Assembly: GCA_965216065.1 (NCBI GenBank)
Contig: CBDCFB010000001.1
Location: 77,802-141,801 of the forward strand
Source: Dehalococcoidia bacterium
GTDB taxonomy: Bacteria; Chloroflexota; Dehalococcoidia; Lucifugimonadales; UBA3495
Reading direction: 5' to 3'
Length of the DNA stretch: 64,000 bases
The translations under genes and the position numbers were made by a program. The notes below the pieces were generated by a model, which was given only the letters and a program-made list of their open reading frames with translations, made no database searches and was not told the DNA's origin. Of the stretch, positions 1 to 64,000 are shown piece by piece. How positions within the stretch are numbered: the first letter of the stretch is position 1; the number at the start of each line of letters is the position of its first letter.

Positions 1-55
1 TGATCCTCATAAGACCCAGGTCGATAGTTCGGGCACCCCAGCTCCAAGTAACCGT

Positions 56-75
56 ACAAAATCAAGAACCTTCAC
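56..75. repeat. 20-nt conserved motif, copy 1 (ACAAAATCAAGAACCTTCAC)
   Basis: Read directly. It matches 3128-3147 and 3712-3731 at 17-19 of 20 positions. Confidence 0.5.
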
Positions 76-298
76 GTTGAAGTTCAGGATTATCCCGTAG
101 TACTTTGGGGAACCGCCAGTTGCCCGGATTCCACCTCAAGGACAACAACTGCACCCGATTCAGCGCGCTACGTATGCACCTCCGCACTTTGGATTGGCAT
201 CCATATTCCCATAACCCTGATGTAAGCGTGTGTCGATTTTCTACCATTATAGGAAAACTCTTCGGATAACAAGACATCGACATGGAATCCGTTCGAAC

Positions 299-1435
299 AT
301 GGGAGTGTTTGTTGCTTTGTTCGTTCTGTCCCTGACGGTGCTTTTTCCGATGGCTTGCAGTAGCGAGATGGAGGTGACCCGGGAGGTGCCGGTTACGGTG
401 GAGGCGACCCGCGAGGTGCCGGCAACGGCCTCCATTCAGCAGGGGCAAGCAATGACAGGGAGCCGGATCAACTTGGTTCGAGACCGGGGCTACGTAATCT
501 GCGCCAGCCGGAACGACCTACCCGGTTGGGGGTGGCTTGACGACGAAGGAAACAACGTTGGTTTCGACATAGACCTGTGCCGCGCCGTGGCGGCTGCGGT
601 ACTGGGTGACCCCACTGCCATCGAGATTCGGCTCATTAGCGCCAGGGAGCGTGGGCCAACCATTATGGCTGGCGAGGTGGACCTGATGGTGCGCACGGTC
701 ACCTGGACCTCCGCCCGCGACGCCAGTTGGGGCACCTATGTCCAGATCATGTTCTACGACGGGCAGGGCTTTATGGTCCGGCAGGGCCGAGGCGTCAACA
801 GCGCCTTGGAGTTGCAGAACGCCACCGTCTGCGTGATCTCGCGCACCACCACTGAGTTGAACCTGCACAACTTCTCGCGCCGGAACGGGTTGGATCTCAA
901 CGTGTTGGCGTTGGAGGATCCAGACTCGGTGATCCAAGCCTATGAGGAAGACAGATGTGACGCTTACACCAACGATCATTCCCAGTTGGAGCCCTTGCGG
1001 ACCTTCGCCCTCCGCAATCCGGACGACCATGTAATTCTGCCGGAGTTCATCTCTGAGGAGCCCTTGGCGCCGGTGGTACCTCACGGCGACGAACAGTGGG
1101 CCGACATCGTGAGGACGGTGATGGCGATACTCATCTGGGCCGAGGCTCACTCCATCGCCTCGGACGCAGTGCCCACGACGCCCACTGGTAGCGACGCTGT
1201 TGACCGGCTTTTGGGGTTGCATGGATCCTGGGGTCAGAGGACGTTGGGCCTCAGCCAGGCAGTGGCCCGGGATGTGATAGAGGCCGTGGGCAACTACGGC
1301 GAGATTTACGACCGTAACCTGGGGACCTACGGACTCGGCCTTGTGCGTGAGAACTCCCGTAACGCTCTCTGGCAAGCGGCACCTTGCACAGACTGTCCCA
1401 AAGGCGGACAGATTTACGCGCCGCCTTTGCGGTGA
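299..1435 (+). CDS. Polar amino-acid ABC transporter substrate-binding lipoprotein (family-3 SBP)
   Basis: Frame of track ORF 230..1435. The internal ATG at 299 gives a lipoprotein signal (MGVFVALFVLSLTVLFPMAC/SS). The mature part carries the family-3 SBP signature GFDIDLCRAVAAAVLGDP and has the expected length. Confidence 0.8.
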   Translation: MGVFVALFVLSLTVLFPMACSSEMEVTREVPVTVEATREVPATASIQQGQAMTGSRINLVRDRGYVICASRNDLPGWGWLDDEGNNVGFDIDLCRAVAAAVLGDPTAIEIRLISARERGPTIMAGEVDLMVRTVTWTSARDASWGTYVQIMFYDGQGFMVRQGRGVNSALELQNATVCVISRTTTELNLHNFSRRNGLDLNVLALEDPDSVIQAYEEDRCDAYTNDHSQLEPLRTFALRNPDDHVILPEFISEEPLAPVVPHGDEQWADIVRTVMAILIWAEAHSIASDAVPTTPTGSDAVDRLLGLHGSWGQRTLGLSQAVARDVIEAVGNYGEIYDRNLGTYGLGLVRENSRNALWQAAPCTDCPKGGQIYAPPLR

Positions 1436-1546
1436 AGCCCTTTCACAAATCCCCCAAAAGGTCTCGGTTCGTAAAAGGGAGAGAGTAGAGGGGTACTTGG
1501 GGGAGTTGTCGCGAGTTTATGTTGGTTCTATGGAAAGGGCAATGAG

Positions 1547-2812
1547 ATGAGCGGTCCTTCTGGCGTTAATTTTCGAGAGAGACATGGATGCTCACGAGCC
1601 GTGAGCCATCCAACTGTCTACCGGAGTCCCGCCGTAATCGCCGGTGTCGCGCTTGCCCTGTTCATTGCGATGACAGGAATATTTGCCCCGATGTTGGCGC
1701 CCCATGATCCTCATGCTGTAACTCTTAGCTCAATACTCTGCCCTCCTGTCTCGTGCGAGAGTGACGGCCGGAGCCACGTTCTGGGAACGGACCATCTTGG
1801 CCGAGACGTACTGAGCCGCATTGTCACGAGCTTTAGAATCCATCTGTACATTGGTATCCTGGGGACCCTTTCGGGTCTCCTGGCCGCATGGATGTTGGTC
1901 ATTGCGCGCAGCATCAGAGGCGCTGCCCCTACTCCGGATATGCTGCGCCCGCTGTCCGACGTCCCGCTCTACGGCTTGGCCGCCATCGCGTACGTCATCG
2001 CCGTCCTTCTATCCCTTGTATTCGTGGCTTTCGTGGGCGCGTCGCTTATGTTCGTAGTCGTGTGCGTGGGGGTGTTTTCGTCCGTCTTGCCAATGGCCCT
2101 TGTTTATGAGTCCGTCAGAGGGGACCATGCATCTTCAAACCCGGTCCGGCTTGCCGCCCGCCGCGGGATTGCGCTGTCTCCGGTATGCTTCAGCCTGACC
2201 CTGCTGATGGGCCTCCTCATCGAGTCTACTTTGTCGTTTCTCGGACTCGGTGTTCCGCTTTCGGATCCGTCTTTGGGCGACATGATTGCAGGGGTAACCG
2301 TCTACCTCCCGACAGGGCTGTGGATGTTGATTTTCCCCTTGGGTATTGTGCTGGCGGCTGCGGTGGCCTTCGCGGCCATAGTCATCCAAGCGGGTAGAGA
2401 TCTTACCCCCGCCAGGGGAGCCAGGGTCCCGAGCGCCCTGCTGGCTGAGGCTGGCACGCCGGCAGGGTTCTGGATAAAATTGGCGGCCTGGTTGATTGAC
2501 TATGCCGTGTTGCTAGTCCTGGTTATCATTCTTGCCTCCATCACTGGCCAGCAACCCGGTATTGCGGAAGTCATTTCGGTAATAGCGTTTCTCATGGCCT
2601 ACGTATGGATTTCGGTTGCCTCTCTCGGCAAGCACGTCATTGGGCTGCATGTCTTGAGACCGGACGGCTCCAGCACCGGGTTAGGCCGGAGGTTTTGCCG
2701 CTGCATACTCTCGAGTCTGATGTTCGGCATCGGCCACTTGGTGATTGCTTTCCGGCAGGACAAGCGTGGCCTACACGACCTGATTTGCGACACGGTTGTA
2801 GTCCGTCGGTAG
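1547..2812 (+). CDS. DppC/OppC-like ABC permease fused to a C-terminal RDD domain
   Basis: The N-terminal part has 'APHDPHAV...LGTDHLGRDVLSRIV' and the EAA-loop-like 'ESTLSFLGLGVPLSDPSLGDMIA'. The last ~120 aa ('AGFWIKLAAWLIDYAVLL...DKRGLHDLICDTVVVRR') look like an RDD-family membrane domain. Confidence 0.65.
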   Translation: MSGPSGVNFRERHGCSRAVSHPTVYRSPAVIAGVALALFIAMTGIFAPMLAPHDPHAVTLSSILCPPVSCESDGRSHVLGTDHLGRDVLSRIVTSFRIHLYIGILGTLSGLLAAWMLVIARSIRGAAPTPDMLRPLSDVPLYGLAAIAYVIAVLLSLVFVAFVGASLMFVVVCVGVFSSVLPMALVYESVRGDHASSNPVRLAARRGIALSPVCFSLTLLMGLLIESTLSFLGLGVPLSDPSLGDMIAGVTVYLPTGLWMLIFPLGIVLAAAVAFAAIVIQAGRDLTPARGARVPSALLAEAGTPAGFWIKLAAWLIDYAVLLVLVIILASITGQQPGIAEVISVIAFLMAYVWISVASLGKHVIGLHVLRPDGSSTGLGRRFCRCILSSLMFGIGHLVIAFRQDKRGLHDLICDTVVVRR

Positions 2813-3127
2813 GACTCTGGAATGGTCGCGCCCTCCTTGCAGCCTGGAGCCAGTGCCGAGCATCTCCTACGAAAATCCCTCGGACCACCAGCCGAGATAG
2901 TGATGAAGAAAAAGGCGACAGCCAATATGGCCACATCCTCTACGATGGCGGTGAACCGCCATACAATGACGTCCGGTGCCTGCCCGTAGGCGATGAGAGG
3001 TATCAGAATCACCAACCCCAGAGAGGCGAGCAGATAGGTTCGTCCGACGGCGGCGGCCCGACGTCGGACGAACCTGCGGGACCTCCCTTGGTGTTGCCGT
3101 AGCGTTAGGGTTAAGGCCACCACACTG

Positions 3128-3147
3128 ACAAACTCAAGAACCTTCAC
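3128..3147. repeat. 20-nt conserved motif, copy 2 (ACAAACTCAAGAACCTTCAC)
   Basis: Read directly; see 56-75. Confidence 0.5.
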
Positions 3148-3173
3148 CCCTTTCCTTCGCCTTGATTTTTTAG

Positions 3174-3665
3174 TCACCCTGCACCAGATGTACCTGCGGC
3201 GGTAATTTGGAATAGGTGGGTGGAAAGACTGGCGCTGGAAAACTGTCTTCCATAAAGCACGCCTGAAGAATAACCGGAGCGGGTCTGACTTGACGCCGCG
3301 CACGGGTTACTCAAAAGAGGCCAACGGCGTTGGGCGGAAAGGTCCAGGCCGGCGTACTTCAGAGCGGGGTACTGGCTCGAGGTGCCAAAATTCCACCAGT
3401 CCGCGTTCCAGCTGGCGTATATGCCGTTGGTACTGGTCGGAGACTGTAGTTCGCGGGTCGTCTTACCTTCGCCGCCAGCACTGTCAGCATTACCAGAGGT
3501 TTGAATGTTCCAGTAACTGTCGCGGATTTCGCCACCTGTTTTTTCACCAACTAAGCCACCGCCTTGTCCAAGTAAAGAGGACACTCTGCCGGTGGCGTAA
3601 CTGTCGATGATCGTCGTGTACCAGCTGCAGCTCGCCTCGGCCGATGCCGAGTCTCTCCGCTCGGC
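3174..3665 (-). pseudogene. C-terminal remnant of a GLUG-motif adhesin-like protein
   Basis: The translation 'IDSYATGRVSSLLGQGGGLVGEKTGGEIRDSYWNIQTSG...GKTTRELQSPTS...YASWNADWWNFGTSSQYPALK' matches the GLUG repeat and the tail typical of large adhesins. It has no N-terminus. The frame is closed upstream by an in-frame TAG at 3666-3668. Confidence 0.55.
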
Positions 3666-3711
3666 CTAGGTTTGTTCAAGCTGGCGGGCTTCCGAAGGCT
3701 CACCTAACTGG

Positions 3712-3731
3712 TCAAAATCAAGAACCTTTAC
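3712..3731. repeat. 20-nt conserved motif, copy 3 (TCAAAATCAAGAACCTTTAC)
   Basis: Read directly; see 56-75. Confidence 0.5.
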
Positions 3732-4296
3732 CATTTCATTCAGCTTGGCGCTGTAATCAGCCGCCATCTCTAAGCCTACCTGGCGGAGCACCCTCCCCAA
3801 AGTGGGCACGGAAGGGCTGCACCGCAGCCTCAACCCACGCAGGCGCCTCAAGGTGTAATTATCCAAACCGCCCGATTCCGCTCAGGGACCGGCGGTTGGC
3901 CATCAGGCCCAACATTCCTTCCTGAGAATGTACCCGTCCCTATCGCTGACGAGGGTCTGGGATATCCCTCAAACAGCCGCGAAGCAAGGCGAATTCCTCG
4001 TCCACCATTGACTGTTACTCTTCTATGACTCACCTACCTTCTTCTGCTTTCCACATTGCCACGACTCTGAAAAGGCCCTGCCTCCACCGACTCCCCAATT
4101 GACCCACCCATCTACCTTAGCGAGAGTGACCCGACACCCACCAAGAATGTGGTCGTCGGATGTCGGAATGGCGTCCGCAGGAAGAATTTCATAGAAAGAA
4201 ATACGTTGCCGCAATGAAGATACATTAACGGAAATTTCCTGCACGCCCCCAACTCATGGCGAACCGGGTGCTTGCAGCGGGTAGGTATGGTGTAGG

Positions 4297-4590
4297 TCAG
4301 CTCAACCACTTGAGGGCCTCTTCGGCTGCCTCGCGCCAGGTGTAGCGCGCGATCATGTCTCCGTGCCGCCATCGGCCCTGGTGCTGGACCACTGCGGTGA
4401 GCGCTCCCGTGGCCACCATCCGCCGGGCCATGCCGATGAGGCCGCTGTGTCCGGAGAAACCGTCGCCTAGGCCTGCTGCCCGCGCCGCGGCACAGACCCG
4501 GTTGACCAGGGCCCCGCCGGTCAGCCCGAACACCGAGCCCTCGGAGAGAGGGTGTTCGGCCCCGTCCGGCTGAATCTCGCGCAGGGCGCG
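4297..4590 (-). pseudogene. Tyrosine recombinase, C-terminal fragment only
   Basis: Only the last ~95 aa of track ORF 4297..5265 look real: 'FSGHSGLIGMARRMVATGALTAVVQHQGRWRHGDMIARYTWREAAEEALKWL'. This carries the HxxR-like box and the terminal RY. The rest of that ORF is antisense to the next gene. Confidence 0.6.
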
Positions 4591-4737
4591 GGAGGATGGC
4601 TCGAGTGAACTTTTATCCTGAAAGTTCCCATTTCCGGTCCGCCGGCCCGCTCGGGCCTCTAGGTACCAGGTTCGCGCTGTGGCTCGGAGACCGGGGTTAT
4701 CTTGCCCGAATGGGAACTTTTGGCGTAAAAGTTCCCA

Positions 4738-5286
4738 ATGATAATTCCCCACTACTGGAACCCCCAGCAGGTCGAGCGGCTCCTGGACTCCCTGGCGGCC
4801 CTGGCACTTCGCCGCGCCCGGGTGGCGGCGCTCATCATGTGGCGGACTGGCCTGCGTATCGGTGAGACCGTGGCCCTGGAGTGGCGGGACATAGACCTGA
4901 CGGCCGGCACCCTGCTCGTCCGCCTGGGCAAGGGCGGCCGGGGTCGGACCGTCCCACTGCACCCGGACCTGGCCAATATGTTCGCCAACTGGCCCGCGTC
5001 CTATGGGCCGCGGGATCTCGTTGTCGGGTTGACTCGTAAAACTGTACTGCGACATCTGCGGTCTGGCATCGAGCATGCCGACCTTGACCAGGAGTCGCCT
5101 GGGACCGGGCGCCAGATGGCTGGGGCCCACAGCCTGCGGCACAGTGCGGCCCGGCACTGGCTGACCACTGCGGGGATCCCGCTGAACGTGGTCAGCCAAT
5201 GGCTGGGGCATGCGACCCCGGAGGTGACGCTCCGCATCTACCTGCCGATCGTGGGCAGCACCCACTCCATGGCGGACGTCCCGTAG
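4738..5286 (+). CDS. Tyrosine recombinase/integrase (catalytic domain; N-terminal SAM-like domain missing)
   Basis: Motifs 'RTGLRIGETVALEWRDIDL', 'GKGGRGRTVPLH', 'HSLRHSAARHWL', 'LGHATPEVTLRIY' supply the R..HxxR..H..Y catalytic set. At 182 aa it is shorter than typical integrases. Confidence 0.75.
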   Translation: MIIPHYWNPQQVERLLDSLAALALRRARVAALIMWRTGLRIGETVALEWRDIDLTAGTLLVRLGKGGRGRTVPLHPDLANMFANWPASYGPRDLVVGLTRKTVLRHLRSGIEHADLDQESPGTGRQMAGAHSLRHSAARHWLTTAGIPLNVVSQWLGHATPEVTLRIYLPIVGSTHSMADVP

Positions 5287-5404
5287 GGTGGGTCAGTGCC
5301 GGTTGTCTTGGTCCTGCAGGGTCCAGGCCTCCACCAGTTCGAAGACCCCGGGGGAGCGCCATCCGGGCGATATGCCGTCCGTCCCCGGCTGAGGGCGCGG
5401 GGCT

Positions 5405-6280
5405 TCAGCAGAAGGGCAGATCGCCAAGGTTAGAGAAGTCAAAAAGCAACAAGTCGTCTTCCAAGCTGCTTGGCACGCACCCGCTCAAGTCGTTGCCGTT
5501 GAGGTCCAGTTCTACCAGATTGGAGAGGCTGCCCAGCTCCGCTGGTATCTCCCCGCTCAACTCGTTGTTGAGGAGTCTTAGAAATTGCAGGTTGGATAGG
5601 CTGCCCAGCTCCGCTGGTATCTCCCCGCTCAACTCGTTGCCCTCGAGGTCCATATGTCTCAGGTTGGAGAGGCTGCCCAGCTCCGCCGGTATCTCCCCGC
5701 TCAAGTAGTTGTCGCCGAGGTCCAACTCTGTCAGGTTGGAGAGGCTGCCCAGCTCCGTCGGTATCTCCCCTCCCAAGTAGTTGCCGCGGAGGCTCAGCTC
5801 TCTCAGGTTGGAGAGGCTGCCCAGCTCCGCCGGTATCTCCCCTCTCAACTCCCTGTAGCTGTGGTCCAACTTTATAACGCGCCCATCGTCGTCAGTTTTG
5901 ACGCCGTCCCATTCGCTGAGGGGCGCGTCGCTCAGCCATTTGCTCCGGCCCGTTGCGTTGTAGAGGGCAGCCAGGGCTTCCCGGTCCGTTTCGACGGAGC
6001 CGGAGGCCGCGGGCGGCGCTGTCGTAGCCGTAGGTCGCGGCGCAACGGTGGCAGTGGGCGCGTCCACTGCCCCTGTCGTGGAAGGCGTCCGTGCGGGGGA
6101 GGCCGGCGTCTCCGGCTCATCGGTGGCCCGTTCAGAGTCGGGCAGGTCTGTCGGCGCGGCGGTGGCCCGTTCCGAGGACGGCGCGTCCGTCGGCTCATCC
6201 GAGCCGCCGCAGGCCAGCAGCAGCAACGGCAGAAGCAGTGCCAAGGCAAAGATTCCCAGGTAAATCCGTGGCGTTCTCAT
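5405..6280 (-). CDS. Leucine-rich-repeat (plant-type 24-aa LRR) lipoprotein
   Basis: It has a lipoprotein signal (MRTPRIYLGIFALALLLPLLLLAC/GG) and a P/T/A-rich linker. Six units of 'L.GEIPAELGSLSNL..L.L..N' follow. Confidence 0.85.
   Translation of the reverse strand: MRTPRIYLGIFALALLLPLLLLACGGSDEPTDAPSSERATAAPTDLPDSERATDEPETPASPARTPSTTGAVDAPTATVAPRPTATTAPPAASGSVETDREALAALYNATGRSKWLSDAPLSEWDGVKTDDDGRVIKLDHSYRELRGEIPAELGSLSNLRELSLRGNYLGGEIPTELGSLSNLTELDLGDNYLSGEIPAELGSLSNLRHMDLEGNELSGEIPAELGSLSNLQFLRLLNNELSGEIPAELGSLSNLVELDLNGNDLSGCVPSSLEDDLLLFDFSNLGDLPFC
5500..5865 (-). repeat. 72-nt tandem coding repeats (LRR units)
   Basis: Period-72 repetition of '...ggttggagaggctgcccagctccgc.ggtatctcccc...' is visible in the sequence. 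Confidence 0.8.
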
Positions 6281-6784
6281 CTAGATTCACTCCCTGTGTT
6301 TGCTGGGCGGGGGTGTGACGGCGCGGCGCGTCCGAAATCTAACACCCGGCGGAAAATTGCCTGCATCGCTTTGGACTGCGATTCCGAGGGTAGTTGTACA
6401 ACCGGGACGGGCGCAGTCGAAACAGAGGCCTTAATTCTCACCCTGCGGCGGGGTAATCCCTCGAGCTGGGTTTGCTCATCTGAAAACAGTCTTTGGGAAA
6501 TTCGTCGGAGGCGGTCTGCAACTCTCGACTGTACCGCTTTCTGTTCGGCGTTAGGGGTTTTTATAACACATCAGAGCATGGTATGCCGTATCCCTACGCA
6601 CTAGGAAGGCTGGCATGATGGGTGGGGAAATTGCGTAGGCGGCTCCAGGCCGACACCGGAATGACTGGTTGGGTTTTTGCCAAGCGCGCACCGCCGCACG
6701 CCTACGGAAGGTGGAGGACGATCCCCAGGACGAGCGGGCTAACCCGTCTGCGTGGAGCCCGGCTTGGGAGCAGGGTGAGAGGAT

Positions 6785-8056
6785 TTAGCCGCCCCCGCCG
6801 TCACCGGCGGTGTCACCGCCGCCACCGCCTCCTTGGGTGGTGGACATGGATTTGATATTGGGGCCTCCTTGCAGATCCCAGGAGTCGGCGCCGATGAAAC
6901 CGCGGTAGGCGCCGTGGAGGCCCTGTCGGGTCTGTTCCCTGGGGCCGTCGGGGAGAAACCAGGGCGGCACGGCGCGGATATGGTTGACCCACTGTCTCGC
7001 TTCGTTCAGGGCCACGGCGTACGGCAGCATGGGATCAGGCTGGCTGGGGTCCAGAATTGGGGAGACCAGGCCGTCCCTGATCGACCCATTGAAGGCCCAC
7101 CATCGGCTAATCTCGAGGGCCCCGGCCGGAGTCGGGTTCAGGCGTCCTGAGGTCTCGTCAAAAGCGTAGCCAAAGAAAACACACGCTATCGGGAATCCGA
7201 TGGCGGCGCCGGCCCACCAGGGCAGCCAGATGTTGACCCAAAGGCCCACGCCGAAGCCCAATATTACTGAGGCCAAAACCCACGCGTTTCTCGCCACCCA
7301 ACCCTGGCCCCGGTCTGCCATGACCTGCAAGGGGGGTTCATCAAAAATGCCCCGGGACTGCAGACACTCGTCCAGATGGGTACTTATGGCTTTCCGCCGC
7401 CCCTCGAATTTTGACTTCACTTCATCTGATTTTGACTTCAGAAAATCTGAGTCAGAGTGGAAGGTCAGAGCGCTGTAGATTTCCTTTTCCCAAGGCTGAT
7501 CGGGTTCGAACTGCCGGGTAAACCAGACGTGGGATTGATATTTCCTTTCCTCCTCGATTTCGCCGTAACCGCCGGTGATGGTCAAGTTGCCCTTCTGGAG
7601 CATGTCCACGAGGATGGACAGGTAGGTTTGCGGGCCGACCTTCCGGCTGCCAAGCACCGACACCGCCGGGGCGGGAAGGTCGCTGGGGAGCGTGGTCAAA
7701 CCCTCGGGCACTTGGGGGTAGTCGATGGCGGACAAGCGGGACTTGCGGATGCGGGAGACGATGAGAAGCAGGGCGAGCAGGGCAAAGACGGAAATCCGGA
7801 GCGACCAATAGAGGAGATAGGTGACGCGCTCCCAGTTCACGGCGGGGAACCGGTTGATTAGGCTGGTGTCGAGTAGTGGGATGGTCTCCTTGAAAATCCA
7901 GGAAACTCCCTCCTGCTCGAAGATCCGGAAAACTCCCTCCCCCTTGGCGGCGGTAGGTTCCTGGGATGGCCCATCCGAGCCGCCGCAGGCCAGCAGCAGC
8001 AATGGCAGAAGCAGTGCCAGGGCAAAGATTCCCAGGTAAATTCGTGGCGTTCTCAT
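6785..8056 (-). CDS. DUF2207-like membrane lipoprotein with Gly-rich tail
   Basis: The start is taken at the ATG at 8056, which gives the same signal peptide as the LRR gene. It has internal TM segments and a C-terminal 'TTQGGGGGGDTAGDGGGG' tail, as in DUF2207 proteins. Confidence 0.6.
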   Translation of the reverse strand: MRTPRIYLGIFALALLLPLLLLACGGSDGPSQEPTAAKGEGVFRIFEQEGVSWIFKETIPLLDTSLINRFPAVNWERVTYLLYWSLRISVFALLALLLIVSRIRKSRLSAIDYPQVPEGLTTLPSDLPAPAVSVLGSRKVGPQTYLSILVDMLQKGNLTITGGYGEIEEERKYQSHVWFTRQFEPDQPWEKEIYSALTFHSDSDFLKSKSDEVKSKFEGRRKAISTHLDECLQSRGIFDEPPLQVMADRGQGWVARNAWVLASVILGFGVGLWVNIWLPWWAGAAIGFPIACVFFGYAFDETSGRLNPTPAGALEISRWWAFNGSIRDGLVSPILDPSQPDPMLPYAVALNEARQWVNHIRAVPPWFLPDGPREQTRQGLHGAYRGFIGADSWDLQGGPNIKSMSTTQGGGGGGDTAGDGGGG

Positions 8057-8176
8057 CTTGCTCCAGTTCCTTCGTATTCGGCCGCGAGGTATAAATCGCG
8101 GTACGCTCATGTCAGCACGGTTCAGGTCCAAGTCGGTCGCGAAAATCACCCTGCCAGATAAATCGTTGTGGTAATG

Positions 8177-8881
8177 CTAGTCGTCGCCGAAAAAGTCCGT
8201 AATTCTCAGGATAATCAGGAATAGGTTGATGAAGTTCAGGTACAGTCCCACGGCCCCCATTATCGCTATCTTGCCGGCAGCCTCTTCGTCGCCCTCTGCG
8301 GCGGCTTCCTGGGCCAGTTCCTTCACCTGTTTGGTCTCGTAGATCGTCAGGGCCAGAAATACCGGCAAGAGCAGTAGGCTGACCACCCAGCCGATGAAGC
8401 TCGACCCGATGAAGATGTTGACCATCATCATGACGACCAGGCCCAACAGGGCGAACCCTAGGATGGGCCCCCAGTTGGTCAGGTCTTTCTTCGTGGTCAG
8501 CCCGATCACGCTCATCGCGACGAATACGCCTCCCGTCAGCGCCAGCGCAAACAGAAGCGTTTCGACCCGGTAGGCGGCTACCCCGGATAACATCACCCCG
8601 CCCACAGCGGTAAACGTAAAGTAGAGTCCCAGCAGAATCCGCACGGGCGCTCTATCGGAGGCCCAGCGCATCCCGAATAGGATTCCGATCCACAGTACCA
8701 GGGCAATCAGAAAGCCGAAGAGTCCGATGCCCACCTGATAGGCCGCGAAACCGACGACTGTGGTGAGGACCAATCCGGCTGTCATCCACATGTATAGCCG
8801 GGTCATGGCGGCGGTGAAGATGGCGTCAGCTGAGTTTGCGCCGAAATAGGGGGTCGATGCGGGTTGGAACGGTGTGGTCAT
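8177..8881 (-). CDS. Bax inhibitor-1/YccA family membrane protein
   Basis: Seven-TM pattern with 'MTRLYMWMTAGLVLT' and the terminal 'LYLNFINLFLIILRI' signature. Confidence 0.85.
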   Translation of the reverse strand: MTTPFQPASTPYFGANSADAIFTAAMTRLYMWMTAGLVLTTVVGFAAYQVGIGLFGFLIALVLWIGILFGMRWASDRAPVRILLGLYFTFTAVGGVMLSGVAAYRVETLLFALALTGGVFVAMSVIGLTTKKDLTNWGPILGFALLGLVVMMMVNIFIGSSFIGWVVSLLLLPVFLALTIYETKQVKELAQEAAAEGDEEAAGKIAIMGAVGLYLNFINLFLIILRITDFFGDD

Positions 8882-8938
8882 GATTATGTCCTCTGGCGTA
8901 GGTTCTCCCGGTTCACCATCTCCGTGTCTCTGCCACGG

Positions 8939-10096
8939 TTAGGCGCCGGCCGGGTTGGCCGCGGCGTGAACCTGCCGGAGCACGCATTCGAACAGCGGCC
9001 TGGCCCGGCTCCTTATATCCTTCTTGCCGTTGTGGTCTAGGTAGTAAGCGTAGTCCTGGTCCGTGCTGCCGGAGAACTTCAGGCCCGAGCAGGTCAGCCC
9101 CTCGTTGTAGTCCACTTCCAGGTCCTGGTAGGGAACTTCGACCACGTCTTTTGAGACCATCCCGGAGTTCAGCATGAGGACACGCCGGTCGGTGGCCACG
9201 ACGACTCCGTTGTGGACCCCGAGTTCGAGGCCCCGTCCCCTCATACCCATGCCCCCTGCCTCGGTGGTGGCGCTTAGAACGGCGCCGATGGCCATCCGGC
9301 CCACCACGCCCTTCAGGGTGGTGAACTCTGTGGCGTCGCCCCAACGGCCGCCCATCCAGTACTCGATGTTCTCGCCGTCTTCCAGGGTTTCCTTGAGGAT
9401 GTCGAGTTCACCTGGGTAGGTGGTGAGATTCTCTCCGGTGAAAAAGTTGAGTAGCGTTGCTGTCAGGCGCTCCGGCACGCTGGGGTTGTTCCGCCCCCAC
9501 ATGGTGGAGCGTTCCCGCCACTGGGCATCGACCCGCTCCTCCTTGCTCATATCGGCGTAGCGGCTCGCCGGAGGAGGCGCGGTGGGCGCCCCGGGCGATG
9601 CTGTAGACCAAGCGGGGGTGGCCGGTGGTGGCGGAGCGGCCTGGAGTTCTTCCACCCTGCCGGCGAAATTACGGGCGGAGCCGTCTTCGACGTCCCGCAG
9701 TTTGAAGGCGCCCGCGCCGCCGTCGCCGGCCCAGTCGCTGTAGCTCCGCCCGGTGAGGGTCACTTCGCCTTCGCCGTCTACGTCGACTGATTTCAGGGCA
9801 TGTAGCGGCATTTCTGTTTTGAGTTTGTTCATGCCGCGCTTTTTCAGCAGGACCACCCGGCTTCCGGTTACAACGGCGATGCCGTCATACTGCCTCATCT
9901 TGTCCCACGGGTTGGCGTTGGGGCGGAACGCGTTTTCCGGGCCCCAGACGCCGCCCACGAGGGCCTCGATGCTCTCGTCATCGTTCAGCGCGTCGTGGAG
10001 CATCTGGAGTTCGCCGTCGTGGTCCTTGGGACCCCAGCCAGGCTGGAGTTCCCTGCAACGGGTGTCGATCATGCTCCGTTTGTTCTGCATAGCCAT
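8939..10096 (-). CDS. Protein with two bacterial PH (YokE-like) domains
   Basis: Two copies of the pattern 'E..L.....E.IE....G.WG........G..VVT..RV.LL.......K.E.P...L.SVD'. They are separated by a Pro-rich linker. Confidence 0.6.
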   Translation of the reverse strand: MAMQNKRSMIDTRCRELQPGWGPKDHDGELQMLHDALNDDESIEALVGGVWGPENAFRPNANPWDKMRQYDGIAVVTGSRVVLLKKRGMNKLKTEMPLHALKSVDVDGEGEVTLTGRSYSDWAGDGGAGAFKLRDVEDGSARNFAGRVEELQAAPPPPATPAWSTASPGAPTAPPPASRYADMSKEERVDAQWRERSTMWGRNNPSVPERLTATLLNFFTGENLTTYPGELDILKETLEDGENIEYWMGGRWGDATEFTTLKGVVGRMAIGAVLSATTEAGGMGMRGRGLELGVHNGVVVATDRRVLMLNSGMVSKDVVEVPYQDLEVDYNEGLTCSGLKFSGSTDQDYAYYLDHNGKKDIRSRARPLFECVLRQVHAAANPAGA

Positions 10097-10147
10097 CGCG
10101 TTACCTCCTATCTACATGGGCGACTTTCAGTAGGTTCCGTCCATATC

Positions 10148-10354
10148 TCACTGCTCCTCAAATGTGAGGACCATGGTCAGTCTGAATCTCTCTTCCGTCA
10201 GTGAAGTTCCCAGGATGAGGGAGTCCAGATTGCCGATGAGCGGCCTCTCCGTTCCTAGCCAGTATTTGGATGGGTCAATGTTGAAGCCGTCGCTCAGCGT
10301 GTCCAGTATTCCTGCTATGTCGAGGTAGGCTACATGCTGCAGTGGGTCTGGCAT
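10148..10354 (-). CDS. Hypothetical 68-aa protein (downstream member of a TAATG-coupled pair)
   Basis: The ATG at 10352-10354 shares its A with the TAA (10354-10356) of the upstream small ORF. The acidic, non-repetitive composition is unlike the shadow ORFs. Confidence 0.4.
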   Translation of the reverse strand: MPDPLQHVAYLDIAGILDTLSDGFNIDPSKYWLGTERPLIGNLDSLILGTSLTEERFRLTMVLTFEEQ

Positions 10355-10533
10355 TATAGTTCCGCCAGTTGAGAGAATCTTTCGTAGGATGCCAGCGGTG
10401 GTGTTTCGCCGTTCAGGGTGTCGTGGATCTCCATCACGCTTTTCCTTGTGGTGCCCAGGGCGATCCATCCCTCGGTGAAGAGTGCGTTGGCTTCGTGCTG
10501 GCTGAGGCTTTCATCAAACTGCTCCAGGTCCAT
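10354..10533 (-). CDS. Hypothetical 59-aa protein (MDLEQFDESLSQHEANALFTEGWIALGTTRKSVMEIHDTLNGETPPLASYERFSQLAEL)
   Basis: Hand-translated; it falls below the 60-aa track cutoff. No in-frame alternative start lies upstream, where the frame becomes Arg-rich junk. Confidence 0.4.
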   Translation of the reverse strand: MDLEQFDESLSQHEANALFTEGWIALGTTRKSVMEIHDTLNGETPPLASYERFSQLAEL

Positions 10534-10889
10534 TGTGGTCAGTTTGTCGTCGCCTATCCAGTCTTGGTCCGTGTTGTACCCCTGGTCTTCTAGGAAGTCG
10601 GCAGTGCGTCGCTTGCGTCTTCGATGCCGCGCGCGTCGCCTGTTTCGGCGACAATCAGCGCCTGCAGGCGCCCGCTGAATTCTTCTCTCTCTGGGCTGAA
10701 TCTGATCGTGCTGGGCAGGAGTGCGACTGCGATTCCGCCTGTCAATTCCTCTATTACATCGTCCCTGAGGTCGACTTGGCGGTCAACTTACTTCCCATGT
10801 TCTCTTTCCTTAGACCAGTCTTGCGGTTCACATTGTCCGACCTTTCGTGGGGGGGTGAGATTTGTCGCTGGCGGGAAGACTGGCCCTGA

Positions 10890-10920
10890 GATAAAGAAAA
10901 GCCCGGCTTTTGCCGGGCTT
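10890..10920 (-). terminator. Rho-independent terminator at the end of the defence operon
   Basis: Hairpin AAGCCCGGC-TTTT-GCCGGGCTT. On the minus strand it is followed by TTTTCTTTAT. Confidence 0.6.
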
Positions 10921-10992
10921 GGTGACCTGTGCTGTAGGTGTCCCGTTCCTCATCTTTTGTTGATGGGATCGGCTGAGCAGTGACCTCTGTTC

Positions 10993-11163
10993 TTACTTGT
11001 CGTCGGCCCTGTTCGCAGGGGTGGTGTCGTTCTTCGGAGGTGTCCATGGCTTCCGTTCCCCGGAGGGTGTCTTTGGCTTGGGCTGGCCTCCTCCTCTGCC
11101 TCTTTCTTGCAGGCCTTTTTCTGGTTTGACCTCTCGGGTTTCTGGTTTGTTTTCGTCTGCCAT
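10993..11163 (-). CDS. Hypothetical 56-aa Lys/Pro/Gly-rich protein
   Basis: MADENKPETREVKPEKGLQERGRGGGQPKPK... Its ATG overlaps the TAA of the 39-aa ORF upstream (TAATG). Confidence 0.4.
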   Translation of the reverse strand: MADENKPETREVKPEKGLQERGRGGGQPKPKTPSGERKPWTPPKNDTTPANRADDK

Positions 11164-11282
11164 TACGCTAGCTCCTTGGGGTGGCGGCGGCATTCGGGAT
11201 GCTCGCGCGACAGGATGCCGGCCTTCTGATGGCAGAAGGGGCAGGTGCCGGCGGCTGATTTCAGAAGGGCGGAGAGAGGCAT
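11163..11282 (-). CDS. Hypothetical 39-aa Cys/His mini-protein (MPLSALLKSAAGTCPFCHQKAGILSREHPECRRHPKELA)
   Basis: Hand-translated. It has CxxC...HxxC spacing, lies 13 nt downstream of the preceding gene stop, and is coupled to the next ORF. Confidence 0.4.
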   Translation of the reverse strand: MPLSALLKSAAGTCPFCHQKAGILSREHPECRRHPKELA

Positions 11283-11295
11283 GGGGGTTGTCTTC

Positions 11296-12069
11296 CTAGA
11301 AGAAGCCTGTCTGTTTCGCTTTTTCATAGAGCATGGAAATGGAGGCGACTACTTCACCTACGTCTTTGACAGCCTTGGAGGTTTTTCTTCCCAGTGAGGC
11401 TAATCTTGCCATTCGTGATCTCTTGCTGTCGGGGTGTCTCAGTTGAGGAGTCTTGAGATCCTCCCACTTTTGGGTGTCCCTGATGCAGGCTACGAAGTCC
11501 GCCCCTTTGGGAGTCAGGTACATGGAAAGGGGTGGCTCCGTGTTCCATTCTTCCTCGGCGTGAAAGTATCTGACCCTCAGGAGGCCGGCGAGATCCAGCT
11601 GGTTCAGGTTGTAACTGACTTGGAACTGGTCTCGTCCCATCCAGTGCTGCCGCATAGGGTAACCTGCCGGGAGGTAGGTATGGGACTTGTAGAAGTGCTT
11701 GTCCTTGGATCTGTCGTCTCCGAAGCTGATGGAATATTGCTCCCCGGGCGGTGCTGCATGGGTAAGTTTGCCGTACCACAGGGACTGGTCTCTGCCTGAT
11801 TGTGGACGGACAAGGGTATTAATAACTGGTAGTGGCAGTTCCCTGAAACGCAGTACTTCGTAGTGTCCCTCTTCCAAGGAAGTTCCCGGCTCCCTGTTGT
11901 AGATTCCCAACTTGTCTGCGGAGCCGTCTGGCTTTAGACTCACTTGTTGTTCTCTGTAAGCCAGTTCCCACTCTTCGGCGTCAGCCACCCAGAGTAGGAG
12001 TCCTCTCATGAGTTCGATGTCTTGATTCATATCCCGTCTGTTCGTTCCTTCCTCTCCTTGCTGTCCCAC
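11296..12069 (-). CDS. DUF2513-like winged-helix protein with a large internal insertion
   Basis: The N-terminus 'DIELMRGLLLWVADAEEWE' and the C-terminal 'LTPKGADFVACIRDTQKWEDLK' resemble the two ends of DUF2513 proteins (...LIRKIL..., ...LT..GH.FLD..RD...W). An alternative start lies at 12030. Confidence 0.5.
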   Translation of the reverse strand: MGQQGEEGTNRRDMNQDIELMRGLLLWVADAEEWELAYREQQVSLKPDGSADKLGIYNREPGTSLEEGHYEVLRFRELPLPVINTLVRPQSGRDQSLWYGKLTHAAPPGEQYSISFGDDRSKDKHFYKSHTYLPAGYPMRQHWMGRDQFQVSYNLNQLDLAGLLRVRYFHAEEEWNTEPPLSMYLTPKGADFVACIRDTQKWEDLKTPQLRHPDSKRSRMARLASLGRKTSKAVKDVGEVVASISMLYEKAKQTGFF

Positions 12070-12134
12070 AAATCAGGGTCAGCGGTCAGGGGTAGGAGAG
12101 AGTTTCCGGGGAATTCCTCAGGATTCTTCCGCAG

Positions 12135-14963
12135 TCACACAGCCCACGGACCTTCCCACCATCTCAGTCTCCCGTCGGCTGCCTCGTATGCTACGACGTC
12201 CGTGGTGACCCTGATGGTCCTGTCCTGAGGATCGGTCACCTTCCAGTGCTTCCCACCTATGTTCTTGGCCGTCCACCCTTCCGGCAGGAGGGCGGGGTCC
12301 CTCAGTGACTTCTCCAGGTCCTCCATCGTGATCCGTGGGTTGAGTGCGGCGTTCCGGGTGTCCCACATGGCGTTCAGCCGGTTGATGTCGAAGTCGTTCC
12401 TGGCCTCTATATTGTCTAGTTCGGCGTCCGGGTCCAGCCCGTCCCTGATGATGGCCTGGATGTTTGCAGCAATGATCGGCGGATAGGCACCCACGTTGTC
12501 CACTATGTCCTTGAACCTCCGCTCGACCGCCTTGTAGGCGTCGTGTTCGGCGGTGTTCTCATAGAAGAGATTCACGACGTCCACGACGGGTCTTTCCTGT
12601 CCGATCCGGTCGATTCTCCCGGCCCTCTGTTCCAAAGTCATGGGGTTCCACGGGATGTCATGGTTGACTAAGGCGGTGCAAAACTGGAGGTTCAGGGACT
12701 CTGATGCGGTTTCCGTGCAGAGGAGGATTCCCTGATTCTCTTTCCGGAAGGCCGCCAGGCGCTCTCCCCTGTCCCCCTCCACTTGGTCCTGACCGTATAG
12801 CTCCGTCACGTGGTTACCGGTGCCTCTGAGGTACTCTGCCAACCATTTCTGGGTGTCCCGGAACTGGGTGAACATCAGGATGTGGGAATGGCCGTCCTCC
12901 CGGAGCTCCAGGATGACTTCGTTCAGCCTGCTCCGCTTGGTGTCTTGCTGAGAAAGTCTCTCGGCCTCCTCTGCCGCCTTCAGCAGGAAATCAACATTGC
13001 TGACCTTTTGGAGGGCGCCTGCGGTCGAATCTTGGTCCTCATCCCAGTCGGCGTCGTTGAGCATGGTTGTCCAGTCGTCGTTGTCCTCCAGCTTCCTTTC
13101 AGCCGCGTTCCTGAGGGTCTGGGCGAAGGCGTAGGTTGATGACCCGAACCTCTTCCGAAATATGGTCCTGATGAACCCCAGGGACTGCTGGCTTATGTTC
13201 CGGTCCCCATAGCATTTCTGAACCACTTCGGTGATTTCGTCGTACAGCGCTCGCTCTTCCGTGGTCATCGTGATCACGGTGTCTCTGACCCGCCGGCTGG
13301 GTATCGGGGCGTTCAACAGGCCCTGTTCCCGGTATTGTCTGAGGAGCTGACGCGTGTGGCGACTCATCAGCCTTCTGGCCGGCGCCGAGTCCTCCATGGT
13401 GTTCATCGCCTGTTTGATTACGGCAGGATCTTGGAGCATGGATTCGATGTAGTCGTCGTTCTCGCTGCTCAGTATCCCGGACACTCTCGCAGTGGGGTTG
13501 GACTTCTTCCACAGGTCTTTCCTGAATTTCCATTCAGGGATGTCTGGTTCCGCGTCTTGATAGAACCTGCGATATTCGAACTCGTTCCATCCCTCTGGCT
13601 CGAGTAGTCCGAACAGGGCCCAGAGTTCCATCTCGTTCATCTGCATGGGCGTGGCAGTGAGAAGCAGCAGTTCCCGAGTTTGCTTGGAGAGCCGGTACAT
13701 CATCCTGAGGTACTGGTTTGGCTGCCTCCTTGTATCGTCATCTACGTCCCTGAATCTCGCCCGGTGGGCCTCATCGCAGATGACCAGGTCGTAGTCGCCG
13801 CAGGTTTGGAGAAACTGTTCGGTGTGCCTAACCAACCACTGCTGGCTGGCTATGCCGAGAGGAGTGTCCCATGCAGGTTGTCCGGCAGGCTCCGTACGAC
13901 CACTTCGGAAGGTCCTGAAGTTGGAGTCGATGATGGGCGCGTCGATGGCGAACTTCATGTAGAGTTCGCCTTGCCACTGCTTGTTGGCAGCCTTGGGCGC
14001 GATAATCAGCACCCTTTTTGCCAGACCCTGGTTCAGCCTGGTTTTCAGGATAACCCCGGCCTGTAGAGTCTTCCCCAACCCGACCTCATCCGCAATGAGC
14101 CGGCGGACCGGAGTTGCGGGGTCTATGTGCTGTTGACGGAACCTCTCCTGGTGGGGCCACAGGCTCGCTGGGATGGTGGCGGCCGTGCTGTCCGGGTCTT
14201 CTCTCAGGGATTCTCTGATGTTGGTCCAGTAGTCTGATGACAGGTCTGGGTCGGTTTGTGGCTTGAGTCGGGGCTTCGGGCGTAGCAGCTTTGGCGTCCC
14301 GGGTGGAGCTTTCTCTATGATGTAGTCCCGGTAGAGCTTGGGAAGGCTGATCACTCGCACTCCGGTGGCCTGGTTGTTCCAGAGGGCTTGAAAGTCCTCC
14401 TCATCTGCCTGAAGGTGAATGAGGGTGTCTCTATCGTTGAATACGTGGGTGGTCTCCCAGTTGGTGGTCCATCCAGAGAGGGTTTCATTCAGACTACCTG
14501 AGAAGGAGACCTTGTTGCCCTCGTCGTCTTCGACGATGCCGTACTTGCCGTGAAAAATAGTCGGCTCCCGGATTGCGACCTTCACTTCCATAATGTCGTT
14601 GGCGACGAGCCACGTCGCCAGTTCCAGATGGTCTCGAGTGAGGTCGTCCGGCTGTGTGAGGAGTAGGTCCTCCCTGTTGTGGGTCTGCTGGAGAGCGGTC
14701 TCTGCCTGTATCTGACCGTCATGGAGTGCCTGGAGGATGTCGGGGCGGACTGTGTGGTCGCAGATGAGTCGGATTCTTCCGTTGTTCCTGATGAGGCCGG
14801 CGGTTCCCGCAGCGGCGGCGATCAGTCCCTTGGCGGTGAAGGTGTAGGTGGTCCGGTCATACCGAACGGCTTCGCGGAGCAGAGGTTCGTACAGTCCGGC
14901 GATCATGTCCGGGCAGTTGCTGTGGTTGTAGACCGGTTTCAGATTCAGATCGGTGAGGGACAT
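12135..14963 (-). CDS. PLD-family (HKD) nuclease domain fused to an SNF2-family helicase
   Basis: HKD motif 'FHGKYGIVEDDEGNKVSFSGSLNET' at aa 137-161. SNF2 motifs are 'DEVGLGKTLQAG', 'VICDEAHRAR', 'LLLTATPMQ' and 'QRAGRIDRIGQ'. Confidence 0.9.
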   Translation of the reverse strand: MSLTDLNLKPVYNHSNCPDMIAGLYEPLLREAVRYDRTTYTFTAKGLIAAAAGTAGLIRNNGRIRLICDHTVRPDILQALHDGQIQAETALQQTHNREDLLLTQPDDLTRDHLELATWLVANDIMEVKVAIREPTIFHGKYGIVEDDEGNKVSFSGSLNETLSGWTTNWETTHVFNDRDTLIHLQADEEDFQALWNNQATGVRVISLPKLYRDYIIEKAPPGTPKLLRPKPRLKPQTDPDLSSDYWTNIRESLREDPDSTAATIPASLWPHQERFRQQHIDPATPVRRLIADEVGLGKTLQAGVILKTRLNQGLAKRVLIIAPKAANKQWQGELYMKFAIDAPIIDSNFRTFRSGRTEPAGQPAWDTPLGIASQQWLVRHTEQFLQTCGDYDLVICDEAHRARFRDVDDDTRRQPNQYLRMMYRLSKQTRELLLLTATPMQMNEMELWALFGLLEPEGWNEFEYRRFYQDAEPDIPEWKFRKDLWKKSNPTARVSGILSSENDDYIESMLQDPAVIKQAMNTMEDSAPARRLMSRHTRQLLRQYREQGLLNAPIPSRRVRDTVITMTTEERALYDEITEVVQKCYGDRNISQQSLGFIRTIFRKRFGSSTYAFAQTLRNAAERKLEDNDDWTTMLNDADWDEDQDSTAGALQKVSNVDFLLKAAEEAERLSQQDTKRSRLNEVILELREDGHSHILMFTQFRDTQKWLAEYLRGTGNHVTELYGQDQVEGDRGERLAAFRKENQGILLCTETASESLNLQFCTALVNHDIPWNPMTLEQRAGRIDRIGQERPVVDVVNLFYENTAEHDAYKAVERRFKDIVDNVGAYPPIIAANIQAIIRDGLDPDAELDNIEARNDFDINRLNAMWDTRNAALNPRITMEDLEKSLRDPALLPEGWTAKNIGGKHWKVTDPQDRTIRVTTDVVAYEAADGRLRWWEGPWAV

Positions 14964-15427
14964 TGGGAAATCGCCTTTCCTGTCAGGTATGTTTGTAGGA
15001 GAATGAGAGCCTGAGTGAAGGATTCCTCCTTGTACATTTCGGCCTGCTTTTCGGCTATGAATAGTGCAAGGGTTTTGGGTACGGGCAAGAAGGGCGGATC
15101 GCCGTATGGCAAAGTCTTAGGCTGTTCGTTATTTTCGATTTGACACCATAGGCGGATTATCAGTTCCGTATTCTTGACGCTGACCTTTGTGCGGTATTCT
15201 CCTACTGTTGAGTCTTTCAAGCTGATCCCGTGAGGGTCTCTGTGGTTGTGCTGAAGTGTGAAAGGAAGACCTGCGTAGATGGTCCCTCTGAATATTCTGT
15301 GATCTGCCGATGCTAGACCTAGTTGAGCATCAATTAACACTTCGAAGAGAAGGGTCTTTTCCTTGGTGTCATACCAGAACTCGGCGGCATCATGGATTGG
15401 GAAATGGGGAGGATGTATCGCCATCAC
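14945..15427 (-). CDS. Hypothetical 160-aa protein
   Basis: Ordinary amino-acid composition. It overlaps the helicase start by 19 nt within the operon. I recognise no family. Confidence 0.55.
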   Translation of the reverse strand: MMAIHPPHFPIHDAAEFWYDTKEKTLLFEVLIDAQLGLASADHRIFRGTIYAGLPFTLQHNHRDPHGISLKDSTVGEYRTKVSVKNTELIIRLWCQIENNEQPKTLPYGDPPFLPVPKTLALFIAEKQAEMYKEESFTQALILLQTYLTGKAISQCPSPI

Positions 15428-15485
15428 TGGCTCCTCAGTGAGTGGTGTTCACTGGTCCTGTTACCTGCAGTTCCTTTTTGCGGTG

Positions 15486-16349
15486 TCACCGGGATTCGAA
15501 GGTCATCCATCCTGACCGGTTGGGTGAGCTGGAGAAGAGTCCTCTCTGAGAGCGGCTAACCAACTTCGGTATGTGGATTTGTGGTTCTCCTGCCTGCCTA
15601 ATCAAGATTGCGAATGGCTCTCCTCCCGACACCATTTGAGCGGCCTGTATCTCGCTTCCACTCCACTGGTTCCCCCAGTCAAGCCTAACCCGAACAGTAG
15701 CATCCTCTATCACGAATTCGAGTTCCTCGTTGTCGTTTACCATCCGTATCCAGCCGGTTGTGTCTCCGAATAAAAAGGCCGCATTCTGCTGTGGTTCTAC
15801 ACCTTGTGGAAGTGGGGGTGTCTCCGCGGGCGCTATGTAAAATACTCCGAATGTGGGGCCGGCACTCACTGTCGTTGGTTCCGGAACGCTCGGATCTCTT
15901 CCATCTTTGGGCCGGGGACCTCCGAGCCTCTCCTTTATCATCGTGGCAATCCCCTCAATCGTATGATCGTTGGAGTTCAACAAATTGATCCCGGCTAAGG
16001 ATGGGCTGTGACTTCTGATCTCTTCAATGGTGATACCGTGCTGGATGGGAAATAAGTGCATTCCCTCGCCCATCCGCCTCTGGAATATCCCGTCCAGTTC
16101 GTACTGGGTCCAATATTTGTCGAAGAAAATTCTCGAGAGAATTACCGTGGCGGATCGACAGGCGGAGATTCCTTGGTCGATTCTTTGTCGAATGCTTTCT
16201 CCCCAAGGTATGTCGGACTCGTCCAACCATGCGTGTAGCCCTAGCTCCGTAAGGGCCTTGTGTAGCGGTCTGGCCAGGGTTTCCTTGTCCTCGCTGGCAT
16301 GGCAAATGAAGGTGTCGGGTTGCTCCGAATTGTTCGGGCGATGCAGCAC
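15486..16349 (-). CDS. TIR-domain protein with an unknown C-terminal domain
   Basis: 'FICHASEDKETLARPLHKALTELGLHAWLDESDIPWGESIRQRIDQGISACRSATVILSRIFFDKYWTQYELDG' is a classical bacterial TIR, including WxxxE (E84). I do not recognise the ~130 C-terminal aa. Confidence 0.85.
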   Translation of the reverse strand: MLHRPNNSEQPDTFICHASEDKETLARPLHKALTELGLHAWLDESDIPWGESIRQRIDQGISACRSATVILSRIFFDKYWTQYELDGIFQRRMGEGMHLFPIQHGITIEEIRSHSPSLAGINLLNSNDHTIEGIATMIKERLGGPRPKDGRDPSVPEPTTVSAGPTFGVFYIAPAETPPLPQGVEPQQNAAFLFGDTTGWIRMVNDNEELEFVIEDATVRVRLDWGNQWSGSEIQAAQMVSGGEPFAILIRQAGEPQIHIPKLVSRSQRGLFSSSPNRSGWMTFESR

Positions 16350-16384
16350 GGTCGGTGTCCTTTCTCTGTCTGTTTTGTGTAGGG

Positions 16385-19300
16385 TTACAAGAGCCTTTCT
16401 TGCACTCCACGGGCTATTGTCGGTTCCGGCGCCTCTTCCCCGTACAGTGCCTGCCAGAGGCTTCTCTGTGCCTGGTGGTCGTCGTGGCCCAGCTTCGTTG
16501 TACGGATCAGGGCCTCCAAGGTGTACTTGAACCGTTCGTCCTGAGGGTTATAGAGCTTCTGCGTCAGCCATTGCTGCGCGTCCAGAGTGTTGCGGCGCCC
16601 GGTGAGGGCCACTGCCGTGTGTACCAGGTCCAAGTTCGTCTTTGGAGTCTGGTTATCACCAATATTTCCCGCCGCCATCCGGTCCTTCGCGCTCAGGAAA
16701 GACACCTTATCGGTCTTGAAGGTCGCTATGCTCTTCATTCCCGGGTCTTGTTTCTTCAGGCTGGTGCCTAGCGCCCTAGCCAGAAGGTTCGCTTCGTCGA
16801 ACTCCATCACGGCTCCGCCGTTGGCGTCGTTGGCAAGGATGTAGAACTTTGTCGCATCGTCGACTGGGCTATCGGCCCAGTCCTTGCTGATCGCTTCTGC
16901 CCGATGTTTGCTCACCTCTGCCCGGGCGACTTGGAGGGCGTCCGTGGGGGTAACTGAAAACGGGTTTGCCCGTCTGTCCTCAATCGCGGTTTCGCGTTCA
17001 GTGCCCCAGTGTTCACTAATGACCTTGAGGGCTGGGCCGAAGGCGCTCAGATATAGGTCGATGGGTTTAAGGTCAGCTTGACTCAGGTTGTCTCTGATAT
17101 CATCTTGGACTTCCTTGGCTATGAGTTCTTCAACCCTGTGCCATGGTTCGGGAGTCGCGTTTGCCTCACGGGGTCGGCAGACCAAAAGGATGGTGGTGCG
17201 GGCGGCGGCTCTGTCCTTGATGTGAATTGATGACTCTGCCTCGGTCTTGATGGGCCAGGTCCGGGTAATGCTGAACCCGGCATTTATAAGTGCTACCGTC
17301 AACGCGTCCCAGGCCGCGGTGGACTTGTGGGTGAACATCACGGTCATGATGCCGTCCGGTTTTATCACCCGTCGACACTCGGTGAATATCTCGGCCATCT
17401 TGGCCTCGTAGTCCTGGGTTGCCAGTTTCCTGGCAGACGTAGCCTTCGTGCCGGTTCCATTGAACCGGGCCGGGCTGGCTATGGCCTCCAAGTCCTTCTC
17501 GGAAAGGTGTCTGGTGAAATCCTCGGGAAAGATATACCCGGCAGTTCGCTTCAGCCAGACGTAAAAGAAATCGGATAGTTCAGCATAGTTGACGTTGGCT
17601 TCGTACGGAGGGTCGAATGTGATGCAGCCTACGCTGCCGTCGTTCAGTTGAGATATGAACTGGGCCTCGCTGTTAATCACTTCGGATGGCGTAGGGATGC
17701 TTTTCGGCTTCTCCGGGCTTAACATTTGCCCGGGGGTCCCGCTTTGATTGGTCATCTCCAGTAAATCATCTAGGCATTCCTCGATGTCGGTAATCGCCCA
17801 CTCCAATCCCAGTCCTTGGCAGGCGATGGCCATTTCTGTGTAAGAGCATTTGAACCCAAAGTCGTGGCTGTCGAAGGTGCCCGCAACGACCTGTCTGTTA
17901 GCGTGCCAGCGGCACATCAGACTGTTCGTGTTGAGCAGTTTATCTATGCCGAGCGCTACAAAGATCCAAGCCACCTTTCGTCGTTCCTCCAAGGCCTCGG
18001 TGTCTCGCTCTTCCTCGACACATTCTTGGAATGCCTCCACGCAGTGCCCGTGGGCCAGTTGTTGCCGTGGGCTGAACATTTCCACCCATTTCCTCATGCC
18101 GTGGTTAAGTGGCTCTTTGGTCTTATTTCCGTACGGTATTTCCTCGTCGGGGAGTATTCCTTTTGTGGACCATTGAGGGGCTAGCCGAGCTAACTCTCTT
18201 TCGATGAAGTCTCCGTTGTCTTGGTCTAGGTCAACCTCCAGAAATCCCCGGAAGGTTGTAAGGCGCTTCTTTTCTTTTCCGGCCTTGGTCTTTTCTTTCC
18301 AAGAATCCCGGTAGATTGTGGCATACAGTTGATGGCCCATACGGCCCGCTTGGGCTTCCTTCGCCAAGGACCCCTTGGGCGTAGTGATGCCGCAGGTGGG
18401 TTGAGGACATACGGCGACCGCCCGGGAGGTCGTGCCGGCGCTGGCTTCCCCGTCTGGGTGTAAAGTGGCGGTGTTGCAGGGTTGCTTCGGGTCACTCTTC
18501 CGGCAGTCCGGGCAGGCTCTTCGATCGTGTACAATCCGGAACTGGCATTCCCGTCCGTCGGGATCCAGGCGGATGCCGGTCCCTTTGTTGTCAAGTCGCC
18601 AGTTGGGACTCAGAGGGATTGCGCTATCACAAGCGGGGCATTTCATAGTCCTAGCCCAGAGGTATGCCCAAACGTGCCTCTGCGCCTGGACTCCAGCGTG
18701 GCTCTTCAAACCGAGCTTGGTATGACTGCATGAATCTGGTTCTGGACAGTTCTCTGTACACCGGTACCGCTGCGGATGGGGGCAGTTACCTCCGGCGCAG
18801 TCAGGAAGGGGTTCCTGTGGATAGGCGTCGGACAGCTTCTCGCTGACCCGAGCTAGGAACTTCTGGCTGACTTCCTGATAGTCCTCAAGTAGCTTTCGTC
18901 CGAACGTCTGGGGCCATTCGCAGGTTGCCCTCAGTATTAGGCAGGCGACTGGGTTTAGTTCATTGGCGATGGTCCGGAAGCCTAGCCGTCCGGCCTCAAA
19001 TGGTATGGATCCCCCTCCGGCCGTGACGTCGAGCACGATGGGCGCAGAATCGCCCTCCTCCGTGAGGAACTCAGGGTTGTGGAGGAATGCCCGCTTATTG
19101 GGAAACGAGATGTCGGACCACCCGCCCTCGGCCTTGACGGTATCCATCTGGTTCCGGGCTTTGACAACCTCTGGCGAGGTTCCAAGGCTCGCTATAAATT
19201 TTTCCCTGTCAGTGTCGACCGGGAGCATGGATGCTGCGACCGCAGCCCGGGAGGCTATTAGTGGACGACGGGCCCACCATACGTGTAACTGGTTTACAGG

Positions 19301-19402
19301 TGGGTGGCCAGCCAGCGCTCCGCCTTCTCTGATTGCCTCAACGCTTATCTCGTTGATGGGCAACCATTGTTCGATGAGTCGCTCGGTCTGATCGGTCATC
19401 AC
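16385..19402 (-). CDS. DUF1156-type DNA methyltransferase with Zn-ribbon inserts
   Basis: N-terminal 'IEQWLPINEIS...NQLHVWWARRPL' is the DUF1156 signature. 'VLDVTAGGGSIPFEAGRLG' is SAM motif I. Several CxxC clusters are present, and 'ITFDPPYEANVNY' is motif IV (DPPY). Confidence 0.9.
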   Translation of the reverse strand: MMTDQTERLIEQWLPINEISVEAIREGGALAGHPPVNQLHVWWARRPLIASRAAVAASMLPVDTDREKFIASLGTSPEVVKARNQMDTVKAEGGWSDISFPNKRAFLHNPEFLTEEGDSAPIVLDVTAGGGSIPFEAGRLGFRTIANELNPVACLILRATCEWPQTFGRKLLEDYQEVSQKFLARVSEKLSDAYPQEPLPDCAGGNCPHPQRYRCTENCPEPDSCSHTKLGLKSHAGVQAQRHVWAYLWARTMKCPACDSAIPLSPNWRLDNKGTGIRLDPDGRECQFRIVHDRRACPDCRKSDPKQPCNTATLHPDGEASAGTTSRAVAVCPQPTCGITTPKGSLAKEAQAGRMGHQLYATIYRDSWKEKTKAGKEKKRLTTFRGFLEVDLDQDNGDFIERELARLAPQWSTKGILPDEEIPYGNKTKEPLNHGMRKWVEMFSPRQQLAHGHCVEAFQECVEEERDTEALEERRKVAWIFVALGIDKLLNTNSLMCRWHANRQVVAGTFDSHDFGFKCSYTEMAIACQGLGLEWAITDIEECLDDLLEMTNQSGTPGQMLSPEKPKSIPTPSEVINSEAQFISQLNDGSVGCITFDPPYEANVNYAELSDFFYVWLKRTAGYIFPEDFTRHLSEKDLEAIASPARFNGTGTKATSARKLATQDYEAKMAEIFTECRRVIKPDGIMTVMFTHKSTAAWDALTVALINAGFSITRTWPIKTEAESSIHIKDRAAARTTILLVCRPREANATPEPWHRVEELIAKEVQDDIRDNLSQADLKPIDLYLSAFGPALKVISEHWGTERETAIEDRRANPFSVTPTDALQVARAEVSKHRAEAISKDWADSPVDDATKFYILANDANGGAVMEFDEANLLARALGTSLKKQDPGMKSIATFKTDKVSFLSAKDRMAAGNIGDNQTPKTNLDLVHTAVALTGRRNTLDAQQWLTQKLYNPQDERFKYTLEALIRTTKLGHDDHQAQRSLWQALYGEEAPEPTIARGVQERLL

Positions 19403-19531
19403 AATGTCCTGTCAGTTGGCATCTATCATCCGTGGGGTAATGAGGCGTATTCGTTGCCAATGTGTTCGAGAATTTCGTCTCTCGGCCTTACCTGTGGTTA
19501 TGACCGATCTTATTTATGGTGAATGGCCGAG

Positions 19532-20176
19532 TTAGTTCCAATTCATCTCCATAACCATAGGCAATTCGTATTCCCCAACTGCGAATTTGCCGATGAGTAC
19601 AGGTCGCCCCCATATCTCACTCTTGTGCTTGGCGATCTTGCAAGATGGTATTAACGTCGAAGGGTTCGGGAGTTCTAGTTTGGGAAGGTATCGTGGTAGA
19701 TTCTCTCCTGATAAAGGTCTTGCCGCCTTTTCGTGGGCCTCCACTCGTATAGTTTCGGTGCCTTTAATAATCTGGTGTGTTAACGTCCCCTGTGAAAGCA
19801 GTTGTTCGGCAACCATCATCAGCAGGTCGTTCTTACTCCCTGGAGTTTTAAGTTTCCGTCGGAGCTTGAACAATCGTGCCTTGTTGAAGTTGGGACCTTC
19901 CGGCATCGGCCAGTCAGGTATGACTTCTTTCGCAGGGACATGGATTTTCAGTTCAGTGATTACAATTGCAGACCTGCCGTGATTGGTAACAACCACGTCT
20001 ATTGTGTTAGGGTCGATTCTCGTATTCACTACGATCTCGATGGATGCTATCACTCTTTGTTTGTAAAGGTAAATCAGGAGCGCTGCGAGCAAACTGAGTG
20101 CCAAGGCTATGAGAGCTGTGACCACTGCTTGATATAGCCAAGGTATCTGTGACATTGTTGGGCCTTCGGTTGGCAT
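19532..20176 (-). CDS. Hypothetical single-pass membrane protein
   Basis: N-terminal TM 'LYQAVVTALIALALSLLAALLIYLY' followed by a ~170-aa soluble domain. It starts 6 nt after the upstream stop. Confidence 0.6.
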   Translation of the reverse strand: MPTEGPTMSQIPWLYQAVVTALIALALSLLAALLIYLYKQRVIASIEIVVNTRIDPNTIDVVVTNHGRSAIVITELKIHVPAKEVIPDWPMPEGPNFNKARLFKLRRKLKTPGSKNDLLMMVAEQLLSQGTLTHQIIKGTETIRVEAHEKAARPLSGENLPRYLPKLELPNPSTLIPSCKIAKHKSEIWGRPVLIGKFAVGEYELPMVMEMNWN

Positions 20177-20182
20177 ACGCTC

Positions 20183-20620
20183 TCATCCGTACATCAGGGT
20201 CAGAGCTTCCATCACCTTCTTTGGTCTGTTCCGATTCCGGGCGCACGCGTACCACCAGGAGCTCTCACAAGGGTGCATGTCCGCGATGGCTCGGCCCAGC
20301 GATTCTGCTTCCTGGATGCCTTCGACGTGTCCCACCGCATCCATCAGGAGCCGGATCTGCACCGCCTCCTCCTCGCTGAGGGGGTAGTATTGCTTGGCTT
20401 CGACGTCCTGGGGTTGAAGTCGCTTTCCCTGCATCTTCCACAGGACGGTGGAGGCCGGTTGGAAACACCGGTCGTAAAGGTCCCCTGCAGCGTTCTGAAG
20501 TCGGCGCCCGTTCCTCTTGGCCGTTCTGCCGGCCAGGGTTATGGATATTCGACGCATCCCCTTTGGGTCGTGGTCCAGTAGCAGCCCGTGGTCCTTGTCC
20601 GTTTCTCTGAGCAGTGTCAT
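20183..20620 (-). CDS. Hypothetical 145-aa protein
   Basis: It starts 26 nt after the DUF499 gene stop and has ordinary composition. It sits where DUF3780-like genes often accompany DUF499/DUF1156, but I cannot confirm that family by eye. Confidence 0.6.
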   Translation of the reverse strand: MTLLRETDKDHGLLLDHDPKGMRRISITLAGRTAKRNGRRLQNAAGDLYDRCFQPASTVLWKMQGKRLQPQDVEAKQYYPLSEEEAVQIRLLMDAVGHVEGIQEAESLGRAIADMHPCESSWWYACARNRNRPKKVMEALTLMYG

Positions 20621-20646
20621 CAGGTTCCTGTCCTTTATAGATGGGG

Positions 20647-23583
20647 TTACTCATATTCTGCCCTGATCCTGGCGGTGTGGCTGTTGTTGAGTTTCCCCAG
20701 TATCTCTTCCGCTCCCTTGGCGTCCGTTCTGATGGTTACGTCAGCGGTGCCCACATCCGCCAGTTGCAGCATCCTTCTGGCTGAGCTCGAGAATTTCTTG
20801 AAATCCTGCGGGCTCAGGTTCCTCAATTCCAGGTTGATGGCCTGGCTGAACCCGGTGAGGGACATGAGTATTCCCTCCCCTGCTCCCTGGGGGATGCTGG
20901 CCACGTGGTCCGCGAATTCCGGGGCGGTTGCGGTGATGGTGCAGGACTTCATCTCATCCCAGGTGTACCCCTGGGCCTCCATGAATTCCTTGACCGCGGT
21001 CGCGGCTACCCCGGCCTGGGTGAACTCGGTCTCGATGGACTTCGGTTTGGCGGGAACGGGTTCCTCGTCCTGTTGCTTCCTTTGCTCTTCCTCTTTTTCG
21101 CCTTCGTGAAACTCTTCTTCTTTCTGAGTATCCTTGGTCCTATCTGGCTTGTATGGGGTCGCCCACGCCTTCCAGTTGGCATCGTATCCGCTGGTGGGGT
21201 TGACCTCCCCCGCCTGGGTTTCCACGTACAGTCCCCCGTTCTGGATGCCTGTCTTCACGAGGTTGAGCCAGGCCTCCTGGTTCAGCACGCTCCGCTCGGC
21301 CGGCCTGGCAGCGAAGTATTCCCTGAGCTCCCGGAGGGTGATTCCTTCGTCTCCTCTCAGGACTTGTATCTGCTCCCAGGCGTTCGGGCTGATGTTTGCA
21401 CCGGTGCCGTGGAGAATCCTGTCTCCCAGTTGGTCTATGATCTGCTTCTGTCCGTTCCCGGCCGGGTCAGCAGTTGAAGATAGAGGCCGGTGTTCCAGCG
21501 TGCTGCTGGACGTGGGCCACCGGAGGTTGTCGCTAATCCCGGGACAGATCAGATGGCTCCACTTGTTCTGAATGCCGGTGGTGGCGTTCTTCTCTGCCTC
21601 AGCTCTGATGCCCTCGAGAGTCTTCCTACGATGTTCCGGGATGTTTTGGTTCTTGTCCTTGAGGAGCCTGTCGGCGGCCTCCATCGTGGCGATGGATTGC
21701 CTGATGCTTTCCAGGTTCCTGTCCTGTGGGACCAGGAACATCGCATTGTTGCGAAACCGGCGTGGCTCGGTCCCGTTGTTTCCCATGTTGTGGGAGTACA
21801 GGTCCATCAGATCGCTGTTGCTCATCTTCATAGTGCTGTCTTGGTAGTCGGCCCAGTTGAAGAAGTCTGGGTTGACTATCCCCAGATGCACCTGCTCTGC
21901 ATCGTCCGGGACGTTGCTCGCCCTGTTCGGGAAGACGGTCACCCTCATCTGCGCCTGCGGGTTCTGCTTGTTTCCGCCGGAATAGGCGCTGGTGATGGCC
22001 TTCCGGAGCAGGGCTTCCAGGTTCTGGGTGTCTGCCCTGATCGAGTCTCTCACCTCGATGAGTTGTTTCATGACGTTGGGTTCCCGGCTGAACCTCTTCC
22101 GAGCGGAGCCGGCGTTGTCGTCGACGTGGATGGCCCTGCTCAGGAATGACTGGACTCCAGTTGCTACGACTCCGAAATCCTGGTGTTCGGGGGAGAGAAT
22201 GGCGTCTGCAATCTGGTCGTCATAGAGCCCGTTCACGTTGTCCGAGGCCAGAGTTCCGAGCAGGACGGTCTTGGCGGTTTGTCCCGCTATCTCCTCATTC
22301 AGCTTCGCTGAGGTGCTGTTCGCTCCGACCACGTCGGTATCTATCGCAGGGTCCAGGGATTCGAACCCGATCCTGTTGATCATCTCACTTCGGACCGCCG
22401 GTATGGACGGGTCAATGTGGTGTGGATGGATCAGGGGGGTGGTGTCATTTCCGTTCCGCAGGGTCAGGACCGTGTTTCCGAGAAGGCGGAGTGTTCCCCG
22501 GACTCGCTGGAAGTTCCGGTTGTCAGCCAACCGGCCCGTTATGAGGCTGAGTACCGAAGGATGGAATGGGTAGCATTCCCGGAACCGTTCTTCAGACAGG
22601 ATGTCGTTCGAGCGACTGTTCCTGGATGCGACGGACGCATATGCGGAGGTGGTCTGCTCACGGGCTTCCTCGTCGACGCTGAAGAAGAGCCTGGCCCGAA
22701 GGATGGCGGGTAGGTCCGCCTCCTCTGACGGGGCCAAAGGCTGGGTCTGCCTAGCCAGTTGGGAGTTGATCCTGTCCAGCACGTCGATGAGTGTCAGAGC
22801 ATCCGCCTGGTAGGCGTCGCCCTGACTTGCCGGTCCCTGTTCGGACAGGAGGCCGTGGGCATCCTCCGGGCTGGTGATTATCAGCACCGCGTTCGGGCAA
22901 CTGGATACCGCGGATGCCAGGGCGCTGACGGTGCTGAGGGCACCCTCCAAGCTGATCTGGTCGCCTGAGTCGATGCGCTGTCTTACCTTGTTGATGTAGT
23001 GGACCAGCTCGTCGATCATTATGACCGTCGGTTGGTTTCCGATCAGCCTCCGGAACTCGTCCGCGCCAGGGTCTGTCAGACGCTCGTCCCCTTCCCGGAA
23101 CTGCTGGAGTGCTTCTTCTCCTCCCAGATGGAAGAGAAGGTACCCGGCCAGGCTCTTGGCCCTGAGTCCCTGGTCGTCCAGGTTCATCCCGGTGGTGGGG
23201 TTGGAGTTCTCCCCGTTGAAGGCGACCACTCTTGCGCTGGTAGCTTTTGTCTGGGCGGTCTCCTCCCAGTAGTCAAGGTGTGGATGAAGGGCGGCTGCGG
23301 CCACCACCAGCATTCCGTGGGTCTTTCCTCCGCCGTACCTGCTGTAAAGCTGGAAGATGGACGGACTGGTGCTGGATGCACCGTTTTCCATCCTGTCCAT
23401 GACCATTCTGAGGAGGTCCCGGGTTGAGGAGGTCAGGTGGGTGGTCTGCAGGAAATCTGTCGCTTTTTCAGGTGTTGAGAGTTCTTTCTCTATGCCACTG
23501 ATCAGCTCGGCGGCGTATTGGTCGGCTGCTTGCGAGATGGGCCTGGGAGGGCAGGCTGTCAGGAAGGGAGTGAGCGTTGTCAT
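20647..23583 (-). CDS. DUF499-type P-loop ATPase
   Basis: 'ATDFLQTTHLTSSTRDLLRMV...YSRYGGGKTHGMLV' gives the Walker A and 'VIMIDELVHY' the Walker B. The ~980-aa size is typical of DUF499 partners of DUF1156 methylases. Confidence 0.85.
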   Translation of the reverse strand: MTTLTPFLTACPPRPISQAADQYAAELISGIEKELSTPEKATDFLQTTHLTSSTRDLLRMVMDRMENGASSTSPSIFQLYSRYGGGKTHGMLVVAAAALHPHLDYWEETAQTKATSARVVAFNGENSNPTTGMNLDDQGLRAKSLAGYLLFHLGGEEALQQFREGDERLTDPGADEFRRLIGNQPTVIMIDELVHYINKVRQRIDSGDQISLEGALSTVSALASAVSSCPNAVLIITSPEDAHGLLSEQGPASQGDAYQADALTLIDVLDRINSQLARQTQPLAPSEEADLPAILRARLFFSVDEEAREQTTSAYASVASRNSRSNDILSEERFRECYPFHPSVLSLITGRLADNRNFQRVRGTLRLLGNTVLTLRNGNDTTPLIHPHHIDPSIPAVRSEMINRIGFESLDPAIDTDVVGANSTSAKLNEEIAGQTAKTVLLGTLASDNVNGLYDDQIADAILSPEHQDFGVVATGVQSFLSRAIHVDDNAGSARKRFSREPNVMKQLIEVRDSIRADTQNLEALLRKAITSAYSGGNKQNPQAQMRVTVFPNRASNVPDDAEQVHLGIVNPDFFNWADYQDSTMKMSNSDLMDLYSHNMGNNGTEPRRFRNNAMFLVPQDRNLESIRQSIATMEAADRLLKDKNQNIPEHRRKTLEGIRAEAEKNATTGIQNKWSHLICPGISDNLRWPTSSSTLEHRPLSSTADPAGNGQKQIIDQLGDRILHGTGANISPNAWEQIQVLRGDEGITLRELREYFAARPAERSVLNQEAWLNLVKTGIQNGGLYVETQAGEVNPTSGYDANWKAWATPYKPDRTKDTQKEEEFHEGEKEEEQRKQQDEEPVPAKPKSIETEFTQAGVAATAVKEFMEAQGYTWDEMKSCTITATAPEFADHVASIPQGAGEGILMSLTGFSQAINLELRNLSPQDFKKFSSSARRMLQLADVGTADVTIRTDAKGAEEILGKLNNSHTARIRAEYE

Positions 23584-23648
23584 GGATGAGTCTGCTCCAG
23601 GTTGTGCGGTTTGGGTTGTAGGTAATTTCTGCGACGAAAGGTATGAAA

Positions 23649-24417
23649 CTAGCTTTCACACACTATACTGTCTCCGTCCTCGTCTCGCGCGTCCGGGACC
23701 ATCGCCTTCGGGTAGCCCCGACCTCCGCCTTGGCTACCCTGCACACGCTGTTCCCCCGCGGACTCCGCCTCCTCGCACGACCCGTACACTGCCCCCTCAG
23801 GTTCCGCCGTGGGCTTATGCACCCCCACCCTGGCCTCCTTGGTCTCCCTTGTCTCCACCTCATACTCAGGCGGGTTCTCGCAGGTCCCCAGCATGTCCAT
23901 CACGATTTCCGACTCGCGCTGGGTCATGGTCAGGTCCCACTTTTCCTTTATCTCCGCCCAGTCCCTGGCGTACTGGCACCAGAGGGCATTGTCCGGCGGC
24001 GCCCACTCCTCCGGGCCCCTCGCACCCTTGCTCGGGTTGTGCCGGGAACTGATCGCCACCAGGTGGTTTTCTTCTCCCAGGTAGTTGGTGTATTCCTCTT
24101 TCGTTTCCGGGGACCATGCCCACCCACCCGAGCGGCGCCCACCACTGTCCGGTTTCTACCCGACATTTCCTGTCTGTCTCGTAGGTCACTGCTACCAGGC
24201 TCTCCGCGATCAGGACCTCCTGCCGGGCGTCTTGGCAGTCCCCGTCGGCGTCAACCCAGTGGCGCCAGTCGGAGCGGTCGTAGTCTGGGATGCCTGCGGG
24301 AATCGCGGCGACGGTGATCACCAGGATGTTCGTCGGTGTTGGGGTCGGCGCAGGCATTCTGGTCGGGGACGGAGTGGGTGTCGCAGGCGTCCTGGTCGGT
24401 GTTGCCCCGGTTGTCAC
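23649..24417 (-). pseudogene. HNH/DUF1524-like secreted nuclease, frameshifted with an internal deletion
   Basis: 'IPDYDRSDWRHWVDADGDCQDARQEVL...CRVETGQWWAP' is in one frame. 'SGGWAWSPETKEEYTNYLGEENHLVAISSRHNPSKGARGPEEWAPPDN...C' is in another. The expected DIDH..PL block between them is missing. Confidence 0.6.
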
Positions 24418-24423
24418 CGGCGT

Positions 24424-25284
24424 CTACGCCGGTGTGAGTTCGGTTGTCGCCTGTGTGGGCGCCGGTGGAGCAGTGCCGGGCACCTGCCCGGGCGGGTGTC
24501 CCATGTCCAGCCCACACTCCGTCCCGGCCTGGGCCAGGTTCGTAAAATCTCCCTCCTGCGCCGCTTTCATCGCCCCTGCCATCTGTCTCGGTCCGCCCAA
24601 TTCGGCCAAAAGGCACCGCATCCCCTCCCGTTCCTCCGGTCCCATCCCGACCTGTGGGCCGGCGGTTTCCCCTTCCTCATCGTTCAGACAGGCCATCGTT
24701 ACAAACAGTCCGGCCATGCTCCCGGCCATGGCCCTTCCCGGGTTCCCCTCGATGCCTGCGGTCATGACCGCCCTGGGGTCGATGACCTCAAAAGCAGCCC
24801 GTACACAGTCGGAGGATTCCTGGCTGAGCGGTTCTGAACCGGGTACGAACCCGGCGAGAAAGACCCTTGCCAGGGTCTCGTCTTCGAGACACCCGACGTA
24901 CCTGGTCTGCCGCTCCGTGTTCTCGCCGATACACGCCAGTTCGGTTTCAGAGAGAGCGGACCGAAACGCCCCGGAGTCCTGCATCTGGAGAGGGGCGATC
25001 CTACCGTTGGGCGTTGGAGTCGGTGCGGGGGTCGGAGAACTGGCCGGCGTCGCCGTGGGCGCGGCCGTGGGTCTCTCGGTCGGGGTCTCCAGTGTCGCCG
25101 TCGCCGGTGTCTCGGTCATAACCGTCTGTGTGGTGTTCGTCGGTTCAGGTGCGGGCGCTGATGTCGCATCTCCCGCGGGGATTGGGACCGTCGCCTCTGC
25201 CCCTCCTGGGGTCGGGGTCGTATCCCCGCAGGCCAGCAGGGCCGCGAGAATCACTGGGAATATCCATAGGGGCAACTTCAGCAT
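24424..25284 (-). CDS. Lipoprotein (probable former N-terminal part of the decayed nuclease)
   Basis: Signal 'MLKLPLWIFPVILAALLAC/GD' and P/T-rich linkers. It ends at a TAG that is in frame with the downstream nuclease remnant. Confidence 0.55.
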   Translation of the reverse strand: MLKLPLWIFPVILAALLACGDTTPTPGGAEATVPIPAGDATSAPAPEPTNTTQTVMTETPATATLETPTERPTAAPTATPASSPTPAPTPTPNGRIAPLQMQDSGAFRSALSETELACIGENTERQTRYVGCLEDETLARVFLAGFVPGSEPLSQESSDCVRAAFEVIDPRAVMTAGIEGNPGRAMAGSMAGLFVTMACLNDEEGETAGPQVGMGPEEREGMRCLLAELGGPRQMAGAMKAAQEGDFTNLAQAGTECGLDMGHPPGQVPGTAPPAPTQATTELTPA

Positions 25285-25393
25285 CAGGTTCCTTTCTTCC
25301 CATCCCATCGGGCGGGACTGCGAAATTCGTACTGCTGAATGTACCTGCGCCAGTGGCCGCAGTTCAATCTTCTCCTGTCAGTGTGTCTGGTAT

Positions 25394-25424
25394 CCCAAAA
25401 GAAAGGCCCGGCTGATGCCGGGCC
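25394..25424 (-). terminator. Hairpin plus T-tract (minus strand)
   Basis: GGCCCGGC-TGAT-GCCGGGCC, followed on the minus strand by TTTCTTTTGGG. Confidence 0.45.
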
Positions 25425-25514
25425 CTGCAGGTGTGCTTGATGGAAGGTAGTTGCGCTGGCACGGGGCGGGTTGTTGTCCCTGATGAGGCTTATTCGGTTG
25501 TCCTTGGCCCAGAC

Positions 25515-26668
25515 CTAAACCAAAGCCAAGGTGGGATGTGCATTCGCCTGAGGTGAGGAATCGTGTTGGGAATTCGGCAGGAGTGCTTCGGCCCTTGACT
25601 GCAGTACCGTTCGGCAGCGGCACCTCACCTCGTCTCTCCGGCTGGTCAGTCCAGCCAGGAAGTTGCCGACCCTTTCCTGCACCGCCGCCCTGCTGCCCAG
25701 GCAGAGATTGCCCGTCGCCTCCTCTCTCGCCCAGCCCCAGACCGCCTCATCGGCGTTGAAGTCCGGGCTGTACCCCAGCAGGTTCACCAACCGCAGGTCA
25801 AGTCCGGGCGTCCGCAGATATTCCCGCACCGCCTCTCCACGGTGGGCCGGCGCGTTGTCCCAGATGACTTGCAGCGGCCCTGAATGTTTTCCCCTCAGTT
25901 GTTCCAGGAAGGCAACCGAGGTCCCGGAGTTGCTGTTGCCCTCCAGTTCCATCCATTCCACCTCGCCCGTCTCCAGGCACACCGCCGAATAGTAGCTGGC
26001 CTTCTCCCCATACCGCGGGCTGGTCGAATCCACCAACGCAGGTTTGCCTTTAAGCACCCACTTGCCCCGCAATTCCGCATCGGCCCGGAAGTGGGCCTCA
26101 TCCGCGAAAAATATTCTGGCTCCGGTCCGCTGGGCCACCTCTGTCAGGATGGCGTACTCCGCCACAAAGGCCTCCCGCTTGGCATCATCAGCCTTGAGCA
26201 GACGCTTCTTGGGCCGCTTGAAGGCAAATCCCAAACGGTGCAGCCAGTTCAGGCAGCTGCTGCGGCTCAACTCAATGCCGAAGCGCTCTAGGACAAACCG
26301 CCCCACCACCTTCCAATACCAGTTGGCCATTACGATGCCCGACGAAACGGGAGGCTGTTGCACCGCCTCTTTCAATTCCTCCTGCTGCGCCTCGTCAAGG
26401 GCGGGGGGGAACCACCGGTCTGCTCGAATATCAGGGCCGCAGGTCCTCCCTCGCCGAAGGCCGACGCCCAACGGCCAATAGTGTGGGGATCCCTTTCCAG
26501 CCCCTCTGCCGTGGCCGCCGCCGTCAAGCCCTGGGCCAGCAGCAGCATGGCGTACCACCTCTCCCGCTCCCTGGGCGTCGGCGCCAGAATCATCCGCCGA
26601 CGCAAGGCCTTAGCATCCATCTGCCACTGTTCGAGAAACCGGTCTATCTCCCTCACACCCATCACCAA
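25515..26668 (-). CDS. IS630-family DDE transposase (orfA 26372-26668 and orfB 25515-~26410 joined by a -1 shift on a C7 run)
   Basis: orfA has the HTH part ('...AEGLERDPHTIGRWASAFGEGGPAALIFEQTGGSPP'). The orfB frame continues 'ALDEAQQEELKEAV...' and carries 'IFFADEAHF...VIWDNAPAHRG...LLGYSPDFNADE'. A G7/C7 run lies at 26403-26409. Confidence 0.8.
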
Positions 26669-26754
26669 CCCCTCCCAACTCCCGACACCAGCTAACCAGG
26701 TTCCTTCACAAATTTACCCCATCCCGCTGCGCATTTCACCTTGGCTTTGGTTTA
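25516..26754 (-). mobile_element. IS630-family insertion sequence with TA target duplication
   Basis: Terminal inverted repeats are AACCAAAGCCAAGGTG(GG/AA)ATG(T/C)GCA, with the first 16 bp perfect, starting at 25518 and ending at 26752. Each is flanked by TA (25516-17 and 26753-54). Confidence 0.85.
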
Positions 26755-27237
26755 GTACTGTTTCCAGATAGTTTTGTTGATGTTGGAAAGCTGCCTCTAA
26801 CTCTGGATTCCTGATTGCGCGGGAATTACTACAGGTGAAGCGGATATCCGGTATAAGGCATATTCAAATGGAAACGGTACTAGTGATAGCTGGCGTGGGG
26901 CGCTCGGGGTTTCCCGGTGATTCCCTTCCATGTTTCCAGCAGCAATTTCATTGTATCAGTCCAGATCTCTCCGGGCGAAGAACCATGGGTGTGGTCAGCC
27001 CTCCGCAGGCCTTGGCACAGTGGGCCACGGATTGCCGTTGAGAATTCTGTCATGCCGGAGTCTCTCCACGGCACCTTGTTCGCCGTCCTTCAACGTTGTC
27101 TCGACCGCGAAGATGGTCTTGTCCTTGCCGTTGCCATAGGCTTTGGCACAGGCTCCATTATCGGCGTTGCCGAGACCGGTCCCGGGGGGATGACATGCAG
27201 TCGGCGGGCGATAGCGTCTTCGGCAACTGTCGCTTGT

Positions 27238-27543
27238 TCATAGCAGGCCTGACTCCCGCTCGCGGACCAATTCTGAGGCCTTTTTCTTGATATAGCTTGG
27301 CACAAGTGGACTCGTCGAGCAGCTAACCATGGCCAAGGCATCCGTCGCTCGCCCTGCCTCGATGATGCTGCGGGCATGACTGGTGCGGGACCGGCAGGAC
27401 TTGTCTGTGTAACCCCTTTCTTCCTCAATCTGTGTGGCGACGTCCTCGTTGGATCTCGAGCGGTCGCAAAACTCTGTAAAGTACGCGACGAAAACTTCTC
27501 TTCCTACTGATCGGAGATTTCTATCCAGTTGCTGGTCGTTCAT
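27238..27543 (-). CDS. Hypothetical 101-aa protein
   Basis: The internal ATG of track ORF 27238..27768 gives MNDQQLDRNLRSVGREVFVAYFTEFCDR... with normal composition. The upstream part of that ORF is Arg/Gly-rich and unlikely to be coding. Confidence 0.4.
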   Translation of the reverse strand: MNDQQLDRNLRSVGREVFVAYFTEFCDRSRSNEDVATQIEEERGYTDKSCRSRTSHARSIIEAGRATDALAMVSCSTSPLVPSYIKKKASELVRERESGLL

Positions 27544-28503
27544 ACTTTCCCACGCTGGCGACACCATCGCCGTTTCATTTTTCCAGGGACGAATAGGCAT
27601 GTGGCGGGGGAGGTCCGGTCTTTTCTCGGCGCCTGGCCAGGTGACTGTCCTACCCCCGGCTGGGAGGTTGCGGCCAGCGCCTTCCGCACCGTTCCCAGTG
27701 AGCAGTACATGAACCGGGGCCATGTGGCGCATCCCGCGCCCTCTCGGCCGTCCTCTGGCAATGCTCAACCTGCTCCGGGGCCAAAGCTGGTGGTCGTCCG
27801 ATCCGTTTCCCGCCGGCCTTGGACCGGTCCTAGAAGTCTGGCCGGAAAGCCATCGGCCGGGTTTTGCGCTACGCCAAGCAGACGTATTCCAGTCTTATAT
27901 GGCCCAGTAGTGTATGTAAGACGTTGCAATACCCACCGTTTCATCGATAATCGACGTTAAAAAAACGACTGCTTGGGGAGAATCAGGGTTTCCGGTCAGA
28001 TTTCTAGCTTTATGCGTTCGCTGCCCGAATCCACCTGATAAACCTTTTGAGCTGGTATGAACCACCTGAAGAACTTTGCCGCGGGGCTGCCCTCGCTGGT
28101 GGTACTGGGGCAGGCTGCCAACCGTCTATACTCCGTGCAGAAGCTGCAATTTCCATCCAACCCCTACCTGTCCGCCTGTTGGATGGTCCAACGACTGACT
28201 TCCAGTCGCTTGGCCAGATCCCGCTGGCTCACTCCCTTCGACCGCTCTGCCCGAATGTACTCCCGTTGCTGCTCGGTCAGGCTGGGCCGCCGCCCAGGGA
28301 AGCGCCCCTCGGCCCGCGCCTTCGCCTGGCCGGCGACCGAGCGCTCCCTGATCGAGTTCCGCCACCACTCGCTGAAGGCGAGCACCATCGAGAGCTGGAG
28401 CTTGCCGGTGGGCGTCGAGGTGTCGAAGTCTTCCGCCAGTGACCGGAACTCCACTCCCGCATGGTGCAGGCCCTCGATCACCTGCAGCCCGTAGGTCAGC
28501 CCC

Positions 28504-29963
28504 CTAGTACTACAACGACGGGTTGTTTGGTAGGATAGTTGTCAAGATGATAGTGGGTGGTTTGGGTGATGGATGGGGCGAGTTTCGAGCGGGTTTACGA
28601 CAACTTTCAGGACTTTCACGCCTTCTTCGCGGCCTCCTTCGGCCGCAAGCAGTGGCGGGAGCACAGCCGGAACTATCTTCAGGGGCTGCTGGTGCAGGCT
28701 GGGGAGCGGCGCAACGCCGAGAACCTGTCGGAATCGGTGGGCATCTCGGCCCGGGCGATGCAGCGTTTTCTGACCGAGGCCCGGTGGGACGATGCCGCGG
28801 TCATCGGTCGGCTGCAGGAATACCTGGCCCCCAGGCTGGCTCACCCCGAGGCGGTGTGGGTGTTGGACGGCAGCGACTTTCCCAAGCAGGGACGGAAGTC
28901 GGTGGGGGTAGCCCGGCAGTACTGCGGCAGGCTGGGGAAGGTGGCCAACTGCCAGGCGGGGATGTTCCTGGCCTACGTCAGCCCGCTGGGACAGGCATTG
29001 GTGGACAAGGGGCTGTATCTGCCCGAGAGTTGGATCTCCGACCAGGACCGGTGTGCGGCGGCGGGTGTGCCCGAGGAGCGGCTGAGCTACCGGTCGAAGA
29101 CGGAGTTGGCCTTGGAGCTGCTGGAGCGGGCCCTGGGGTTGGGCCACCTCAAGGCCGGATGGGTTGCCGGGGACGACGCCTTCGGGATGTCGCCGTCCTT
29201 TCGGGAGTCCCTGGCGGGCCTGGGGATGCGCTACGTGCTGGACGTTCCGGGCAGCACTCCGGTCTGGCCCCTGGAGTTGGCTTGGACCAGTCCGGGGTCT
29301 CAGGGGTCCGGGCGCCCCCGCAAGCCCAGGCTCAGGGACGGGCAGCGTCGTACCATGGAGCAGCGCAGTGGCGAGTTGCCGGATAAGGCTTGGCGGGAGA
29401 TAACGGTGGCCCAGGGAAGCCAGGGACCGCGGAGCTATATGTTCAGCGCCCAGCGGGTGCGGGTAACCCGGAAGGGCAAGCCGGGCCAGGAGGCATGGGC
29501 CGTCTACCGCCGAAACCTGGACGGCAGCGAGCCTCGCTACTACCTGTCCAACGCTGCCGAGGATACTCCCCTGGAGACCTTGGCCTATGTGGGCGGTTCC
29601 AGGTGGCCCATTGAAACGGAGTTCGAGACGGAAAAGGGCGACGTGGGCCTGGACGAATACGAGACCCGTAGCTGGTCCGGCTGGCATCACCACATAGCCA
29701 TGTGCCTGCTGGGTGGAGCGTTCCTGCTGGGCCTGCAGCAGGACTGGGGGGAAAAAGATGCCCCGGATCACCCGTCCCCAGGTGTACCGGGTGGTGCGGG
29801 AAATGCTGCCCCGGGAACGGTTCGGACCGGAGGAGTTGCTGCTGTGGCTGGAGGATACGCAGCTACGCAACGAGCGGGCGCGCCGCTCCCACCAGAGACG
29901 CCGCTCCGCCCACCGTGAAGGCAGGATGGAGCCACCACCTTAAACGCGTCGTTGTAGTACTAG
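28504..29963 (+). mobile_element. IS701-family insertion sequence (coordinates include both CTAG copies)
   Basis: Perfect 17-bp termini CTAGTACTACAACGACG at 28504-28520 and inverted at 29947-29963. Removing the element plus one CTAG restores the resolvase frame. Confidence 0.85.
28557..29918 (+). CDS. IS701-family DDE transposase
   Basis: 'WVLDGSDFPKQGRKSVGVARQYCGRLGKVANCQAGMFLAYVS', '...GWVAGDDAFG...' and '...RWPIETEFETEKGDVGLDEYETRSWSGWHHHIAM' are IS701/IS4-like DDE signatures. Confidence 0.85.
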   Translation: MVWVMDGASFERVYDNFQDFHAFFAASFGRKQWREHSRNYLQGLLVQAGERRNAENLSESVGISARAMQRFLTEARWDDAAVIGRLQEYLAPRLAHPEAVWVLDGSDFPKQGRKSVGVARQYCGRLGKVANCQAGMFLAYVSPLGQALVDKGLYLPESWISDQDRCAAAGVPEERLSYRSKTELALELLERALGLGHLKAGWVAGDDAFGMSPSFRESLAGLGMRYVLDVPGSTPVWPLELAWTSPGSQGSGRPRKPRLRDGQRRTMEQRSGELPDKAWREITVAQGSQGPRSYMFSAQRVRVTRKGKPGQEAWAVYRRNLDGSEPRYYLSNAAEDTPLETLAYVGGSRWPIETEFETEKGDVGLDEYETRSWSGWHHHIAMCLLGGAFLLGLQQDWGEKDAPDHPSPGVPGGAGNAAPGTVRTGGVAAVAGGYAATQRAGAPLPPETPLRPP

Positions 29964-30245
29964 AGAGCCGGTCGATATGGGTGACCACCAGGGTGTCTCC
30001 CTCGACCACCAGGTCCAGAAGTTCCAGGAGGCCGGCCCGGTCGTTCTTGGCCCCGCTGAACATCCTCGGCTCGAATATTGCCCATGGCGCAGCCGGCGCG
30101 GACCAGACGCTCCACCTGCAGGTCCAGATTCTTGTCCTCTGGCTCTCTGACCGAGACCCTGGCATAGCCGTACAGCGTCATCTCCCGACATCCCTGGCTG
30201 GAATACCTGAAGTATGGGTTTCTGCCAGGGGTTGTGTAACCGGGT

Positions 30246-30320
30246 TTTCCAGCCACCCCTTCAGCTACGGGGAGTGGGGATTTACAGCCATGGCTGTAAA
30301 CAGGGCTGTTTCCAGCCACC
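30246..30320. promoter_or_regulatory. Possible res/operator site: 20-bp perfect palindrome flanked by 12-bp direct repeats
   Basis: TTTACAGCCATGGCTGTAAA at 30281-30300. TTTCCAGCCACC at 30246-30257 and 30309-30320. The site lies 65-140 bp upstream of the resolvase start. Confidence 0.35.
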
Positions 30321-30514
30321 TCGTGACCAAGGAGCGGGCATTTCGGAACGAATGGCCTTGTCGGTTTCGTTTGCTTTTAGGGTTTGAGGACGCGAGCGGA
30401 ATTAGAGGAAAGGGCTGTAGTCCCTACAAGCAAACGAAACCCCTGGGGAGATTCGGGTCCCGGTAGGAGTGCTTGCCCCGCCCTCCATGCCTGCCTGCTT
30501 CTACCTGTTGCCCC

Positions 30515-33500
30515 CTACTGACCCGGCCCGCTGACGGTGCGCTCCAGGCGGTTGGACAGCTTCTTGTCACCGTCGGCGCAGATGGCCCCCTGCGCGTTGC
30601 AGTCCGTGGTGGCGGGCAGCACGATGGTGACGTCCCCGTTGGAGTCCGGGTTGAAGCTGATCTCCCAGCGGATGTTGCTGCCGCTGACCAGCCGCCGGGC
30701 CCCGTCCATCGTGCCTCCCTCCACCGTGAACGCATGGTCCCGCAGCGTCTTGTAGCTGAAGTTTGTCTCGAGCTCCTCGCTGAAGGAGATCCTGAATTTG
30801 AAGTTGTCGCTGCCGTTGTGGGACGTCGGGACGCTCTCGAAACTTGCCGTCAGCGGAGGCCCCTTGACGGTGAATTTCAGCGGGATGGACAGCATCGTCC
30901 CGTCAGCAGTGCAGATGGCCCCCTGCGCGTCGCAGTCCTCGGTGGCGGGCAGCTCGACGGTAACGTCCGCGTTGGAGTCCGGGCTGACGCTGATCTCCCA
31001 CCGGATGTTGGGGGTGTCACTGTCCCCGTCCAGCCGCCGGGCCCCGACCACAGTGCCGCCCGTCACCGTGAACGCATGGTCCCGCAGCGTCTTGTAGCTG
31101 AAGTCTTCCTTGGGGTCCTCGCTGAACCGCAGTTCGAATTTGAATGCGTCCTGCCCGTTGTGCGACTCCGGCTTGTCGTGGATGGCGGCCGTCAGAGGAG
31201 AGGGCGAGGGCGCGGCAGCCACTGCTACGGTAACGTCGCTCGTACGGGTCTCCTGGTTCCCCCAGTCGTCGGTGAAGCTCACCCGCACCTTGATGGTCTT
31301 GTCTTCGTCATCGGCGCCAACAGTGTAGGTAGAACCGGTCGCGTCCTGGATATCCGTGTCTTCGGTCCCATCGTTTGCTATCCACTGGTAGGTGAAGGTC
31401 GCGTTGGTCAGCCCGTCGCTGTCTGATATGTTCGATGTTGATGCGGTCAGCGTCTGTCCAACCTGCACCGTACCGCTGATCGCGGGCGCTCCGGTCGCGA
31501 CGCTGTTGGGTATGGCAGCCACTGCTGCAGTCGCCTCGCTGGTCAGCGACTCGTCGTTGCCCGCGTCGTCAGTGAAGGTGATCCGCACCTTGATGGCCTT
31601 GCCTTCGTCTGCGGCCGCCAGGGTGTAGGTCGAGCCGGTCGCGTCAGTGATATCCGTGTCGTCGGCCAGCCACCGGTATGTGAAGGAGGCGTTGATCAGG
31701 CCGTCGGAGTCGGATATGTCCGTGGTATCCGCCGTGAGCTCCTCACCCACCTGCGCCGTGCCTGTGATGGTGGGCTCGCCGGTGGCGAGGGTGTTGGAGG
31801 CCGTCACTGCTGCAGTCGCCTCGCTGGTCAGCGACTCGTCGTTGCCCGCGTCGTCAGTGAAGATGATCCGCACCTTGATGGCCTTGCCCACGTCGGCGGA
31901 AACCAGGGTATAGGTAGAGGCCGTCTCCCCGGATATGTCGGTGTCGGTGTTCCCATCGCCGCGAATCCACTGGTAGCTGTAGGAGACACTGGTCAGCCCG
32001 TCCTCATCGGCAATGCCCGAGATGTCGGCCGTCAGCGTCTCCTGCACCTGGGCCGTCCCGCCGATGGTGGGCAGGCCCGTGGCCGGACGGTTGACCGCCG
32101 CAGCCACCGCTCCGGTCGCCTCGCTGGTCAGCGTCTCGGCATTGTTCCTGTCGTCGGTGAAGGACACCCGCACCTGGATGGTCTGCCCCTGCTGGCTGGT
32201 GGTGAGGGTGTGACTGGAGTCGGTGGCCCCGTCGATGTCCGACCCTCCGGCTATCCACTGGTAGCTGTAGGGAACGTTGGTCAGCCCGTCCTCGTCGGCG
32301 ATGCCCGACGTGTCCGCCGTCAGCGTCTGGTCCACCTGTACCGTCCCGCTGATGGTGGGCAAGCCCGTGGGAGCACGGTTGTCCGCCGCAGCCACCGCCG
32401 CGGTCGCCGCGCTGGTCAGCGTCTCGACGTTGTTGGCGTCGTCGGTGAAGGACACCTTGACCTTGATGGTCTTGCCCTGGTCGGCAGGCACAAGGGCGTA
32501 GGTGGAGCTTTTCTCCCCCTCTATGTCGGTGTCGTTGCTCCCGTCGCTGCGAATCCACTGATAGCTGTACGACACGTTGTCCAGCCCATCCCCGTCGGCG
32601 ATGCCGCTCGTATCCGCCGTCAGTGTCTCCCCCACCTGGGCCGTTCCGCTGATGGTGGGCGCGCCGGTGGCCAGACTGTTGGGACGGGCTGCCACCGCAG
32701 CCGTCGCCGCGCTGGTCAGAGTTTCCTCGTTATCTGCATTGTCGGTGAAGCTCACTCGCACCTTGATGGTCTTGCCCTGGTCGGCAGCAACGAGGGTGTA
32801 GGTCGAACCTGTTGCGTCGGTAATGGCCGAGTCGTCCGCCAGCCACTGATAACTGAAGGTGGCATTGTCCAACCCATCCTGGTCCGCGATGCCCGAGGTG
32901 GAAGCCATCAGCGTCTCGCCCACCTGGACCCTCCCGCTGATGATGGGCAGGCCCGTGGGCGCAGTGTTGGGCTTGGCAGCCACCGTTGCCGTCGCCGCGC
33001 TGGTCAGAGTCTCCTCGTTATCTGCATTGTCGGTGAAGCTCATCCGCACCTTGATGGTCTTCCCAACGTCGTCGGCATCCAGGGTGTAGGTCGAAGAGGT
33101 GGCGTCCTGGATGTCCGTCCCACCGGCAATCCACTGGTAGCTGAACACGGCGTCGTCCAGCCCGTCGGCGTCGGCAATGCCAGACGTGTCCGCCGTCAGG
33201 GTCTCGCCCACCTGCACCGTACCGTTGATGGTCGGCTGGCCTGTTGCCGGAGTCCCCATCACGGTCAGGCTGAGTTCCACCTCGTCCCCGACCGACCAAT
33301 CGACCGTCCCCTTATCCCACTGGTAGGTGTGCACGAACCCGGTCTTCGTGGTTGAGGCGTCCTCGGAGGAGAATGGGACTCCACCCACGTTCAGGGTGAA
33401 GTTGGTGCGAAGCCTCCGGTCCAGTCCGAAGGACAGCAGCCCGTCGTCGCCCTCGACAACCATCTTGACGGTGTAGTCATCGCCGCCCAGCGTGAATTCG

Positions 33501-36500
33501 GTCTGTGAGAGAGCGCCCGTGCTATGGAGCAGGTTGTAGCCTGAGTGAGTTTCTCTTGTGCCCGCCGTCAGGGTGGCGGACCAGGCCAGAAGGGTCACGG
33601 CCTCAGTCAGAGCGCTGGTCAGCGTCTCCTCGTGGCTCGCGTCGTCGGTGAAGGACACCCTTACCTTGATGGTCCTGCCGACGTCGTCGTACACCAGGCT
33701 GTAGGTGGAGCTGGTTGCGTCCTGGATGTCGGTGTCGGCGTTCCCGTCGTTCCTGATCCACTGGTAGGCGAAGGTCGCGTCGTCCAAGCCGTCTTCGTCG
33801 GCTATGCCCGACGTGTCCGCCGTGAGCGTCTCTTCCACCTGCGCCGTGCCGCTGATGGCGGGCGCTCCGGTGGCCGGGCTGTTGGCTGCTGCCGCCACAG
33901 TTGCGGTCGCCGCGCTGGTGAGCGTCTCTCCATTACTGGCGTCGTCGGTGAAGCTCACCCGCACCTTGATGGTCTTGCCAACGTCGTCGTCAGACAGCGT
34001 GTAGGTGGAGCCGGTTGCGTCCTGAATGTCCGCGTCGGCGCTCCCGTCGTTCCGTACCCACTGGTAGCTGTAGCTGGCGTTGTCCAGCCCGTCCGCATCT
34101 GCGATGCCCGTCGTGTCCGCCGTCAGCGTCTCCCCCACCTGCACCGTGCCGCTGATGGTGGGCAAGCCCGTGGGCGCAGTGTTGGGCTTGGCAGCCACCG
34201 CTCCGGTCGCCTCGCTGGTCAGCGTCTCTGCGTTGTTGGCGTCGTCGGTGAAGGACACCTTGACCTTGATGGTCTTGCCCACGTCGGCGGAAACCAGGGT
34301 ATAGGTGGAGTCCGTCTCCCCGGCTATGTCGGTATCGGTGTTCCCGTCGCTCCGAATCCACTGGTAGCTGAAGGAAACGTTGGTCAGCCCGTCGGCATCG
34401 GCTATTCCCGTCGTGTCCGCCGTCAGGGTCTGGCCCACCTGGGCCGTCCCGCTGATGGTGGGCAGGCCCGTGGGCGCAGTGTTGGGCTTGGCAGCCACCA
34501 TTGCCGTCGCCGCGCTGGTCAGTGTTTCCAGGTTACTCGCGTCGTCGGTGAAGGACACCTTGACCTTGATGGTCTTGCCCACGTCGCTGCCGGACGGCGT
34601 GTAGGTGGAGTCCCTCTCCCCGGCTATGTCGGTATCGGTGGTCCTGTCGCTCCGAATCCACTGGTAGCTGAAGGAGACGTTGGTCAGCCCGTCTTCGTCG
34701 GCGATGCCCGAGGTGTCCGCCGTGAGGGTCTGGCCCACCTGTACCGTCCCGCTGATGGTGGGCAGGCCCGTGGCAGTACGGTTGGGCGCCTCAGCCACCG
34801 CAGCGGTCGCCGCGCTGGTCCGCGTCTCCGCGTTGTTGGCGTCGTCGGTGAAGGACACCTTGACCTTGATGGCCTTGCCCACGTCGGCGGAAACCAGGGT
34901 ATAGGTGGAGGCCGTCTCCCCGGCTATGTCGGTGTCGGTGTTCCCGTCGCTGCGAATCCACTGGTAGCTGTAGGAGACACTGGTCAGCCCGTCCTCATCG
35001 GCAATGCCCGAGATGTCGGCCGTCAGCGTCTCGCCCACCTGGGCCGTCCCACTGATGGTGGGCAGGCCCGTGGCCGGACGGTTGTCTGCCGCAGCCACCG
35101 CTCCGGTCGCCTCGCTGGTCAGCGTCTCTGCGTTGTTCCGGTCGTCAGTGAAGGACACCCGCACTTGGATGGTCTGCCCCTGCTGGGTGGTGGTGAGGGT
35201 GTGACTGGAGCCGGTGGCCCCGTCTATGTCCGACCCTCCGGATATCCACTGGTAGCTGTAGGAAACGTTGGTCAGCCCGTCCTCATCGGCGATGCCCGAC
35301 GTGTCCGCCGTGAGGGTCTGGTCCACCTGGGCCGTCCCGCTGATGATGGGCAGGCCCGTGGCCGGATGGTTGTCCGCCGCAGCCACCGCAGCGGTCGCCG
35401 CACTGGTCAGCGCCTCCTGGTTTTTCGCGTTTTTGGCGTCCTTGGAGAAAGAGACCCTGACCTTCAGGGTCTTACCCACGTCGCTGCCGGACGGCGTGTA
35501 GGTGGGGTCCGTCTCTCCATCTATGTCGGTGTCGGTTTCACCCTCGTTCCGAATCCACTGGTAGCTGTACGACACTTTGGCCTGCCCGTCGTCGGCGGCG
35601 ATATCCGACGTGTCCGCCCTCAGCGTCCGGCCCACCTGCGCCGTTCCGGTGATGACGGGAAGGCGATCGGTCAAATTCGTCACCGTCACCGTTACTTCCA
35701 GTTCGGCGGTGTTGCCTTCGCCATCCCCGGCTTCCACCGTCACCTCGTAAACATTGTTGCTCCCTGAATCGGTCGGGCTCTCATAGTCCGGCGGGTCGAT
35801 GAAGGACAGCACACCTGTTTCGCTGATTTCAAAAGCGCCACGGTCAGTTCCCGACAGGCCCCACGCCACATCGTTTCCTTCCGGATCCGTAGCGCGGTAG
35901 GTATACAGGTCGGACGTCCCATTCTCCTTGTATGTGAAGGTGGCAGTGCTGCCGCCTCTGAACTCCGGCCGCTCGTTCACCGCCTCTACCCTTACCGTCA
36001 CCTCCAGCGTCCCGTAATACCGCCCGTCGGAGGCCCTCACCGTCACCAGGTACTCGTTGTCCCGGTTCGAGTCTGCTGGCCGCTCAAAGTCCGGAACATT
36101 CCTGAAACTCAATTCCCCGTCCCCATTGATGGTGAAGTCCCCACCGTCGGTCCCCGTGGCGCTCCATCTGGTTATTTCGGCGTCCGGGTCCTCTGGATCT
36201 GTGGCAGAGTAGTCAAACAGCACTCCTTCGCTATTTTCCCTTACGGTGATGCCGGTATTGGCAGGAGTTTCCTCAATCTCCGGCCCCTCGTTCAGATCCG
36301 TCACCGCCACCATCACTTCCAACCCGGCCGTGTTGGACTGGTCATCTCTGGCCAGCACGGTCACCAGGTATTCGTTGTCCCCGTCGAAATCATCGGGGTT
36401 TTCAAAGTCCGGGGGGGTCTTGAAAGTAAGTACGCCGCCATCCTCGCTGATTTCAAAAGCGCCACGGTCAGTTCCGCCAACCTCCCAGGTGAGATCGTCC

Positions 36501-39500
36501 CCCTCCGGGTCCGTGGCCCGATAGGTGTACAGCGCGGAAGTGCCGTTCTCCCGGTGGGTGAATGAAGTCCGGCTGCCACTCCTGAACTCCGGCCCCTCGT
36601 TTACCGCCTCCACGGTCACGGTGACGTCCAAAGTCCCGTAGTACCGGCCGTCGGAGGCCCGGACGGTCACCTCATACTCGTTATCCCGGTTGGAATCGGC
36701 CGGCCGCTCAAAGTCAGGCGGGTTGCGGAAGGTGAGTTCGCCACCCTCGTTGATGGTAAAGTCCCCACCATCCCTGCCGGCGACGCTCCAGCGGGTTACG
36801 TCGGCCGTGGTATCCTCCGGGTCCTCGCCGGTGTAAGTTGCCACTATGCCCTCGAAGTTCTCCGAAACCGTGCGGGCCGTCGACCCCGTTATCTCCGGCC
36901 CCTCGTTGACGTCGGTGACCATGATGGTGACGTCCAAGGTGCCCCGATATGTCCCGTCGGAGGCGACCACCGTGATTTCGTACTCATTATCGGGGCCAGA
37001 ATCCGCCGGCTGCTCATAGTCCGGCTCCTCCTTGAACGTCAATACTCCTTCATCGACGTCAAAGTCATCGCGGTCGTCTCCCTCCAGAGACCAGGTGATC
37101 ATCGCCCCCCGGTCCATGTCCCTGGCCTGGTAGGTATAGAGGCGGGTGTCCGTGGTGGTGTTCTCTCTGAAGCTCAGGGTCTGGCTTCCAGTAACCACCG
37201 GCGCATGCTCGTTTTCGTCGATCACCGCAATCTTCACGTCCAGCGACCCGTATCTATTGCCCCGGTCGTAGGCGCGGATGGTGACCAGGTACTCGTTGTC
37301 CCGGTTAGAGTCCGCCGGGCTGTCGTAGTCCGGCGTGTCCCGGAAGGTGAGTTGGGCAGTATTCCGGCCCGTCTGTTGGCTCGTATCGGTGATGGTGAAG
37401 TCCCCGGCGTCCGACCCCGCCAGGCTCCAGCGTGAAACGCCGGAGGCCGGCTCCTCCGGGTCCCTCGCGGTGAAGGTCGCCACCACCCGGTCCACATTTT
37501 CGTCGTAGGTGAACTCCGTCTGTCCCGAAGGAGCCGTTATTTCGGGCCCTTCAGGCACCTCCGTTACGCTGACGGCGACATCCAGGGTGCCCTCCCGTCC
37601 CTGGTCATCCGTCGCAACCACCGTCACCAGGTACTGGTTGTCCCTGTCACTATCTGCCGGCAGTTCATAGTCCGGCACTTCTTTGAAGGTCAACACTCCG
37701 GTATCGCTGATGACAAAGCCGTTTCCGTCATTGTTGCCGTCCTGTCCCCTGACCGACCACACGATCGTCGTGTCACGGTCTGCGTCGGTGGCCCGGTAGG
37801 TGTACAGGCGGGTTGCGACCGCAGTGTTCTCCCTGAAACTCAGGCTCTGACTCCCCGTTACCACCGGGTCCGCCTCGTTCTCGCCCCGAACTGTTACCGT
37901 CACGTCCAGGGACCCGTACCTGTTGGTCACGTCGTAGGCCCGGACGCTCACCAAGTATTCATTGTCCCGGTTCGAGTCCACCGGACGGTCATAGTCCGGC
38001 GCATACCTGAAGGTAAGTTCACCGTTTTCGTTGATTGAGAAGTCCCCGCCGTCACTGCCGGACAAGGACCAGCGGCTGATGTCTGAGCCCTCCGGGTCCC
38101 TGGCGGAGTAGGTTGCCAGGGTTTGCAGCGATGGGTCCTGGGTTGGGTCGGTGTATTCCTGGACCGTTATGGTTTCCCGTCCCGAAACCTCCGGCCCCTC
38201 ATTCACGTCGGTTACGGTTACGGTTACCTCAAAGGCACCGGTGCTGAAATTGTCGTCCCTTGCCTGCACCGTAACCTGGTAATCATTGTCCCTGTCGGCA
38301 TCTCCCTCGATGTCAAAATCGGGCGGATTCCTGAAGGTGAGGACACCCCTGTCGCTGATATCAAAGAGATGTCCGTCCGTTCCGCCGGGCGCTATCCAGG
38401 TGAAGGCATCCCCCTCCGGGTCCGTGGCCCGGTAGGTATGGATGGTCCCGGTACCGTTCTCCTGGAAGGTGCGGGCGTCGCTGCCGGTGATCACCGGCGG
38501 CTCGTTGGCGGCGGTAACGGTTACGGTCACGTCGTATGAACCGTACTTGCCTCGATTGTCGTAGGCGCGGATGGTCACCAGGTATTCGTTATCCCGGTTG
38601 GAGTCGGCTGGCCGATCGACATCCGGCGGGTACCTGAAGCGAAGGCCGGCCGTGTTCCGGCCGGTTTGCTCCCTCGTATCGGTGATGGTGAAATCGCCGC
38701 CGTCGGAGCCGTAGAGACGCCAGCTTGATATGGAGTCCCCCTCCGGGTCGGTGGCGCTGTAGGTGGCATTGGCCAAACTCTGATGGAATTCCTGGATGGT
38801 ATAGGAGGGCGTGCCAGTGATCTCCGGTCCCTCGTTCAGTTCGGTGACGGTGATGGTGACCATTAGCTCGCCGGTCAGTCCCCGGCTGTCGGTGGCCACC
38901 ACCTCCAGTTCGTACACGTTGTCCTGGCCCGAATCCCTGGGGTTCTCATAATCCGGCGCTTCCCTGAAGCTGAGGGCTCCCTGCTCGTTCATTTCGAAGA
39001 GATGCCCATCGGCGCCGGAGGTTGACCAGGTGATGGTGTCGCCGAGGTCCGCGTCGGTGGCCCGGTAGGTGTAGATGGCCGAGGTCGTGTTTTCACTGAC
39101 CGTTCGGTTGTCGCTGCCCGTTACCACCGGCGCCTCCTCGTTCACGTCGGTAACGGTCACCGTCACGTCTAGGGAGCCATACCGGTTGCCCGCATCGTGG
39201 GCTCGAACAGTCACCAGGTATTCGTTGTCCCGGTTGGAATCGGCCGGTTTGTCGTAGTCGGGCACGTCGCGGAAGGCCAGCACCCCGGTTGCACTGATCT
39301 CAAAGTCGCCGCCGTCGCTGCCGGAGAGACTCCAGCGGGTTACGTCGTCCCCCTCCGGGTCGGTCGCAGAGTAGGTGGCCCCGCTCAGCTCCTGGCCTTC
39401 AACGACGGTGTAAGCCCGTCTGCCCGAGACCTCCGGCCCCTCGTTTACGTCGGTAACGGTAACGGCCACTTTCAATTCGCCCTCAAGTCCCCGGTCATCT

Positions 39501-41662
39501 TCGGCCACCACGGTGATGTCATACACGTTGTCCCGGTTAAAATCCGCCCTGGCCTCGAAGTCCAGAGAGTCGGCGAAGGACAGCGTGCCCAGGTTATCGA
39601 TGGAGAAGAATGACCCGTCCACGCCCGCCACGGACCAACTAATCGCAGCCTGCTCCGGGTCCGTGGCCCGGTAGGTGTATATCGACCCCGTCCTGTTCTC
39701 ACTGTAGGTGAATTCGGTCCGGCTGCCCGTGTTGATGACGGGAGGCTCATTGAAGGGCGTCACCGTGACCGTCACGTCCAGGGAGCCGTACCGGTTGCCC
39801 GCATCGTAGGCACGGATGGTCACCAGGTATTCGTTGTCCCGGTTGGAATCGGCCGGGCGGTCGTAGTCCGGCGGGTTGCGGAAGGTCAGTACCCCAGTTG
39901 CACTGATCTCAAAGTCGCCGCCGTCGCTGCCCGAGAGACTCCAGCGGGTTACGTCGTCTCCCTCCGGGTCGGTCGCGGAGTAGGTTGCCAGTACCTGGTT
40001 TTGCGGATCCAGGGTTGGGTCGGTGGCTTCCTGGACGGTAATATCAGTATTGGCATTAGTCCGAGCAATCTCCGGCCCCTCGTTCACCTGGGTAATGGTG
40101 ATGGCGGCGTCCACCGTGTCCCTAAGGTTGCCGGAGTCTGAGGCGACCACCGTGATTTCGTACTCGTTGTCACCGTTTGAGTCCGCCGGAATCTCATAGT
40201 CCGGCAGCAGGCGGAAGGTGAGTATGCCGTCATAAATGGCGAAGTCGTCCCGGTCGCTTCCCTCCACCGACCAACTGATTACATCGTCCCGGTCCTGGTC
40301 CGTGGCGCGGTAGGTGTAGAGGACCGAGGTGGCGTTCTCCCGCTGGGTGAACTCGGTCCTGCTCTTGGTGGTGATGGTGGGCGCCTCGTTGACGTTGGTT
40401 ACCGCCACCATTTCCGTCTCTGCAAACGTCCCGTAGTACCTGCCGTCTGACGCCCGTACCGTCACCTCGTATATGTTGTCCCGGTTCGAGTCCGCCGGCC
40501 GCTCGTAGTCCGGCGTGTTCCTGAACTTTAATTCGCCATTCTCGTTGATGGTAAAGTCCCCGCCGTCCGTCCCCGACGTGCTCCAGAGGGTAATCTGGGC
40601 GCCGGTGTCCTCCGGGTCAGTGGCCGCGTACCTAGCCAGCATCTGCATCTGGTCCTGGTTTTCCGGCACTCTGGCGGGAGCATTGCCGAGCCGCCTTATC
40701 TCCGGTCCCTCATTGACGTCGGTTACGGTTACGGTAACTGGCAGGTTGGACGTGTTGCGCTGTTCGTCCCTCGCCTGAACCGTTACCTGGTACTCATTTC
40801 TATTGGTTCCCAACGGATTCTCAAAGTCGGGGGAACTGCTAAAGGTCAGCACTCCTGTTTCGCTGATTGAAAAGTCACTGGCGTCTGGCCCCGCCACGTC
40901 CCACTCGAAGTCGCCACCCTCCGGGTCCGTGGCCCTGAACGTGTGGATAGTGGACGTACCATTCTCTCCATATGAGAACTCTGTCCTGCTGGTGGTGGTG
41001 ATGGTCGGTGCCTCGTTCATGTCCCGCACCATCACCGTGACTTGGTGGTATCCGTAGTACCGGCCGTCGTAAGCCCGCACCGAGAGGGTGTATATGTTGT
41101 CCCGGTTCGAGTCCGCCGGCCGCTCGTAGTCCGGTGTGTTCCGGAACTTTAATTCGCCATTCTCGTTGATGGTAAAGTCGCCGCCGTCCGTCCCCGAGGT
41201 GCTCCACCGGTTTATGGGGGTGCCGGGACTCTCCGGGTCGCTGCCCGTGTAACTGGCCAGCACCTGCTCCGTGCTCCGGTTCTCCGTGGATGAGAGAGTC
41301 TCGCTGCCCGACACTGTCGGCCCCTCGTTCACGTCGGTAACGTTGACCATGACAGCCACGGATCCGGTATGCGTGCCATCACTGGCCTGAACCGTCACGT
41401 TATAGATGTTGTCGCCGCCCAAGTCCCCAGGAAACTCGAAGTCCGGCGGACTGTTCTCACTGAACGAGAACTCCCCCCGCTGATCGATGGTGAAGAATCT
41501 ACCGTCTGCACCTCCCACCGACCAGGCAATGCCGCTTCCCTCCGGGTCCGTGGCCCGGTAGGTGTACAGGCGGGAGGTCCGGTTCTCCGGTTGCCTCAAC
41601 CCGGTGGCCGACGAGCTCGTGGTGGTAATGGTGGGCGCCTCGTTCACCGGCGTTACCGTCAC
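30515..41662 (-). CDS. Giant surface protein, 3' portion: ~19-20 cadherin-like repeats, 14 Ig-like ~100-aa repeats, 2 C-terminal modules
   Basis: Repeated 'VT.VNE.P.I......(F/Y)..EN........Y.A.D.(E/D)....W...G.D...F.I...G.L.F...PD(Y/F)E.P.D.N.DN.Y.V.V.A.D'. This is followed by 'ATGLPTISGTAQVG.TLTADTSGIADEDGL.N.S(Y/F)SYQWI...TYTL...D.GKTIKV.VSFTDD'. The ORF has no signal peptide or ATG; it begins at a GTG inside a repeat boundary. Confidence 0.8.
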   Translation of the reverse strand: MTVTPVNEAPTITTTSSSATGLRQPENRTSRLYTYRATDPEGSGIAWSVGGADGRFFTIDQRGEFSFSENSPPDFEFPGDLGGDNIYNVTVQASDGTHTGSVAVMVNVTDVNEGPTVSGSETLSSTENRSTEQVLASYTGSDPESPGTPINRWSTSGTDGGDFTINENGELKFRNTPDYERPADSNRDNIYTLSVRAYDGRYYGYHQVTVMVRDMNEAPTITTTSRTEFSYGENGTSTIHTFRATDPEGGDFEWDVAGPDASDFSISETGVLTFSSSPDFENPLGTNRNEYQVTVQARDEQRNTSNLPVTVTVTDVNEGPEIRRLGNAPARVPENQDQMQMLARYAATDPEDTGAQITLWSTSGTDGGDFTINENGELKFRNTPDYERPADSNRDNIYEVTVRASDGRYYGTFAETEMVAVTNVNEAPTITTKSRTEFTQRENATSVLYTYRATDQDRDDVISWSVEGSDRDDFAIYDGILTFRLLPDYEIPADSNGDNEYEITVVASDSGNLRDTVDAAITITQVNEGPEIARTNANTDITVQEATDPTLDPQNQVLATYSATDPEGDDVTRWSLSGSDGGDFEISATGVLTFRNPPDYDRPADSNRDNEYLVTIRAYDAGNRYGSLDVTVTVTPFNEPPVINTGSRTEFTYSENRTGSIYTYRATDPEQAAISWSVAGVDGSFFSIDNLGTLSFADSLDFEARADFNRDNVYDITVVAEDDRGLEGELKVAVTVTDVNEGPEVSGRRAYTVVEGQELSGATYSATDPEGDDVTRWSLSGSDGGDFEISATGVLAFRDVPDYDKPADSNRDNEYLVTVRAHDAGNRYGSLDVTVTVTDVNEEAPVVTGSDNRTVSENTTSAIYTYRATDADLGDTITWSTSGADGHLFEMNEQGALSFREAPDYENPRDSGQDNVYELEVVATDSRGLTGELMVTITVTELNEGPEITGTPSYTIQEFHQSLANATYSATDPEGDSISSWRLYGSDGGDFTITDTREQTGRNTAGLRFRYPPDVDRPADSNRDNEYLVTIRAYDNRGKYGSYDVTVTVTAANEPPVITGSDARTFQENGTGTIHTYRATDPEGDAFTWIAPGGTDGHLFDISDRGVLTFRNPPDFDIEGDADRDNDYQVTVQARDDNFSTGAFEVTVTVTDVNEGPEVSGRETITVQEYTDPTQDPSLQTLATYSARDPEGSDISRWSLSGSDGGDFSINENGELTFRYAPDYDRPVDSNRDNEYLVSVRAYDVTNRYGSLDVTVTVRGENEADPVVTGSQSLSFRENTAVATRLYTYRATDADRDTTIVWSVRGQDGNNDGNGFVISDTGVLTFKEVPDYELPADSDRDNQYLVTVVATDDQGREGTLDVAVSVTEVPEGPEITAPSGQTEFTYDENVDRVVATFTARDPEEPASGVSRWSLAGSDAGDFTITDTSQQTGRNTAQLTFRDTPDYDSPADSNRDNEYLVTIRAYDRGNRYGSLDVKIAVIDENEHAPVVTGSQTLSFRENTTTDTRLYTYQARDMDRGAMITWSLEGDDRDDFDVDEGVLTFKEEPDYEQPADSGPDNEYEITVVASDGTYRGTLDVTIMVTDVNEGPEITGSTARTVSENFEGIVATYTGEDPEDTTADVTRWSVAGRDGGDFTINEGGELTFRNPPDFERPADSNRDNEYEVTVRASDGRYYGTLDVTVTVEAVNEGPEFRSGSRTSFTHRENGTSALYTYRATDPEGDDLTWEVGGTDRGAFEISEDGGVLTFKTPPDFENPDDFDGDNEYLVTVLARDDQSNTAGLEVMVAVTDLNEGPEIEETPANTGITVRENSEGVLFDYSATDPEDPDAEITRWSATGTDGGDFTINGDGELSFRNVPDFERPADSNRDNEYLVTVRASDGRYYGTLEVTVRVEAVNERPEFRGGSTATFTYKENGTSDLYTYRATDPEGNDVAWGLSGTDRGAFEISETGVLSFIDPPDYESPTDSGSNNVYEVTVEAGDGEGNTAELEVTVTVTNLTDRLPVITGTAQVGRTLRADTSDIAADDGQAKVSYSYQWIRNEGETDTDIDGETDPTYTPSGSDVGKTLKVRVSFSKDAKNAKNQEALTSAATAAVAAADNHPATGLPIISGTAQVDQTLTADTSGIADEDGLTNVSYSYQWISGGSDIDGATGSSHTLTTTQQGQTIQVRVSFTDDRNNAETLTSEATGAVAAADNRPATGLPTISGTAQVGETLTADISGIADEDGLTSVSYSYQWIRSDGNTDTDIAGETASTYTLVSADVGKAIKVKVSFTDDANNAETRTSAATAAVAEAPNRTATGLPTISGTVQVGQTLTADTSGIADEDGLTNVSFSYQWIRSDRTTDTDIAGERDSTYTPSGSDVGKTIKVKVSFTDDASNLETLTSAATAMVAAKPNTAPTGLPTISGTAQVGQTLTADTTGIADADGLTNVSFSYQWIRSDGNTDTDIAGETDSTYTLVSADVGKTIKVKVSFTDDANNAETLTSEATGAVAAKPNTAPTGLPTISGTVQVGETLTADTTGIADADGLDNASYSYQWVRNDGSADADIQDATGSTYTLSDDDVGKTIKVRVSFTDDASNGETLTSAATATVAAAANSPATGAPAISGTAQVEETLTADTSGIADEDGLDDATFAYQWIRNDGNADTDIQDATSSTYSLVYDDVGRTIKVRVSFTDDASHEETLTSALTEAVTLLAWSATLTAGTRETHSGYNLLHSTGALSQTEFTLGGDDYTVKMVVEGDDGLLSFGLDRRLRTNFTLNVGGVPFSSEDASTTKTGFVHTYQWDKGTVDWSVGDEVELSLTVMGTPATGQPTINGTVQVGETLTADTSGIADADGLDDAVFSYQWIAGGTDIQDATSSTYTLDADDVGKTIKVRMSFTDNADNEETLTSAATATVAAKPNTAPTGLPIISGRVQVGETLMASTSGIADQDGLDNATFSYQWLADDSAITDATGSTYTLVAADQGKTIKVRVSFTDNADNEETLTSAATAAVAARPNSLATGAPTISGTAQVGETLTADTSGIADGDGLDNVSYSYQWIRSDGSNDTDIEGEKSSTYALVPADQGKTIKVKVSFTDDANNVETLTSAATAAVAAADNRAPTGLPTISGTVQVDQTLTADTSGIADEDGLTNVPYSYQWIAGGSDIDGATDSSHTLTTSQQGQTIQVRVSFTDDRNNAETLTSEATGAVAAAVNRPATGLPTIGGTAQVQETLTADISGIADEDGLTSVSYSYQWIRGDGNTDTDISGETASTYTLVSADVGKAIKVRIIFTDDAGNDESLTSEATAAVTASNTLATGEPTITGTAQVGEELTADTTDISDSDGLINASFTYRWLADDTDITDATGSTYTLAAADEGKAIKVRITFTDDAGNDESLTSEATAAVAAIPNSVATGAPAISGTVQVGQTLTASTSNISDSDGLTNATFTYQWIANDGTEDTDIQDATGSTYTVGADDEDKTIKVRVSFTDDWGNQETRTSDVTVAVAAAPSPSPLTAAIHDKPESHNGQDAFKFELRFSEDPKEDFSYKTLRDHAFTVTGGTVVGARRLDGDSDTPNIRWEISVSPDSNADVTVELPATEDCDAQGAICTADGTMLSIPLKFTVKGPPLTASFESVPTSHNGSDNFKFRISFSEELETNFSYKTLRDHAFTVEGGTMDGARRLVSGSNIRWEISFNPDSNGDVTIVLPATTDCNAQGAICADGDKKLSNRLERTVSGPGQ
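31199..35662 (-). repeat. Array of 14 Ig-like coding repeats (~288-300 nt), interrupted by a non-repeat module at ~33255-33590
   Basis: The periodicity is visible in the protein and in the regularly spaced antisense ORFs of the track. Units 2-3 and 11-12 are near-identical pairs. Confidence 0.8.
41047..41659 (-). repeat. 613-bp near-identical direct repeat, copy A
   Basis: Matches 42013-42625 at an offset of 966 bp. I saw only a handful of mismatches. Confidence 0.85.
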
Positions 41663-41731
41663 CGTAACGTCACGAGAGCCGTAGTACCGACGAGCTCGTG
41701 GTGGTGATGGTGGGCGCCTCGTTCACCGGCG

Positions 41732-44700
41732 TTACCCCGCCGAGACCTGTACCGCAAGGCTATACACGTTGTCCCGGTTGGAGTCGGCAGGTCTCTCATA
41801 GTCGGGTGTGGCGCGGAAAGTAAGCTCTCCCTGTTCGCTTATGCTGAAGTCCCCGCCGTCGGTTCCCGTCAGCCGCCAGGTCGGCACCACGGCCAAGTCT
41901 CCCTGGCCAGCGGCCGAATAGGTCGCCAGAAGACCCTCGAAGTTTTCCGGCCGGTCAAGAGCGGAAGGACCTGAAATCTCGTCCAGATCATCCACCGTCA
42001 CCGCGACTTCAAGGTATCCGTAGTACCGGCCGTCGTAAGCCCGCACCGAGAGGGTGTATATGTTGTCCCGGTTCGAGTCCGCCGGCCGCTCGTAGTCCGG
42101 TGTGTTCCGGAACTTTAATTCGCCATTCTCGTTGATGGTAAAGTCGCCGCCGTCCGTCCCCGAGGTGCTCCACCGGTTTATGGGGGTGCCGGGACTCTCC
42201 GGGTCGCTGCCCGTGTAACTGGCCAGCACCTGCTCCGTGCTCCGGTTCTCCGTGGATGAGAGAGTCTCGCTGCCCGACACTGTCGGCCCCTCGTTCACGT
42301 CGGTAACGTTGACCATGACAGCCACGGATCCGGTATGCGTGCCATCACTGGCCTGAACCGTCACGTTATAGATGTTGTCGCCGCCCAAGTCCCCAGGAAA
42401 CTCGAAGTCCGGCGGACTGTTCTCACTGAACGAGAACTCCCCCCGCTGATCGATGGTGAAGAATCTACCGTCCGCACCTCCCACCGACCAGGCAATGCTG
42501 CTTCCCTCCGGGTCCGTGGCCCGGTAGGTGTACAGGCGGGAGGTCCGGTTCTCCGGTTGCCTCAACCCGGTGGCGGACGAGCTCGTCGTGGTGATGGTGG
42601 GCGCCTCGTTCACCGGCGTTACCGTAATCGTCTCTTCAAAGGTGCCGTAGTACCTCCCGTCATACGCCCGCACCGTCACCTCGTACACGTTGTCCCGGTT
42701 CGAGTCGGCAGGGCGTTCGTAGTCCGGCGAGTAGCGGAATCGCAACTCACCCTGTTCGTTCATGACGAAGTCCCCGCCGTCCCGGCCCGAGGTATCCCAT
42801 CGGGTGATCTCGGCGCTGGTGTCTTCCGGGTCAATGGCCATGTACCTGCCCAGCACCTGGGTCTGGCCGTGGTTTTCCGCCACGCTGCCCGGGGCACTGC
42901 CAACCCGGGTAATCTCCGGTCCCTCGTTCACGTCCGTAACGGTTATGGTGAAGGCCAGACTGTCGGAGTGGCCGTCTTCGTCGATGGCCACCACCGTCAG
43001 TTCGTAGTCATTCTGCCCGTCCGAATCCGAGGGGCTCTCAAAGTCCGGCGGGCTTACGAAGGACAGTTCGCCGCTGTCGCTGAGCGCAAAGGCGCTGGCG
43101 TCCGTCCCCGTGTGCGACCAGGCAATGGGGCCTCGCTGCGGGTCGGAGGCGCGGAAGTTATAGACCGTTGAGGTACCGTTCTCCCGGTAGGTGGTGGGCG
43201 GTCTCCTGGTGCTGATGGTGGGCTCCACGCTCTCAGCGTGGTTGGTGACCGTAACTGTGACATCAAAGTTGTCGGTCAATCCCTGTTCATCGGTCGCCAC
43301 CACCGCTATTTCGTACAGGTTGTCCCCGTTTGAATCTGTCGGGTTCTCAAAGTCGGGTGGACTGGTGAAGGTCAGCACACCGCGGCCGCGGCTATCGCTG
43401 GTGATGGTGAAGGCGTGGGCGTCCGTGCCGGTCACAGACCAAGTGATGATTCCCCGCTGCGGGTCGTTGGCGCTGTAGGTATAGACCGTGCGCGCGCCGT
43501 TTTCCTGGTAGGTCAAGGCAGGCCTGCTGGTGGTGGTGATGGTCGGCTCCTCGGTACCGGTGGAGTTTGCTACGTTAACCGTCACCTCCAGCCTGTCAAA
43601 ATTGAACCCGTCGTCCCGGGCCTGGACCGTGACCAGGTATTCATTGTCCCCGCTGGCATCCGCCGGATTCTCAAAGTCCGGAACATCGGCAAAGGTCAAC
43701 ACTCCAGTTACGCTGATATCGAAATCTCCCCCGTCCGTGCCCGACACTGACCAGGTAATTGTCCTGCCCTCCGGGTCCGCGGCCTGGTATGTGTACAACG
43801 CGTGAGTGCTGTTCTCCGGGTAGGTAAAGGAGGTTCTGCTCTTGCTGCGGGAAGTGAACTCCGGTGCCTCGTTCACATCCCGCACCGTCACCGCAACATT
43901 CAGCATCCCCGTGTACTGCCCGTCCGAGGCCCGCACCGCAACCAGGTATTCGTTGTTGCGGTTGGAGTCGGCGGGACTTTCGTAGTCCGGTGTATTCCTG
44001 AAAGTCAGCACCCCGGTCTCGCTGATGCTGAAGTCCCCGCCGTCGGTGCCCGACAGGCTCCAGGTGAAGGTGGTGCTGGCACCTTCCGGGTCGCTGGCCG
44101 AGTAGGACCCACTGAAGTTCTCGTCATTCTCGTCAATCGTGCGGGTGTCCAGTCCGCTCACCGTCGGCGGTTCGTTGACCGGTGTGACTGTCACGGTTAC
44201 GTCCAGCGTGGCGGTGTTAAGTCCATCGTCCTGCGCCCTCACCGTCACCAAGTACTCATTACCGTTGGCCCCGGCCGGACTCTCATAGTCGGGAGAACTC
44301 CCGAACGTCAGCGCGCCCGTCTCGCTGATCCTGAATTCATTTCCGTCTGGCCCTCCCACCGACCAGGTAATACTGCTTCCCTCCGGGTCCGTGGCCCGGT
44401 AGGTGTACAGGCGCGACGTCCGGTTTTCAGGTTGCCTCAACCCGGTCGCGGACGAGCTCGTGGTGGTGATGGTAGGCGCCTCGTCCACGGGCGTTACCGT
44501 GATGATGATGTCCAGGGAACCGTAGGCATTCCGGTTGTCGTAGGCCCGCACCATCACCAGATATTCGTTGTCCCGGTTCGAGTCCGCAGGCCGTTCATAG
44601 TCCGGTGTATTCCGGAAGGTCAGCACCCCGGTCTCGCTGATGAGGAAGTCCCCGCCGTCGGTCCCCGACAGGCTCCAGCGGGTTACGCTGTCCCCCTCCG

Positions 44701-47700
44701 GATCTGTTGCGAGGAAGCCCGCTCCCGACAGTTCCTGGTTCTCCTCGACCGTGTAGCTGTTCCTGCCGGATACCGCCGGCCCCTCATTCACGTCGGTGAC
44801 GGTAACCGTCACGGAAAGTGTGGCGGTGTTGAACTGGTCGTCCTGCGCCTGCACCAACACGTTGTATACGTTGTCCCCGCCTGAGTCCCCAGGGATCTCG
44901 AAGTCCGGCGGACTGGTCTCACTGAACGAGAACTGTCCCCGCTCATCGATGGTGAAGAATCTACCGTCTGTACCTCCCGCCGACCAGGTAATACTGCTTC
45001 CCTCCGGGTCCGCCGCCCGGTAGGTGTACAGGCGCGACGTCCTGTTCTCCGGTTGCCTCAATCCGGTCGCGGACGAACTAGTCGTGGTGATGGTCGGCGG
45101 TGCATTGACGTCGGTGATGGTCACCGTCGCCGTGTCGGGACCTCCCTGTAAATGCGGGAGGCTTGGGTTGGAGTAGTTCAGGATTACCGTGAAGTTCTCG
45201 TCCGGCTCGTCGACGGTGTCATCGATGATGGAGACGCTGATGTCCCGGGTTGCCTGGAAGCGGAACTGGCCCCCCACGTCTGTGCGCGTGAAGTCGCCCT
45301 GGCCGAAGCTGAAGCTGCTGGTCAGTCTCCGATAGTCCGAGCCTTGGGTGGCGGTGCCGTCGGCCGTAGTCGCGGACAGGGCGACGTTGAAACCGCTCTC
45401 CGGAATTCTGTCCGACGTGGTGGTGGCCCGGGCCTGCAGGGTGACCGTTCTCGCATGCTCGTCGACGCTCACGAACGATTGGTCCCAGCTGATGGTGACG
45501 GGTACGAAATCGTTGTCGGTGATCTTTACGCTCATAACGGCTGGTCCGCCCTGCAGGTGAGGCGGACCGGGATTTGCGTACTCAATGGTTACCGTGAAGT
45601 CCTCCTCGTCTTCGTCGGATGTGTCATCCTGAATGGGCACCTGTACCTGCTTTACGGCGCGATAGCGGCGTTCGCCGTTGACGGTTACCCGGCTGAAGTC
45701 GTTCCGGCTGAAAGTGACGGTATCGTCCACCTGCGTATAGTCGCCGGGCTGGGTCGCGCTGCCGTCAGACGTACGGATGGAGGCGTCGAAGGAGAACCCG
45801 TCCTCAGGTCGCTTGTCCTCAGTGGTGACGGCGTAGGCACGAAGTGTGGCGCTGCCGGCGTTCTCACGAACCGTTACGTCCGGCTGTTCCCAGCTGAGAG
45901 TAACTGGAACGTGTTCGTTGTCCTTGATTGTGACGACTGCCGTAGAAGGTCCTCCCTGGAGATGCGAGAGGCCGGGAGTCGCGTAGGCCAGCCTTACCCT
46001 GAAGGCCTCGTCCGATTCATCCGCTGTGTCGTCTATGATGGCTACGGTGAAATCCCTGGTTGCTCGGTATCGCTGCTGGCCGTTCACGTCGGTCTGGCTG
46101 AAGTCGCCCGCGACAAAGGTCGCGGACGAGGCCGGAGTCGTGTAGTCGTCGCCTTGGGTCGTGCCGCTATCGGTGGTGGTTAGGATGACGTCAAAGGTGA
46201 AGTCAGCCTCCGGCGGCGAGTCCAGTGTGGTTGTGAAGACTGCTCTCAGGACCACGCTCCCCGCGTCCTCCGCCACCTCAAAAGAAGTCTCTTCCCACTG
46301 CAGGGTTATGGGTATATCGTCCGGCAGCGGTGTACCGGTCTCCGTGCCGGACCATGCTCCATCCCCCGCGGAGTTGACGGCCCGCACCTGTATATCGTAC
46401 TCCGTCGTGTTTGTGAGATTGGAGATGACATATCGAAGGTCGCCGCTTCTCCAGGCGTTGTCCCGCACCGTCCAGTTGGATTCCATAGTCTCGTCTTCGC
46501 TGGTCTCGATGTAGCGCACGTCGTAGGCTGTGATGACCCCGCCACCCGTGTCAGCGGGGGCAGTCCAGACGACAGCCAGGGTCCTATCGCCGCGAGTGAT
46601 GCTTAAAATGGATGGTGCCGACGGCGCGACCGTGGTGGGTTCCTCGGCTTCCGCTTGGGACCAGGGGCCGTGTCCGGAATCGTTGTGGGCCCGCAGTTGA
46701 AATTCGTACTTCACTCCGCCTGTCAGTCCGGTGATGGTGTGGTTCCGGTTGCTCGGCGTCCCCACGCCCGTCACCACAGACCAGTTGTCATCGCTCTTGT
46801 CCGTAGCATTGTCTCTGATGTATCGCAGGTCGTAGGAGGTGATGGCCGTCTCCCCAGTTTCGGTCGGCGCTTTCCAGTCAATTTCGAGCGTGCCTCCACC
46901 CGGAGTCACAACGTCGATTTCAGGCGCACCGGGAATCAAGCCATGACCGTAAATGGTGAGACCCCACGACTTGAGAGCTCCTCTATCATTTCTTTGAAGG
47001 TCTTTAATCCTCAGCGTCCACTCACCGGCCGCGTCCTCGCCCAGATGGCGGGCCGAACCAAAGCGGAACTCAGTGGTCAACGACCCGAATCTAGGGGCGG
47101 AAGTGGACAGCGTTGAAACGGCCCCTGAGGGCGAGACCAGCTCAACGGTCAGATCCCGGAAGGCAGGATGGCTGAAGTGGGCGTTGACCTCCACAAACTC
47201 GACGAACTCCACAAACGGGTCGATGGTCAGGCTGGTGGTTACGGTGGTAGGCGTACCGGACGACGACAGGTCGGGGATTGGCAGGTTGATGACGCTTGAC
47301 TCAGAGGTGATTTCCCTAAAGTCGCCGACGTTGGTCCAGCCCGGAGCCAGGTCCACGGCCGCCTTGGCGTCCACCATGCCGAAGCCGTATTCGTGGTTGA
47401 AGTTGTAGCGGTCCGTGGTGGACCCGTATTTGAAAGCTCCTTCCACCCAGCCGGTGTTGTCCGGGTCGTTCTTGCGGGCGGAGGCCGCCAGGATGAGCTT
47501 GACGTCACGCCAGGTCAACGCGCTGTTTGCTTCTCGAATCAGTGCTACCACGCCGGAGACTATGGGAGTGGCGGCGCTGGTGCCGCCAAAACTGCCCCTA
47601 TACCGGTGTCCGTTGTCGGTGGTGGCTATCCTGGGCTGGCCCACCCTACCGCTGCTGGACGGCCCGCACACCCACAGATTTGCGCCTGCTTCCGAGTAGC

Positions 47701-49780
47701 TGCTTCTTATGTCGTCGTGCCCAACCGCGCAGACGGCAGTCACGGCATAGAAATTCGAATACTCGTCCAGAGTGGAGTAGTCGAAGTCACCTCCGTTGCC
47801 GGCAGCCCAGGCGTAGAAAACGCCCTTCCCGCCGTATCCGGTTGTGACGCCGTATTTGACCGCCACTTCCCAAAGTTCAGTAGCAGGCTCCGGATGGCCG
47901 GAGTCTCCAGGGCCCCAGCTGTTGTTGGAAATGGCCGTGGTCGCCGCGTTGCGCGACATGGCGTCTGCTTCGTTGGCGTCGGTATCTTCCACCAGAAAAT
48001 TGTATCCGTATATCTTGGCCCCGGGGGCTACGCCTCGCATACCGAGGCTGTTGTCCTTCGCCGCTATGAGGCCGGCCACGGCGGTGCCGTGGTCTTCGAA
48101 TGGATGGTATATATCAGTCAGGTCGGGGTCATAGTTGTGATTGAAGGAGGAAAGGACGTTGCCCGTGAGGTCCTCGTGTTGGTAGTGCATTCCATCGTCC
48201 ACCACCGCCACGTTGATGCCGGAGCCTGTGTATGTGGGCCACACCTCCTCGACCCTGATATCCTGACCGGCGCTGTTGCGAAACTGGTTGTCGTTGTTCA
48301 GGTGCCACTGGCAGCCGTAGAGCGGGTCGCTTATGCCTGCACTCCTGGGAATGCTGGAGCAGCGGTTTGCGAAATAGGTGTAGCTGCCCTCAACGACTGC
48401 CCTGACGGTGTAACGGCCTGTGTCTGTGGCATCCTTGCCTGCCACCTTCAAGTGGTATGTGCCCGCGTCTAATTTACCCTGAAAGTAGAATGTGTCGTCA
48501 AAGTGAACCGAATTTACAGGGGCCGCGAGGTCGTTTTCATCGGTCAGAGCGCCACTGATGTTGGTGACGCCACTCGCTCCACCGATGATCACGTAAGTTG
48601 GCTCGTCAAGGGTCAGGCTGAAGTAGTCCTCGTCGCCGGCCGGGTCTATATTTCCACCCGCCGTACCGCCGAGGGTCAGCGGCTGAGCGTCGGCGACGAC
48701 GCTGCCAGGCTCGGTGATGGCCGTAGCAAATACTGTGTAAGGCCCATCGGAACTATATGCGAAAGAGCTCACCTTGACGTAGTACACCCCGGCGGCGAGG
48801 TTCTCCCGGATGAGAAAGTTCGTCCAGCCGCCGGGAAGATAGCCGTCGTCGTTGGATGCTATCACCGTGCCGTTGCTCCTTTGCAGCTCACCAACCGTAT
48901 CCGGGAACCCGGATGCGCGAATGGCTACCTCCGTAGCTTGGGATAGTTCCAACTTGAAGTAGTCCCGATCGTTTTCCGGGTCAATTGTGCCGCTCGCAGA
49001 GCCGTTGAGATTCAGAGTGGCAGCGTTGCTCCTGGACGTGGTATCCGGGATCTCCCTGACCCTGAGGATATAGGGTTCGTCAGTAGATCCGTAGCCGGTG
49101 ACCTTGATGTAGTACGTCCCAGACTGGAGTCTGCGCCACAGGAAGAAATTTTCCGGGTTGGGCAGCACGGCGCCTCTATCACTGCTCTCGATGGACATGC
49201 CGTCGCTGTCCAGCAGCTCACCCACTGTATCCAGGTCGCCCAGGGTATATATCCAATAATCGGCAGTCCTTGACACGCTGAAACTGAAGTAGTCTTCATC
49301 GTCAGCGGGGTCAATGGCTCCCCACACCCTGGCGCCCGCGGTCACGCTCGTGGCTGCGGCGCGAGTGTCGCCGTGGTCCGCGGGGGTTGCGCTGGTTGTG
49401 GCCGACCAGGCGCCGGCGACATCGTCTTCGTCAACCGCGCGCACCTGCACGTCATACTCCGTGCCGTTGGTCAGGCCGCTAATGGCGTAGGCCAGACTGC
49501 CACTGCCCTCTTTCCAGGCGTCCTCCTCCACAGTCCAGTTGGAGTCCACCGTCTCATCCGCGCTGGTCTCGATATGACGCACGTCGTAGGCCGTGATTCC
49601 GGTCTCGCCGGCCGGAGCGGCCCAGGCAAGGGTGAGTATGGTATCGCCAGAGGTTACAGAGTCGATGGTTGGTGCGGCGGGCACAGACTGCGCGCTGGCG
49701 TAGCCCAGTGCCAGCACCAGGCAGAGCAGGGCAAATCCCGCCGCCATCAGTAGTCTGGTGGGCCTGAGCATTCTTGTCAT
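41732..49780 (-). CDS. Giant surface protein, 5' portion: signal peptide, FN3, 3x PPC, kexin-like S8 protease + P-domain, 2x FN3, 3x Calx-beta, ~11 cadherin-like repeats
   Basis: Start taken at ATG 49780 (MTRMLRPTRLLMAAGFALLCLVLALGYASA/QS). PPC motifs are DEDYFSFSV, DRDYFKLEL and DEDYFSLTL. The S8 triad is VAVVDDG / HGTAVAG / GGTSAATP. The P-domain is 'LTVELVSPSGAVSTL...GEWTLRIKD...LKSWGLTIYG'. Calx-beta-like units carry '...GDDYT...F..GD......I.IIDDT.DE.DE.F.V.L'. Confidence 0.8.
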   Translation of the reverse strand: MTRMLRPTRLLMAAGFALLCLVLALGYASAQSVPAAPTIDSVTSGDTILTLAWAAPAGETGITAYDVRHIETSADETVDSNWTVEEDAWKEGSGSLAYAISGLTNGTEYDVQVRAVDEDDVAGAWSATTSATPADHGDTRAAATSVTAGARVWGAIDPADDEDYFSFSVSRTADYWIYTLGDLDTVGELLDSDGMSIESSDRGAVLPNPENFFLWRRLQSGTYYIKVTGYGSTDEPYILRVREIPDTTSRSNAATLNLNGSASGTIDPENDRDYFKLELSQATEVAIRASGFPDTVGELQRSNGTVIASNDDGYLPGGWTNFLIRENLAAGVYYVKVSSFAYSSDGPYTVFATAITEPGSVVADAQPLTLGGTAGGNIDPAGDEDYFSLTLDEPTYVIIGGASGVTNISGALTDENDLAAPVNSVHFDDTFYFQGKLDAGTYHLKVAGKDATDTGRYTVRAVVEGSYTYFANRCSSIPRSAGISDPLYGCQWHLNNDNQFRNSAGQDIRVEEVWPTYTGSGINVAVVDDGMHYQHEDLTGNVLSSFNHNYDPDLTDIYHPFEDHGTAVAGLIAAKDNSLGMRGVAPGAKIYGYNFLVEDTDANEADAMSRNAATTAISNNSWGPGDSGHPEPATELWEVAVKYGVTTGYGGKGVFYAWAAGNGGDFDYSTLDEYSNFYAVTAVCAVGHDDIRSSYSEAGANLWVCGPSSSGRVGQPRIATTDNGHRYRGSFGGTSAATPIVSGVVALIREANSALTWRDVKLILAASARKNDPDNTGWVEGAFKYGSTTDRYNFNHEYGFGMVDAKAAVDLAPGWTNVGDFREITSESSVINLPIPDLSSSGTPTTVTTSLTIDPFVEFVEFVEVNAHFSHPAFRDLTVELVSPSGAVSTLSTSAPRFGSLTTEFRFGSARHLGEDAAGEWTLRIKDLQRNDRGALKSWGLTIYGHGLIPGAPEIDVVTPGGGTLEIDWKAPTETGETAITSYDLRYIRDNATDKSDDNWSVVTGVGTPSNRNHTITGLTGGVKYEFQLRAHNDSGHGPWSQAEAEEPTTVAPSAPSILSITRGDRTLAVVWTAPADTGGGVITAYDVRYIETSEDETMESNWTVRDNAWRSGDLRYVISNLTNTTEYDIQVRAVNSAGDGAWSGTETGTPLPDDIPITLQWEETSFEVAEDAGSVVLRAVFTTTLDSPPEADFTFDVILTTTDSGTTQGDDYTTPASSATFVAGDFSQTDVNGQQRYRATRDFTVAIIDDTADESDEAFRVRLAYATPGLSHLQGGPSTAVVTIKDNEHVPVTLSWEQPDVTVRENAGSATLRAYAVTTEDKRPEDGFSFDASIRTSDGSATQPGDYTQVDDTVTFSRNDFSRVTVNGERRYRAVKQVQVPIQDDTSDEDEEDFTVTIEYANPGPPHLQGGPAVMSVKITDNDFVPVTISWDQSFVSVDEHARTVTLQARATTTSDRIPESGFNVALSATTADGTATQGSDYRRLTSSFSFGQGDFTRTDVGGQFRFQATRDISVSIIDDTVDEPDENFTVILNYSNPSLPHLQGGPDTATVTITDVNAPPTITTTSSSATGLRQPENRTSRLYTYRAADPEGSSITWSAGGTDGRFFTIDERGQFSFSETSPPDFEIPGDSGGDNVYNVLVQAQDDQFNTATLSVTVTVTDVNEGPAVSGRNSYTVEENQELSGAGFLATDPEGDSVTRWSLSGTDGGDFLISETGVLTFRNTPDYERPADSNRDNEYLVMVRAYDNRNAYGSLDIIITVTPVDEAPTITTTSSSATGLRQPENRTSRLYTYRATDPEGSSITWSVGGPDGNEFRISETGALTFGSSPDYESPAGANGNEYLVTVRAQDDGLNTATLDVTVTVTPVNEPPTVSGLDTRTIDENDENFSGSYSASDPEGASTTFTWSLSGTDGGDFSISETGVLTFRNTPDYESPADSNRNNEYLVAVRASDGQYTGMLNVAVTVRDVNEAPEFTSRSKSRTSFTYPENSTHALYTYQAADPEGRTITWSVSGTDGGDFDISVTGVLTFADVPDFENPADASGDNEYLVTVQARDDGFNFDRLEVTVNVANSTGTEEPTITTTSRPALTYQENGARTVYTYSANDPQRGIITWSVTGTDAHAFTITSDSRGRGVLTFTSPPDFENPTDSNGDNLYEIAVVATDEQGLTDNFDVTVTVTNHAESVEPTISTRRPPTTYRENGTSTVYNFRASDPQRGPIAWSHTGTDASAFALSDSGELSFVSPPDFESPSDSDGQNDYELTVVAIDEDGHSDSLAFTITVTDVNEGPEITRVGSAPGSVAENHGQTQVLGRYMAIDPEDTSAEITRWDTSGRDGGDFVMNEQGELRFRYSPDYERPADSNRDNVYEVTVRAYDGRYYGTFEETITVTPVNEAPTITTTSSSATGLRQPENRTSRLYTYRATDPEGSSIAWSVGGADGRFFTIDQRGEFSFSENSPPDFEFPGDLGGDNIYNVTVQASDGTHTGSVAVMVNVTDVNEGPTVSGSETLSSTENRSTEQVLASYTGSDPESPGTPINRWSTSGTDGGDFTINENGELKFRNTPDYERPADSNRDNIYTLSVRAYDGRYYGYLEVAVTVDDLDEISGPSALDRPENFEGLLATYSAAGQGDLAVVPTWRLTGTDGGDFSISEQGELTFRATPDYERPADSNRDNVYSLAVQVSAG
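42013..42625 (-). repeat. 613-bp near-identical direct repeat, copy B
   Basis: See 41047-41659. Confidence 0.85.
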
Positions 49781-49859
49781 GGCACAGATGGCTCTGAAGA
49801 GACGTTGGTGTTCACGGGAACAGTGGGGCACAACGACCCAGAGTTCTCACAGGCAACAA

Positions 49860-50690
49860 TCACTTCGGTTTGGCTTCTCTTCCCCAGTTGGGGCTGGAAA
49901 TTTCCACCCCGTCCTGCACAGCCAGGGCGTTGGCAAGGTCCAGCGAGGGGAACCCTGGTTCAGTTTCAACGAAGAAGCCGTTGGCGACGTAGTCCAACTC
50001 CGACACGCGGTCCATCTTGATCCCGTTGTTGGAGAAAAAGGCGTTCGTTTCCGCCTGGCTCCATCCAGGGTCGAGCACCAGCAGAACACCGCCAGGGAGG
50101 GTCATCAGCGCGCTGGACTCCGAGCGAAATACGGGCAGGGTTTCACTCTTCGATTGTCCATCCGCACTCCTGACAACGTTGGTTCCATCCTCGTTGGCCG
50201 AAACGACGTCAAGAGGCAGTCCGCCGGAGCCTTTCTCGACTACCAGGTCTGCCTGAAGCTTTACTGTCATGGTCCTGTCACCGTCCTGCCAGGTGTAGGT
50301 TTCACCCTCGACAGGGCCGGTGGCGCCGGGGCCGCCCTTCTGGGGAGAATCCGTATCAACACCCGTTATGGGTTCCTGCTTCTTGGACGTTCCGGAAGAA
50401 TCGACGGACGCGAATTCAATCCCGTCGCCGTCAGACGACGCGGGAGTCGGCGTTGACACGGAGTCACCCACCGGAGGAGTGGATTCGGCGGCGGTGGACT
50501 TCGGGAGTGGCGATGAGGTCTCCGTGGGCACTGCGGTGGGCTCGGCCGTGGTGGTGAGCTTCAGGATAGGCGATGTGGCGGGCGCTGCAGCGGGCTGGTC
50601 CGTCGGCCCAGACGATCCGCATCCGCCCAGGACCGCCGGCACGCTTGATACAAGGACAGCTATGGCCAGCGAGACAACGAGCTTTCTCAT
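49860..50690 (-). CDS. Lipoprotein resembling a free-standing subtilase/kexin N-terminal pro-domain
   Basis: Signal 'MRKLVVSLAIAVLVSSVPAVLGGC/GSS'. The C-terminal half, 'YTWQDGDRTMTVKLQADLVVEK...GGVLLVLDPGWSQAETNAFFSNNGIKMDRVSELDYVANGFFVETEPGFPSLDLANALAVQDGVEISSPNW', matches the pattern of pro-regions that precede 'DP.Y..QWHL.N' in P-domain subtilases. Confidence 0.55.
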   Translation of the reverse strand: MRKLVVSLAIAVLVSSVPAVLGGCGSSGPTDQPAAAPATSPILKLTTTAEPTAVPTETSSPLPKSTAAESTPPVGDSVSTPTPASSDGDGIEFASVDSSGTSKKQEPITGVDTDSPQKGGPGATGPVEGETYTWQDGDRTMTVKLQADLVVEKGSGGLPLDVVSANEDGTNVVRSADGQSKSETLPVFRSESSALMTLPGGVLLVLDPGWSQAETNAFFSNNGIKMDRVSELDYVANGFFVETEPGFPSLDLANALAVQDGVEISSPNWGREAKPK

Positions 50691-51217
50691 GTCACTCCAC
50701 CTGTATGGCCTTATATTCGGGGTAGCGGGCGTTTAATTTGCATCGGGCGCGGAAATCCCGAGACGCTTCCCGAAGGGGTGTAAAAAGTGTCGTTGTTCAG
50801 CGAAAAACGTCTTTTCGGAATGCACTCGTCGAGGCCTTTGGCGAGAAGATTTCAACAGCCGTCCAAAAGTAGCTTGCTCTGATTGTTGTCAGGGCCTCTC
50901 CGTCGAAGACCGAGACACTGTCGAGCTGGCGCTGAAATGCGCGTCGAGAGGGCGCCCAGGCTCCTGGTATGGAACCTTGTAAGCTGGACTTTACGCATTT
51001 TAAGCGGCATAAGCGAGGGAATCTGCAATACGATGGTACAGAGTGGCGGGGAGTTTCTGTACATCGGAGTTGGCGGTCGATAGTGAAAAACCCTCCGACA
51101 CCAACCACCAGTGGCTACGCACAAAGGTGATGTCATCCTTTACTTTTCCTGGATTTTGCGTAAAGTCGAGCGAAGAAGAATGACGCTCATAGCGTCGGCG
51201 AGTTTTCAGCCGCCTTT

Positions 51218-51370
51218 CTAGTATTACAACGACGGATTAACTGGCGAGGTGATTCCTGTGAGGAAATTGAATCTGGAACAGCGCCGCTGCGGTCTTCCCG
51301 AGATCGCTGATTCGTAGCTGTACAAGAAGCATCAGTCATCTTCTTCGGCAATGTGTCGTTGTAATACTAG
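51218..51370. mobile_element. 153-bp MITE with IS701-family-like termini
   Basis: CTAGTATTACAACGAC at 51218 and its inverted copy ending at 51370. This differs by one base from the IS termini at 28504/29963. It has no coding capacity. Confidence 0.7.
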
Positions 51371-51687
51371 CAGGCTGGGGAGGTTGCCCAACTCCGGCGG
51401 CATCTCTCCCCTCAACTGGTTCCTGCTGAGGAGCAGTACTGTCAGGTTGGCGAGGTTGCCAATTCCGGCGGTATCTCCCCCCTCAACTGGTTCGCGCCAA
51501 GGTCCAGTATGGTGACGCGGCCGTTGTCGTCAGCGATGACGCCTTCCCACTCGCTAATCGGCACGTCGCTCAGCCAGTTATTGTTGCTTTTTCAATTCGG
51601 GCCGCCGGTGGCGTTCGCCGGTGGTGTTATAGAGGGCGACGAGTCCTTCCCGGTCTGTTTCGGAGCCGCGGCAGGCCAGCAGCAGCA
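51371..51687 (-). pseudogene. LRR lipoprotein remnant (frameshifted, truncated at both ends)
   Basis: Minus-strand fragments read 'LLLACRGSETDREGLVALYNTT...', '...WLSDVPISEWEGVIADDNGRVT...' and '...LRGEIPPELGNLANLTVLLLSRNQLRGEMPPELGNLPSL'. They lie in different frames and abut the MITE. Confidence 0.6.
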
Positions 51688-51738
51688 TAGGAGTTCTTGC
51701 CCCGCCCTCCATGCCAGCCTGCTTCTACCTGTTGCCCC

Positions 51739-54700
51739 CTACTGGCCAGGCCCGCTGACGGTGCGCTCCAAGCGGTTGGACAGCTTCTTGTCGCCGTCGG
51801 CGCAGATGGCCCCCTGCGCGTCGCAGTCCGTGGTGGCGGGCAGGGTGATCGTCACGTCGCCGTTTGAGCCCGGGCGGACGCTGACCTCCCAGCGGATGTT
51901 GCTGCCGCTGACCAGCCGCCGTGCCCCGGCCACCGTGCCTCCCTCCACCGTGAACGCATGGTCCCGCAGCGTCTTGTAGCTGAAGTTTGCCTCAAGCTCC
52001 TCGCTGAAGGTGATCCTGAATTTGAAGTTGTCGCTGCCGTTGTGGGACGTCGGGACGCTCTCGAAACTTGCCGTCAGCGGAGGCCCCTTGACGGTGAATT
52101 TCAGCGGGATGGACAGCATCGTCCCGTCAGCAGTGCAGATGGCCCCCTGCGCGTCGCAGTCCTCGGTGGCGGGCAGCTCGACGGTGACGTCCGCGCTGGA
52201 GTCCGAGCTGACGCTGATCTCCCACCGGATGTTGGGGGTGTCGCTGTCGCTGTCCAGCCGCCGGGCCCCGGCCACCGTGCCTCCCTTCACGGTGAACGCA
52301 TGGTCCCGCAGCGTCTGGTAGCTGAAGCCCGTCCCGAGCTCCTCACTGAACCGCAGTTCGAATTTGAATGCGTCCTGCCCGTCGTGCGACTCCGGCTTGT
52401 CGTGGATGGCGGCCGTCAGCGGGGTGGGCGAGGGCGCAGCAGCCACTGCTACGGTAACGTCGCTCGTACGCCTCTCCTGGGTCCCCCCGTCGTCGGTGAA
52501 GCTCACCCGCACCTTGATGGTCTTGTCTTCGTCATCGGCGCCAACAGTGTAGGTAGAACCGGTCGCGTCCTGGATATCCGTGTCTTCGGTCCCATCGTTT
52601 GCTATCCACTGGTATGTGAAGGTCGCGTTGATCAGGCCGTCGGAGTCCGATATGCCCGTGGTATCCGCCGTGAGCGTCTCCCCCACCTGCGCCGTGCCAG
52701 TGATGGTGGGCTCACCGGTCGCCGGGGTGTTGGACGCCGCCACCGTTGCCGTGGGCGCGCTGGTCAACGATTCGTCGTTGCCCGCGTCGTCAGTGAAGGT
52801 GCCCCGCACCTTGATGGTCCTTCCCTCGTCTGCGGCAACCAGGGCGTAGGTCGAGCCGGTCGCGTCAGTGATGTCCGCGTCGTCGGCCAGCCACCGGTAG
52901 GTAAAGATGGCGTTGTTCAGGCCGTCGGAGTCCGATATGCCCGTGGTATCCGCCGTGAGCGTCTCCCCCACCTGCGCCGTGCCAGTGATGGTGGGCTCAC
53001 CGGTCGCCGGGGTGTTGGACGCCGCCACCGTTGCCGTGGGCGCGCTGGTCAACGATTCGTCGTTGCCCGCGTCGTCAGTGAAGGTGCCCCGCACCTTGAT
53101 GGTCTTTCCCTCGTCTGCGTCGGTCACGGTGTAGGTGGAGCTTGCCGCTCCCTCGATATCCGCGTCGGTTCTGGTCTCCCGGTCGTGGCGGACCCACTGG
53201 TAGGCGAAGACCGCGCCCGTCAGACCGTCCTCGTCCTCGATGCCTATGGTATCCGCCTCCAGCGTCTGACCGACCGTCGGCACGCCACCGATGGTCGGGG
53301 CGCCCGTTGCCGGGCTACTGGACTCGGCTTGCATTGACGAGACCTGGGGTATCTCAAACACGGACACTTTGTTCTTGGTCCTGTCAAAAAAATCCCGGGA
53401 CGCCACCCAAATCCACTCGCCGTCCGTCCACAGTCCGCCAACAATGCCAAGTTCGGAACCCATGTTGATGTCTCTGGCGGAATCCCTCACCAGCGGCCCG
53501 GGCGACGAAGGTATGCGGAGAGCCTTGAGTATTTGAGGATTGGGTTGCGGTTCCCCCAACGGGTAACTGTGTTGTGCCAGCCACATGTGACTGGCATCTG
53601 TTGCGAGCCCCTGCGGGCTTTCATAAGGGTTGGCTTCATTGCCCCAATCACTGGTCGTGAATTCGTAATTGGATGAGTGAACTATCCTAGGGCCCTTAGC
53701 GGGTCTATTGGCCCAATCGAATGCGAAGACCGGCTGGACTCCTCGTCCCGAAACGCCGGCAGCCCAGAGGATGGAGCCATTGGACCAGAGGCCGTAGAAA
53801 CCATTGGAGCACGCCTCGAGCCGGTACACCCTGGAGTCGTCGTATATCCAACCCTTGGGGTGCATACTGTACGCTTTCATCAAACTCAGGTCACCCTGAA
53901 CACCGTAGCTCACCCACATCGTCGGTCCTTGGCCCCACATGGAATTCAGTGCCCCATCGACGTACCGGTCTCCGGGCAAGCGGGCGCCCGTGCAGAGACC
54001 AAATGGTCGCACCGGATTCCCCGCGTTCTCCAACGCAACCCAGAGGGTACGGCCGTCTGACCAGACATCCTTGGGGGAGTGGTCCCATGAGAAATCTGCG
54101 TGCGAGACTGGTGTGGGAGAGTCACAGTCGGGCTTGGCGACCACCGCAGCCGTGGTGACCGCATTGGCGGTGTGTTCACCATGAAAGTTGCCGTAGGAAG
54201 CAGTAGCCCGTAGGTGATAACCCACGTCGTTCGCCGTGGGAAGGTAGGATGTCGTGCCGTTACCGCCATGGATTACCGTACCCGCTGCGGTTACCCAATC
54301 ATCGGCACCGTTTCGGGAGCGCTCCCACTCCCAGGTAGGCTCTCCAATCCCGTTGGGATCATCCAGCCCGGCGATGAGCGTTACTCCCGCCCAAGGATCG
54401 CCGTATGACAAGCTTACTGTACCAAGGCCGGTTACTGTCACCCGTCCGAGATCCTCAAATCCGCTCGTGGTGGTCCTGGCCTGGACCCAGGGCCCGTACC
54501 ATGGATATCTGGAATGGTGCCCATCGGTGTAGCGAGGGCGGACTCTGACCTTGTACTGAGTGCCTGAAGTGAGGCCCCCCACGTCATGAAAAGTGCCGGT
54601 TTGGTAGGCATTGCGGGTGGTGTCATAGTCGCCGCCGTCCTCGGTCCAACTGATCTGGTAGTCTGTTGGTGGTTGCAGGGACGGCTGGGGCGGCGGATCC

Positions 54701-55239
54701 CACGCAATGGTGAGGTCGCTATCGTTGCGTGTCAGACTCATTCCTGAGATCACGCCGTCGGTTGCGGATTGCGCTCTCGGCGTGATCGACTTGATCTCGG
54801 CCCAAGGGCCGCTCCAGCCCTGGTGACGGGACCGCATTCGCATTTTGTGCTCGATGCCAACCTCCATATACGAGATGGTGAGCGAGGTGCTATTCCCGTC
54901 CGGGTACAAGTGGTAGAAATCAACATTGTAGAGATCAGTATCCCAGCCCTTGTAATATTCGAGGGTCCTTGCCCAGTCAACTCGGTAGTCTTTAGGCTTG
55001 GGATCTACTGCGTCCCAGCGGATGGTCACCGTGCCCGGAGCATCGCTGCTGACCGTTAGTCCCGTCATTCGTCCCTCCCCCTGCGCCTGCGCCTGCGTGA
55101 TCGCCCAGGCGCAAACAATGGCGGTCAAAATGAGGGCCGGCAGGAACATCGTTCTTCGGGAGCAGGAATTTCGGAGGTGTGAGCTCCGGACAGAGGTGCG
55201 ACGGCGCCGGATGATGTCAAAGGACCGCAATGATTTCAT
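51739..55239 (-). CDS. Secreted multidomain surface protein: FN3-like domains, WSDG/WV beta-propeller-like region, 3 Ig-like repeats, 2 C-terminal modules
   Basis: Start taken at ATG 55239 (alternative 55149), giving signal 'MFLPALILTAIVCAWAITQAQA'. FN3-like 'VTIRWDAVDPKPKDYRVDWA'. Blades such as 'DVWSDGRTLWVA', 'GLWSNGSILWAA' and 'GLWTDGEWIWVA'. The last ~500 aa are near-identical to the giant gene's C-terminus. Confidence 0.8.
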   Translation of the reverse strand: MKSLRSFDIIRRRRTSVRSSHLRNSCSRRTMFLPALILTAIVCAWAITQAQAQGEGRMTGLTVSSDAPGTVTIRWDAVDPKPKDYRVDWARTLEYYKGWDTDLYNVDFYHLYPDGNSTSLTISYMEVGIEHKMRMRSRHQGWSGPWAEIKSITPRAQSATDGVISGMSLTRNDSDLTIAWDPPPQPSLQPPTDYQISWTEDGGDYDTTRNAYQTGTFHDVGGLTSGTQYKVRVRPRYTDGHHSRYPWYGPWVQARTTTSGFEDLGRVTVTGLGTVSLSYGDPWAGVTLIAGLDDPNGIGEPTWEWERSRNGADDWVTAAGTVIHGGNGTTSYLPTANDVGYHLRATASYGNFHGEHTANAVTTAAVVAKPDCDSPTPVSHADFSWDHSPKDVWSDGRTLWVALENAGNPVRPFGLCTGARLPGDRYVDGALNSMWGQGPTMWVSYGVQGDLSLMKAYSMHPKGWIYDDSRVYRLEACSNGFYGLWSNGSILWAAGVSGRGVQPVFAFDWANRPAKGPRIVHSSNYEFTTSDWGNEANPYESPQGLATDASHMWLAQHSYPLGEPQPNPQILKALRIPSSPGPLVRDSARDINMGSELGIVGGLWTDGEWIWVASRDFFDRTKNKVSVFEIPQVSSMQAESSSPATGAPTIGGVPTVGQTLEADTIGIEDEDGLTGAVFAYQWVRHDRETRTDADIEGAASSTYTVTDADEGKTIKVRGTFTDDAGNDESLTSAPTATVAASNTPATGEPTITGTAQVGETLTADTTGISDSDGLNNAIFTYRWLADDADITDATGSTYALVAADEGRTIKVRGTFTDDAGNDESLTSAPTATVAASNTPATGEPTITGTAQVGETLTADTTGISDSDGLINATFTYQWIANDGTEDTDIQDATGSTYTVGADDEDKTIKVRVSFTDDGGTQERRTSDVTVAVAAAPSPTPLTAAIHDKPESHDGQDAFKFELRFSEELGTGFSYQTLRDHAFTVKGGTVAGARRLDSDSDTPNIRWEISVSSDSSADVTVELPATEDCDAQGAICTADGTMLSIPLKFTVKGPPLTASFESVPTSHNGSDNFKFRITFSEELEANFSYKTLRDHAFTVEGGTVAGARRLVSGSNIRWEVSVRPGSNGDVTITLPATTDCDAQGAICADGDKKLSNRLERTVSGPGQ

Positions 55240-55369
55240 GGTTGGGTACCTCCTGGTCTTTGAGGTCCCGGGGGAGAAAATTATCTCAAGCTGATTGGTC
55301 GCGTAGCTGAAGTTTTCCTTGGGGTCCTCGCTGAAGCGCGGCATCACAGCAGGCGGGCCCTCTGCACAG

Positions 55370-55732
55370 TTATAGGACCCGTCGCGCTGCCAGCCGGAGC
55401 CGAACAATCACCCCTGATAGTTCTCCACCCACACCCGCAGCGACTCCGTCCGGATAGCGGTTGCCGGCCTCGGATGTCCATGACGGATAGCTCTCGCCGG
55501 ACTTCGCCCAGTTGACCCGGTGGTCGGTGGGTGCTGGGCTGGCCGTGTCCCAGGACACCGCCAGGGTTCCCGGCGTGTCGCCGCTCAGCCTCAGACCGGT
55601 TATGGCCCCATTGGTCTCCTGGGCCTGGACGGCCCCGCCGTAGAGGGCGCCGAAGGTCGCGGCGGCCACCAGCATGGCAGACAGGAAAACCCAACGCCTC
55701 CGGGTGACGGCTGATGGAGACAGGTGATTCAT
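55370..55732 (-). pseudogene. N-terminal fragment of a paralogous surface protein (signal peptide + partial FN3)
   Basis: 'MNHLSPSAVTRRRWVFLSAMLVAAATFGALYGGAVQAQETNGAITGLRLSGDTPGTLAVSWDTASPAPTDHRVNWAK' parallels the N-terminus of the 51739-55239 product and then degenerates. Confidence 0.5.
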
Positions 55733-55849
55733 GACAGGGACCCTCCTCGGTTCATGGCCTCAGGGAAGGCAGGTCGTGCCAACAGGCCTGCACGGGCGTG
55801 CTTCGTCCATCGACGGGACGGTTCCGGGCAGGCGCCCATGAAAATCCGG

Positions 55850-56385
55850 GGAGGGGTAGAACCGTCGGGCGCTCGGGCGCAAAACGAACGATTCCGGCAG
55901 CCGGGGCCGTTTGGCCCGCTGAGCCAGATCCGGGTAGTTCGCCTTTCCAACGCCTGAACGCAACTACTCCTAAACGCAATTGGCCCTACTGGATGGAACT
56001 GGCCCCGAAGTCTTGGCATCGAACTGCTAGGTGGCCTGCAGAGCCAGCCAACGTCTCTGAAGCCCACTGAGCCGAATCCAGACTACAGGGGCTTGCAGGC
56101 CGAAACTAGGGCCATATGCAACTTTCTTCTGCAGAGTTTGTATGCAACGTTTTGGCAAGAAACTGGAGTCGAAGTTGCCTACATTAGACATCTCATACAC
56201 GCCTTTTATCAGCGTGCGTCTCCCCGGCAATGTCGGTACTTTTGCATAGGGCGTATGTGATGCTCACTGTGAGTACCAATCCCCACGCCACTGAGTACGT
56301 TGCGCCCTCGACAACGTCTCGCCAGCGCAGTACGTTTGGGACGGCGGATGCTTCGGCCTCGCGTTACAGGCGAGAGAGGTCCGGC
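55850..56385. repeat. ~530-bp non-coding repeat, copy 1
   Basis: Aligns by eye with 62445-62970, with the strongest stretch at 55935-56382 versus 62530-62970. Indels and inconsistent ORFs argue against coding. Confidence 0.7.
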
Positions 56386-56519
56386 TTCATCATTGTCATG
56401 GGACCGATTCGACGGAGCGTATTCGCTCCGTTGGGACGGGACCCGGGCAGAGTTCGCGCCGAAGCTTGACAGTCCAAACCTCGCCGACATTGCCGCGTAG
56501 CCTGGGACGCTCGCGGTCC

Positions 56520-57000
56520 TCATCGCTCTGATGACCAGATCCAGGTCACGGTCGTGTCGCCGCTGGAGAGGTTGCTACACGAGCCGGTGGTCCTGGTGGA
56601 CGCCACATCGCCGATCGGCCAGCCGGAACCACCAGCCCCCTGTTCATCGGGAGTGGTGGAGGTTGGCTGGTAACCATTTGCTGCCAGGACTATCCGGTAC
56701 GCGCTGCCGGCCGCGAGCGTCTGGTCCGCGCAGTTCGGGGCGATGAAGATGGTGAAATGCGGGCCGCCCGGCCACGGGATGCGGTGCTCGACCTGGGTGG
56801 GATTGGGGAGATCGCACAGCTTGCAGCCGGGCGCTCCGGAACTGTCTGCGTGATGGGCGAGTCCCGGATTAGAGCCATTTGTACTTACATGCGTGATGAC
56901 CGGGTCGAGCGCATATTCTTCCGGGGCCACCGTCTGTGCCGGCGTTTTTGCATCTATGTGGGCAACGGCCACCGCGACGTTGAGCCGGAGGAGGCCGGAA
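56520..57000 (-). CDS. Hypothetical protein, probably 5'-truncated
   Basis: The C-terminal ~150 aa of track ORF 56520..57143 have normal composition ('...DPVITHVSTNGSNPGLAHHADSSGAPGCKLCDL...'). The upstream part runs into the transposase remnant. Confidence 0.3.
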
Positions 57001-57127
57001 GGCGCTGTTTTCCTGGCCGAGATCCCCACCGATGAACAGGCGAACCTGAAGGGACACGGAACGGGGAGCCTACGCCGGGGACCCTTCGATGTCAGAGTGG
57101 GCGCCGGCCCCGGTGCAGAAGGGGGTT

Positions 57128-57940
57128 GGTGAAGCTGGCCCACGTGTCTCTGGACGGGACCAAGGTCAGGGGCAACGCATCAAGCACAAGGCGATGAGTT
57201 ATAAGCGTATGAAAGAGAAGGAAGCCCGGTTGGCGGCGAAGGTGGCCGGGTTGCTGCGGCGGGCCCAGGAGGCGGATGACGAGGAAGACCGCCGGTACGG
57301 TCAGGATGAGAGCGGGGATGAGTTGCCTGCAGAACTGGCGTTTCGTGAGGGCCGGGGAAGCGGCAGAGCAGGCGGCGGCCGCAGGCAGGGAACATCCGGG
57401 AGTGCCAGAGGACAGGGCCCAGTTCAATTTCACCGACGCCGAGTCCCGCATCATGCCAGCCCCAGGCGGTGGTGGACAGCGCCCACCAGGTCATCGTGGC
57501 GGCCCGTGCTACCAACCAGCCCTCGGACAAGGGTCAGGCCGAGAGCATGATTGAGGAGACCGTGAGTAACACCGGCGAGGTCCCAAAGGAAGTTTCCGCC
57601 GACGCAGGCTGCTACCCGGCGCAGGCAGTTGACGGCCTCTATGCCTTGGGGACGGACCCCCCCGTGGCCCCGGAACAGACCCGCCACGGGGGGGGCCATC
57701 TGCGCCCCGGGGCCGGATACCCACCAACCTGTCGGACGGGGACCGGATGAGGCGGAAGTTGCAGACGAAACGGGGCCGGCAGCGCTACGCGTTGCGCATG
57801 GAGATGGCATTAGGCCAGATTATAGAAGCCCGCGGTTTCCGGCAGTTCCTGCTGCGGGACTTGGATAAGGTGAACCGGAAGTAGTTGCTCATTTGCACCG
57901 GGCGCAACCTGTTCAAGCTGTTCCGGTATGGAGCTGATGT
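57128..57940 (+). pseudogene. IS1182/IS5-like transposase, 5'-truncated with multiple frameshifts
   Basis: Fragments in three frames: 'VKLAHVSLDGTKVRGNAS', 'KHKAMSYKRMKEKEARLAAKVAGLLRRAQEADDEEDRRYG...ELPAELAFRE', 'VDSAHQVIVAARATNQPSDKGQAESMIEE...VSADAGCY' and 'KRGRQRYALRMEMALGQIIEARGFRQFLLRDLDKV'. Confidence 0.65.
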
Positions 57941-58250
57941 GCCCGTCGCAACATGGGCAAACGGGGCTGCCGAAAGCATCAGGAAATCGGCCGGGTTTGT
58001 AAACGGCGTGATATCCGAGAGGTTATTCGGGCGCCAGCGGCTGCAACCGGCGAGAATGGTTGTCGCCAACTGATGCCTGCCAGCCTGCTGGGATATCTTC
58101 GGAGAGGCTGCCAGCGTTCAGGGTCTGTTCCAGACCTGACGGGAACTCACAAACACTGCAGCCGTCCGTCGGCACACCGACATCGCCCAACTGCGACCGT
58201 GATGCTCCAGGAATACGAGCTTTTGCGTTGCATGCCTTCAACGGCATTGA

Positions 58251-59852
58251 TTATGGCGGAGAAGGGGGCGCAGCGGCGGTGAGACGGCGGGATGCACCCA
58301 TCTCTTGTGTCAGTCGAGAGAACAGGAAAAATATCTCCCCTGCCGTATTGGTCACATCGAGGATTCCTGCCTGTATGGAATCGCTTACGGGAGCGTTTGT
58401 GGTGATGTAGTCGTCCCTGATACGGCGAAGTAGCTCAGACCTGTCTCCGGTCAGTTGCATGGCCGTTTGCCAGTCCTCCTGGTCCTGACTGGTCAGCCCA
58501 TCTATTATGATCAAAACCACGGCATCAATTCCGTCGACCATAGCGTCCCGCAGCCGACCGGGAGCCCCCTCGTCGGGGAGTTCGTTCAATTCAGCGCACA
58601 ATGCGGCAAACTGCTCCTCCAGCCAGACAATCAGCCTCTGCTGGGCAAGCATAGAGCTGACCGCCTCCATCTCATGGCTGGGATGCCGCAGTCTCGCTTC
58701 GGTGAGAAACTCGTCCATCTCCCGGATCATCGGTCTGACGGAATTTCTCAGGGGTTCAATTGCGGCTCCCTGACGCACGGCATCCAAGTAGGACGAGAAG
58801 GCGGAAAGTACGCGCCCCTGCTCCAGAGAGATAAGCTCCAGCGCTGCAGTAACGTCCCCATAGTTCCGGGCGTGAACGTAGGCAACCCGCGACATCACTT
58901 CCGCAGTGGTTGCAGGCCAAAGCAGGGAAAACAGATGCGCTATCCGGGGCACAAAGAAGATGACGGGTGCTGCGACGAGGACATCACTTGTCAAGCACAG
59001 GGCTGCCAATGGCTGGTCCAGAGGCACGGACAGGATGAGAGTCTTTATCAGTGGTACGCTCGCCCATATCTCGACGTAAAGTAGCGGAACAAATACTGCG
59101 ATTTGCAATAGATTGTAGAAAACTTGGACCATGGCGATGCGGCGCGACACCCCGCTCAGTCTAAGCGATAGTATGAGAAGGGTAGCGTTTGTTCCGAGAT
59201 ACGAACCGTAGATGGACATGATCGCTTGGTCATCAGTCAGGACACCGACAGAAGCCATGCCAACGGCGAGCACCATCACCGCCACGGATGATTGGACCAT
59301 GAAGGACAGCGCAGCGGCCACGAGGAAAGAAAACCACAAGGAGCCATCCATCAGCCCCAGAAATTCATCGAAAAGCGGGTGACCAGTGAATGACAGAGCG
59401 GACTGTTTGACCAGACCGAGGCCGACAAACATCAATGCGGCTCCAAAAAGCGAGGCGCCGATGTTCCGGAACTTGATGGCTCTTTCGCTCAGCATCAACA
59501 CGCTGGCTACCCCCAGTGCGTAGAGGGCCGCCAGTTGAATATCCAGCGATACCAGGAGCACCAAGAGTCCGACTCCCACGTTACCGCCAATAATGAAGGC
59601 GAATGCCCGCTCGGTGGAGAGGAGGTTGGCCCGAAACATGGTGATGGTGATGAATGTCAGGGCAGACAGATTCTGAAGGATACTACCGGAGAGCACCCCC
59701 CAGCCCCAGGCTGCGTAGCGGTTGGGGACCCAGTCAGAAACAAGCCTGCGCAGTCGACGGGTGGTCAGGGCCTTGAGGTTCTCCGAGAGGAACCACATCC
59801 CGACGAAGAACAAGCCGAAACCTCCGAGAAGTCCTCCAATGCCTTCTAGCAC
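58251..59852 (-). CDS. Na+/phosphate cotransporter family protein (NptA-like with PhoU-like C-terminal region)
   Basis: 'GGFGLFFVGMWFLSENLKALTTRRLRRLV...GVLSGSILQNLSALTFITITM...IGGNVGVGL' is duplicated. A helical cytoplasmic tail follows. Confidence 0.85.
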   Translation of the reverse strand: MLEGIGGLLGGFGLFFVGMWFLSENLKALTTRRLRRLVSDWVPNRYAAWGWGVLSGSILQNLSALTFITITMFRANLLSTERAFAFIIGGNVGVGLLVLLVSLDIQLAALYALGVASVLMLSERAIKFRNIGASLFGAALMFVGLGLVKQSALSFTGHPLFDEFLGLMDGSLWFSFLVAAALSFMVQSSVAVMVLAVGMASVGVLTDDQAIMSIYGSYLGTNATLLILSLRLSGVSRRIAMVQVFYNLLQIAVFVPLLYVEIWASVPLIKTLILSVPLDQPLAALCLTSDVLVAAPVIFFVPRIAHLFSLLWPATTAEVMSRVAYVHARNYGDVTAALELISLEQGRVLSAFSSYLDAVRQGAAIEPLRNSVRPMIREMDEFLTEARLRHPSHEMEAVSSMLAQQRLIVWLEEQFAALCAELNELPDEGAPGRLRDAMVDGIDAVVLIIIDGLTSQDQEDWQTAMQLTGDRSELLRRIRDDYITTNAPVSDSIQAGILDVTNTAGEIFFLFSRLTQEMGASRRLTAAAPPSPP

Positions 59853-60200
59853 TTTCTACACACGGGGAGAGCGGACATCAGACGCTGAAGGTAGCGCGGG
59901 CCCGTCGGGATGCTGAAAGGCTCAAACCGTAGGCGAACCTCGTAACCGCTGTCGTTAGGCATCTGTTCCAGCGCCGACAGAAGGGCCAGCGCGTTTCGGT
60001 CCCGGGCCGAGTCTCCCATCAGGCCGATGCGCCACGCTTTGATGCGAAACTCGCCCAAACCTCCACCTATCTCGATCCCGTAGTCGTTCAGCAGCGTAGA
60101 CCTGACGGTTGCATCGTCGATGCCGTCAGGGAGCTGAACGGTGGTCAGCCGGTTCAGACGGTACTCCGGGTCGGCAAGCAGCTCCGGCCCCAGCGCCTCC
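59846..60200 (-). pseudogene. C-terminal fragment of a class-V aminotransferase (serine-pyruvate/AGXT-like)
   Basis: 'RLTTVQLPDGIDDATVRSTLLNDYGIEIGGGLGEFRIKAWRIGLMGDSARDRNALALLSALEQ' is the conserved C-terminal block. There is no N-terminal PLP domain. Confidence 0.55.
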
Positions 60201-60329
60201 CGCCCGGCGCGCCGGGCGGGAGCCGCCCTGGCGTGCAGGTTGATGCGATTGTCGCTGCCCTCCTGTTCTTCGTCTCCGTGTCGCACCCAGCCACCCTCTC
60301 GCTTTCCGGTAGCCTCGTTGGGTCCCTCT

Positions 60330-61785
60330 CCTCTCGATCATAGGGAGGACTCCCTGGGCACACGAAGACCCACACGTCTTTCTTCACGTCCTGTGCTAGT
60401 TTCCGTTCCTCCGTGAGTTGCGCCTGCAGCAGGCTGCCCGCGAACTGCGGGGGGTGATTGGGAGACTCCATGGTGTCACTCAGGTAAACCCTGGGAATCT
60501 TGTCAGTTACGCCGGCGTTTCTCAAGCTCCGGGACAGGCGCAGATGCGCTACCGAATAGGGACCTACCAGCACCTCGAAGGCATAAAGGCGCTCGGCCAG
60601 ATCTCTCAGCTTCCCTGCGACTGCTCCCGGACCAACCCGCTGCAGCACAGCGCCCGAAGCGTGGTCCAGAACGGCCAAGGGATGGGTGCCGGTTCCCACA
60701 GCGGGGTCCAGGACCACGACGTCATCATCGGCAAAGACGAGGGGTTTCCCGAAACGTGTTCGAAGCAGTTCTCCGGCCAGTGTCACCTGGGCGCGGACCG
60801 CCTCCACAGGCGTGTAGTACACGCCGCAGTCTTTCCTGAGCTTTGGATCGTACGCGCTCAGGAACTGCTCGTAGAAGTACCACCAGGGGTCTGGCGATTG
60901 GCCCAGCTTCGCCGAGTCCTCAGCCAAGATGGCGCGTTCGAGCAGTTCGATGGGCATCCGCAACTCCTCTCGAACAGCTGGGGCCTCCAGCAGTTGCAGC
61001 CCCTCGGCGAACAAGCCGTGCTCCCGCTGAAGCGCATCCACAGCTATTGCGGGCCTCAAACTCTCCGCCTCCTCGAATCTTGCCAGCAAGAGCGCGTGGG
61101 CCACCGTCTGGGCGTCGGCGTCGGCAATCTGAGCGTCATCTTCTTCTGGGAAGAGCAGCCCGGTCCGCTCACCTGCCAGCGCCCGAAGTGGACTGGCCTC
61201 TCCAGCCAGCGCAGCCCTCACATCATCCCTTAGCACGCGGGCCAAGGGAGCGAGGAACCCTGCCAGCCCTTCCGCCGTTCCAGGGACGATGGGGTCCCAG
61301 TACAGAAAGTCGCGAAGGAGCTCACGAATAGTATCGAGGGGCCCGGGGTCCACCGCCCTCGCGCCACCTTGACTGACATCCGCGGCAATCCTTGCCCCAG
61401 GCTTCAACTCCCCGGACCTGTACAGGCTCCACTCCCCGCCGTCCGCGCAGATAAGGTTGGGCAGCGCCCTGAACTGCTCCCGCTGCGAACGATTGTGCCT
61501 CGTAAAGTGCTCCGGTCGTTCACCCAGCCCGGGGAGTTTGAGTCCTACGTGCCCGGTTAACAGTCCGTTGACGGTTGCACCCAAATCGGCACGTCCGTCA
61601 ATGTCATCAGGGTGGACCTCCGTTCGCCACGCTACGCTCAGGTCGGTCAAGCTGCCGGCGTCCCTAAGAATGTCGCCCACCTGGGCCTTCAACTGGTCTT
61701 CTGGCACGGCAATTGGCACACCCACATGAGCAGGCCGTGATCCATAGTCGCCATGATATGCCTCTTTATAATTTGTATACGACAA
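60330..61785 (-). pseudogene. N6-adenine DNA methyltransferase (type IIG / PglX-like), 3'-truncated
   Basis: 'WWYFYEQFLSAYDPKLRKDCGVYYTPVEAV...VVLDPAVGTGTHPL...AFEVLVGPYSVAHLRL...CPGSPPYDRE' shows motif I and a degenerate NPPY. The ORF then runs into unrelated sequence. Confidence 0.6.
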
Positions 61786-61807
61786 TATGATCGCCTTCAG
61801 CCGCCCG

Positions 61808-62026
61808 TCAGAAAAAAGGTGTAGGCATAGCCGGATCCCGCCGCCTTCCCGGTGCAGCGAAGGTCCCTGGGTCCATTTCCAACTTCCGTCCGGTAACCTC
61901 GGACAGGCGGTGGCAGAAGTCCTCTATTCCCCGCCAGGCTTCAGCCTGGTTGTCTGCGTTGACTTCCCTGACTGCCACCCAGGTGCCGTCCTCCTCCCGG
62001 ACTATGCCCGAGTAACTCCAAGGCAT
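61808..62026 (-). CDS. Hypothetical 72-aa protein upstream of the methylase remnant
   Basis: Internal ATG of track ORF 61808..62425, giving MPWSYSGIVREEDGTWVAVREVNADNQAEAWRGIEDFCHRLSEV... It ends 20 nt before the methylase start. Confidence 0.3.
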   Translation of the reverse strand: MPWSYSGIVREEDGTWVAVREVNADNQAEAWRGIEDFCHRLSEVTGRKLEMDPGTFAAPGRRRDPAMPTPFF

Positions 62027-62130
62027 CTGCCTACCCTCCAGCGCCTGGCGAGATACGGGTCCAGGCAGGAGTGCTTGCCCCTCCCTCCCGCAACCGCGTA
62101 TGCGATGTCGTTGTGCTCGCGGGGCTCGGC

Positions 62131-62425
62131 CTATCCGCCCGGCCCGCTGACGGTGTGATCCAGGCGGGCTGGACAGCTTCTTGTCGCCGTCGGCGCAGAT
62201 GGCCCCCTGCGCGTCGCAGTCCCTGGTGGCGGGCAGCACGATGGTGACGTCGCCGTTGGAGTCTGGTTCGACGGTGATCCCCCAGCCGACGATACTGGGT
62301 GGGTTCAAACGGCGCGCACCAGTTACCGAGCCTCCCGGCACCGTGAAAGCGTGGTCGCACAGCGTGGTGTATGTGGAGCCCGTGGCTCGCTCAAGGTTAT
62401 GGATGATATGAGCCGGCTCATGCAC
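62131..62425 (-). pseudogene. Isolated, frameshifted copy of the surface-protein C-terminal module
   Basis: 'TYTTLCDHAFTVPGGSVTGARRLNPPSIVGWGITVEPDSNGDVTIVLPATRDCDAQGAICADGDKKLS', followed by a 1-nt insertion. The corrected frame reads SRLDHTVSGPGG*. Part of the conserved 3' flank (AGGAGTGCTTGCCCC) follows at 62066-62080. Confidence 0.65.
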
Positions 62426-62444
62426 TCATGCAAATAAATATCCT

Positions 62445-62970
62445 GGGGGTAGAACTGTTGAACGCTCCGGCCTGAAACAAGCGATGCCTGCAGACGGGGC
62501 CGCCCGGGCCGCCCCGCCAGACCCCCGGCTAGTTCGCCTTTCCAACGCCTGAACGCAATTACTCCTACTGGATGGCACTGGTACTGGATGGCACTGGTAC
62601 TGGAGCCTTGGCATAAAGCAGGCTGGCCAGCCTGCGTCTTGGAAGCCGACTAAGCCGAATCAGGTTACAGAGGCTTACAGGCCGAAACTAGGGCCATATG
62701 CAACTTTCTTCTGCAGAGTTTTGTACGCAACGTTTTGGCAGGAAACTGGAGTCAACTTTGACTACATTCAGCAACTCATACACACCTTTTCTCAGCGTGC
62801 GTTTCCATGGCCATATCAGTGCTTTTGTATAGGGCGTATGTGATGCTCACTGTGAGTGCCAACGCCCATACGTGGTTGGGTACATTGCAATCTCGACAAC
62901 GTCGCGCCGGCGCGGTACGTTTGGGACGCCGGATGCGACGGCCTCACGCCATCAAGTGAGAGAGGTCCAT
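62445..62970. repeat. ~530-bp non-coding repeat, copy 2
   Basis: See 55850-56385. This copy also contains an internal 16-nt tandem duplication (TACTGGATGGCACTGG x2). Confidence 0.7.
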
Positions 62971-63062
62971 CGATGTCAATGTCTGAGGACGGTCCCGGCG
63001 GAGCGCGTCCCATCCCCGCAGCATCGCAACGCGGGTTGCGCCGGGGGGCTGGAGGTCCGGCC

Positions 63063-64000
63063 ATGCCCGGCGCCGAACTGCGCAGGCGGGCCCTCCGGGC
63101 CGTCCGTGCCGACCCGGACGTGATGCTGTACGCCGCGAGGGTCTCGGTCTGGGCGCGCTGGCTTTTGATGCTCGTCGCCGTGGTCGAATTGGCCTATCGG
63201 CCGGAGCTCTGGTTCGCCACCGACAAGGAGTACCTGTTCCTGAGCCTGCCGCTGCCGGCGTTCAACGGGTTCCTCCACTACCGGCTCCGCAGGGACCGGG
63301 CGGTGACGTGGCGCTGGCTCCTCTTCCTCAGCGCCGTGGATATCGCGCTGATCACCGCCGCCGTCATCATCGGCGGCGACTTCCATCTCTTCAGCTACGT
63401 GGCCTACTATCCCGCCCTGGCGCTGTTCGCGGTCGTCTTCCCGTACCTGTGGCTCAGCCTCGCCTGGGCGACGATGGCCGGGGCCATCTATGCCGTCGTC
63501 AGCCTGATGGTGGGCCCCGGTCTCGACTTCGATGCCGGTCAGGAGAAGGCCCTGCTCGCCAGGGTGATGGCCATGTATGGGGTCGTCGCATCCGTCAGCC
63601 TCATCGCCCGGTTCGAACGGGTCAGGCGGCTGGAGTCCGCGGAGCGGGAGAGGGAGCTGCAGCGGGAGCGCATCGAGCTCTCCCAGACCATTCACGACAC
63701 GGTCGCGCAGACCGCTTACATGATCAGCCTGGGCATACACCGGGCCATCAGGCAGGCCGGGGGCTCGAACGAGGAGCTCACCGCCACGCTGGCCGCGACC
63801 GCATCGCTGTCGAAGGCGGCCACCTGGGAGTTGCGGCGTCCCATCGACGAGGGGCATCTCTTCGAGGGGAGGGAGCTGGGCCGGGTCCTCTGGTCGCACA
63901 CCGAGACTTTTTCGCAGGTCTCGTCGATCCCCGCCGAGATGCTGCAGTCCGGGACCGAGCCTCCGCTTGCCGTGGAGACCCGGGCCCGCCTCTTCTCCAT
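63063..64000 (+). CDS. Sensor histidine kinase, HisKA_3 (NarL/DesK-type), partial (runs off the window)
   Basis: Hand-translated open frame from ATG 63063. It has four or more TM segments, a coiled 'RLESAERERELQRERIELSQTIHDTVAQTAYMISL' H-box, and then 'ATWELRRPI'. It is absent from the track because no stop lies in the window. Confidence 0.8.
   Translation, partial: MPGAELRRRALRAVRADPDVMLYAARVSVWARWLLMLVAVVELAYRPELWFATDKEYLFLSLPLPAFNGFLHYRLRRDRAVTWRWLLFLSAVDIALITAAVIIGGDFHLFSYVAYYPALALFAVVFPYLWLSLAWATMAGAIYAVVSLMVGPGLDFDAGQEKALLARVMAMYGVVASVSLIARFERVRRLESAERERELQRERIELSQTIHDTVAQTAYMISLGIHRAIRQAGGSNEELTATLAATASLSKAATWELRRPIDEGHLFEGRELGRVLWSHTETFSQVSSIPAEMLQSGTEPPLAVETRARLFS

Follow-up and report, generated by a model that had tools for sequence, protein, structure and literature searches.

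The triad of DUF499 ATPase, DUF1156 methyltransferase and helicase was named Hma by Payne et al. in 2021 (PMC8565338), and the helicase-nuclease HmaA, in its PD-(D/E)xK variant, protects against T4 (Liu et al. 2024; PMC11232893). In the tested Hma system the helicase alone was enough, and the methyltransferase was without a detectable protection phenotype (PMC11232893). Rakesh & Krishnan (2026; PMC12839542) assigned the form with an HKD-helicase to the BREX-related (BR) systems, as type 2. Its architecture is comprised of DUF499, a small protein, a DUF1156 methyltransferase and the HKD-helicase, and DUF3780, found in 98% of taxa, is given as the small protein (PMC12839542). Hma loci frequently carry further genes: insertions were reported in 66.5% of loci (PMC11232893) and embedded genes in 62.7% of 1,485 loci, with 96.7% co-oriented ('guilt by embedding'; Payne et al. 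2024, bioRxiv 10.1101/2024.01.29.577857). The initial annotation of the locus studied here regarded the triad as only a comparative-genomics prediction and the whole as a composite, undescribed defence system; both statements are superseded by this literature.

The window analysed here, a stretch of 64,000 nucleotides from a Dehalococcoidia genome, contains a four-gene Hma/type-2 BR defence operon (the core) with additional genes in three slots (Table 1). Eight solid minus-strand ORFs are followed by two mini-ORFs. From 5' to 3', the intergenic gaps are 26, 6, 129, 35 and 58 nt, followed by a 19-nt overlap between p160 and the helicase gene, a gap of 65 to 104 nt, a gap of 13 nt and a 1-nt overlap. 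These values agree with the range from a 19-nt overlap to a 129-nt gap first described, as do the layout and strand, but the operon holds eight intact genes plus debris instead of ten genes. A terminator had been placed at 10890 to 10920. The hairpin found there (9 pairs, 7 of them G-C, with a T-rich tail) tops the list of terminator-like sites and has the longest and most G-C-rich stem of the scan, but the scan as a whole returned 18 such sites versus 18.6 expected from shuffles. A second sample yielded the same locus (L168).

Table 1. Features of the Hma/type-2 BR locus, in order of transcription
Feature	Position	Strand	Basis
Core gene 1, DUF499 ATPase, 978 aa	20647..23583	-	Pfam, PADLOC, motifs
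Core gene 2, DUF7680 protein, 145 aa	20183..20620	-	Pfam, related loci
Slot 1 cargo, p214 membrane protein, 214 aa	19532..20176	-	Homolog clusters, hydrophobicity
DitA-like (Aditi, DUF5677) 3' remnant	19403..19479	-	tblastn, DNA alignment
Core gene 3, DUF1156 N6-adenine methyltransferase (HmaB), 1005 aa	16385..19402	-	Pfam, PADLOC, motifs
Slot 2 cargo gene A, TIR protein, 287 aa	15486..16349	-	Pfam, PDB, Foldseek
Slot 2 cargo gene B, p160, 160 aa	14945..15427	-	Homolog clusters, TIR linkage
Core gene 4, HKD(PLD)-SNF2 helicase-nuclease, 942 aa	12135..14963	-	Pfam, PADLOC, motifs
Slot 3 cargo, DUF2513-like, 257/244 aa (starts 12069/12030)	11296..12069	-	Borderline Pfam
Mini-ORF 1, 39 aa from ATG, gene remnant	11163..11282	-	tblastn
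Mini-ORF 2, 56/66 aa (starts 11163/11193)	10993..11193	-	ORF; called in L168
Intrinsic-terminator-like hairpin closing the co-directional array	10899..10920	-	9-bp stem, tail TTCTTTATCT

The product of the first core gene matched Pfam DUF499 (5.4e-33) and PADLOC HmaC (1.5e-58) and contains a Walker A motif (GGGKT, residue 84) and a Walker B motif (VIMIDE, residue 187); its homologs head a conserved gene order in related loci. The 145-aa protein, previously listed as unknown, matched Pfam DUF7680 at 6.2e-12, and the Pfam profile search gave no DUF3780 signal in it even at E<=10. Throughout this clade DUF7680 sits directly 3' of DUF499: it accounts for 37 of the 40 small proteins at that position in related loci and occupies the same position in cyanobacterial and haloarchaeal plasmid loci; it is a core member, not an accessory. 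The methyltransferase matched Pfam DUF1156 (5e-15), PADLOC HmaB (2.8e-65) and, slightly below the cut-off, N6_N4_Mtase (1.4e-5), and it carries motif I (DVTAGGG, residue 125), DPPY at residue 597 and two CxxC pairs. Pfam analysis of the helicase revealed PLDc_2, SNF2 (SNF2-rel_dom) and Helicase_C domains. The HKD motif consists of H138-x-K140 and GSLN at residue 156, and the motor motifs are GLGKT (295), DEAH (397) and QRAGRIDR (779). The DUF499, DUF1156 and PLD-SNF2 assignments of the initial annotation, as well as that of the TIR protein, were thereby borne out by Pfam/PADLOC profile searches, and the residues it had singled out (Walker A, DPPY, PLD H138/K140 and TIR E84) were all located.

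The order DUF499-DUF7680-methyltransferase-PLD-SNF2 was present in about 70 of 80 loci, which come from many phyla and from archaea. As in Hma, an ATPase, a methyltransferase and an SNF2 helicase lie in one co-directional operon, the first two have HmaC and HmaB as their top PADLOC matches, and nested defence genes accumulate in the operon. Unlike the tested HmaA, which has a C-terminal PD-(D/E)xK (NOV_C) nickase, the window helicase carries an HKD/PLD domain at its N-terminus, and PADLOC matches it best with PLD_Helicase (4.2e-68), ahead of HmaA (3.4e-46); the conserved DUF7680 gene is a further difference from Hma. Type-2 BR systems share the four-part architecture, including the N-terminal HKD endonuclease domain, and the restriction-modification-like model. 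They differ in the small protein, which is DUF7680, with no DUF3780 signal, both here and in 39 of the 42 related PLD-helicase loci examined.

Extra DNA was found in slot 1 or slot 2 in 23 of 52 complete triads, the slots being empty in the other 29, and one locus (L005) is a bare four-gene core. Where filled, the slots elsewhere hold DitA, a pPIWI-associated nuclease, a HepT-like gene, DarT-DarG, PDC-M03A/B, PDC-M68B or VapBC/PIN. This resembles the embedded genes of the HEC/PDC collections, in which co-oriented extras lie between hma genes, contents differ among sister loci and known systems (DitA, DarTG, PDC-M03, PDC-M68) occupy the same slots elsewhere. In contrast to those, the window passengers are not PADLOC models, and p160, p214 and the 257-aa slot 3 protein (p257) matched none of these models. 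We consider it likely that the locus is a four-gene Hma/type-2 BR operon in which independent, mobile, swappable passenger genes have settled in three intergenic slots. A single composite system is not supported, in that the core occurs without accessories, unrelated known systems fill the slots of sister loci, and passengers are also found away from the core (TIR-p160 in L089, L092, L093, L096 and L176; p214 in L165-L167), in addition to the swap remnant described below. Co-occurrence of accessories with the triad in related genomes was seen for TIR, p160 and p214, but not for the 257-aa protein or mini-ORF 2.

The slot 1 protein, p214, has one N-terminal transmembrane helix (hydrophobic 19-mer maximum of 2.81 at residue 17) and gave no match in Pfam and PADLOC searches. 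Its family comprises 18 homolog clusters. Homologs occupy the same slot in L163 and L164, stand on their own, flanked by Type ISP and HsdR genes, in L165 and L166, and in L167 adjoin an IS1595-type transposase in metabolic-gene surroundings; p214 is a mobile single gene. Part of the 129-nt gap 5' of the methyltransferase gene is filled by a DitA remnant, frameshifted by a 1-nt deletion. It was identified by tblastn with a 488-aa protein of L002 (residues 467-482, 81% identity), the gene for which matches PADLOC DitA at 3.9e-68, and it also aligned at the DNA level with L001 and L002. Homology of the L164 type ends at 19475 and that of the L002 type begins at 19479, placing a recombination junction at about 19475-19480. 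The DitA stump and this junction show that the swap occurred in this very locus, where p214 displaced a DitA gene.

In slot 3, the match to the DUF2513 winged helix held up at borderline strength (29.7-29.9 bits versus a cut-off of 29.6). The protein is a rare orphan: it had only 7 homologs at E<=1e-10 among 1.84 billion representatives and, save for L168, none in related loci, and DNA homology to relatives ends at the helicase stop codon. Mini-ORF 1 corresponds to the opening 31-34 codons, with CxxC, of a 381-385-aa gene, which L001 and L082 carry intact 3' of the helicase and L002 and L081 in truncated form. The tblastn identity (65-87%) is confined to residues 1-37 and the DNA homology to 11185-11285, and these alignments identify mini-ORF 1 as the remnant of a lost longer gene. 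Mini-ORF 2 is of low complexity, rich in lysine, proline and glutamate, and had neither a Pfam match nor a homolog in any locus examined apart from L168, in which a gene caller did call it; it is probably not a functional gene. The two mini-ORFs had initially been counted as genes.

Such debris raises the question of whether the locus is a decaying, largely non-functional fossil in an IS-rich region, its accessory ORFs functionless. The DitA stump and the 385-aa gene cut to 39 codons are in keeping with this, as are the upstream nuclease gene, which contains an in-frame stop and a frameshift, two transposase genes within 6 kb, and the disruption of core genes by IS insertions or frameshifts in L001 and L084. 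However, none of the eight main ORFs is truncated, their catalytic motifs are intact, and they are 70-93% identical to intact orthologs; TIR, p160 and p214 are conserved families with invariant residues; and L168 is a second recovery of the locus. We therefore regard a fossil as very unlikely. The decayed nuclease and IS elements in the flanks are real, and the defence context originally proposed holds.

Slot 2 carries the TIR protein and p160. The former matched Pfam TIR_2 (4.7e-16) through an N-terminal domain in which E84 lies within WTQYELDG; this residue was invariant in 38 sequences of the family. The match to AbTir in the PDB (1.9e-29) aligned the YELDG motif, and Foldseek with the TIR model, which is of moderate quality (pLDDT 68.5), returned 7uxu (TM-score 0.92, 42% identity). 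The WxxYELDG catalytic-glutamate motif of the AbTir, BtpA and PdTIR NADases (PDB 7uxu, 8g83, 4lzp and 3h16) is thus kept, and sequence and model together predict an AbTir-like NADase domain. Unlike in those proteins, the C-terminal half of about 140 aa is family-specific, with no match in Pfam, PADLOC or PDB, where the solved matches covered the TIR domain only. The protein had 164 homologs, nearly all full length among the 120 matches listed. PDC-S66 matched over the TIR domain only, with the domain order reversed. The protein p160 (21 homolog clusters) has an invariant histidine cluster (H8, H43, H60, H62 and H66) in the alignment and no match in Pfam or PADLOC; its AlphaFold model, a confident one (pLDDT 87.4), matched no structure in PDB or BFVD. 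A ThsB-like PADLOC match of the TIR protein (2.3e-23) and the small adjoining partner gene are reminiscent of Thoeris, but p160 has no SIR2, SLOG, Macro or transmembrane domain and no known fold, and the TIR family also occurs without a partner.

In 15 distinct loci p160 was always directly downstream of the TIR gene, whether inside Hma, adjoining other restriction-modification (R-M) systems or alone. This linkage identifies TIR-p160 as a conserved uncharacterised pair. The TIR gene lies in the methyltransferase-to-helicase slot of 11 distinct Hma loci, among them L091, L095 and L097, whose cores are only 49-69% identical to that of the window, and roughly half of the TIR-family proteins examined fall in this slot, with core identity down to about 50%. 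This share exceeds that of a random passenger and leaves room for functional coupling. The pair, and perhaps p214, might then be backup effectors wired to the Hma core: detection of an invader by the ATPase/helicase, or blockage of the core by a phage anti-restriction protein, would trigger the TIR NADase and abortive infection. Also consistent with this notion are the tight spacing, with the p160 3' end overlapping the helicase start, which suggests translational coupling; the positions outside Hma directly 3' of Type I HsdR (the pair in L089, TIR without p160 in L088), a Res + Mod pair (the pair in L093) and a Type ISP enzyme (TIR without p160 in L094); and the 'auxiliary and backup effector' model published for BREX/BR systems, which proposes such coupling for nucleases. 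Nevertheless, most loci have the core without the pair, the pair occurs without R-M genes nearby (L092, L096, L176 and L177), TIR is found without p160, also in a TIR-rich island (L083), and autonomous systems such as DarTG fill the slot elsewhere. The large BR survey (PMC12839542) makes no mention of TIR, membrane or Aditi passengers. Furthermore, L082 is 90-93% identical to the window in its core but 52% in TIR and 47% in p160, whereas L084 is about 90% identical in its core, 90% in TIR and 82% in p160; this incongruent divergence indicates an independent history of the cassette. Wiring of the pair to the core is therefore improbable, and independent passengers remain our preferred explanation.

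For the core, we infer a working model from the family. The methyltransferase would mark host DNA, and the ATPase, probably with DUF7680, would recognise unmarked invading DNA, on which the SNF2 motor would translocate while the N-terminal HKD domain of the same protein cuts. The lack of a methyltransferase phenotype in the tested Hma counts against taking this restriction-modification logic as proven. For the TIR protein, the most likely role is that of a self-contained abortive-infection NADase whose C-terminal domain may sense infection, upon which the AbTir-like domain would hydrolyse or cyclise NAD+; p160 would serve it as a dedicated accessory, in the role of regulator or co-effector. 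The passengers would use the operon's transcription and function without need of the core. The system type and the embedding of genes within it were already known; the TIR-p160 pair is the new element of this locus.

The co-directional array that the initial annotation described as ten genes was recovered as eight substantial ORFs and two mini-ORFs, neither of which proved to be an ordinary gene, and its reported spacing, from a 19-nt overlap up to a 129-nt gap, was reproduced. Pfam and PADLOC profile searches confirmed the DUF499, DUF1156, TIR, and PLD-SNF2 family calls, and the DUF2513 call held with a borderline match. The motifs TIR E84, PLD H138/K140, DPPY, and Walker A all were found. 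The hairpin beyond the last ORF has a 9-bp G-C-rich stem and a T-rich tail; it was the first-listed terminator-like site and had the longest and most G-C-rich stem, and the overall number of such sites equaled the shuffle expectation. A promoter scan gave one sigma-70-like site against 4.7 expected by chance and is uninformative for this phylum, and an Rfam search of positions 9000 to 27000 matched no structured-RNA family. The locus was recovered again in a second metagenome sample (L168). That the locus is dead is very improbable, since the main ORFs and motifs are all intact.

Coordinates of features in the window and in related loci (L numbers)
Locus	Position (nt)	Strand	Feature
Window	23583-10993	minus	Eight substantial ORFs and two mini-ORFs
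Window	10920-10899		Terminator-like hairpin
Window	19403-19479		3' remnant of DitA-like gene
Window	11285-11185		Stump of 381-385-aa gene (mini-ORF 1)
Window	8939-10096	minus	bPH_3 gene, 385 aa
Window	23655-25308	minus	Decayed lipoprotein-type nuclease gene
Window	~24424-24426		In-frame stop in nuclease gene
Window	~24070-24150		Frameshift in nuclease gene
Window	25515-26558		Transposase, DDE_3 + HTH_33
Window	27238-27768		ORF annotated as dead resolvase
Window	28557-29918		Transposase, DDE_5
Window	30515-41662	minus	Single 3,715-aa ORF
L001	10001-11505		Split DUF1156 methyltransferase gene
L039	11391-13111		DarT-DarG
L086	11377-11721		Region of TIR-p160 and short core gene fragments
L090	9770-9868		Region of TIR-p160 and short core gene fragments

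The core comprises four genes. The DUF499 ATPase matched HmaC (PADLOC, 1.5e-58; Pfam DUF499, 5.4e-33) and has Walker A and B motifs, and the methyltransferase matched HmaB (PADLOC, 2.8e-65; Pfam DUF1156, 5e-15; also N6_N4_Mtase) and has DPPY and motif I. The helicase contains PLDc_2, SNF2, and Helicase_C domains; its best PADLOC model was PLD_Helicase (4.2e-68), and its SNF2 core matched HmaA (3.4e-46). The name Hma was given to this triad in 2021 (PMC8565338), and the PD-(D/E)xK variant of the Hma helicase-nuclease was reported in 2024 to protect E. coli from T4 (PMC11232893). The window carries both HmaC and HmaB, as in the PADLOC definition of Hma. Unlike the tested Halomonas HmaA, which has a C-terminal PD-(D/E)xK/NOV_C nuclease, the window helicase has an N-terminal HKD domain (PLDc_2 at residues 59 to 195, with H138-x-K140 and GSLN at 156), and no C-terminal nuclease domain was detected with Pfam or PADLOC. 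A 2026 classification assigns the HKD-helicase form to the type-2 BREX-related (type-2 BR) systems and gives it a restriction-modification-like model (PMC12839542). Two features of that type, an N-terminal HKD endonuclease in place of the TUDOR domain and a DUF499 ATPase with a DUF1156-type N6-methyltransferase in one locus, are found here. BREX type 3 and type-3 BR require a PglZ phosphatase/nuclease plus BrxA, BrxB, or iSTAND; no PglZ, BrxA, or STAND match was obtained among the ten ORFs with Pfam or PADLOC.

Using the methyltransferase as the query, we retrieved 80 related loci spanning Chloroflexota, Alphaproteobacteria, Acidobacteriota, Planctomycetota, Cyanobacteriota, Actinomycetota, and archaea. 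The order DUF499, ~150-aa protein, methyltransferase, PLD-SNF2 helicase is kept in about 70 of them, and L005 consists of the four-gene core with nothing added. The window is from a Dehalococcoidia bacterium, and core proteins of the closest loci (L002, L082, and L084) are 82 to 93% identical to those of the window. Searches for solved-structure relatives of the DUF499 and DUF7680 proteins returned none.

The small core protein, a 145-aa ORF product that had been listed as an unknown, exists as described and belongs to Pfam DUF7680 (6e-12). The same family was found in 37 of 40 cases among related loci and in Picosynechococcus and Haloarcula plasmid loci whose methyltransferases are only 28 to 30% identical to that of the window; for all PLD-helicase Hma loci examined (L001 to L080, L170, and L172), the count is 39 of 42. 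The published account names DUF3780 as the standalone small protein, in 98% of taxa, with no mention of DUF7680 (PMC12839542). At the expected type-2 BR position, the standalone small protein matched only Pfam DUF7680, and none of six small proteins matched DUF3780 in hmmscan even at an E value of ≤10. This profile-versus-sequence comparison thus gave no sign that DUF7680 is a weakly recognized DUF3780. A DUF3780 example sought among annotated plasmid loci yielded only more DUF7680 proteins. A point relevant to curation is that HKD-type Hma loci have DUF7680 as their small core protein in all sampled lineages, versus DUF3780 in the published definition.

Additional genes are common in such loci. 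In a survey of 1,485 Hma loci, 62.7% held embedded genes, which were co-oriented in 96.7% of cases (Payne et al., bioRxiv 10.1101/2024.01.29.577857), and insertions were reported in 66.5% of Hma loci (Liu et al., PMC11232893). Among the complete triads in our set, 23 of 52 carried extra DNA in slot 1 (after the DUF7680 gene) or slot 2 (between the methyltransferase and helicase genes). L039 holds a complete DarT-DarG toxin-antitoxin pair in slot 2, and ORF pairs that match it, by size alone, were seen in L031, L050, L056, and L057. The initial annotation proposed an undescribed composite system; its observation was largely correct, but this interpretation was not, as the core is already published as Hma/type-2 BREX-related and the extras occupy known insertion slots. 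The best-supported reading, which we consider likely, is a type-2 BR/Hma restriction-like core with independent passengers that share its transcription.

Slot contents and contexts of the TIR gene and its 160-aa partner (p160)
Content	Locus	Context
TIR-p160 pair	Window, L081, L175, L082, L084, L091, L097	Hma slot 2
TIR without p160	L001, L007, L095, L164	Hma slot 2
TIR-p160 pair	L089	After Type I HsdR
TIR-p160 pair	L093	After Res + Mod
TIR-p160 pair	L092, L096, L176, L177	Other contexts
TIR alone	L088	After Type I HsdR
TIR alone	L094	After Type ISP
TIR alone	L083	TIR-rich island
Full-length DitA (Aditi) gene, 3.9e-68	L001, L002	Slot content
pPIWI-associated nuclease	L002	Slot content
HepT-like gene	L164	Slot content
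DarT (6.5e-61)-DarG (2.3e-122)	L039 (Acidobacteriota)	Slot 2
PDC-M03A/B	L026	Slot content
PDC-M68B	L020	Slot content
VapBC + PIN genes	Cyanobacterial plasmid	Slot content

Scars of exchange were found in the window at slot 1 and at slot 3, downstream of the helicase gene. The 129-nt gap 5' of the methyltransferase gene holds ~77 nt from the 3' end of a DitA-like gene, in which 1 nt is deleted; Aditi requires intact DitA and DitB, whereas the window keeps only this frameshifted 3' remnant. DNA homology of the L164 type (the DUF499, DUF7680, and p214 genes) ends at 19475, and homology of the L002 type (the DitA end and the methyltransferase gene) starts at 19479. Judged from the DNA comparison, this is a recombination junction between the two arrangements. 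Integron-like repeats or hairpins flanking the cassettes were sought, and only short chance repeats were found. The p214 gene itself, which encodes a 214-aa membrane protein, belongs to a small family (18 clusters). It occupies the identical slot in L163 and L164, is free-standing in L165 and L166, with Type ISP and HsdR genes on either side, and lies in a metabolic-gene neighborhood in L167, with an IS1595-type transposase adjoining.

Beyond the helicase, homology to all relatives ends at the stop codon and returns only over the first 31 to 34 codons of a 381- to 385-aa gene that L001 and L082 carry intact. What had been taken for a gene, mini-ORF 1, is the stump of that gene. The bPH_3 (bacterial PH) gene just past the terminator was considered as its missing body and rejected, as it shows no similarity despite its equal length; the length match to the lost slot 3 gene is coincidental. 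Between the helicase gene and the stump lies the gene for the 257-aa DUF2513-like protein, which has only seven homologs at an E value of ≤1e-10 among 1.84 billion representatives. The low-complexity mini-ORF 2, for which no homolog was found, likewise was dropped as an ordinary gene.

The DUF499 gene is immediately preceded, in the same orientation, by a decayed nuclease gene encoding a lipobox signal peptide, proline/threonine-rich linkers, a GmrSD_C/DUF1524 HNH-like domain, and an Excalibur domain. The nuclease gene is intact at the equivalent position in L081 and L082 (564 and 510 aa). Of two transposase genes in the window, the second is 36% identical to the transposase interrupting the L001 methyltransferase gene. 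The ORF previously called a dead resolvase had no Pfam match. The 3,715-aa ORF contains many cadherin, bacterial Ig, and related repeat domains, an architecture consistent with a giant surface adhesin.

The 287-aa TIR protein belongs to a well-conserved family of ~290 aa (164 matches), in which E84 did not vary among 38 homologs. The TIR domain and that of AbTir share 42% identity (phmmer, 1.9e-29; Foldseek TM, 0.92), with YELDG aligned. The TIR fold and WxxYE catalytic glutamate of AbTir-type NADases both are matched, which suggests that it is such an enzyme. The C-terminal half, ~140 aa, is family specific; the full-length model was of moderate confidence (pLDDT 68.5), and its structural matches all were confined to the TIR domain. 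A ThsB-type TIR, as in Thoeris, is present (PADLOC ThsB, 2.3e-23; TIR_2, 4.7e-16), but no ThsA effector (SIR2-SLOG or Macro/TM) was found alongside it, and neither p160 nor any other ORF of the operon matched SIR2, SLOG, or Macro. The p160 family (21 clusters) has an invariant His cluster. Its structure was modeled confidently (pLDDT 87), and the fold had no match below an E value of 1 in PDB or BFVD; a PDB-sequence profile search also was empty. p160 was found in 15 distinct loci and lay directly downstream of the TIR gene in all 15.

Comparison of L082 and L084 indicates that this cassette evolves independently of the core, because their cores are similarly close to that of the window and their cassettes are not. 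The L082 ATPase, DUF7680 protein, and helicase are 90 to 93% identical to those of the window, versus 72% for the methyltransferase, 52% for TIR, and 47% for p160. L084 has a core similar to that of L082, with 90% for TIR and 82% for p160. From the L082 identities, the central block of methyltransferase specificity region plus cassette seems to be exchanged as one piece between operons that are otherwise almost identical. In L086 and L090, TIR-p160 is flanked only by short PLD-SNF2 helicase or DUF1156 methyltransferase fragments. In these two loci, the pair appears to have outlived a decayed Hma host operon. In L001, a sister Dehalococcoidia locus, the methyltransferase gene is split after codon ~81 by insertion of a 392-aa DDE transposase gene; with its TIR gene intact, this locus indicates that an Hma core can be inactivated while the embedded TIR persists.

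The main rival to independent passengers has the core and TIR-p160 functionally coupled, the pair guarding the restriction system or serving as its back-up effector. TIR recurs in one slot across deep core divergence, p160 overlaps the helicase, and the pair is habitually behind other helicase-methylase enzymes, all of which speak for coupling, a reading that we nonetheless consider unlikely. Under the favored reading of a core with passengers, the methyltransferase would mark self DNA on N6-adenine, the ATPase and DUF7680 would recognize unmarked DNA, the SNF2 motor would translocate, and the HKD domain would cleave, by analogy with the family. By homology to AbTir, TIR would consume NAD+ upon infection, with the C-terminal domain as sensor and p160 as a putative accessory. 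A tentative further possibility is that TIR-p160 is an undescribed autonomous two-gene anti-phage module, combining an AbTir-type NADase bearing a new C-terminal sensor with a His-rich partner of unmatched fold. Such a module would prefer positions inside or directly behind Hma, Type I, Type ISP, and Res-Mod systems and may guard them, firing once phage anti-restriction proteins neutralize them.

These results leave the understanding of the system class unchanged. Their added value is modest and lies in a cassette swap that can be followed in the sequence, in TIR and its novel-fold partner as a candidate two-gene module, and in the mismatch between DUF7680 and DUF3780. Guilt by embedding offers three candidates, p214, the rare DUF2513-like protein, and TIR-p160, the last being the strongest, given its conservation in 15 loci and the lack of any structural relative for p160. 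The swap can be read directly where the DitA stump adjoins the incoming p214 gene, with restriction-like operons serving as landing pads for immune genes.

Follow-up and report, generated by a model that had tools for sequence, protein, structure and literature searches.

A TIR-domain gene with an orphan C-terminal domain and a histidine-rich partner gene in a variable cargo slot of an Hma operon from a Dehalococcoidia bacterium

The window analyzed here, a 64,000-nucleotide stretch of DNA from a Dehalococcoidia bacterium, carries an operon on the minus strand that encodes an intact Hma system, also known as a Type-2 DUF499-centred BREX-related (BR) system. In the direction of transcription it comprises the core DUF499 ATPase HmaC (20647..23583; Pfam, PADLOC), a small standalone gene that is conserved in all related loci and matches DUF7680 (20183..20620; Pfam, E=6e-12), a gene for a 214-aa single-pass membrane protein (19532-20176), the core DUF1156 N6-adenine methylase HmaB (16385..19402, 1005 aa; Pfam, PADLOC, sequence motifs), a TIR-domain gene (15486..16349), a 159-aa orphan gene referred to here as small160 (14945..15424), the core effector, a PLD/HKD nuclease-SNF2 helicase fusion (12135..14963; Pfam, PADLOC, sequence motifs), and a gene with weak similarity to DUF2513 (11296-12069). 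The published layout of Type-2 BR/Hma systems likewise consists of a DUF499 ATPase, a small standalone gene, a DUF1156 methylase and an HKD-helicase effector (PMC12839542), with the difference that the Type-2 standalone gene is DUF3780, whereas its counterpart in the window matches DUF7680 and, at E<=0.01, not DUF3780. The methylase retains its SAM motif and DPPY, the helicase retains GLGKT and DEAH together with a variant HKD-like motif (HGKYGIVED...GSLN), and the P-loop of the DUF499 ATPase is intact in the variant form GGGKT. Because the core nuclease, methylase and ATPase motifs are all intact, the TIR protein is not substituting for a lost effector. No tRNA or Rfam family was found in or near the operon, and no promoter or terminator signal above expectation was found within it. 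Its closest relatives all come from Dehalococcoidia/Chloroflexota metagenome-assembled genomes (MAGs).

The TIR gene is 287 codons long, with exact coordinates 15486-16349 on the minus strand (ORF list, Pfam and PADLOC matches); the plus-strand reading of the same interval is riddled with stops. It begins with GTG at 16349, preceded by a GAAAGGA ribosome-binding site and lying 35 nt downstream of the methylase stop codon, and ends with TGA. Database searching returned at least 165 clusters of homologues, and among the 120 matches listed these are mostly 280-300 aa proteins aligned over about 97-100% of the query at 44-90% identity. In an alignment of 99 sequences, E84, W80, G50, W200 and W281 are invariant, two of these residues falling in the C-terminal half of the protein, and the dN/dS of the gene is well below 1. 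The homologue clusters and the invariant residues indicate that the gene and both of its halves are conserved features and not chance. The earlier note on this DNA, made from the sequence alone, had placed the gene inside a restriction-modification-like operon, wedged between a methyltransferase and a helicase. The operon is borne out by the DUF499, DUF1156 and HKD-helicase genes on a single strand, and the methylase and helicase do flank the TIR gene, but small160, which lies between the TIR gene and the helicase, had been overlooked. The TIR gene and small160 are co-oriented with the operon and tightly packed within it.

The N-terminal part of the protein (aa 9-144; 15918..16325, minus strand) is a bona fide TIR domain of the AbTIR/TcpB/PdTIR class, as seen in profile matches, BLASTP and Foldseek. 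Pfam TIR_2 matches aa 14-107 (E=4.7e-16) and Pfam TIR also matches, while the PADLOC models PDC-S66 (E=8e-49) and ThsB1 (E=2.3e-23) match within aa 5-140, and the NCBIfam Thoeris models score far below their own cut-offs. PDC-S66, the best PADLOC match, is a TIR-containing candidate that counts among the defence genes embedded in Hma systems, and the match involves only the C-terminal TIR of that model (profile positions 144-278 of 282). A profile built from the TIR family matches AbTIR (8g83, 7uwg) at E of about 6e-54, and also BtTIR (7uxr), TcpB/BtpA (4lzp, 4c7m, 4lqc) and PdTIR (3h16), in every case over aa 9-144 only. BLASTP aligns the domain with AbTIR at 44% identity over 126 residues with zero gaps. 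In the full-length AF2 model (pLDDT 74.8), the TIR part superposes on AbTIR, TcpB, BtTIR and PdTIR (Foldseek E of about 1e-11, TM of about 0.8), with the lowest rmsd, 2.6 A, to 7uxu, an AbTIR filament with a substrate analogue bound. In viral contigs and JGI metagenomes, scanning gave nothing beyond generic AbTIR-like matches, which cover the TIR domain alone.

The catalytic and structural residues of this class can be mapped onto the window protein. AbTIR E208, which is essential for activity (bioRxiv 10.1101/2022.05.07.491051), aligns with E84, the WxxxE glutamate that the earlier note had singled out and that is invariant in the 99 homologues; AbTIR W204 and T205 are W80 and T81 in the window protein, G50 and S52 are the counterparts of G174 and S176 in the BB-loop, and S19 and K78 those of the diphosphate contacts S143 and K202, with S52 and K78 kept in at least 90% of the homologues in the alignment. 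Both a TIR profile match and the catalytic glutamate, on which the earlier assignment of the domain depended, were checked for and are present. The sole difference among the residues mapped is the adenine-contacting W227, replaced by Q103, so the product or activity of the window TIR may differ. All tested catalytic and BB-loop residues are thus present, and the catalytic Glu, the WxxxE Trp, the BB-loop Gly/Ser and the diphosphate Ser/Lys are shared with AbTIR, TcpB (BtpA), BtTIR and PdTIR (7uwg, 7uxu, 8g83, 4lqc, 4c7m, 7uxr, 3h16). The domain evolves under constraint (dN/dS 0.06-0.14; mean pairwise identity 71%). In AbTIR-class domains, NADase activity needs self-association, which a non-TIR coiled-coil domain may drive, and the product is 2'cADPR (bioRxiv 10.1101/2022.05.07.491051). 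By analogy, self-association-dependent NAD+ cleavage, probably yielding a cyclic ADPR product, would be expected of the window TIR as well. Domain order is reversed between the two, with the coiled coil N-terminal and the TIR C-terminal in the AbTIR class, and the TIR N-terminal and an orphan beta-rich domain C-terminal in the window protein. A further difference is that TcpB has been studied as a virulence factor, whereas the window TIR gene lies in a defence operon.

The two domains are joined by a disordered linker (aa 145-165; 15855..15917, minus strand), with pLDDT below 50 at aa 147-164 of the full-length AF2 model, a mean pairwise identity of 25% and a dN/dS of about 1-1.9, as for neutral sequence. 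The C-terminal domain that follows (aa 166-287; 15489..15854, minus strand), delimited by its AF2 model, conservation and selection, is under purifying selection (dN/dS 0.09-0.27) and carries the invariant residues W200 and W281. Its mean pairwise identity of 50%, compared with 71% for the TIR domain, shows that it diverges faster, as expected of a specificity module. The domain is acidic throughout the family (pI of about 4.9, net charge of about -5), and binding of DNA or another nucleic acid is therefore not suggested.

The earlier note had been unable to place this C-terminal part and had proposed structure prediction. Modelled alone by AF2, the domain forms six beta strands and one helix with moderate confidence (pLDDT 79.4, pTM 0.74), and Foldseek found no significant relative of this model (best E=0.11 in the PDB and 0.04 in BFVD). 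Among sequences, aa 145-287 match nothing in Pfam, NCBIfam, PHROGs or PADLOC, the family members searched singly against Pfam at E<=5 give just scattered isolated matches, and the domain profile finds nothing meaningful among PDB sequences. The domain thus stays unplaceable, as the earlier note had found it. An exhaustive HMM scan of 1.84 billion cluster representatives gave 29 matches, 24 of them at E<=1e-10. All those that could be annotated by Pfam (8 of 29) contain a TIR domain, with no other recurrent domain partner; the longer matches are TIR proteins with an N-terminal extension, plus one protein combining a TIR, a partial C-terminal domain and HEPN, which may be a fusion or an assembly artefact. 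The C-terminal domain is thus a conserved, fast-evolving, acidic, beta-rich module that is essentially confined to this TIR-protein family. As a lead only, its weak Foldseek matches are enriched for phage tail-tube, major-tail, neck and baseplate proteins, one example being a Myoviridae tail tube protein (probability 0.87, TM 0.46/0.51, rmsd 4.6 A).

The second gene of the cassette, small160 (14945..15424, minus strand), begins with ATG at 15424, has GAGGAG as its ribosome-binding site, and at its 3' end runs 19 nt into the helicase gene, across the ATG of the latter. Its family, defined by alignment and by a profile search that returned 74 clusters, consists of unnamed, standalone proteins of about 150-200 aa with no fusions, and its dN/dS is 0.20-0.34. 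The invariant residues in the alignment are H7, H42, H59, H61 and H65 (the last three in an HxHxxPHG motif), D19, E28, W17, Y18, R91, W93 and K117, a pattern that suggests a putative metal-binding or catalytic site. No match was found in Pfam, NCBIfam, PHROGs or PADLOC, the lone match of the profile in the PDB (E=0.32) is aligned to a His-tag, and hhalign gives no relationship to the C-terminal domain of the TIR protein. Nor did the family-library scans reveal a known signal-binding domain such as SLOG, Macro or STING, or a recognizable toxic domain. Unlike the TIR domain, neither small160 nor the C-terminal domain matches any PADLOC model.

The small160 gene adjoins a TIR gene in 11 of the 11 loci where it is seen, 24 of the 74 small160 clusters match a TIR-family cluster in exact longest-contig size (a proxy for a shared contig), and the identities of the two proteins co-vary across loci. 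Intact TIR genes also occur without it (L001, L006, L008, L112). In L001 its position is taken by an unrelated multi-pass protein with about five membrane-spanning segments, while in L006, L112 and L008 the TIR gene has no partner at all. A membrane protein in place of small160 would fit signalling to an effector, as in Thoeris, better than direct depletion of NAD+.

In a Thoeris-like reading of the pair, the TIR protein would sense infection and make a cyclic ADPR-type signal, and small160, or the membrane protein in L001, would be the effector that responds to it. Such a division of labour would explain why small160, which is translationally linked to the operon, is never seen without a TIR gene, why the two proteins co-vary, and why a membrane protein can stand in the same position, and it would agree with the production of 2'cADPR by AbTIR-class TIRs and with the PADLOC match to ThsB1, a TIR with weak ThsB-profile similarity beside a dedicated partner gene being what the cassette has in common with Thoeris. 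It is nevertheless quite unlikely, as three loci hold intact TIR genes with no partner gene, small160 has no known signal-binding or recognizable toxic domain, and the window yielded no ThsA-like gene. The window ORFs that were scanned include no SIR2, SLOG or Macro partner, in agreement with the earlier statement that this is not canonical Thoeris. Where Thoeris has ThsA (SIR2, Macro or SLOG), the window has an unrelated His-rich 159-aa protein that is dispensable in some loci.

The tight linkage of the pair, one member of which is a potentially lethal enzyme, and the richness of the loci in mobile elements could also point to a toxin-antitoxin or addiction pair, in which small160 would curb a TIR NADase toxin and the pair would mainly stabilize the operon or island. 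This is very improbable. Several loci retain an intact TIR gene under purifying selection although they lack small160, the putative antitoxin gene lies downstream, and AbTIR-class TIR domains are auto-inhibited until assembly, so that an antitoxin would be unneeded.

Gene contexts were compared for 15 distinct TIR loci, a sample biased to Dehalococcoidia MAGs. In 8 of these the TIR gene is packed tightly into the methylase-helicase slot, oriented as in the window, and is followed by small160 (6 loci), by the unrelated protein with about five membrane-spanning segments (1 locus) or by nothing before the helicase (1 locus). A ninth locus is a remnant, in which the TIR/small160 pair precedes a helicase fragment of 120 codons. 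The TIR gene lies outside the slot in the other 6 of the 15 (L111, L117, L004/L005, L114, L112, L008). In L111 and L117, the pair is downstream of a DUF499 locus whose genes are ordered differently, with the core genes on one side and a conserved Cys-rich 3'-flank gene on the other; a truncated remnant of this flank gene also borders the window operon. Metabolic genes surround the pair in L004/L005, where it stands alone, the pair of L114 is decayed, and a lone TIR gene lies within an ICE-like defence island in L112 and amid transposases in L008. Altogether, 11 of the 15 loci are in or beside a DUF499-type system, two of these with the different gene order, and in 4 loci no DUF499 system lies within 10 kb of the pair or lone TIR gene. 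A gene that is purely a free rider might be expected to associate with such systems less strongly, which leaves scope for functional cooperation.

The converse survey, of reference genomes with a helicase of the window type (n=10), found the TIR gene in 4, a remnant in 1, an empty slot (a gap of about 90 bp) in 2 and other cargo in 3. This other cargo consists of a pP_pnuc_1 (pPIWI-associated) nuclease (E=7e-35), a ClpP-like SDH protease, and two small ORFs. The TIR gene is not a core component of the system, being absent from 5 of the 10 syntenic reference loci. The borders of the exchanged segment are sharp. In a blastn comparison with L012, a closely related locus that carries other cargo and has a helicase 89% identical to that of the window in DNA and 90% in protein, homology ends at 16423 and resumes at 14966, and these breakpoints delimit a variable cassette segment of about 1.46 kb (14967..16422, minus strand) that runs from the last 12 codons of the methylase to the start codon of the helicase. 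The methylase-helicase junction is therefore a variable cargo slot.

The cassette also has a history separate from that of its host operon. Its GC3 is lower (0.60 for the TIR gene and 0.53 for small160, compared with 0.67-0.76 for the core genes), and the TIR tree conflicts with the helicase tree. For example, the non-embedded TIR of L112 is 67-70% identical to the embedded TIRs of L010 and L113, whereas the TIRs of these two loci are only 52-53% identical to that of the window, even with helicases that are 82-83% identical to the window helicase. For the pair of window and L115, a helicase dS of 0.56 contrasts with saturated synonymous sites in the TIR gene and small160. The conflict between trees and the saturation of synonymous sites relative to the flanks argue for swapping and against co-evolution. 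Only short, chance-level matches were found in a search for flanking repeats around the cassette, and with such repeats missing, homologous recombination through the conserved flanks would be the simplest route of exchange. A single recent insertion was considered and rejected, since this slot holds the cassette repeatedly, beside helicases that share 69-91% identity. The earlier note had held that a recent independent insertion, marked for instance by absence from syntenic loci or by flanking repeats, would speak against its reading of the locus. The variable slot and the separate history largely amount to such independence, but in the form of recurrent exchange and not of a single recent event, and no flanking repeats accompany it.

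These observations bear on the possibility that the cassette is an integrated backup effector, in which the Hma/BR complex, on sensing unmodified or foreign DNA or on being inhibited by a phage, would trigger suicide of the cell through the TIR NADase, in essence the idea of the earlier note. Genes embedded in BR systems have been proposed as backup effectors (PMC12839542, NAR 2026), a role that would suit the recurrence of the TIR gene in the same slot, with the same orientation and tight packing, in 8 distinct loci, its position in or beside DUF499-type systems in 11 of 15 loci, including the two where the pair sits between the core genes and the conserved 3'-flank gene (L111, L117), and the effector-like nature of the alternative cargo (nuclease, protease). 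Against it, the pair or lone TIR gene occurs in four loci without a DUF499 system within 10 kb, the slot is empty in two related loci, the cassette differs from its flanks in its tree and in the saturation of its synonymous sites, and the C-terminal domain is acidic, with no interaction surface or domain found in common with the core proteins. On balance, integration of this kind is unlikely, although it deserves serious consideration. The earlier suggestion that the position of the gene reveals a new coupling of TIR activity to DNA sensing is not supported, given the variability of the slot, the 6 of 15 loci outside it, the tree conflict and the saturated dS, and it is further disfavoured by the lower GC3 of the cassette, by the pI of about 4.9 of the C-terminal domain, and by published evidence that unrelated defence genes are commonly embedded in Hma operons. 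As an obligate relationship, the coupling to DNA sensing lacks support, while a looser cooperation of the cassette with its host system may exist.

The reading that we favour, with a confidence that is modest but on the positive side, is that the TIR gene and small160 form an exchangeable, largely self-contained TIR-NADase defence cassette, in which the C-terminal domain would be a sensor and assembly module and small160 a dispensable accessory. The proposal is drawn from sequence comparison, and the NADase activity, the trigger and the anti-phage phenotype of the TIR protein are inferred. As AbTIR-class domains need self-association, which a non-TIR domain may drive, the C-terminal domain would take the place of the AbTIR N-terminal coiled coil, probably as both sensor and assembly module. 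Upon infection it would cluster the TIR domains after binding a trigger from the phage, which is more likely to be a protein than DNA; an active site would then form across two TIR domains and cleave NAD+, probably with formation of a cyclic ADPR isomer, and the loss of NAD+ would arrest the infected cell (abortive infection). A precedent is provided by Thoeris TIR proteins, which sense phage capsid or structural proteins directly (PMC12578639). The small160 protein would be a dedicated accessory that most likely acts as a metal-binding regulator or processes the product of the TIR, and the existence of intact TIR genes without it suggests that it is helpful but dispensable. Embedding would let the cassette be transcribed together with the methylase-helicase system and would add a second layer of defence that works by a different mechanism, without making the cassette an obligate part of that system.

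A bolder version, which we regard as doubtful, is a two-gene TIR immune system with a sensor of beta-sandwich-plus-helix fold, perhaps tail-tube-like, that would recognize a phage structural protein, and with small160 as a metal-dependent effector or signal processor; such a system would nest preferentially in DUF499-type operons and fire when restriction fails.

Embedded genes occur in 62.7% of Hma systems (Payne et al., bioRxiv 10.1101/2024.01.29.577857), and the window cassette resembles the Hma-embedded defence genes of that study in being co-oriented and nested between hma core genes, in occupying a variable slot, and in belonging to a class of cargo that is also found non-embedded. The cassette is not described in either Payne et al. 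(bioRxiv 10.1101/2024.01.29.577857) or PMC12839542. TIR is absent from the text of PMC12839542 and appears once in Payne et al., in a figure legend; the embedded backup effectors listed in the BR paper (PMC12839542) are nucleases, whereas the cargo in the window is a TIR. TIR NADases and embedding in Hma systems are already established, which makes the finding incremental for general biology. What is new is the architecture, in which an AbTIR-class TIR is joined to a C-terminal domain and paired with a His-rich protein, both of them orphans, and the sharply bounded cargo slot with TIR, nuclease, protease and empty alleles. If the cassette defends alone, it would represent a new architecture of bacterial TIR immunity (TIR, orphan sensor domain and His-rich partner). 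The two non-TIR components have no known relatives and do not extend beyond a small lineage, mostly of Dehalococcoidia. The slot offers a clean natural case of cargo exchange in Hma/BR operons, with sharp breakpoints between nearly identical flanks, and a good test case for distinguishing embedded genes that cooperate with the host system from those that merely share its transcription. The comparison of the window with L012 also reveals a second variable slot (20185-19479), which holds the 214-aa membrane protein.

In several related loci a core gene, either the methylase or the DUF499 gene, is broken by insertion sequence (IS) elements (DDE_5, DDE_3; locus L001, positions 5837-7015; L010, 3135-4267; L111, 7415-8716; each in the locus's own coordinates). 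The TIR gene is intact there despite the interruption of the core genes, so the cassette formed by TIR and its 159-aa orphan partner small160 is able to outlive its host system. In the window itself, an IS630-type transposase (25515-26558, minus strand; DDE_3 and HTH_33) is encoded upstream of the DUF499 gene, at a distance of about 2 kb. The GC content of the operon region is 0.565, versus 0.615 in the remaining window, and this lower value is consistent with a horizontally acquired island.

A second variable slot separates the DUF7680 gene from the methylase gene and is occupied in related loci by DUF5677 or other genes. In the window it contains the gene for a basic 214-aa protein (19532-20176, minus strand; pI 9.4) with a single N-terminal transmembrane helix and no family match, and the GC3 of this gene (0.51) is the lowest in the operon. 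A third variable position may follow the helicase, where a DUF2513-like gene (11296-12069, minus strand; 257 aa; a phrog_585 match, and a DUF2513 match that is borderline at E=8e-7) may represent additional cargo; in L117 a comparable DUF2513-like gene comes after the DUF499 gene.

The 3' flank of the operon contains a conserved Cys-rich gene (L111, 11400-11738; L117, 8462-8968; L115, 12777-13130) encoding 112-168 aa with the motif MPLSxLLKSAAGTCxxCxQKAGxLSRxHxxCRR... and belonging to no Pfam family. This gene is located immediately after TIR-small160 in L111 and L117, and the window copy (11163-11282, minus strand) is cut down to a remnant of about 39 aa. The DNA homology of the window to the other loci ends at about 11185, and a strong intrinsic-terminator-like hairpin (10899-10920, minus strand; a stem of 9 base pairs, including 7 G-C pairs, with a T-run after it) probably marks the transcript end of the operon or island. 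The 3' neighbours of two related operons are further defence-type genes, encoding a 1181-aa SIR2_2 and DUF4020 protein just downstream in L002 (16045-19590) and a HEPN_RES_NTD1 and RES protein just downstream in L115 (13138-14382).

Ten IMG/VR viral contigs (L021-L030) encode AbTIR-like TIR domains with 38-45% identity to aa 12-142, and the C-terminal domain was found on none of the ten. In the 504-aa homologue P0142, the TIR domain is joined by the first half of the C-domain and by a HEPN domain; this protein could be either a genuine fusion or an artefact of assembly or gene calling.

Elsewhere in the window, a 543-aa ORF (60154-61785, minus strand) matches a PADLOC Type IIG restriction-methylase profile (E=3.5e-117) over the first half of the profile only (positions 23-478 of 1086), and is probably a truncated RM gene. 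Three very large minus-strand ORFs of 3715 aa (30515-41662), 2699 aa (41732-49831) and 1222 aa (51739-55407) presumably encode giant surface proteins, because the last contains fn3 and Ig-like repeats. At 5654-5900 (plus strand), the sequence QVGEAAQLRRYLPxQV... recurs three times almost unchanged in the translation of an ORF. This pattern suggests a tandem repeat of about 75 bp in the DNA, and the ORF bearing it may be non-coding.

Follow-up and report, generated by a model that had tools for sequence, protein, structure and literature searches.

Two surface-protein genes of a Dehalococcoidia bacterium with unrelated N-termini share a 3' end, continuing past the stop codon, that was probably homogenised by gene conversion

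What keeps the 3' ends of two otherwise different genes, together with the DNA just beyond their stop codons, nearly identical, and what kind of domain do these ends encode? The question is raised by a 64,000-nucleotide stretch of Dehalococcoidia DNA (the window), in which all the features described below lie on the minus strand. The giant gene of the window encodes a protein of about 6,400-6,900 aa with subtilase, cadherin and Calx-beta domains, and has an aberrant junction at 41689-41736. The second gene encodes a 1,167-aa protein with FN3 domains and a unique region, and no homologue of its N-terminus was present among the loci retrieved. The N-terminal regions of the two proteins are unrelated; both carry a Sec signal peptide, and no other anchor is visible in either. 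Our preferred reading, to which as a whole we assign a probability of roughly 0.8, is that both belong to a secreted or surface family in which differing N-terminal 'business ends' sit on a common C-terminal stalk, made of AIR9/ZirU-type Ig-like units and then two ~113-aa modules, and that the last ~1 kb of these genes and the DNA just past the stop are kept similar by non-reciprocal recombination (short-patch gene conversion) among family members.

Pairwise alignment and self-BLAST recovered the near-identical C-terminal modules of the two genes with the coordinates and residue pattern of the original prediction. Both genes encode two tandem modules of 114 and 113 aa. In the giant gene, module 1 lies at 30857-31198 and the terminal module 2, supported by its translation and an AF2 model, at 30518-30856, ending ...TVSGPGQ before a TAG stop (30515-30517); in the 1,167-aa gene the corresponding modules lie at 52081-52422 and 51742-52080, before a TAG stop at 51739-51741. 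Over both modules (30518-31198 versus 51742-52422, 681 nt) the DNA is 93.2% identical, as it is for module 2 taken alone, and the protein 90.3% identical, compared with only about 80% between modules 1 and 2 inside one gene. Alignment of 30.4-32.0 kb with 51.6-53.3 kb showed that the identity does not end at the stop codon and runs on, as predicted, for some 51 bp past the TAG: 49 of the 51 post-stop bases (30464-30514 versus 51688-51738) are identical (96%), followed by a further 51 bases with 13 identities, which is the chance level.

In the upstream direction the identity reaches into the giant gene's final three Ig-like units, of AIR9/ZirU type (31199-32086), which are homologous to three units of the 1,167-aa gene (52423-53313). 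The unit at 31199-31420 is 94.6% identical to its counterpart and completes a gapless core (30464-31420 versus 51688-52644) with 93.7% identity (60 of its 957 nt differ). Beyond 31420 in the upstream direction, identity between the genes is ~80-87% for the last three Ig-like units and 60-75% for other Ig units. The whole tract (30464-32086 versus 51688-53313) is 87% identical across 1,632 nt. The predicted upstream reach of 1.3-1.5 kb was right about the extension into the Ig-like units and slightly low in length, the tract measuring about 1.63 kb with a high-identity core of 0.96 kb. In the 1,167-aa gene, units 2 and 3 share 96% identity, the result of a very recent tandem duplication.

Between the giant-gene and 1,167-aa-gene copies dS is 0.13 and dN 0.05. 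Identity along the tract ranges from 87% to 100%, and perfectly identical blocks (for example 30812-30898) adjoin clustered differences, such as a DPKED patch in module 1 of the giant gene where the paralogue and the orthologue from another strain have ELGTG. Short-patch gene conversion among family members would be expected to leave just such a mosaic. A high-identity tract bounded by unrelated sequence, identity at silent and non-coding positions, and clustered incongruence, by which gene-conversion tracts are recognised, are all present here.

The incongruence is seen most directly by comparison with locus L001, the giant-gene orthologue of the other strain. Downstream of the giant gene the flanks of the two strains are 99% identical over 206 nt. 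The L001 cassette, read from a 5x long-read contig with frameshifts in which some differences may be errors, is 94.8% identical to that of the window giant gene and 95.7% identical to that of the window 1,167-aa paralogue, and is thus closer to the paralogue than to its own orthologue. Sequencing errors would not, however, recreate the paralogue's bases. The three-way site patterns among the window giant gene, the 1,167-aa paralogue and L001 comprise 32, 23 and 14 sites and are clustered along the sequence (runs test p=0.002); since pattern-3 sites dominate, further paralogues elsewhere in the genome probably contributed to the conversion. Against strain L087, the 1,167-aa-gene cassette of the window shows three differences, and in all three L087 has the base of the giant gene.

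Copies related to the cassette were also found outside the two genes. Both cassettes and two fragments lie inside one 64-kb window, and cassettes 95-97% identical to them occur on other contigs, joined to a different type of flank (L080 is 97% identical to the giant-gene cassette and L081 is 95% identical to that of the 1,167-aa gene). Each window cassette has a closer known relative (L080 or L081) than the other window cassette, so that exchange between strains, instead of within one genome, could account for some of the mosaic. A scan of JGI metagenome contigs for the exact flank gave 0 matches; it is in ENA and NCBI data that the family is present. Neither window fragment had been listed before. 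One, at 62044-62371, is a third, dead module copy in which the final two-thirds of module 2, interrupted by a +1 frameshift, are followed by a TAG stop (62131-62133) and ~85 nt of flank (GGAGGGAGGGGCAAGCACTCCTGCCTGGACCCGTATCTCGCCAGG). The other is a 37-nt scrap of module 1 (FSEDPKENFSY; 55303-55339) that is 94.6% identical to 31094-31130 and lies just upstream of the real start of the 1,167-aa gene. The window also has two copies of the family's conserved upstream leader of about 530 nt. The first leader copy (55853-56382) is followed by a truncated start of a signal-peptide and FN3 gene at 55370-55732; a deletion has joined the second (62446-62968; 79% identical to the first) to the module-2 fragment at 62371.

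The shared flank itself belongs to a wider element. Its 51 nt are the first third of a conserved ~150-nt intergenic spacer found after the terminal module across many species of Dehalococcoidia, where it is 65-82% identical to the window version. The spacer contains a CCGGGACCCGG palindrome and a covarying long-range helix with arms of about 15-20 nt enclosing about 45 nt. Terminal modules directly precede 39 of the 46 element matches, and an 81-aa HTH gene follows the element in about 30 of the 77 loci; tblastn recovered no such gene from the window. After the giant gene, the flank (30464-30514, 'part A' of the element) carries the 5' arm of the helix, GGGGCAAGC, and a degenerate continuation that exists only there (30358-30463) is supported by a covariance model and by similarity to the 62-kb fragment. 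The match to the model, R1, spans 30358-30517(-) and is weak (35.7 bits, E=1.3e-6), with a degenerate 3' arm; the similarity to the 62-kb fragment runs to 30442, no HTH gene follows, and an IS lies beyond the decayed element. The flank copy of the 1,167-aa gene (51688-51738) keeps only the 5' arm and ends at a deletion junction that Logan unitigs of runs X1 and X2 span. Neither copy has both helix arms and the HTH gene, as an intact R1 element does, and both are best regarded as truncated relics, presumably with no function of their own in the window.

Next to the flank of the 1,167-aa gene lies the remnant of a decayed LRR-lipoprotein gene (51371-51677). Its match is the interior of the LRR gene found 3' of the HTH gene in locus L007, from which it follows that the stretch in between, comprising the remainder of the element, the HTH gene and the LRR 5' end, has been lost, in a deletion of ~0.8 kb when measured against L007. 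The element normally links the terminal module to the HTH gene; after the 1,167-aa gene all of this past nt 51 has been deleted, and after the giant gene the element has decayed. The 51-nt limit is thus a deletion endpoint, not the boundary of a conversion tract. The original prediction had taken the identity of the untranslated flank as a sign that a 3' cassette was spread by recombination or conversion. Exchange at the DNA level stands (dS 0.13, flank identity 96%, mosaic); the flank, however, is not a mere hitch-hiker, and because the element is conserved across species, conservation of the flank alone is weaker evidence for exchange than had been assumed.

Could the pattern have arisen without ongoing exchange? 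One recent segmental duplication of the 3' end and its downstream DNA, followed by independent divergence, would fit the dS of 0.13 and the 96% flank identity as one moderately recent event, and recent tandem duplications are evident in the arrays of Ig units. Such a history predicts that the giant-gene cassettes of the window and L001 are closest to each other, but L001 is nearer to the paralogue (95.7% versus 94.8%) even though the orthologous flank is 99% identical; the clustering of incongruent sites (p=0.002) and the swings between 87% and 100% identity along the tract also speak against it, and we consider it unlikely. Purifying selection alone, acting on a functional domain and a functional non-coding flank in the absence of DNA exchange, is very unlikely. 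It would account for the conservation of both the module and the post-stop element across species, but not for an element that is 96% identical between the window copies and 65-82% identical between species, for synonymous sites that are far from saturation (dS 0.13), or for homologous modules that are 93% identical across the two genes when modules 1 and 2 within a gene reach ~80%. The low dS, the flank identity of 96% and the clustered mosaic together argue for recombination or gene conversion, and not for selection at the protein level alone or an assembly artefact.

An artefact, in which repeat collapse or a chimeric join in a long-read metagenome assembly created a false second copy, is hardly credible. 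The region is highly repetitive, the giant gene contains the aberrant junction, and Logan unitigs are very short within the cassette. The copies nevertheless differ at 60 sites, and each lies in a unique context of its own. The 3' end of the 1,167-aa gene, its flank and its downstream context recur at 99.0-99.95% in six assemblies made independently from other samples (L085-L090), short-read and long-read, L001 reproduces the end of the giant gene, and the unitigs of runs X1 and X2 cross the junction at 51688. We give equally little credence to a programmed diversification of the C-terminus, by a diversity-generating retroelement or by pilin-style silent cassettes with the 62-kb and 55.3-kb fragments as donors. 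Promoterless partial copies are indeed present and the differences are patchy, but the substitutions show no adenine specificity (A is involved in 30 of the 60, and every class of change is represented), and no reverse transcriptase was found among those window ORFs, a part of the total, that were scanned against Pfam. The fragments, left behind by deletions, frameshifted and joined to 5' leaders and gene starts, look like products of decay and not like an ordered donor array, and the 1,167-aa-gene cassette is 99.7% stable between strains.

Several candidate roles for the flank were rejected. Folding it as RNA, as the original prediction had suggested, gave no sign of unusual stability: z-scores against shuffles were +2.5 and -0.1, and the three flank copies fold no better than shuffled sequences. 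No terminator-like site was found in 29900-30600 and no terminator or promoter consensus at the flank; Rfam gave no match in the window at the gathering score and none for the full element of L010 at E<=1. A structured RNA or terminator confined to the flank was therefore dismissed. A coding extension or leader peptide was discarded as well, because its ATG is not conserved (ACG in L007 and L010, AAG in L017) and 1-nt indels occur among close relatives. By inspection only, an attC-like integron site was also dropped: the GGGCAAC start has no GTTRRRY partner and the helix is formed from internal segments. A local hairpin, P1 (GGACGG...CCGTCC), is present in some element types and broken in the L007 and L054 types, and is not claimed here. 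In a more speculative and, in our view, improbable scheme, the order 'terminal module - ~150-nt spacer - 81-aa HTH gene', which recurs after surface-protein genes in many Dehalococcoidia, would be a dedicated boundary device and not passive synteny, the spacer and the HTH protein together controlling the expression of these genes or favouring 3'-end exchange between them. On this view the spacer would be a novel structured element, either RNA or DNA, and the window a decayed example in which the control part has been deleted from both genes. If true, an uncultured symbiont lineage would possess a surface-variation or regulation system of a new kind.

The module shared by the two genes has no sequence match in Pfam, NCBIfam or the PDB. 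For the 241-aa C-terminus, no Pfam family scored above threshold (best 14 bits, cutoff 24), NCBIfam matches were at noise level, and a sequence-profile search of the PDB gave no match; among Pfam and NCBIfam models, none of the Big, Ig or FN3 families matches the module. A known domain that would explain the conservation by protein function alone, which would have weakened the original prediction, was thus not recovered from Pfam, NCBIfam or the PDB. AF2 predicts a beta-sandwich of seven or eight strands and one helix for the single module (pLDDT 92.6; 90.9 for the tandem pair). The best Foldseek matches of the single module, with TM-scores of ~0.5, are an Ig-like lipoprotein and domains of the S-layer protein SbsC, and the tandem model yields low TM-scores only, because of its two-domain geometry. 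Each module contains an invariant Cys-x6-Cys pair. The family comprises 5,158 cluster representatives (clusters at 50% identity), with 2-25 module copies per protein, in tandem or interspersed with Ig units; among the 273 genome matches, the best 80 all come from MAGs of Dehalococcoidia or Chloroflexi. Some related MAGs are sponge-associated. With two sheets, ~100 aa and a tandem arrangement in extracellular proteins, the module has the features of an Ig-like beta-sandwich repeat. From its predicted fold, position and context we infer that it is probably an extracellular Ig-like repeat, stabilised by a disulphide, that makes up the C-terminal portion of the stalk. The ...TVSGPG(Q/G) ending of the terminal copy is conserved, and the stop codon after it is TAG in about 85% of loci.

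The original prediction had raised a sorting or anchoring signal as a possible function. Such a role, in which the two modules form a C-terminal anchoring or sorting unit that is kept uniform, by conversion, to fit the same envelope ligand or export machinery, is doubtful but worth weighing. In its favour, no anchor other than the Sec signal peptides can be seen in the two proteins, an S-layer protein domain is among the best fold matches, and a module lies within 5 aa of the C-terminus in 80 of 147 representatives. Of the 77 genome loci, 72 have the matched module in terminal position with the ending ...TVSGPG(Q/G), a count biased by the selection of these loci with the terminal module as the query. 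On the other side, proteins have up to 22-25 copies, often between Ig units, and in 67 of the 147 representatives the module is not C-terminal. The C-terminus, ...ICADGDKKLSNRLERTVSGPGQ, has no hydrophobic segment, transmembrane helix, basic tail or known sorting motif, and thus lacks the motif, hydrophobic helix and basic tail of a sortase- or PEP-CTERM-type signal. Models of the T9SS C-terminal domain, SLH and CWB2 gave no match above noise when the 241-aa C-terminus was searched against Pfam and NCBIfam; the T9SS is known from Bacteroidota, and the host, a member of the Chloroflexota, falls outside this range. The module looks like a structural repeat, and a sorting role is not supported; the terminal copy may still contribute to anchoring in a non-covalent way.

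Comparison with known systems places both the module and its exchange. Gene conversion is a well-known process in surface-protein families, with concerted evolution described for Neisseria opa and pilE/pilS, Anaplasma msp2 and the MgPa repeats of Mycoplasma. The present locus resembles these in having paralogues that differ in their remainder, a sharp-bordered tract, silent and non-coding identity, a patchwork of differences and truncated copies nearby. It differs in showing no sign of programmed high-frequency switching or of an ordered archive of silent cassettes, and in that the exchanged part is the conserved structural 3' end and not the exposed variable part, in an uncultured Dehalococcoidia host. 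As a ~100-aa beta-sandwich in 2-25 tandem repeats, the module is similar to the Big-type repeats of giant adhesins (SiiE, LapA/RTX, Bap) and to AIR9/ZirU units, and like them it is found next to cadherin, FN3 and Calx-beta domains in secreted proteins of very large size. It departs from the Big-type repeats in its inserted helix, invariant Cys-x6-Cys, preferred terminal position and ...TVSGPG(Q/G) end, with a TM-score of only ~0.5. The best Foldseek matches, SbsC S-layer domains (PDB 4uic, 4uid, 4uj6) and the lipoprotein 4lba of a Bacteroides conjugative transposon, are also surface Ig-like sandwiches; TM-scores of <=0.5, 13-15% identity and E values of 1e-3 to 1e-2 make this a resemblance of fold class that permits no transfer of function. 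Like sorting and anchoring domains (LPXTG/sortase, PEP-CTERM, T9SS CTD, SLH, CWB2), the module is C-terminal in otherwise unrelated secreted proteins, with two tandem copies in the window genes; unlike them it has no motif, transmembrane helix, basic tail or model match, and its copy number and internal positions are atypical. The post-stop element, finally, recalls REP/BIME and structured 3'-UTR or leader elements in being repeated, in forming an imperfect long hairpin directly after stop codons and in its covarying arms. It is, however, much longer than REP/BIME, is tied to one gene family and the HTH gene that follows it, has no Rfam match, and is represented in the window by a truncated relic.

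The mechanism put forward, gene conversion among surface-protein paralogues, is ordinary and already known. The locus shows how Dehalococcoidia surface genes are built, with different heads on a common C-terminal stalk whose DNA is homogenised by recombination. Two of its components are worth curating: a large domain family, of about 5,000 clusters at 50% identity and with a confident fold prediction, that has no model in the copies of Pfam and NCBIfam searched, and a conserved, structured post-stop element paired with a small HTH gene. Shared cassettes also explain the fragmentation of short-read assemblies at these loci and the splitting of genes by gene callers. In Logan unitigs of four runs, which are too fragmented for phasing the copies and lack the segment 30327-30448 at >=97% identity, cassette k-mers are 10-100x deeper than the unique flanks.

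The giant surface-protein ORF (30515-41662, minus strand) and a 1,222-codon ORF (51739-55407, minus strand) have near-identical 3' ends. The real start of the latter (MFLPALIL...) gives ~1,136 aa by our count and the original prediction gave 1,167 aa; we keep the label 1,167-aa gene for this ORF. Self-BLAST aligned 30464-32086 with 51688-53313 at 87% identity over 1,632 nt, and the core of this shared 3' cassette (30464-31420 and 51688-52644) is gapless with 60 differences in 957 nt. Both genes carry two modules in tandem (114 + 113 aa) at the C-terminus, and the near-identity predicted for these modules was confirmed, at 93.2% for DNA and 90.3% for protein. Module 1 and module 2 are only ~80% identical to each other, so the tandem arrangement existed before the two genes came to share it. 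Upstream, the giant gene's last three Ig-like units show 80-95% identity to the three units of the 1,167-aa gene, and for the remaining units the figure is 60-75%. Pairwise alignment, the check suggested with the prediction, also bore out that identity runs past the TAG stop for 51 nt and collapses beyond: 49 of 51 positions match in this flank, against 13 of 51 in the following 51 nt.

The sharing had been attributed to recombination or gene conversion of a 3' cassette rather than to selection on the protein, and this proposal is upheld by identity at silent sites and in the flank and by mosaic incongruence with a third sequence. Synonymous divergence between the two shared ends is low (dS 0.13, dN 0.05), and a codon-level map showed blocks of perfect identity adjoining clustered changes; 30812-30898 is 100% identical to the paralogue, and module 1 holds a cluster of changes (DPKED versus ELGTG). 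Selection on the protein alone leaves the identity at silent sites and in the flank unexplained. The decisive test of exchange was a three-way comparison of the cassette using L001, a locus from another assembly. Over the 149 nt past the shared flank (30315-30463) no site distinguishes L001 from the giant gene of the window, and the paralogue is unrelated there; L001, sharing the downstream flank of the giant gene, is thus its orthologue. Across the 957-nt cassette, identity is 94.8% between the giant gene and L001, 93.7% between the giant gene and the window paralogue, and 95.7% between L001 and that paralogue. The 69 informative sites fall into three patterns (32, 23 and 14 sites) and are clustered along the cassette (runs test p=0.002). 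One duplication and simple divergence afterwards do not account for this incongruence.

The cassette of the 1,167-aa gene is stable between strains, with three differences in 957 nt from L087, a locus of another strain, and at all three the L087 base is that of the giant gene. Other contigs carry cassettes 95-97% identical to those of the window attached to a different flank type, and further conversion donors probably lie outside the window. Tested for a bounded tract, for silent and non-coding identity and for mosaic incongruence, the shared end showed each of these features. These sequence comparisons show that it was produced by DNA-level exchange, and the combined pattern is the signature of patchy gene conversion within a multigene family. 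In mechanism this is an ordinary case of concerted evolution, well known among paralogous surface-protein genes that undergo gene conversion; interest lies in the domain family and the element that follows the stop codon.

The shared 3' end is not an assembly artefact. A lipoprotein gene (49860-50690) that lies between the two big genes is present on 12 contigs from several samples; at six of these independent loci the cassette of the 1,167-aa gene recurs, along with its 51-nt flank and what lies past it, at 99.0-99.95% identity. L001, from another sample, reproduces the end of the giant gene and 206 nt of downstream DNA at 99%, and the 51688 junction is spanned by unitigs from two public runs; together these rule an artefact out. 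In four public runs the unitig word depth of the cassette coding sequence (30510-31300, 51770-52260) was 10-100x that of adjacent unique DNA (51283-51709), so within those communities far more genes or genomes carry the cassette than carry the flank. The segment 30327-30448 was absent from the same runs at >=97% identity.

The sequence behind the terminal-module stop is recognisable in many Dehalococcoidia species and is not private to this genome. At ~30 of 77 loci a conserved spacer of ~150 nt fills the gap between the stop and the initiation codon of a gene for an 81-aa helix-turn-helix (HTH) protein (MPRQRTNYSRRTY...), which has weak matches to Pfam HTH_31 and HTH_23. This unit of spacer and HTH gene (L007:4340-4739, L010:4340-4740, L013, L033, L054, L060 and ~25 more loci) recurs behind several family members of one genome, and 39 of 46 spacer hits lie directly behind a terminal module. 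The spacer holds a long-range helix in which the 5' arm (G.GAGGCAGGCG...) pairs with the 3' arm (...CCCTGCCCTC.C); RNAalifold found its core, with the compensatory variants GGCAAGC/GCTTGCC and GGCCAGC/GCTGGCC. Double changes occurred at 13 pairs in a model-fitted alignment of 47 hits, compared with 7.4±1.6 in shuffles, and the covariation score, 0.171, exceeded those of shuffles (0.106) and slid controls (0.035-0.073). As an alignment-free check, arm duplex energies averaged -26.5 kcal/mol (range -19 to -39), compared with -18.0±3.8 when partners were shuffled, and for divergent spacer types the cognate arm was the best or nearly the best partner. The intact element matched no Rfam family and, as far as the libraries searched show, the element and its HTH partner are undescribed; the element may act as a leader, a terminator/processing site or a protein-binding site.

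The 51 nt shared in the window make up the opening third of the element and, of its two arms, include just the 5' arm. They folded no better than shuffled sequence, and neither a terminator or promoter consensus nor an Rfam match was found in them. Behind the giant gene a degenerate continuation of the element was detected (30358-30517; 35.7 bits, E=1.3e-6) with no HTH gene behind it, and unitig depth indicates that a multi-copy IS appears to end near 30326. In L007 the HTH gene is followed by an LRR-lipoprotein gene, and it is with the interior of that gene that the bases just past nt 51 behind the 1,167-aa gene align. A deletion of ~0.8 kb, relative to L007, has therefore taken out the remainder of the element together with the HTH gene and the 5' end of the LRR gene. 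The 51-nt limit of identity is a deletion endpoint, not a conversion boundary, and the flank in this window is best read as a relic. The two flank copies are 96% identical, whereas those of other genomes share 65-82% identity with them; the flank is thus still evidence that the two 3' ends descend from a recent common DNA ancestor.

The module itself had no match among Pfam or NCBIfam models or PDB sequences. A word-indexed search returned 1,173 relatives, all from metagenome assemblies, and a single-module profile run against 1.84 billion cluster representatives matched 5,158 proteins at E<=1e-3, of which 2,116 reached E<=1e-30. Among the best 147 representatives each protein has 2-22 complete copies, with as many as 25 stretches, in tandem or interspersed among Ig-like units; in 80 of them no more than 5 residues separate the final copy from the C-terminus, and in 50 it is followed by >150 residues. 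Scanning one genome per species gave 273 matches, the best 80 of which are all in Dehalococcoidia or Chloroflexi MAGs, one a sponge-derived bin. The matched copy was terminal, ending ...TVSGPG(Q/G), in 72 of 77 loci, a set biased by the use of the terminal module as query. The stop is TAG in ~85% of terminal-module loci among L003-L079, with few TAA or TGA, a preference that common ancestry of the final codons, along with the spacer, may be enough to account for.

AlphaFold predicted the module pair and the single module confidently (pLDDT 90.9 and 92.6, respectively) as a beta-sandwich with one inserted helix. The closest structural matches, at a TM-score of ~0.5, were Ig-like domains, namely those of a Bacteroides conjugative-transposon lipoprotein and of the S-layer protein SbsC. 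The module is a new sequence family inside the Ig-like fold class, and is probably disulphide-stabilised, with an invariant Cys-x6-Cys pair. Both window proteins have signal peptides, and we read the module as a putative extracellular, lineage-specific Ig-like stalk repeat. It belongs to none of the sorting or wall-binding families tested. The suggestion that it could be a sorting or anchoring signal is not supported: sorting is unlikely because the C-terminus has neither a sorting motif nor a hydrophobic tail, and because proteins contain the module in large numbers, with many copies away from the C-terminus; non-covalent anchoring by the terminal copy may still be conceivable.

The neighbourhood is full of recombination debris. 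Two remnants missing from the original list are a 5'-truncated, frameshifted module-2 fragment with ~85 nt of flank (62044-62371) and a 37-nt scrap of module 1 (55303-55339). Directly behind the dead module fragment lies a small ORF (61808-62030, minus strand; product MPWSYSGIVREEDGTWVAVREV...), presumably resembling a HicB-type antitoxin. A non-coding leader of ~530 nt, present in two copies 79% identical (55853-56382 and 62446-62968), is also found in other genomes upstream of family members of ~1,100-1,200 aa (L003, L004, L005, L009, L011, L012, L014 and L017) and may be a conserved promoter or 5'-UTR region. There is also a truncated gene start with signal peptide and FN3 (55370-55732). 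Within the 1,167-aa gene, the second and third Ig-like units (52606-53119; period 285) are 96% identical, the outcome of very recent tandem duplication or homogenisation. Transposases of the DDE_5 (28557-29918; the multi-copy IS with its apparent end near 30326) and DDE_3/IS630 (25515-26558) types are present, and in the strain of L085 a DDE_5 IS lies inside the 1,167-aa gene (L085:5826-6773; window equivalent ~53687). LRR sequences with 72-nt (24-aa) repeats occur as a protein gene (5405-6280, minus strand) and a decayed remnant (51371-51677, minus strand), and at L002 and L007 the HTH gene is likewise followed by an LRR lipoprotein gene.

The ORFs 41732-49831 and 30515-41662 in reality make up a single giant gene. 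All that separates them is an aberrant junction of ~48 nt with a TAA (41689-41736), within tandem repeats of ~0.9 kb whose copy number varies by strain, and the L085 strain has a single ORF of 6,925 aa. Either the gene is a pseudogene in this strain alone or the split is an error of assembly.

Elsewhere in the window, an Hma-type defence island (12135-23583, minus strand) comprises an HmaA/DrmD-like SNF2+PLD helicase (12135-14963), a ThsB/PDC-S66-like TIR protein (15486-16349), a DUF1156 adenine methylase, HmaB (16385-19402), and a DUF499 ATPase, HmaC (20647-23583), all on the minus strand. A 99.9% identical copy of 7293-9881 is carried by a contig of 129,315 bp (L084, ERZ26694896 ctg115679), possibly circular, as its name ends in '_c'; in other samples this neighbourhood is on contigs >1 Mb.

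Follow-up and report, generated by a model that had tools for sequence, protein, structure and literature searches.

A giant gene from a Dehalococcoidia bacterium, interrupted in the present copy, predicted to join a kexin-like protease head to a cadherin-like and Ig-like repeat tail

Two adjacent open reading frames on the minus strand of the 64,000-nucleotide stretch of DNA analysed here (the window) form one giant gene of about 6,400 codons, predicted from its sequence to encode a secreted multidomain protein and interrupted in the present copy. The gene is a member of a large, unstudied family. Taking the evidence together, we think it likely that the locus specifies one giant exported protein with a protease head and an exchangeable tail, that it is paired with a lipoprotein gene, and that this copy is locally broken. 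An earlier note on this DNA had already read the frames as a unit comprising a signal peptide, an FN3 and three PPC domains, an S8 protease with a P-domain, two FN3 and three Calx-beta-like domains, and two copies of an unnamed C-terminal module, and each of these elements was recovered (Table 1), the PPC domains by a weak Pfam match plus motifs. The lesion that breaks the copy, the swapping of tails among close relatives and the conserved lipoprotein partner gene go beyond that note.

Table 1. Features of the giant gene and its neighbours, in window coordinates
Feature	Coordinates	Strand	Basis
Start codon and Sec signal peptide M1-A30 (...GYASA, then QS)	49691..49780	-	read directly from sequence
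N-terminal FN3, then three PPC-like domains	48356..49690	-	Pfam fn3; PPC match just below threshold
Kexin/furin-type S8 catalytic domain and P-domain	46952..48226	-	Pfam, PDB matches
D528	48197-48199	-	catalytic Asp, ATG numbering
H564	48089-48091	-	catalytic His, ATG numbering
S735	47576-47578	-	catalytic Ser, ATG numbering
Two FN3 and three Calx-beta domains, end of conserved head cassette	45110..46933	-	Pfam
Array of 30 cadherin-like repeats, ~102 aa each; repeat 11 cut by lesion	35675..45109	-	HMM count, Pfam
Two ~635-nt copies, 99% identical (41996-42631, 41030-41665), from three-cadherin tandem unit	41030..42631	-	
Lesion, 53 nt where L076 and L077 have 8 nt (ACGGCGGG)	41687..41739	-	contig comparison
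14 A9-type Ig repeats: 7 (33560-35659) and 7 (31187-33235)	31187..35659	-	HMM, TRF, Pfam IG_AIR9/SCAB-Ig
108-aa unnamed insert domain between the two Ig blocks	33236-33559	-	sequence
C-terminal twin module, 2 x ~110 aa, DCxAxGAIC motif in each, ending ...VSGPGQ, and stop codon	30515..31186	-	
Partner gene, 276-aa lipoprotein	49860..50690	-	lipobox LGGC, Pro/Thr-rich linker, conserved C-terminal domain of ~150 aa ending ...SPNWGREAKPK
Neighbouring paralogue, 1,222 aa: FN3, three A9 Ig repeats, twin module (90% aa identity)	51739..55407	-	

The first frame, ORF1, spans 41732..49831 and measures 2,699 aa counted from a GTG at 49831. Its likely start is the ATG at 49780 (2,682 aa, 49780..41732), which lies 80 nt past the stop codon of the partner gene and is called identically in the related loci L074 and L076-L085. 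The earlier note gave the end of the gene as 49780, yet its residue numbers run from the GTG at 49831; the triad it named, D545/H581/S752, denotes the same residues as D528/H564/S735 here. ORF2 (30515..41662, 3,715 aa) shares both strand and frame with ORF1, and the frame is kept across 19 kb, the break being a TAA (41734-41732) followed by a TGA 9 nt on. The combined product is acidic, with 1,035 Asp and Glu residues versus 420 Lys and Arg by composition count.

Intact copies in other assemblies, nearly identical in sequence, justify treating the two frames as a single unit. Contigs L076 and L077, at 99.7-99.9% nucleotide identity, carry GTCTCGGACGGCGGGTACTACGG across the junction and read straight through as ...VQVSDGGYYGSRDVTVTVTP..., in agreement with the earlier proposal. 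L076 has no stop within its first 3,307 codons and is called as a single product of 6,925 aa, and the called product of L077 reaches 3,533+ aa. From 39484 to 30515 (the last cadherin repeats, Ig array and twin module), the cross-assembly support consists of the called product lengths of these two contigs. An exact look-up of the ORF1 product found no identical entry, and one with the partner protein gave near-identical contigs. The pair of stop codons in the window would suit two separate genes, one for a 2,682-aa secreted protease-adhesin and one for a 3,715-aa cadherin/Ig protein starting from the GTG at 41662. That reading is barely credible, since ORF2 begins inside a cadherin repeat without a signal peptide or a Shine-Dalgarno-like ribosome-binding site just upstream, the gap is an out-of-frame duplicated fragment, and the two nearly identical assemblies are continuous where the gap would be.

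The interruption of this one gene is accordingly put down either to a local assembly error or to an allele, null or truncated, that is specific to the strain. The lesion contains an out-of-frame copy of a repeat start that occurs 79 nt downstream, and the lesion generates both stop codons. An assembly or consensus artefact within tandem, 99%-identical 0.9-kb units, perhaps affecting the repeat copy number as well, is a serious possibility that we slightly doubt; the true gene would then be intact and possibly longer, as in L076. The lesion lies exactly at a unit boundary and consists of a misplaced copy of the unit start, its window-specific junction words occur in neither L076 nor L077, and L076 carries at least two additional units (three boundaries of the three-cadherin type, 921 nt apart, versus one in the window). 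Against this, a net gain of 45 nt with one base unlike the adjacent copy also fits real slippage or template switching, and relatives that were assembled independently often carry nonsense or frameshift lesions. At least nine of about 72 related loci are also broken, by differing nonsense (TAG, TGA) or frameshift mutations, which favours a real lesion. IS elements on either side of the locus point the same way, as does the neighbouring paralogue in L076, which is split by the same IS. If the lesion is real, for which we judge the case evenly balanced, the copy would be a pseudogene or truncated allele whose secreted product comprises the head and 11 cadherin repeats, in the course of an ongoing decay or turnover of giant surface-protein genes. 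Both frames are otherwise stop-free over 8 and 11 kb, however, so any inactivation would have to be very recent, and the intact allele is present in other samples. Many copies of the giant gene, possibly including this one, may be decaying. Stop recoding or read-through was considered for three relatives with single in-frame stops and rejected; the codons and sites differ, as is typical of point nonsense mutations of W, G and Y codons.

A chimeric assembly, with a head and a cadherin/Ig tail from different genes or strains wrongly joined, was also weighed. The nearest differently tailed relative, L074, has only the head in common with the window protein, and the 3' end of the gene is similar to the neighbouring paralogue at 85-90% DNA identity (the 3' end of that paralogue's ortholog in L074 is 85% identical in DNA to window positions 30464-32086). 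We nevertheless consider a chimera very unlikely. The join between head and cadherin array recurs at 99.5-99.9% identity in four contigs from differing ENA analyses and assemblers, being colinear at 99.5-99.7% in L078 and L079, and a fifth, L080, has a matching called product of 2,427 aa. The same architecture is seen in L026 and in the independent genomes of L049, P0396, L044, L046, L052 and L058, the last four each exceeding 4,800 aa; cadherin arrays were confirmed in P0396 (4,016 aa) and L049 (4,778 aa). The frame is maintained through the full 19 kb, and the product of L077 extends 3,533 codons beyond the junction, which would carry it past the cadherin-to-Ig boundary if colinear.

The single interrupted gene opens with the conserved head cassette, some 1,560 aa long, consisting of FN3, three PPC domains, S8 and P-domain, two FN3 and three Calx-beta domains (Pfam totals: three fn3, three Calx-beta). 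Three PPC-like G.IDP..D.DYF motifs stand out directly in the sequence. By its triad and P-domain, the protease is classed as kexin/furin-like, subfamily S8B, but without an N-terminal prodomain. The profile search suggested in the earlier note as a check was run with Pfam and matched S8, P-domain and cadherin profiles alike. Peptidase_S8 scores 138 bits, and P_proprotein (PF01483) scores 69.5 bits (cut-off 21) at ORF aa 878-960, directly after the catalytic domain. The best PDB matches are Kex2 (1e-58) and furin (9e-55), in alignments that span both domains, with a further match to Aeromonas ASP (3hjr/3wqb, E 1e-32). D528, H564, the oxyanion residue N662 and S735 align with Kex2 D175, H213, N314 and S385, placing the triad in subtilase order, and DDG, HGT, GNGG and GTSAA motifs are present. 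Among 72 related loci, the triad is kept wherever covered, as is the oxyanion Asn in all covered loci except L068, which has Ser. The head looks active, the intact triad predicting catalytic competence. Acidic S1 and Ca-site residues of Kex2 and furin are matched in the alignment; the residues aligned to the S1 residues of Kex2, D277, D320, D325 and E350, are D626, D667, D672 and E697. From these aligned acidic residues, cleavage is probably after basic residues (basic P1). The third PPC domain runs right up to the catalytic domain, which starts ...SDPLYGCQWHL, and a Pfam scan of the head gave no S8_pro-domain or I9 match that would indicate a cis propeptide.

In 67 of 71 loci, which include Acidobacteriota and hence span two phyla, the gene immediately upstream of the head gene encodes the lipoprotein partner. 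This adjacency of a lipoprotein and a propeptide-less protease is a newly described, conserved two-gene pair. The partner has 1,690 homologues, no Pfam (E<=10), NCBIfam or PDB match (including a PDB profile search), and a last residue that is Lys or Arg in 61 of 68 sequences. By analogy with Aeromonas ASP, and given that the head lacks its own propeptide, the partner may serve the head, from a membrane-tethered position, as external chaperone, temporary inhibitor or dock. A more specific proposal, which we regard as unlikely, is that it acts as a trans-encoded, membrane-tethered propeptide. Its tail, ...SPNW-x-RE-x-x-[PT]-[KR]-COOH, would sit in the active-site cleft with the terminal Lys/Arg in S1. 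Besides folding the head and holding it in the inhibited state, the partner would tie the giant protein to the cell by its N-terminus, leaving the cadherin/Ig stalk and twin module to point outward, with release or activation as the regulated step. If true, this would be a new mode of anchoring and control for giant surface proteins of Chloroflexota and Acidobacteriota symbionts. A recognisable I9/S8 propeptide was sought in the partner and rejected after Pfam, PDB profile and hhalign comparisons, the last with subtilisin and furin/PC1 propeptides. The AF2 model (pLDDT 38.5) has a low-confidence beta-alpha-beta-beta-alpha topology, and a Foldseek search with this poor model returned only non-significant ferredoxin-like and RRM matches. 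No covariation pattern was seen between the partner's last residue and the S1 residues of the head.

The tail begins with the cadherin-like array, matched by Pfam Cadherin PF00028 (132.5 and 280.9 bits) and by Cadherin_4 PF17803, in which the acidic motifs VNExP, DPEG and DSNRDN recur at repeat borders. HMMs trained on the repeats of the window itself turned the earlier estimate of about 30 cadherin-like and 14 Ig-like repeats into counts of exactly 30 and 14. TRF gives the Ig-like array a 300-nt period and 14.1 copies. Neither the insert domain that divides it nor the twin module has a Pfam or NCBIfam match. Pfam matches to Ribosomal_S28e, Arylsulfotran_2, InlK_D3 and Emfourin were set aside as repeat-driven noise. 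The twin module has more than 1,000 homologues and is modelled by AF2 as two beta-sandwiches (pLDDT 91.6); it is C-terminal in all 23 homologues aligned, with an ending that is mostly GPG(Q/G). As a candidate for a known anchor it was rejected, Foldseek returning only generic Ig-like matches (invasin InvE, S-layer SbsC; E ~1e-4, TM-score <=0.42). The protein itself ends in ...RLERTVSGPGQ without a hydrophobic tail, and no anchor was recognised in it (LPXTG, TM tail, RTX, T9SS or PEP-CTERM signal). Likewise, Pfam gave no HemolysinCabind match that would point to RTX/type 1 secretion, the N-terminus carrying a Sec signal peptide instead.

The family is extensive. An exhaustive search with the head cassette at E<=1e-30 returned 6,754 cluster representatives, with lengths that include 4,016 to 5,302 aa; most come from Dehalococcoidia MAGs, some from Acidobacteriota, and all relatives are from uncultured MAGs. 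True lengths were taken from locus ORFs and the exhaustive search; homologue listings appear limited to about 1.7 times the query length, so that values of 1,100-1,750 aa (head) and <400 aa (twin module) are no sign of short relatives. The earlier view that a protease head on a stalk of about 45 domains is unusual therefore holds for the architecture as described but overstates its rarity. Comparison of close relatives indicates that tails are exchanged and the head is conserved. To illustrate, the syntenic relative L074 has flanking DNA 94-96% identical to the window, but a 2,150-aa product with a DUF11/FN3 tail, and similarity to the window protein ends at aa 1562.

The catalytic and P-domains align end to end with those of kexin and furin (MEROPS S8B), but the present protease is bacterial, lacks an N-terminal prodomain, and is embedded in about 6,400 aa between PPC/FN3 and Calx-beta/cadherin arrays. 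PrtP (lactocepin) of lactococci and the C5a peptidase ScpA of streptococci are surface S8 proteases followed by FN3/Ig-like spacers. They share with the giant protein the position of a bacterial S8 protease ahead of such domains, but are S8A-type enzymes of ~1,100-2,000 aa that carry a propeptide in cis, are anchored by LPXTG or similar means, and have neither P-domain nor cadherin arrays. More generally, the present C-terminus differs from those of sortase-anchored proteins in having no LPXTG motif and no hydrophobic stretch. Giant adhesins, such as the RTX proteins LapA and MpIBP, SiiE and bacterial cadherin-like proteins, likewise have stalks of Ig/cadherin-like repeats thousands of residues long, for which calcium binding is predicted here; unlike the giant RTX adhesins, the present protein has no RTX repeats, T1SS signal or known anchor, and unlike giant adhesins generally it carries a protease head that looks active and has a lipoprotein partner of its own. 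A further parallel is ASP of Aeromonas sobria, a propeptide-deficient kexin-like protease that requires the chaperone ORF2, encoded by an adjacent gene; ORF2 also inhibits the protease temporarily, its C-terminal region binding around the catalytic site (PMC5638518). Both are bacterial kexin-like S8 proteases with a P-domain, no propeptide and a conserved adjacent partner gene. The partner described here, however, is a lipoprotein encoded upstream, with no similarity detected to any PDB chain, and ASP is a 600-aa free enzyme, whereas this protease would form the tip of a giant repeat protein.

In our working model, the product would be a very acidic protein of an uncultured Dehalococcoidia bacterium, exported by the Sec route and located at the surface or outside the cell, built of the conserved ~1,560-aa head cassette and an exchangeable tail (30 cadherin-like repeats, 14 A9-type Ig repeats, twin beta-sandwich). 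A long, calcium-stiffened stalk would join adhesion modules to a protease acting at the cell or host interface, probably after basic residues. The source bacterium is probably a marine-sponge symbiont, and host association of the carriers is plausible; one relative was recovered from a series of samples in which sponge-symbiotic Poribacteria were also found. Genes rich in cadherin or FN3 domains have repeatedly been reported as enriched in sponge symbionts, and we know of none with a worked-out mechanism. For sponge-associated MAGs, an enrichment of cadherin and FN3 genes is reported, that of FN3 genes particularly in Chloroflexota (PMC8163846). The locus adds a two-gene module that recurs, namely a lipoprotein together with a proprotein-convertase-like protease that lacks a propeptide and carries an exchangeable adhesin tail, found in thousands of metagenomic proteins from at least two phyla. 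It offers testable handles: a soluble head for basic-site substrates, a conserved C-terminal Lys/Arg of the partner that can be mutated, and natural variation, by tail swaps and in copy number, between strains that are 95-99.9% identical. Giant genes of this kind are often split in assemblies, so that a catalogue counting a 'protease' gene and a 'cadherin' gene separately gives a wrong picture of them.

Scanning the window for Rfam families and tRNAs returned no matches. The earlier note had speculatively counted the nearby TIR gene among a eukaryote-like or adhesion gene set, a view that its context contradicts: the gene, ThsB-like, lies inside an Hma-like phage-defence island together with HmaC/DUF499, an HmaB/DUF1156 methylase and an SNF2-PLD helicase.

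ORF1 and ORF2 lie in the same frame, and their read-through (the giant gene) gives 6,421 codons in which the only internal stops are codons 2683 (TAA) and 2686 (TGA). Translation probably starts with the ATG at 49780, from which the sequence, read directly, opens with a normal Sec signal peptide (MTRMLRPTRLLMAAGFALLCLVLALGYASA followed by QS). Pfam matches are to Peptidase_S8, P_proprotein, fn3, Calx-beta, Cadherin/Cadherin_4 and IG_AIR9/SCAB-Ig, with PPC below threshold. Counted with HMMs derived from the repeats of the window itself, the cadherin-like repeats number exactly 30 (aa 1558-4702) and the A9-type Ig repeats 14, the latter as 7+7 flanking a 108-aa insert; TRF reports a 300-nt unit in 14.1 copies. 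By Pfam and these models, the domain inventory proposed in the earlier note is correct, and so is its catalytic triad, D545/H581/S752 when counted from the GTG and D528/H564/S735 from the ATG. The insert, whose sequence begins LLAWSATLTAGTRETHSGYNLL..., matches no Pfam or NCBIfam family and has no second copy within the window. The C-terminal 223 aa consist of a module in two copies, for which neither database, both having been searched, holds a model. Homologues of this module exceed 1,000; in all 23 that were aligned it forms the C-terminal end, most of them terminating in GPG(Q/G). AlphaFold2 confidently predicts a pair of beta-sandwiches that each contain one helix and two conserved Cys residues as a pair (pLDDT 91.6); Foldseek returned generic Ig-like matches only. 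Highly acidic in composition (1,035 D+E vs 420 K+R), as expected for Ca-binding extracellular repeats, the protein carries no recognised anchor. A single copy of the module, at 60-65% amino acid identity, occurs in a short ORF (61808-62425, minus strand), probably left over from another surface-protein gene of this family.

Features of the window discussed in the text
Feature	Position	Strand	Remarks
LRR protein	5405..6280	minus	291 aa; LRR_1, LRR_4, LRR_8
Phage-defence island, Hma-like	11296-23583	minus	
SNF2 helicase with PLD nuclease domain	12135-14963	minus	Hma-like island
TIR protein	15486-16349	minus	Hma-like island; ThsB-like/PDC-S66
HmaB/DUF1156 methylase	16385-19402	minus	Hma-like island
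HmaC/DUF499 ATPase	20647-23583	minus	Hma-like island
IS630-like DDE_3 with HTH	25515-26558	minus	IS element
DDE_5 transposase	28503-29963	plus	IS element
ORF2	30515..41662	minus	3,715 aa
Insert domain, mid Ig array	33236-33559	minus	108 aa
ORF1	41732..49831	minus	2,699 aa from first GTG
Partner lipoprotein	49860..50690		276 aa

The earlier note had read the two ORFs as one unit. Their junction is a boundary of a tandem unit comprising three cadherin repeats, and two 635-nt stretches here (41996-42631 and 41030-41665) share 99% identity. By exact look-up of the partner lipoprotein encoded upstream, the same organism was traced in at least 10 ENA analyses, which include a 136-kb contig 99.9% identical to the window (L076, apparently a HiFi metaMDBG assembly, judging by its name) and a scaffold from another project at 99.7% (L077). 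Where the window has 53 nt (41687..41739), including an out-of-frame copy of the unit start located 79 nt downstream, both have 8 nt (ACGGCGGG), yielding ...VQVSDGGYYGSRDVTVTVTPVNEAP..., a normal repeat end. Both are continuous across the junction: L076 shows no stop across the 3,307 codons compared and has a called product of 6,925 aa, and the product of L077 runs for 3,533 codons to the scaffold end. The 53-nt segment is about equally probable as a real strain-specific lesion and as a consensus error; in either case ORF1 and ORF2 are one gene. Boundaries of the junction type number three in L076, 921 nt apart, vs one in the window; with at least two more units there, copy number either varies or was collapsed. 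The join between head (the N-terminal cassette of FN3, three PPC, S8 protease with P-domain, two FN3 and three Calx-beta domains) and cadherin array is colinear in L076-L079 at 99.5-99.9% identity, from different analyses and assemblers, and L080 has a matching called product of 2,427 aa. Opposite the giant gene, antisense ORFs of up to 740 aa (32210-35767 and 42335-48472, plus strand) have no family matches and were rejected as genes, high G+C and repeats probably being their origin; in L077, the gene caller annotated such ORFs and not the true frame.

Over both domains, the S8+P region aligns with yeast Kex2 (E 1e-58) and furin (9e-55); its match to subtilisins is far poorer. The motifs DDG, HGT, GNGG and GTSAA are all found. 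Residues D626, D667, D672 and E697 align with the acidic S1/Ca-site residues D277, D320, D325 and E350 of Kex2, from which cleavage after Arg or Lys may reasonably be inferred. Triad and oxyanion Asn are retained wherever covered in 72 related loci, the sole exception being an oxyanion Ser in L068; catalysis is thus under selection. A prodomain is absent, and the third PPC-like domain abuts the start of the catalytic domain (...SDPLYGCQWHL). One family member, P0370 (4,495 aa), has three S8+P-domain units within a single polypeptide, with Calx-beta, FN3 and PPC domains after them.

The partner lipoprotein combines a lipobox (LGGC; LAGC in the family consensus) and a linker rich in Pro and Thr with a conserved C-terminal domain ending ...GVE[IV]SSPNW-x-RE-x-x-[PT]-[KR], with Lys or Arg as the final residue in 61 of 68. 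Homologues number 1,690, with no family named for it in Pfam or NCBIfam. Its gene immediately precedes the head gene in 67 of 71 loci, including those of Acidobacteriota, whose heads are 45-50% identical. The Aeromonas protease ASP is likewise a kexin-like protease lacking a propeptide and accompanied by an adjacent partner gene; it needs the product of that gene as a chaperone, the C-terminal region of which attaches around the catalytic site as a temporary inhibitor (PMC5638518). Given this precedent, the partner would most economically be read as a membrane-tethered chaperone, inhibitor or dock. Tests gave no confirmation of this reading: profile searches brought out no resemblance to propeptides or PDB chains, and the partner's C-terminal residue does not covary with the S1 residues of the head. 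The AlphaFold2 model of the partner is poor, the best part having a beta-alpha-beta-beta-alpha topology, and a fold search with it gave no significant match.

The 71 head loci, found among species-representative genomes, are nearly all from Dehalococcoidia MAGs; a few are Acidobacteriota (Ca. Multivorans, Ca. Azophilus, Holophagales), and the remainder are one Anaerolineaceae and one unclassified Chloroflexota MAG. Most head-bearing ORFs are 1,850-2,660 aa long; L049 (4,778 aa) has the same order of FN3, S8, P, FN3, Calx-beta and cadherin array, and L044, L046, L052 and L058 each exceed 4,800 aa. An exhaustive search (E<=1e-30) returned 6,754 cluster representatives, with full-head matches in proteins of up to 5,302 aa and a cadherin array in P0396 (4,016 aa). 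The giant gene is therefore not a one-off and marks the upper end of the sizes seen in a large, unnamed family; in calling a protease head on a stalk of about 45 domains unusual, the earlier note went too far. Surface subtilases, giant repeat adhesins and kexin-like proteases with an external partner are already known, and the giant gene is a variant of these. Its main interest lies in the conserved lipoprotein-protease pairing and in the natural variation of tail and copy number.

Such tail variation is seen in L074, which shares with the window the order Na/Pi transporter, FN3/A9 gene, lipoprotein and head gene, at 94-96% DNA identity from 59430 to 45881. The L074 product, of 2,150 aa, has a DUF11/FN3 tail, and its similarity to the giant protein stops at aa 1562, the first cadherin repeat. 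The cadherin array is only ~50% identical to arrays on more distant heads, and the last Ig repeats and twin module share 85-90% DNA identity with the 3' end of a neighbouring 1,222-aa paralogue. The giant gene is accordingly a mosaic, a conserved head cassette with exchangeable tails in an IS-bearing locus. In the 99.9% identical contig, the DDE_5 element (98.8% identical) lies within the neighbouring FN3/A9 gene (L076 5560-7005) and is therefore active within the population. Differing nonsense or frameshift changes split at least nine related loci, and genes of this family seem to turn over rapidly. L025, L027 and L040 each have one in-frame stop (TGA, TAG and TGA) at differing sites shortly past the protease head, and public protein sets therefore list a 'protease' of ~1,100-1,250 aa and a separate tail protein.

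The best-supported model would place at the cell or host interface a long stalk that unites adhesion modules with a basic-site protease. Sponge-associated MAGs are reported to be enriched in cadherin and FN3 genes, the latter especially in Chloroflexota (PMC8163846), and L047 comes from a sample series also yielding sponge-symbiotic Poribacteria. The observation in the earlier note is confirmed and its interpretation partly supported. Among the nearby genes that it cited, those for LRR and FN3 proteins are real, and the TIR protein sits in an Hma-like defence island, which also holds small unnamed ORFs. On a related 3.2-Mb contig (L073, 11577-21068), a serpin gene separates the gene of a twin-module protein from a 5,943-aa cadherin-repeat gene; the proximity of a protease inhibitor to a giant adhesin may bear on the protease theme.
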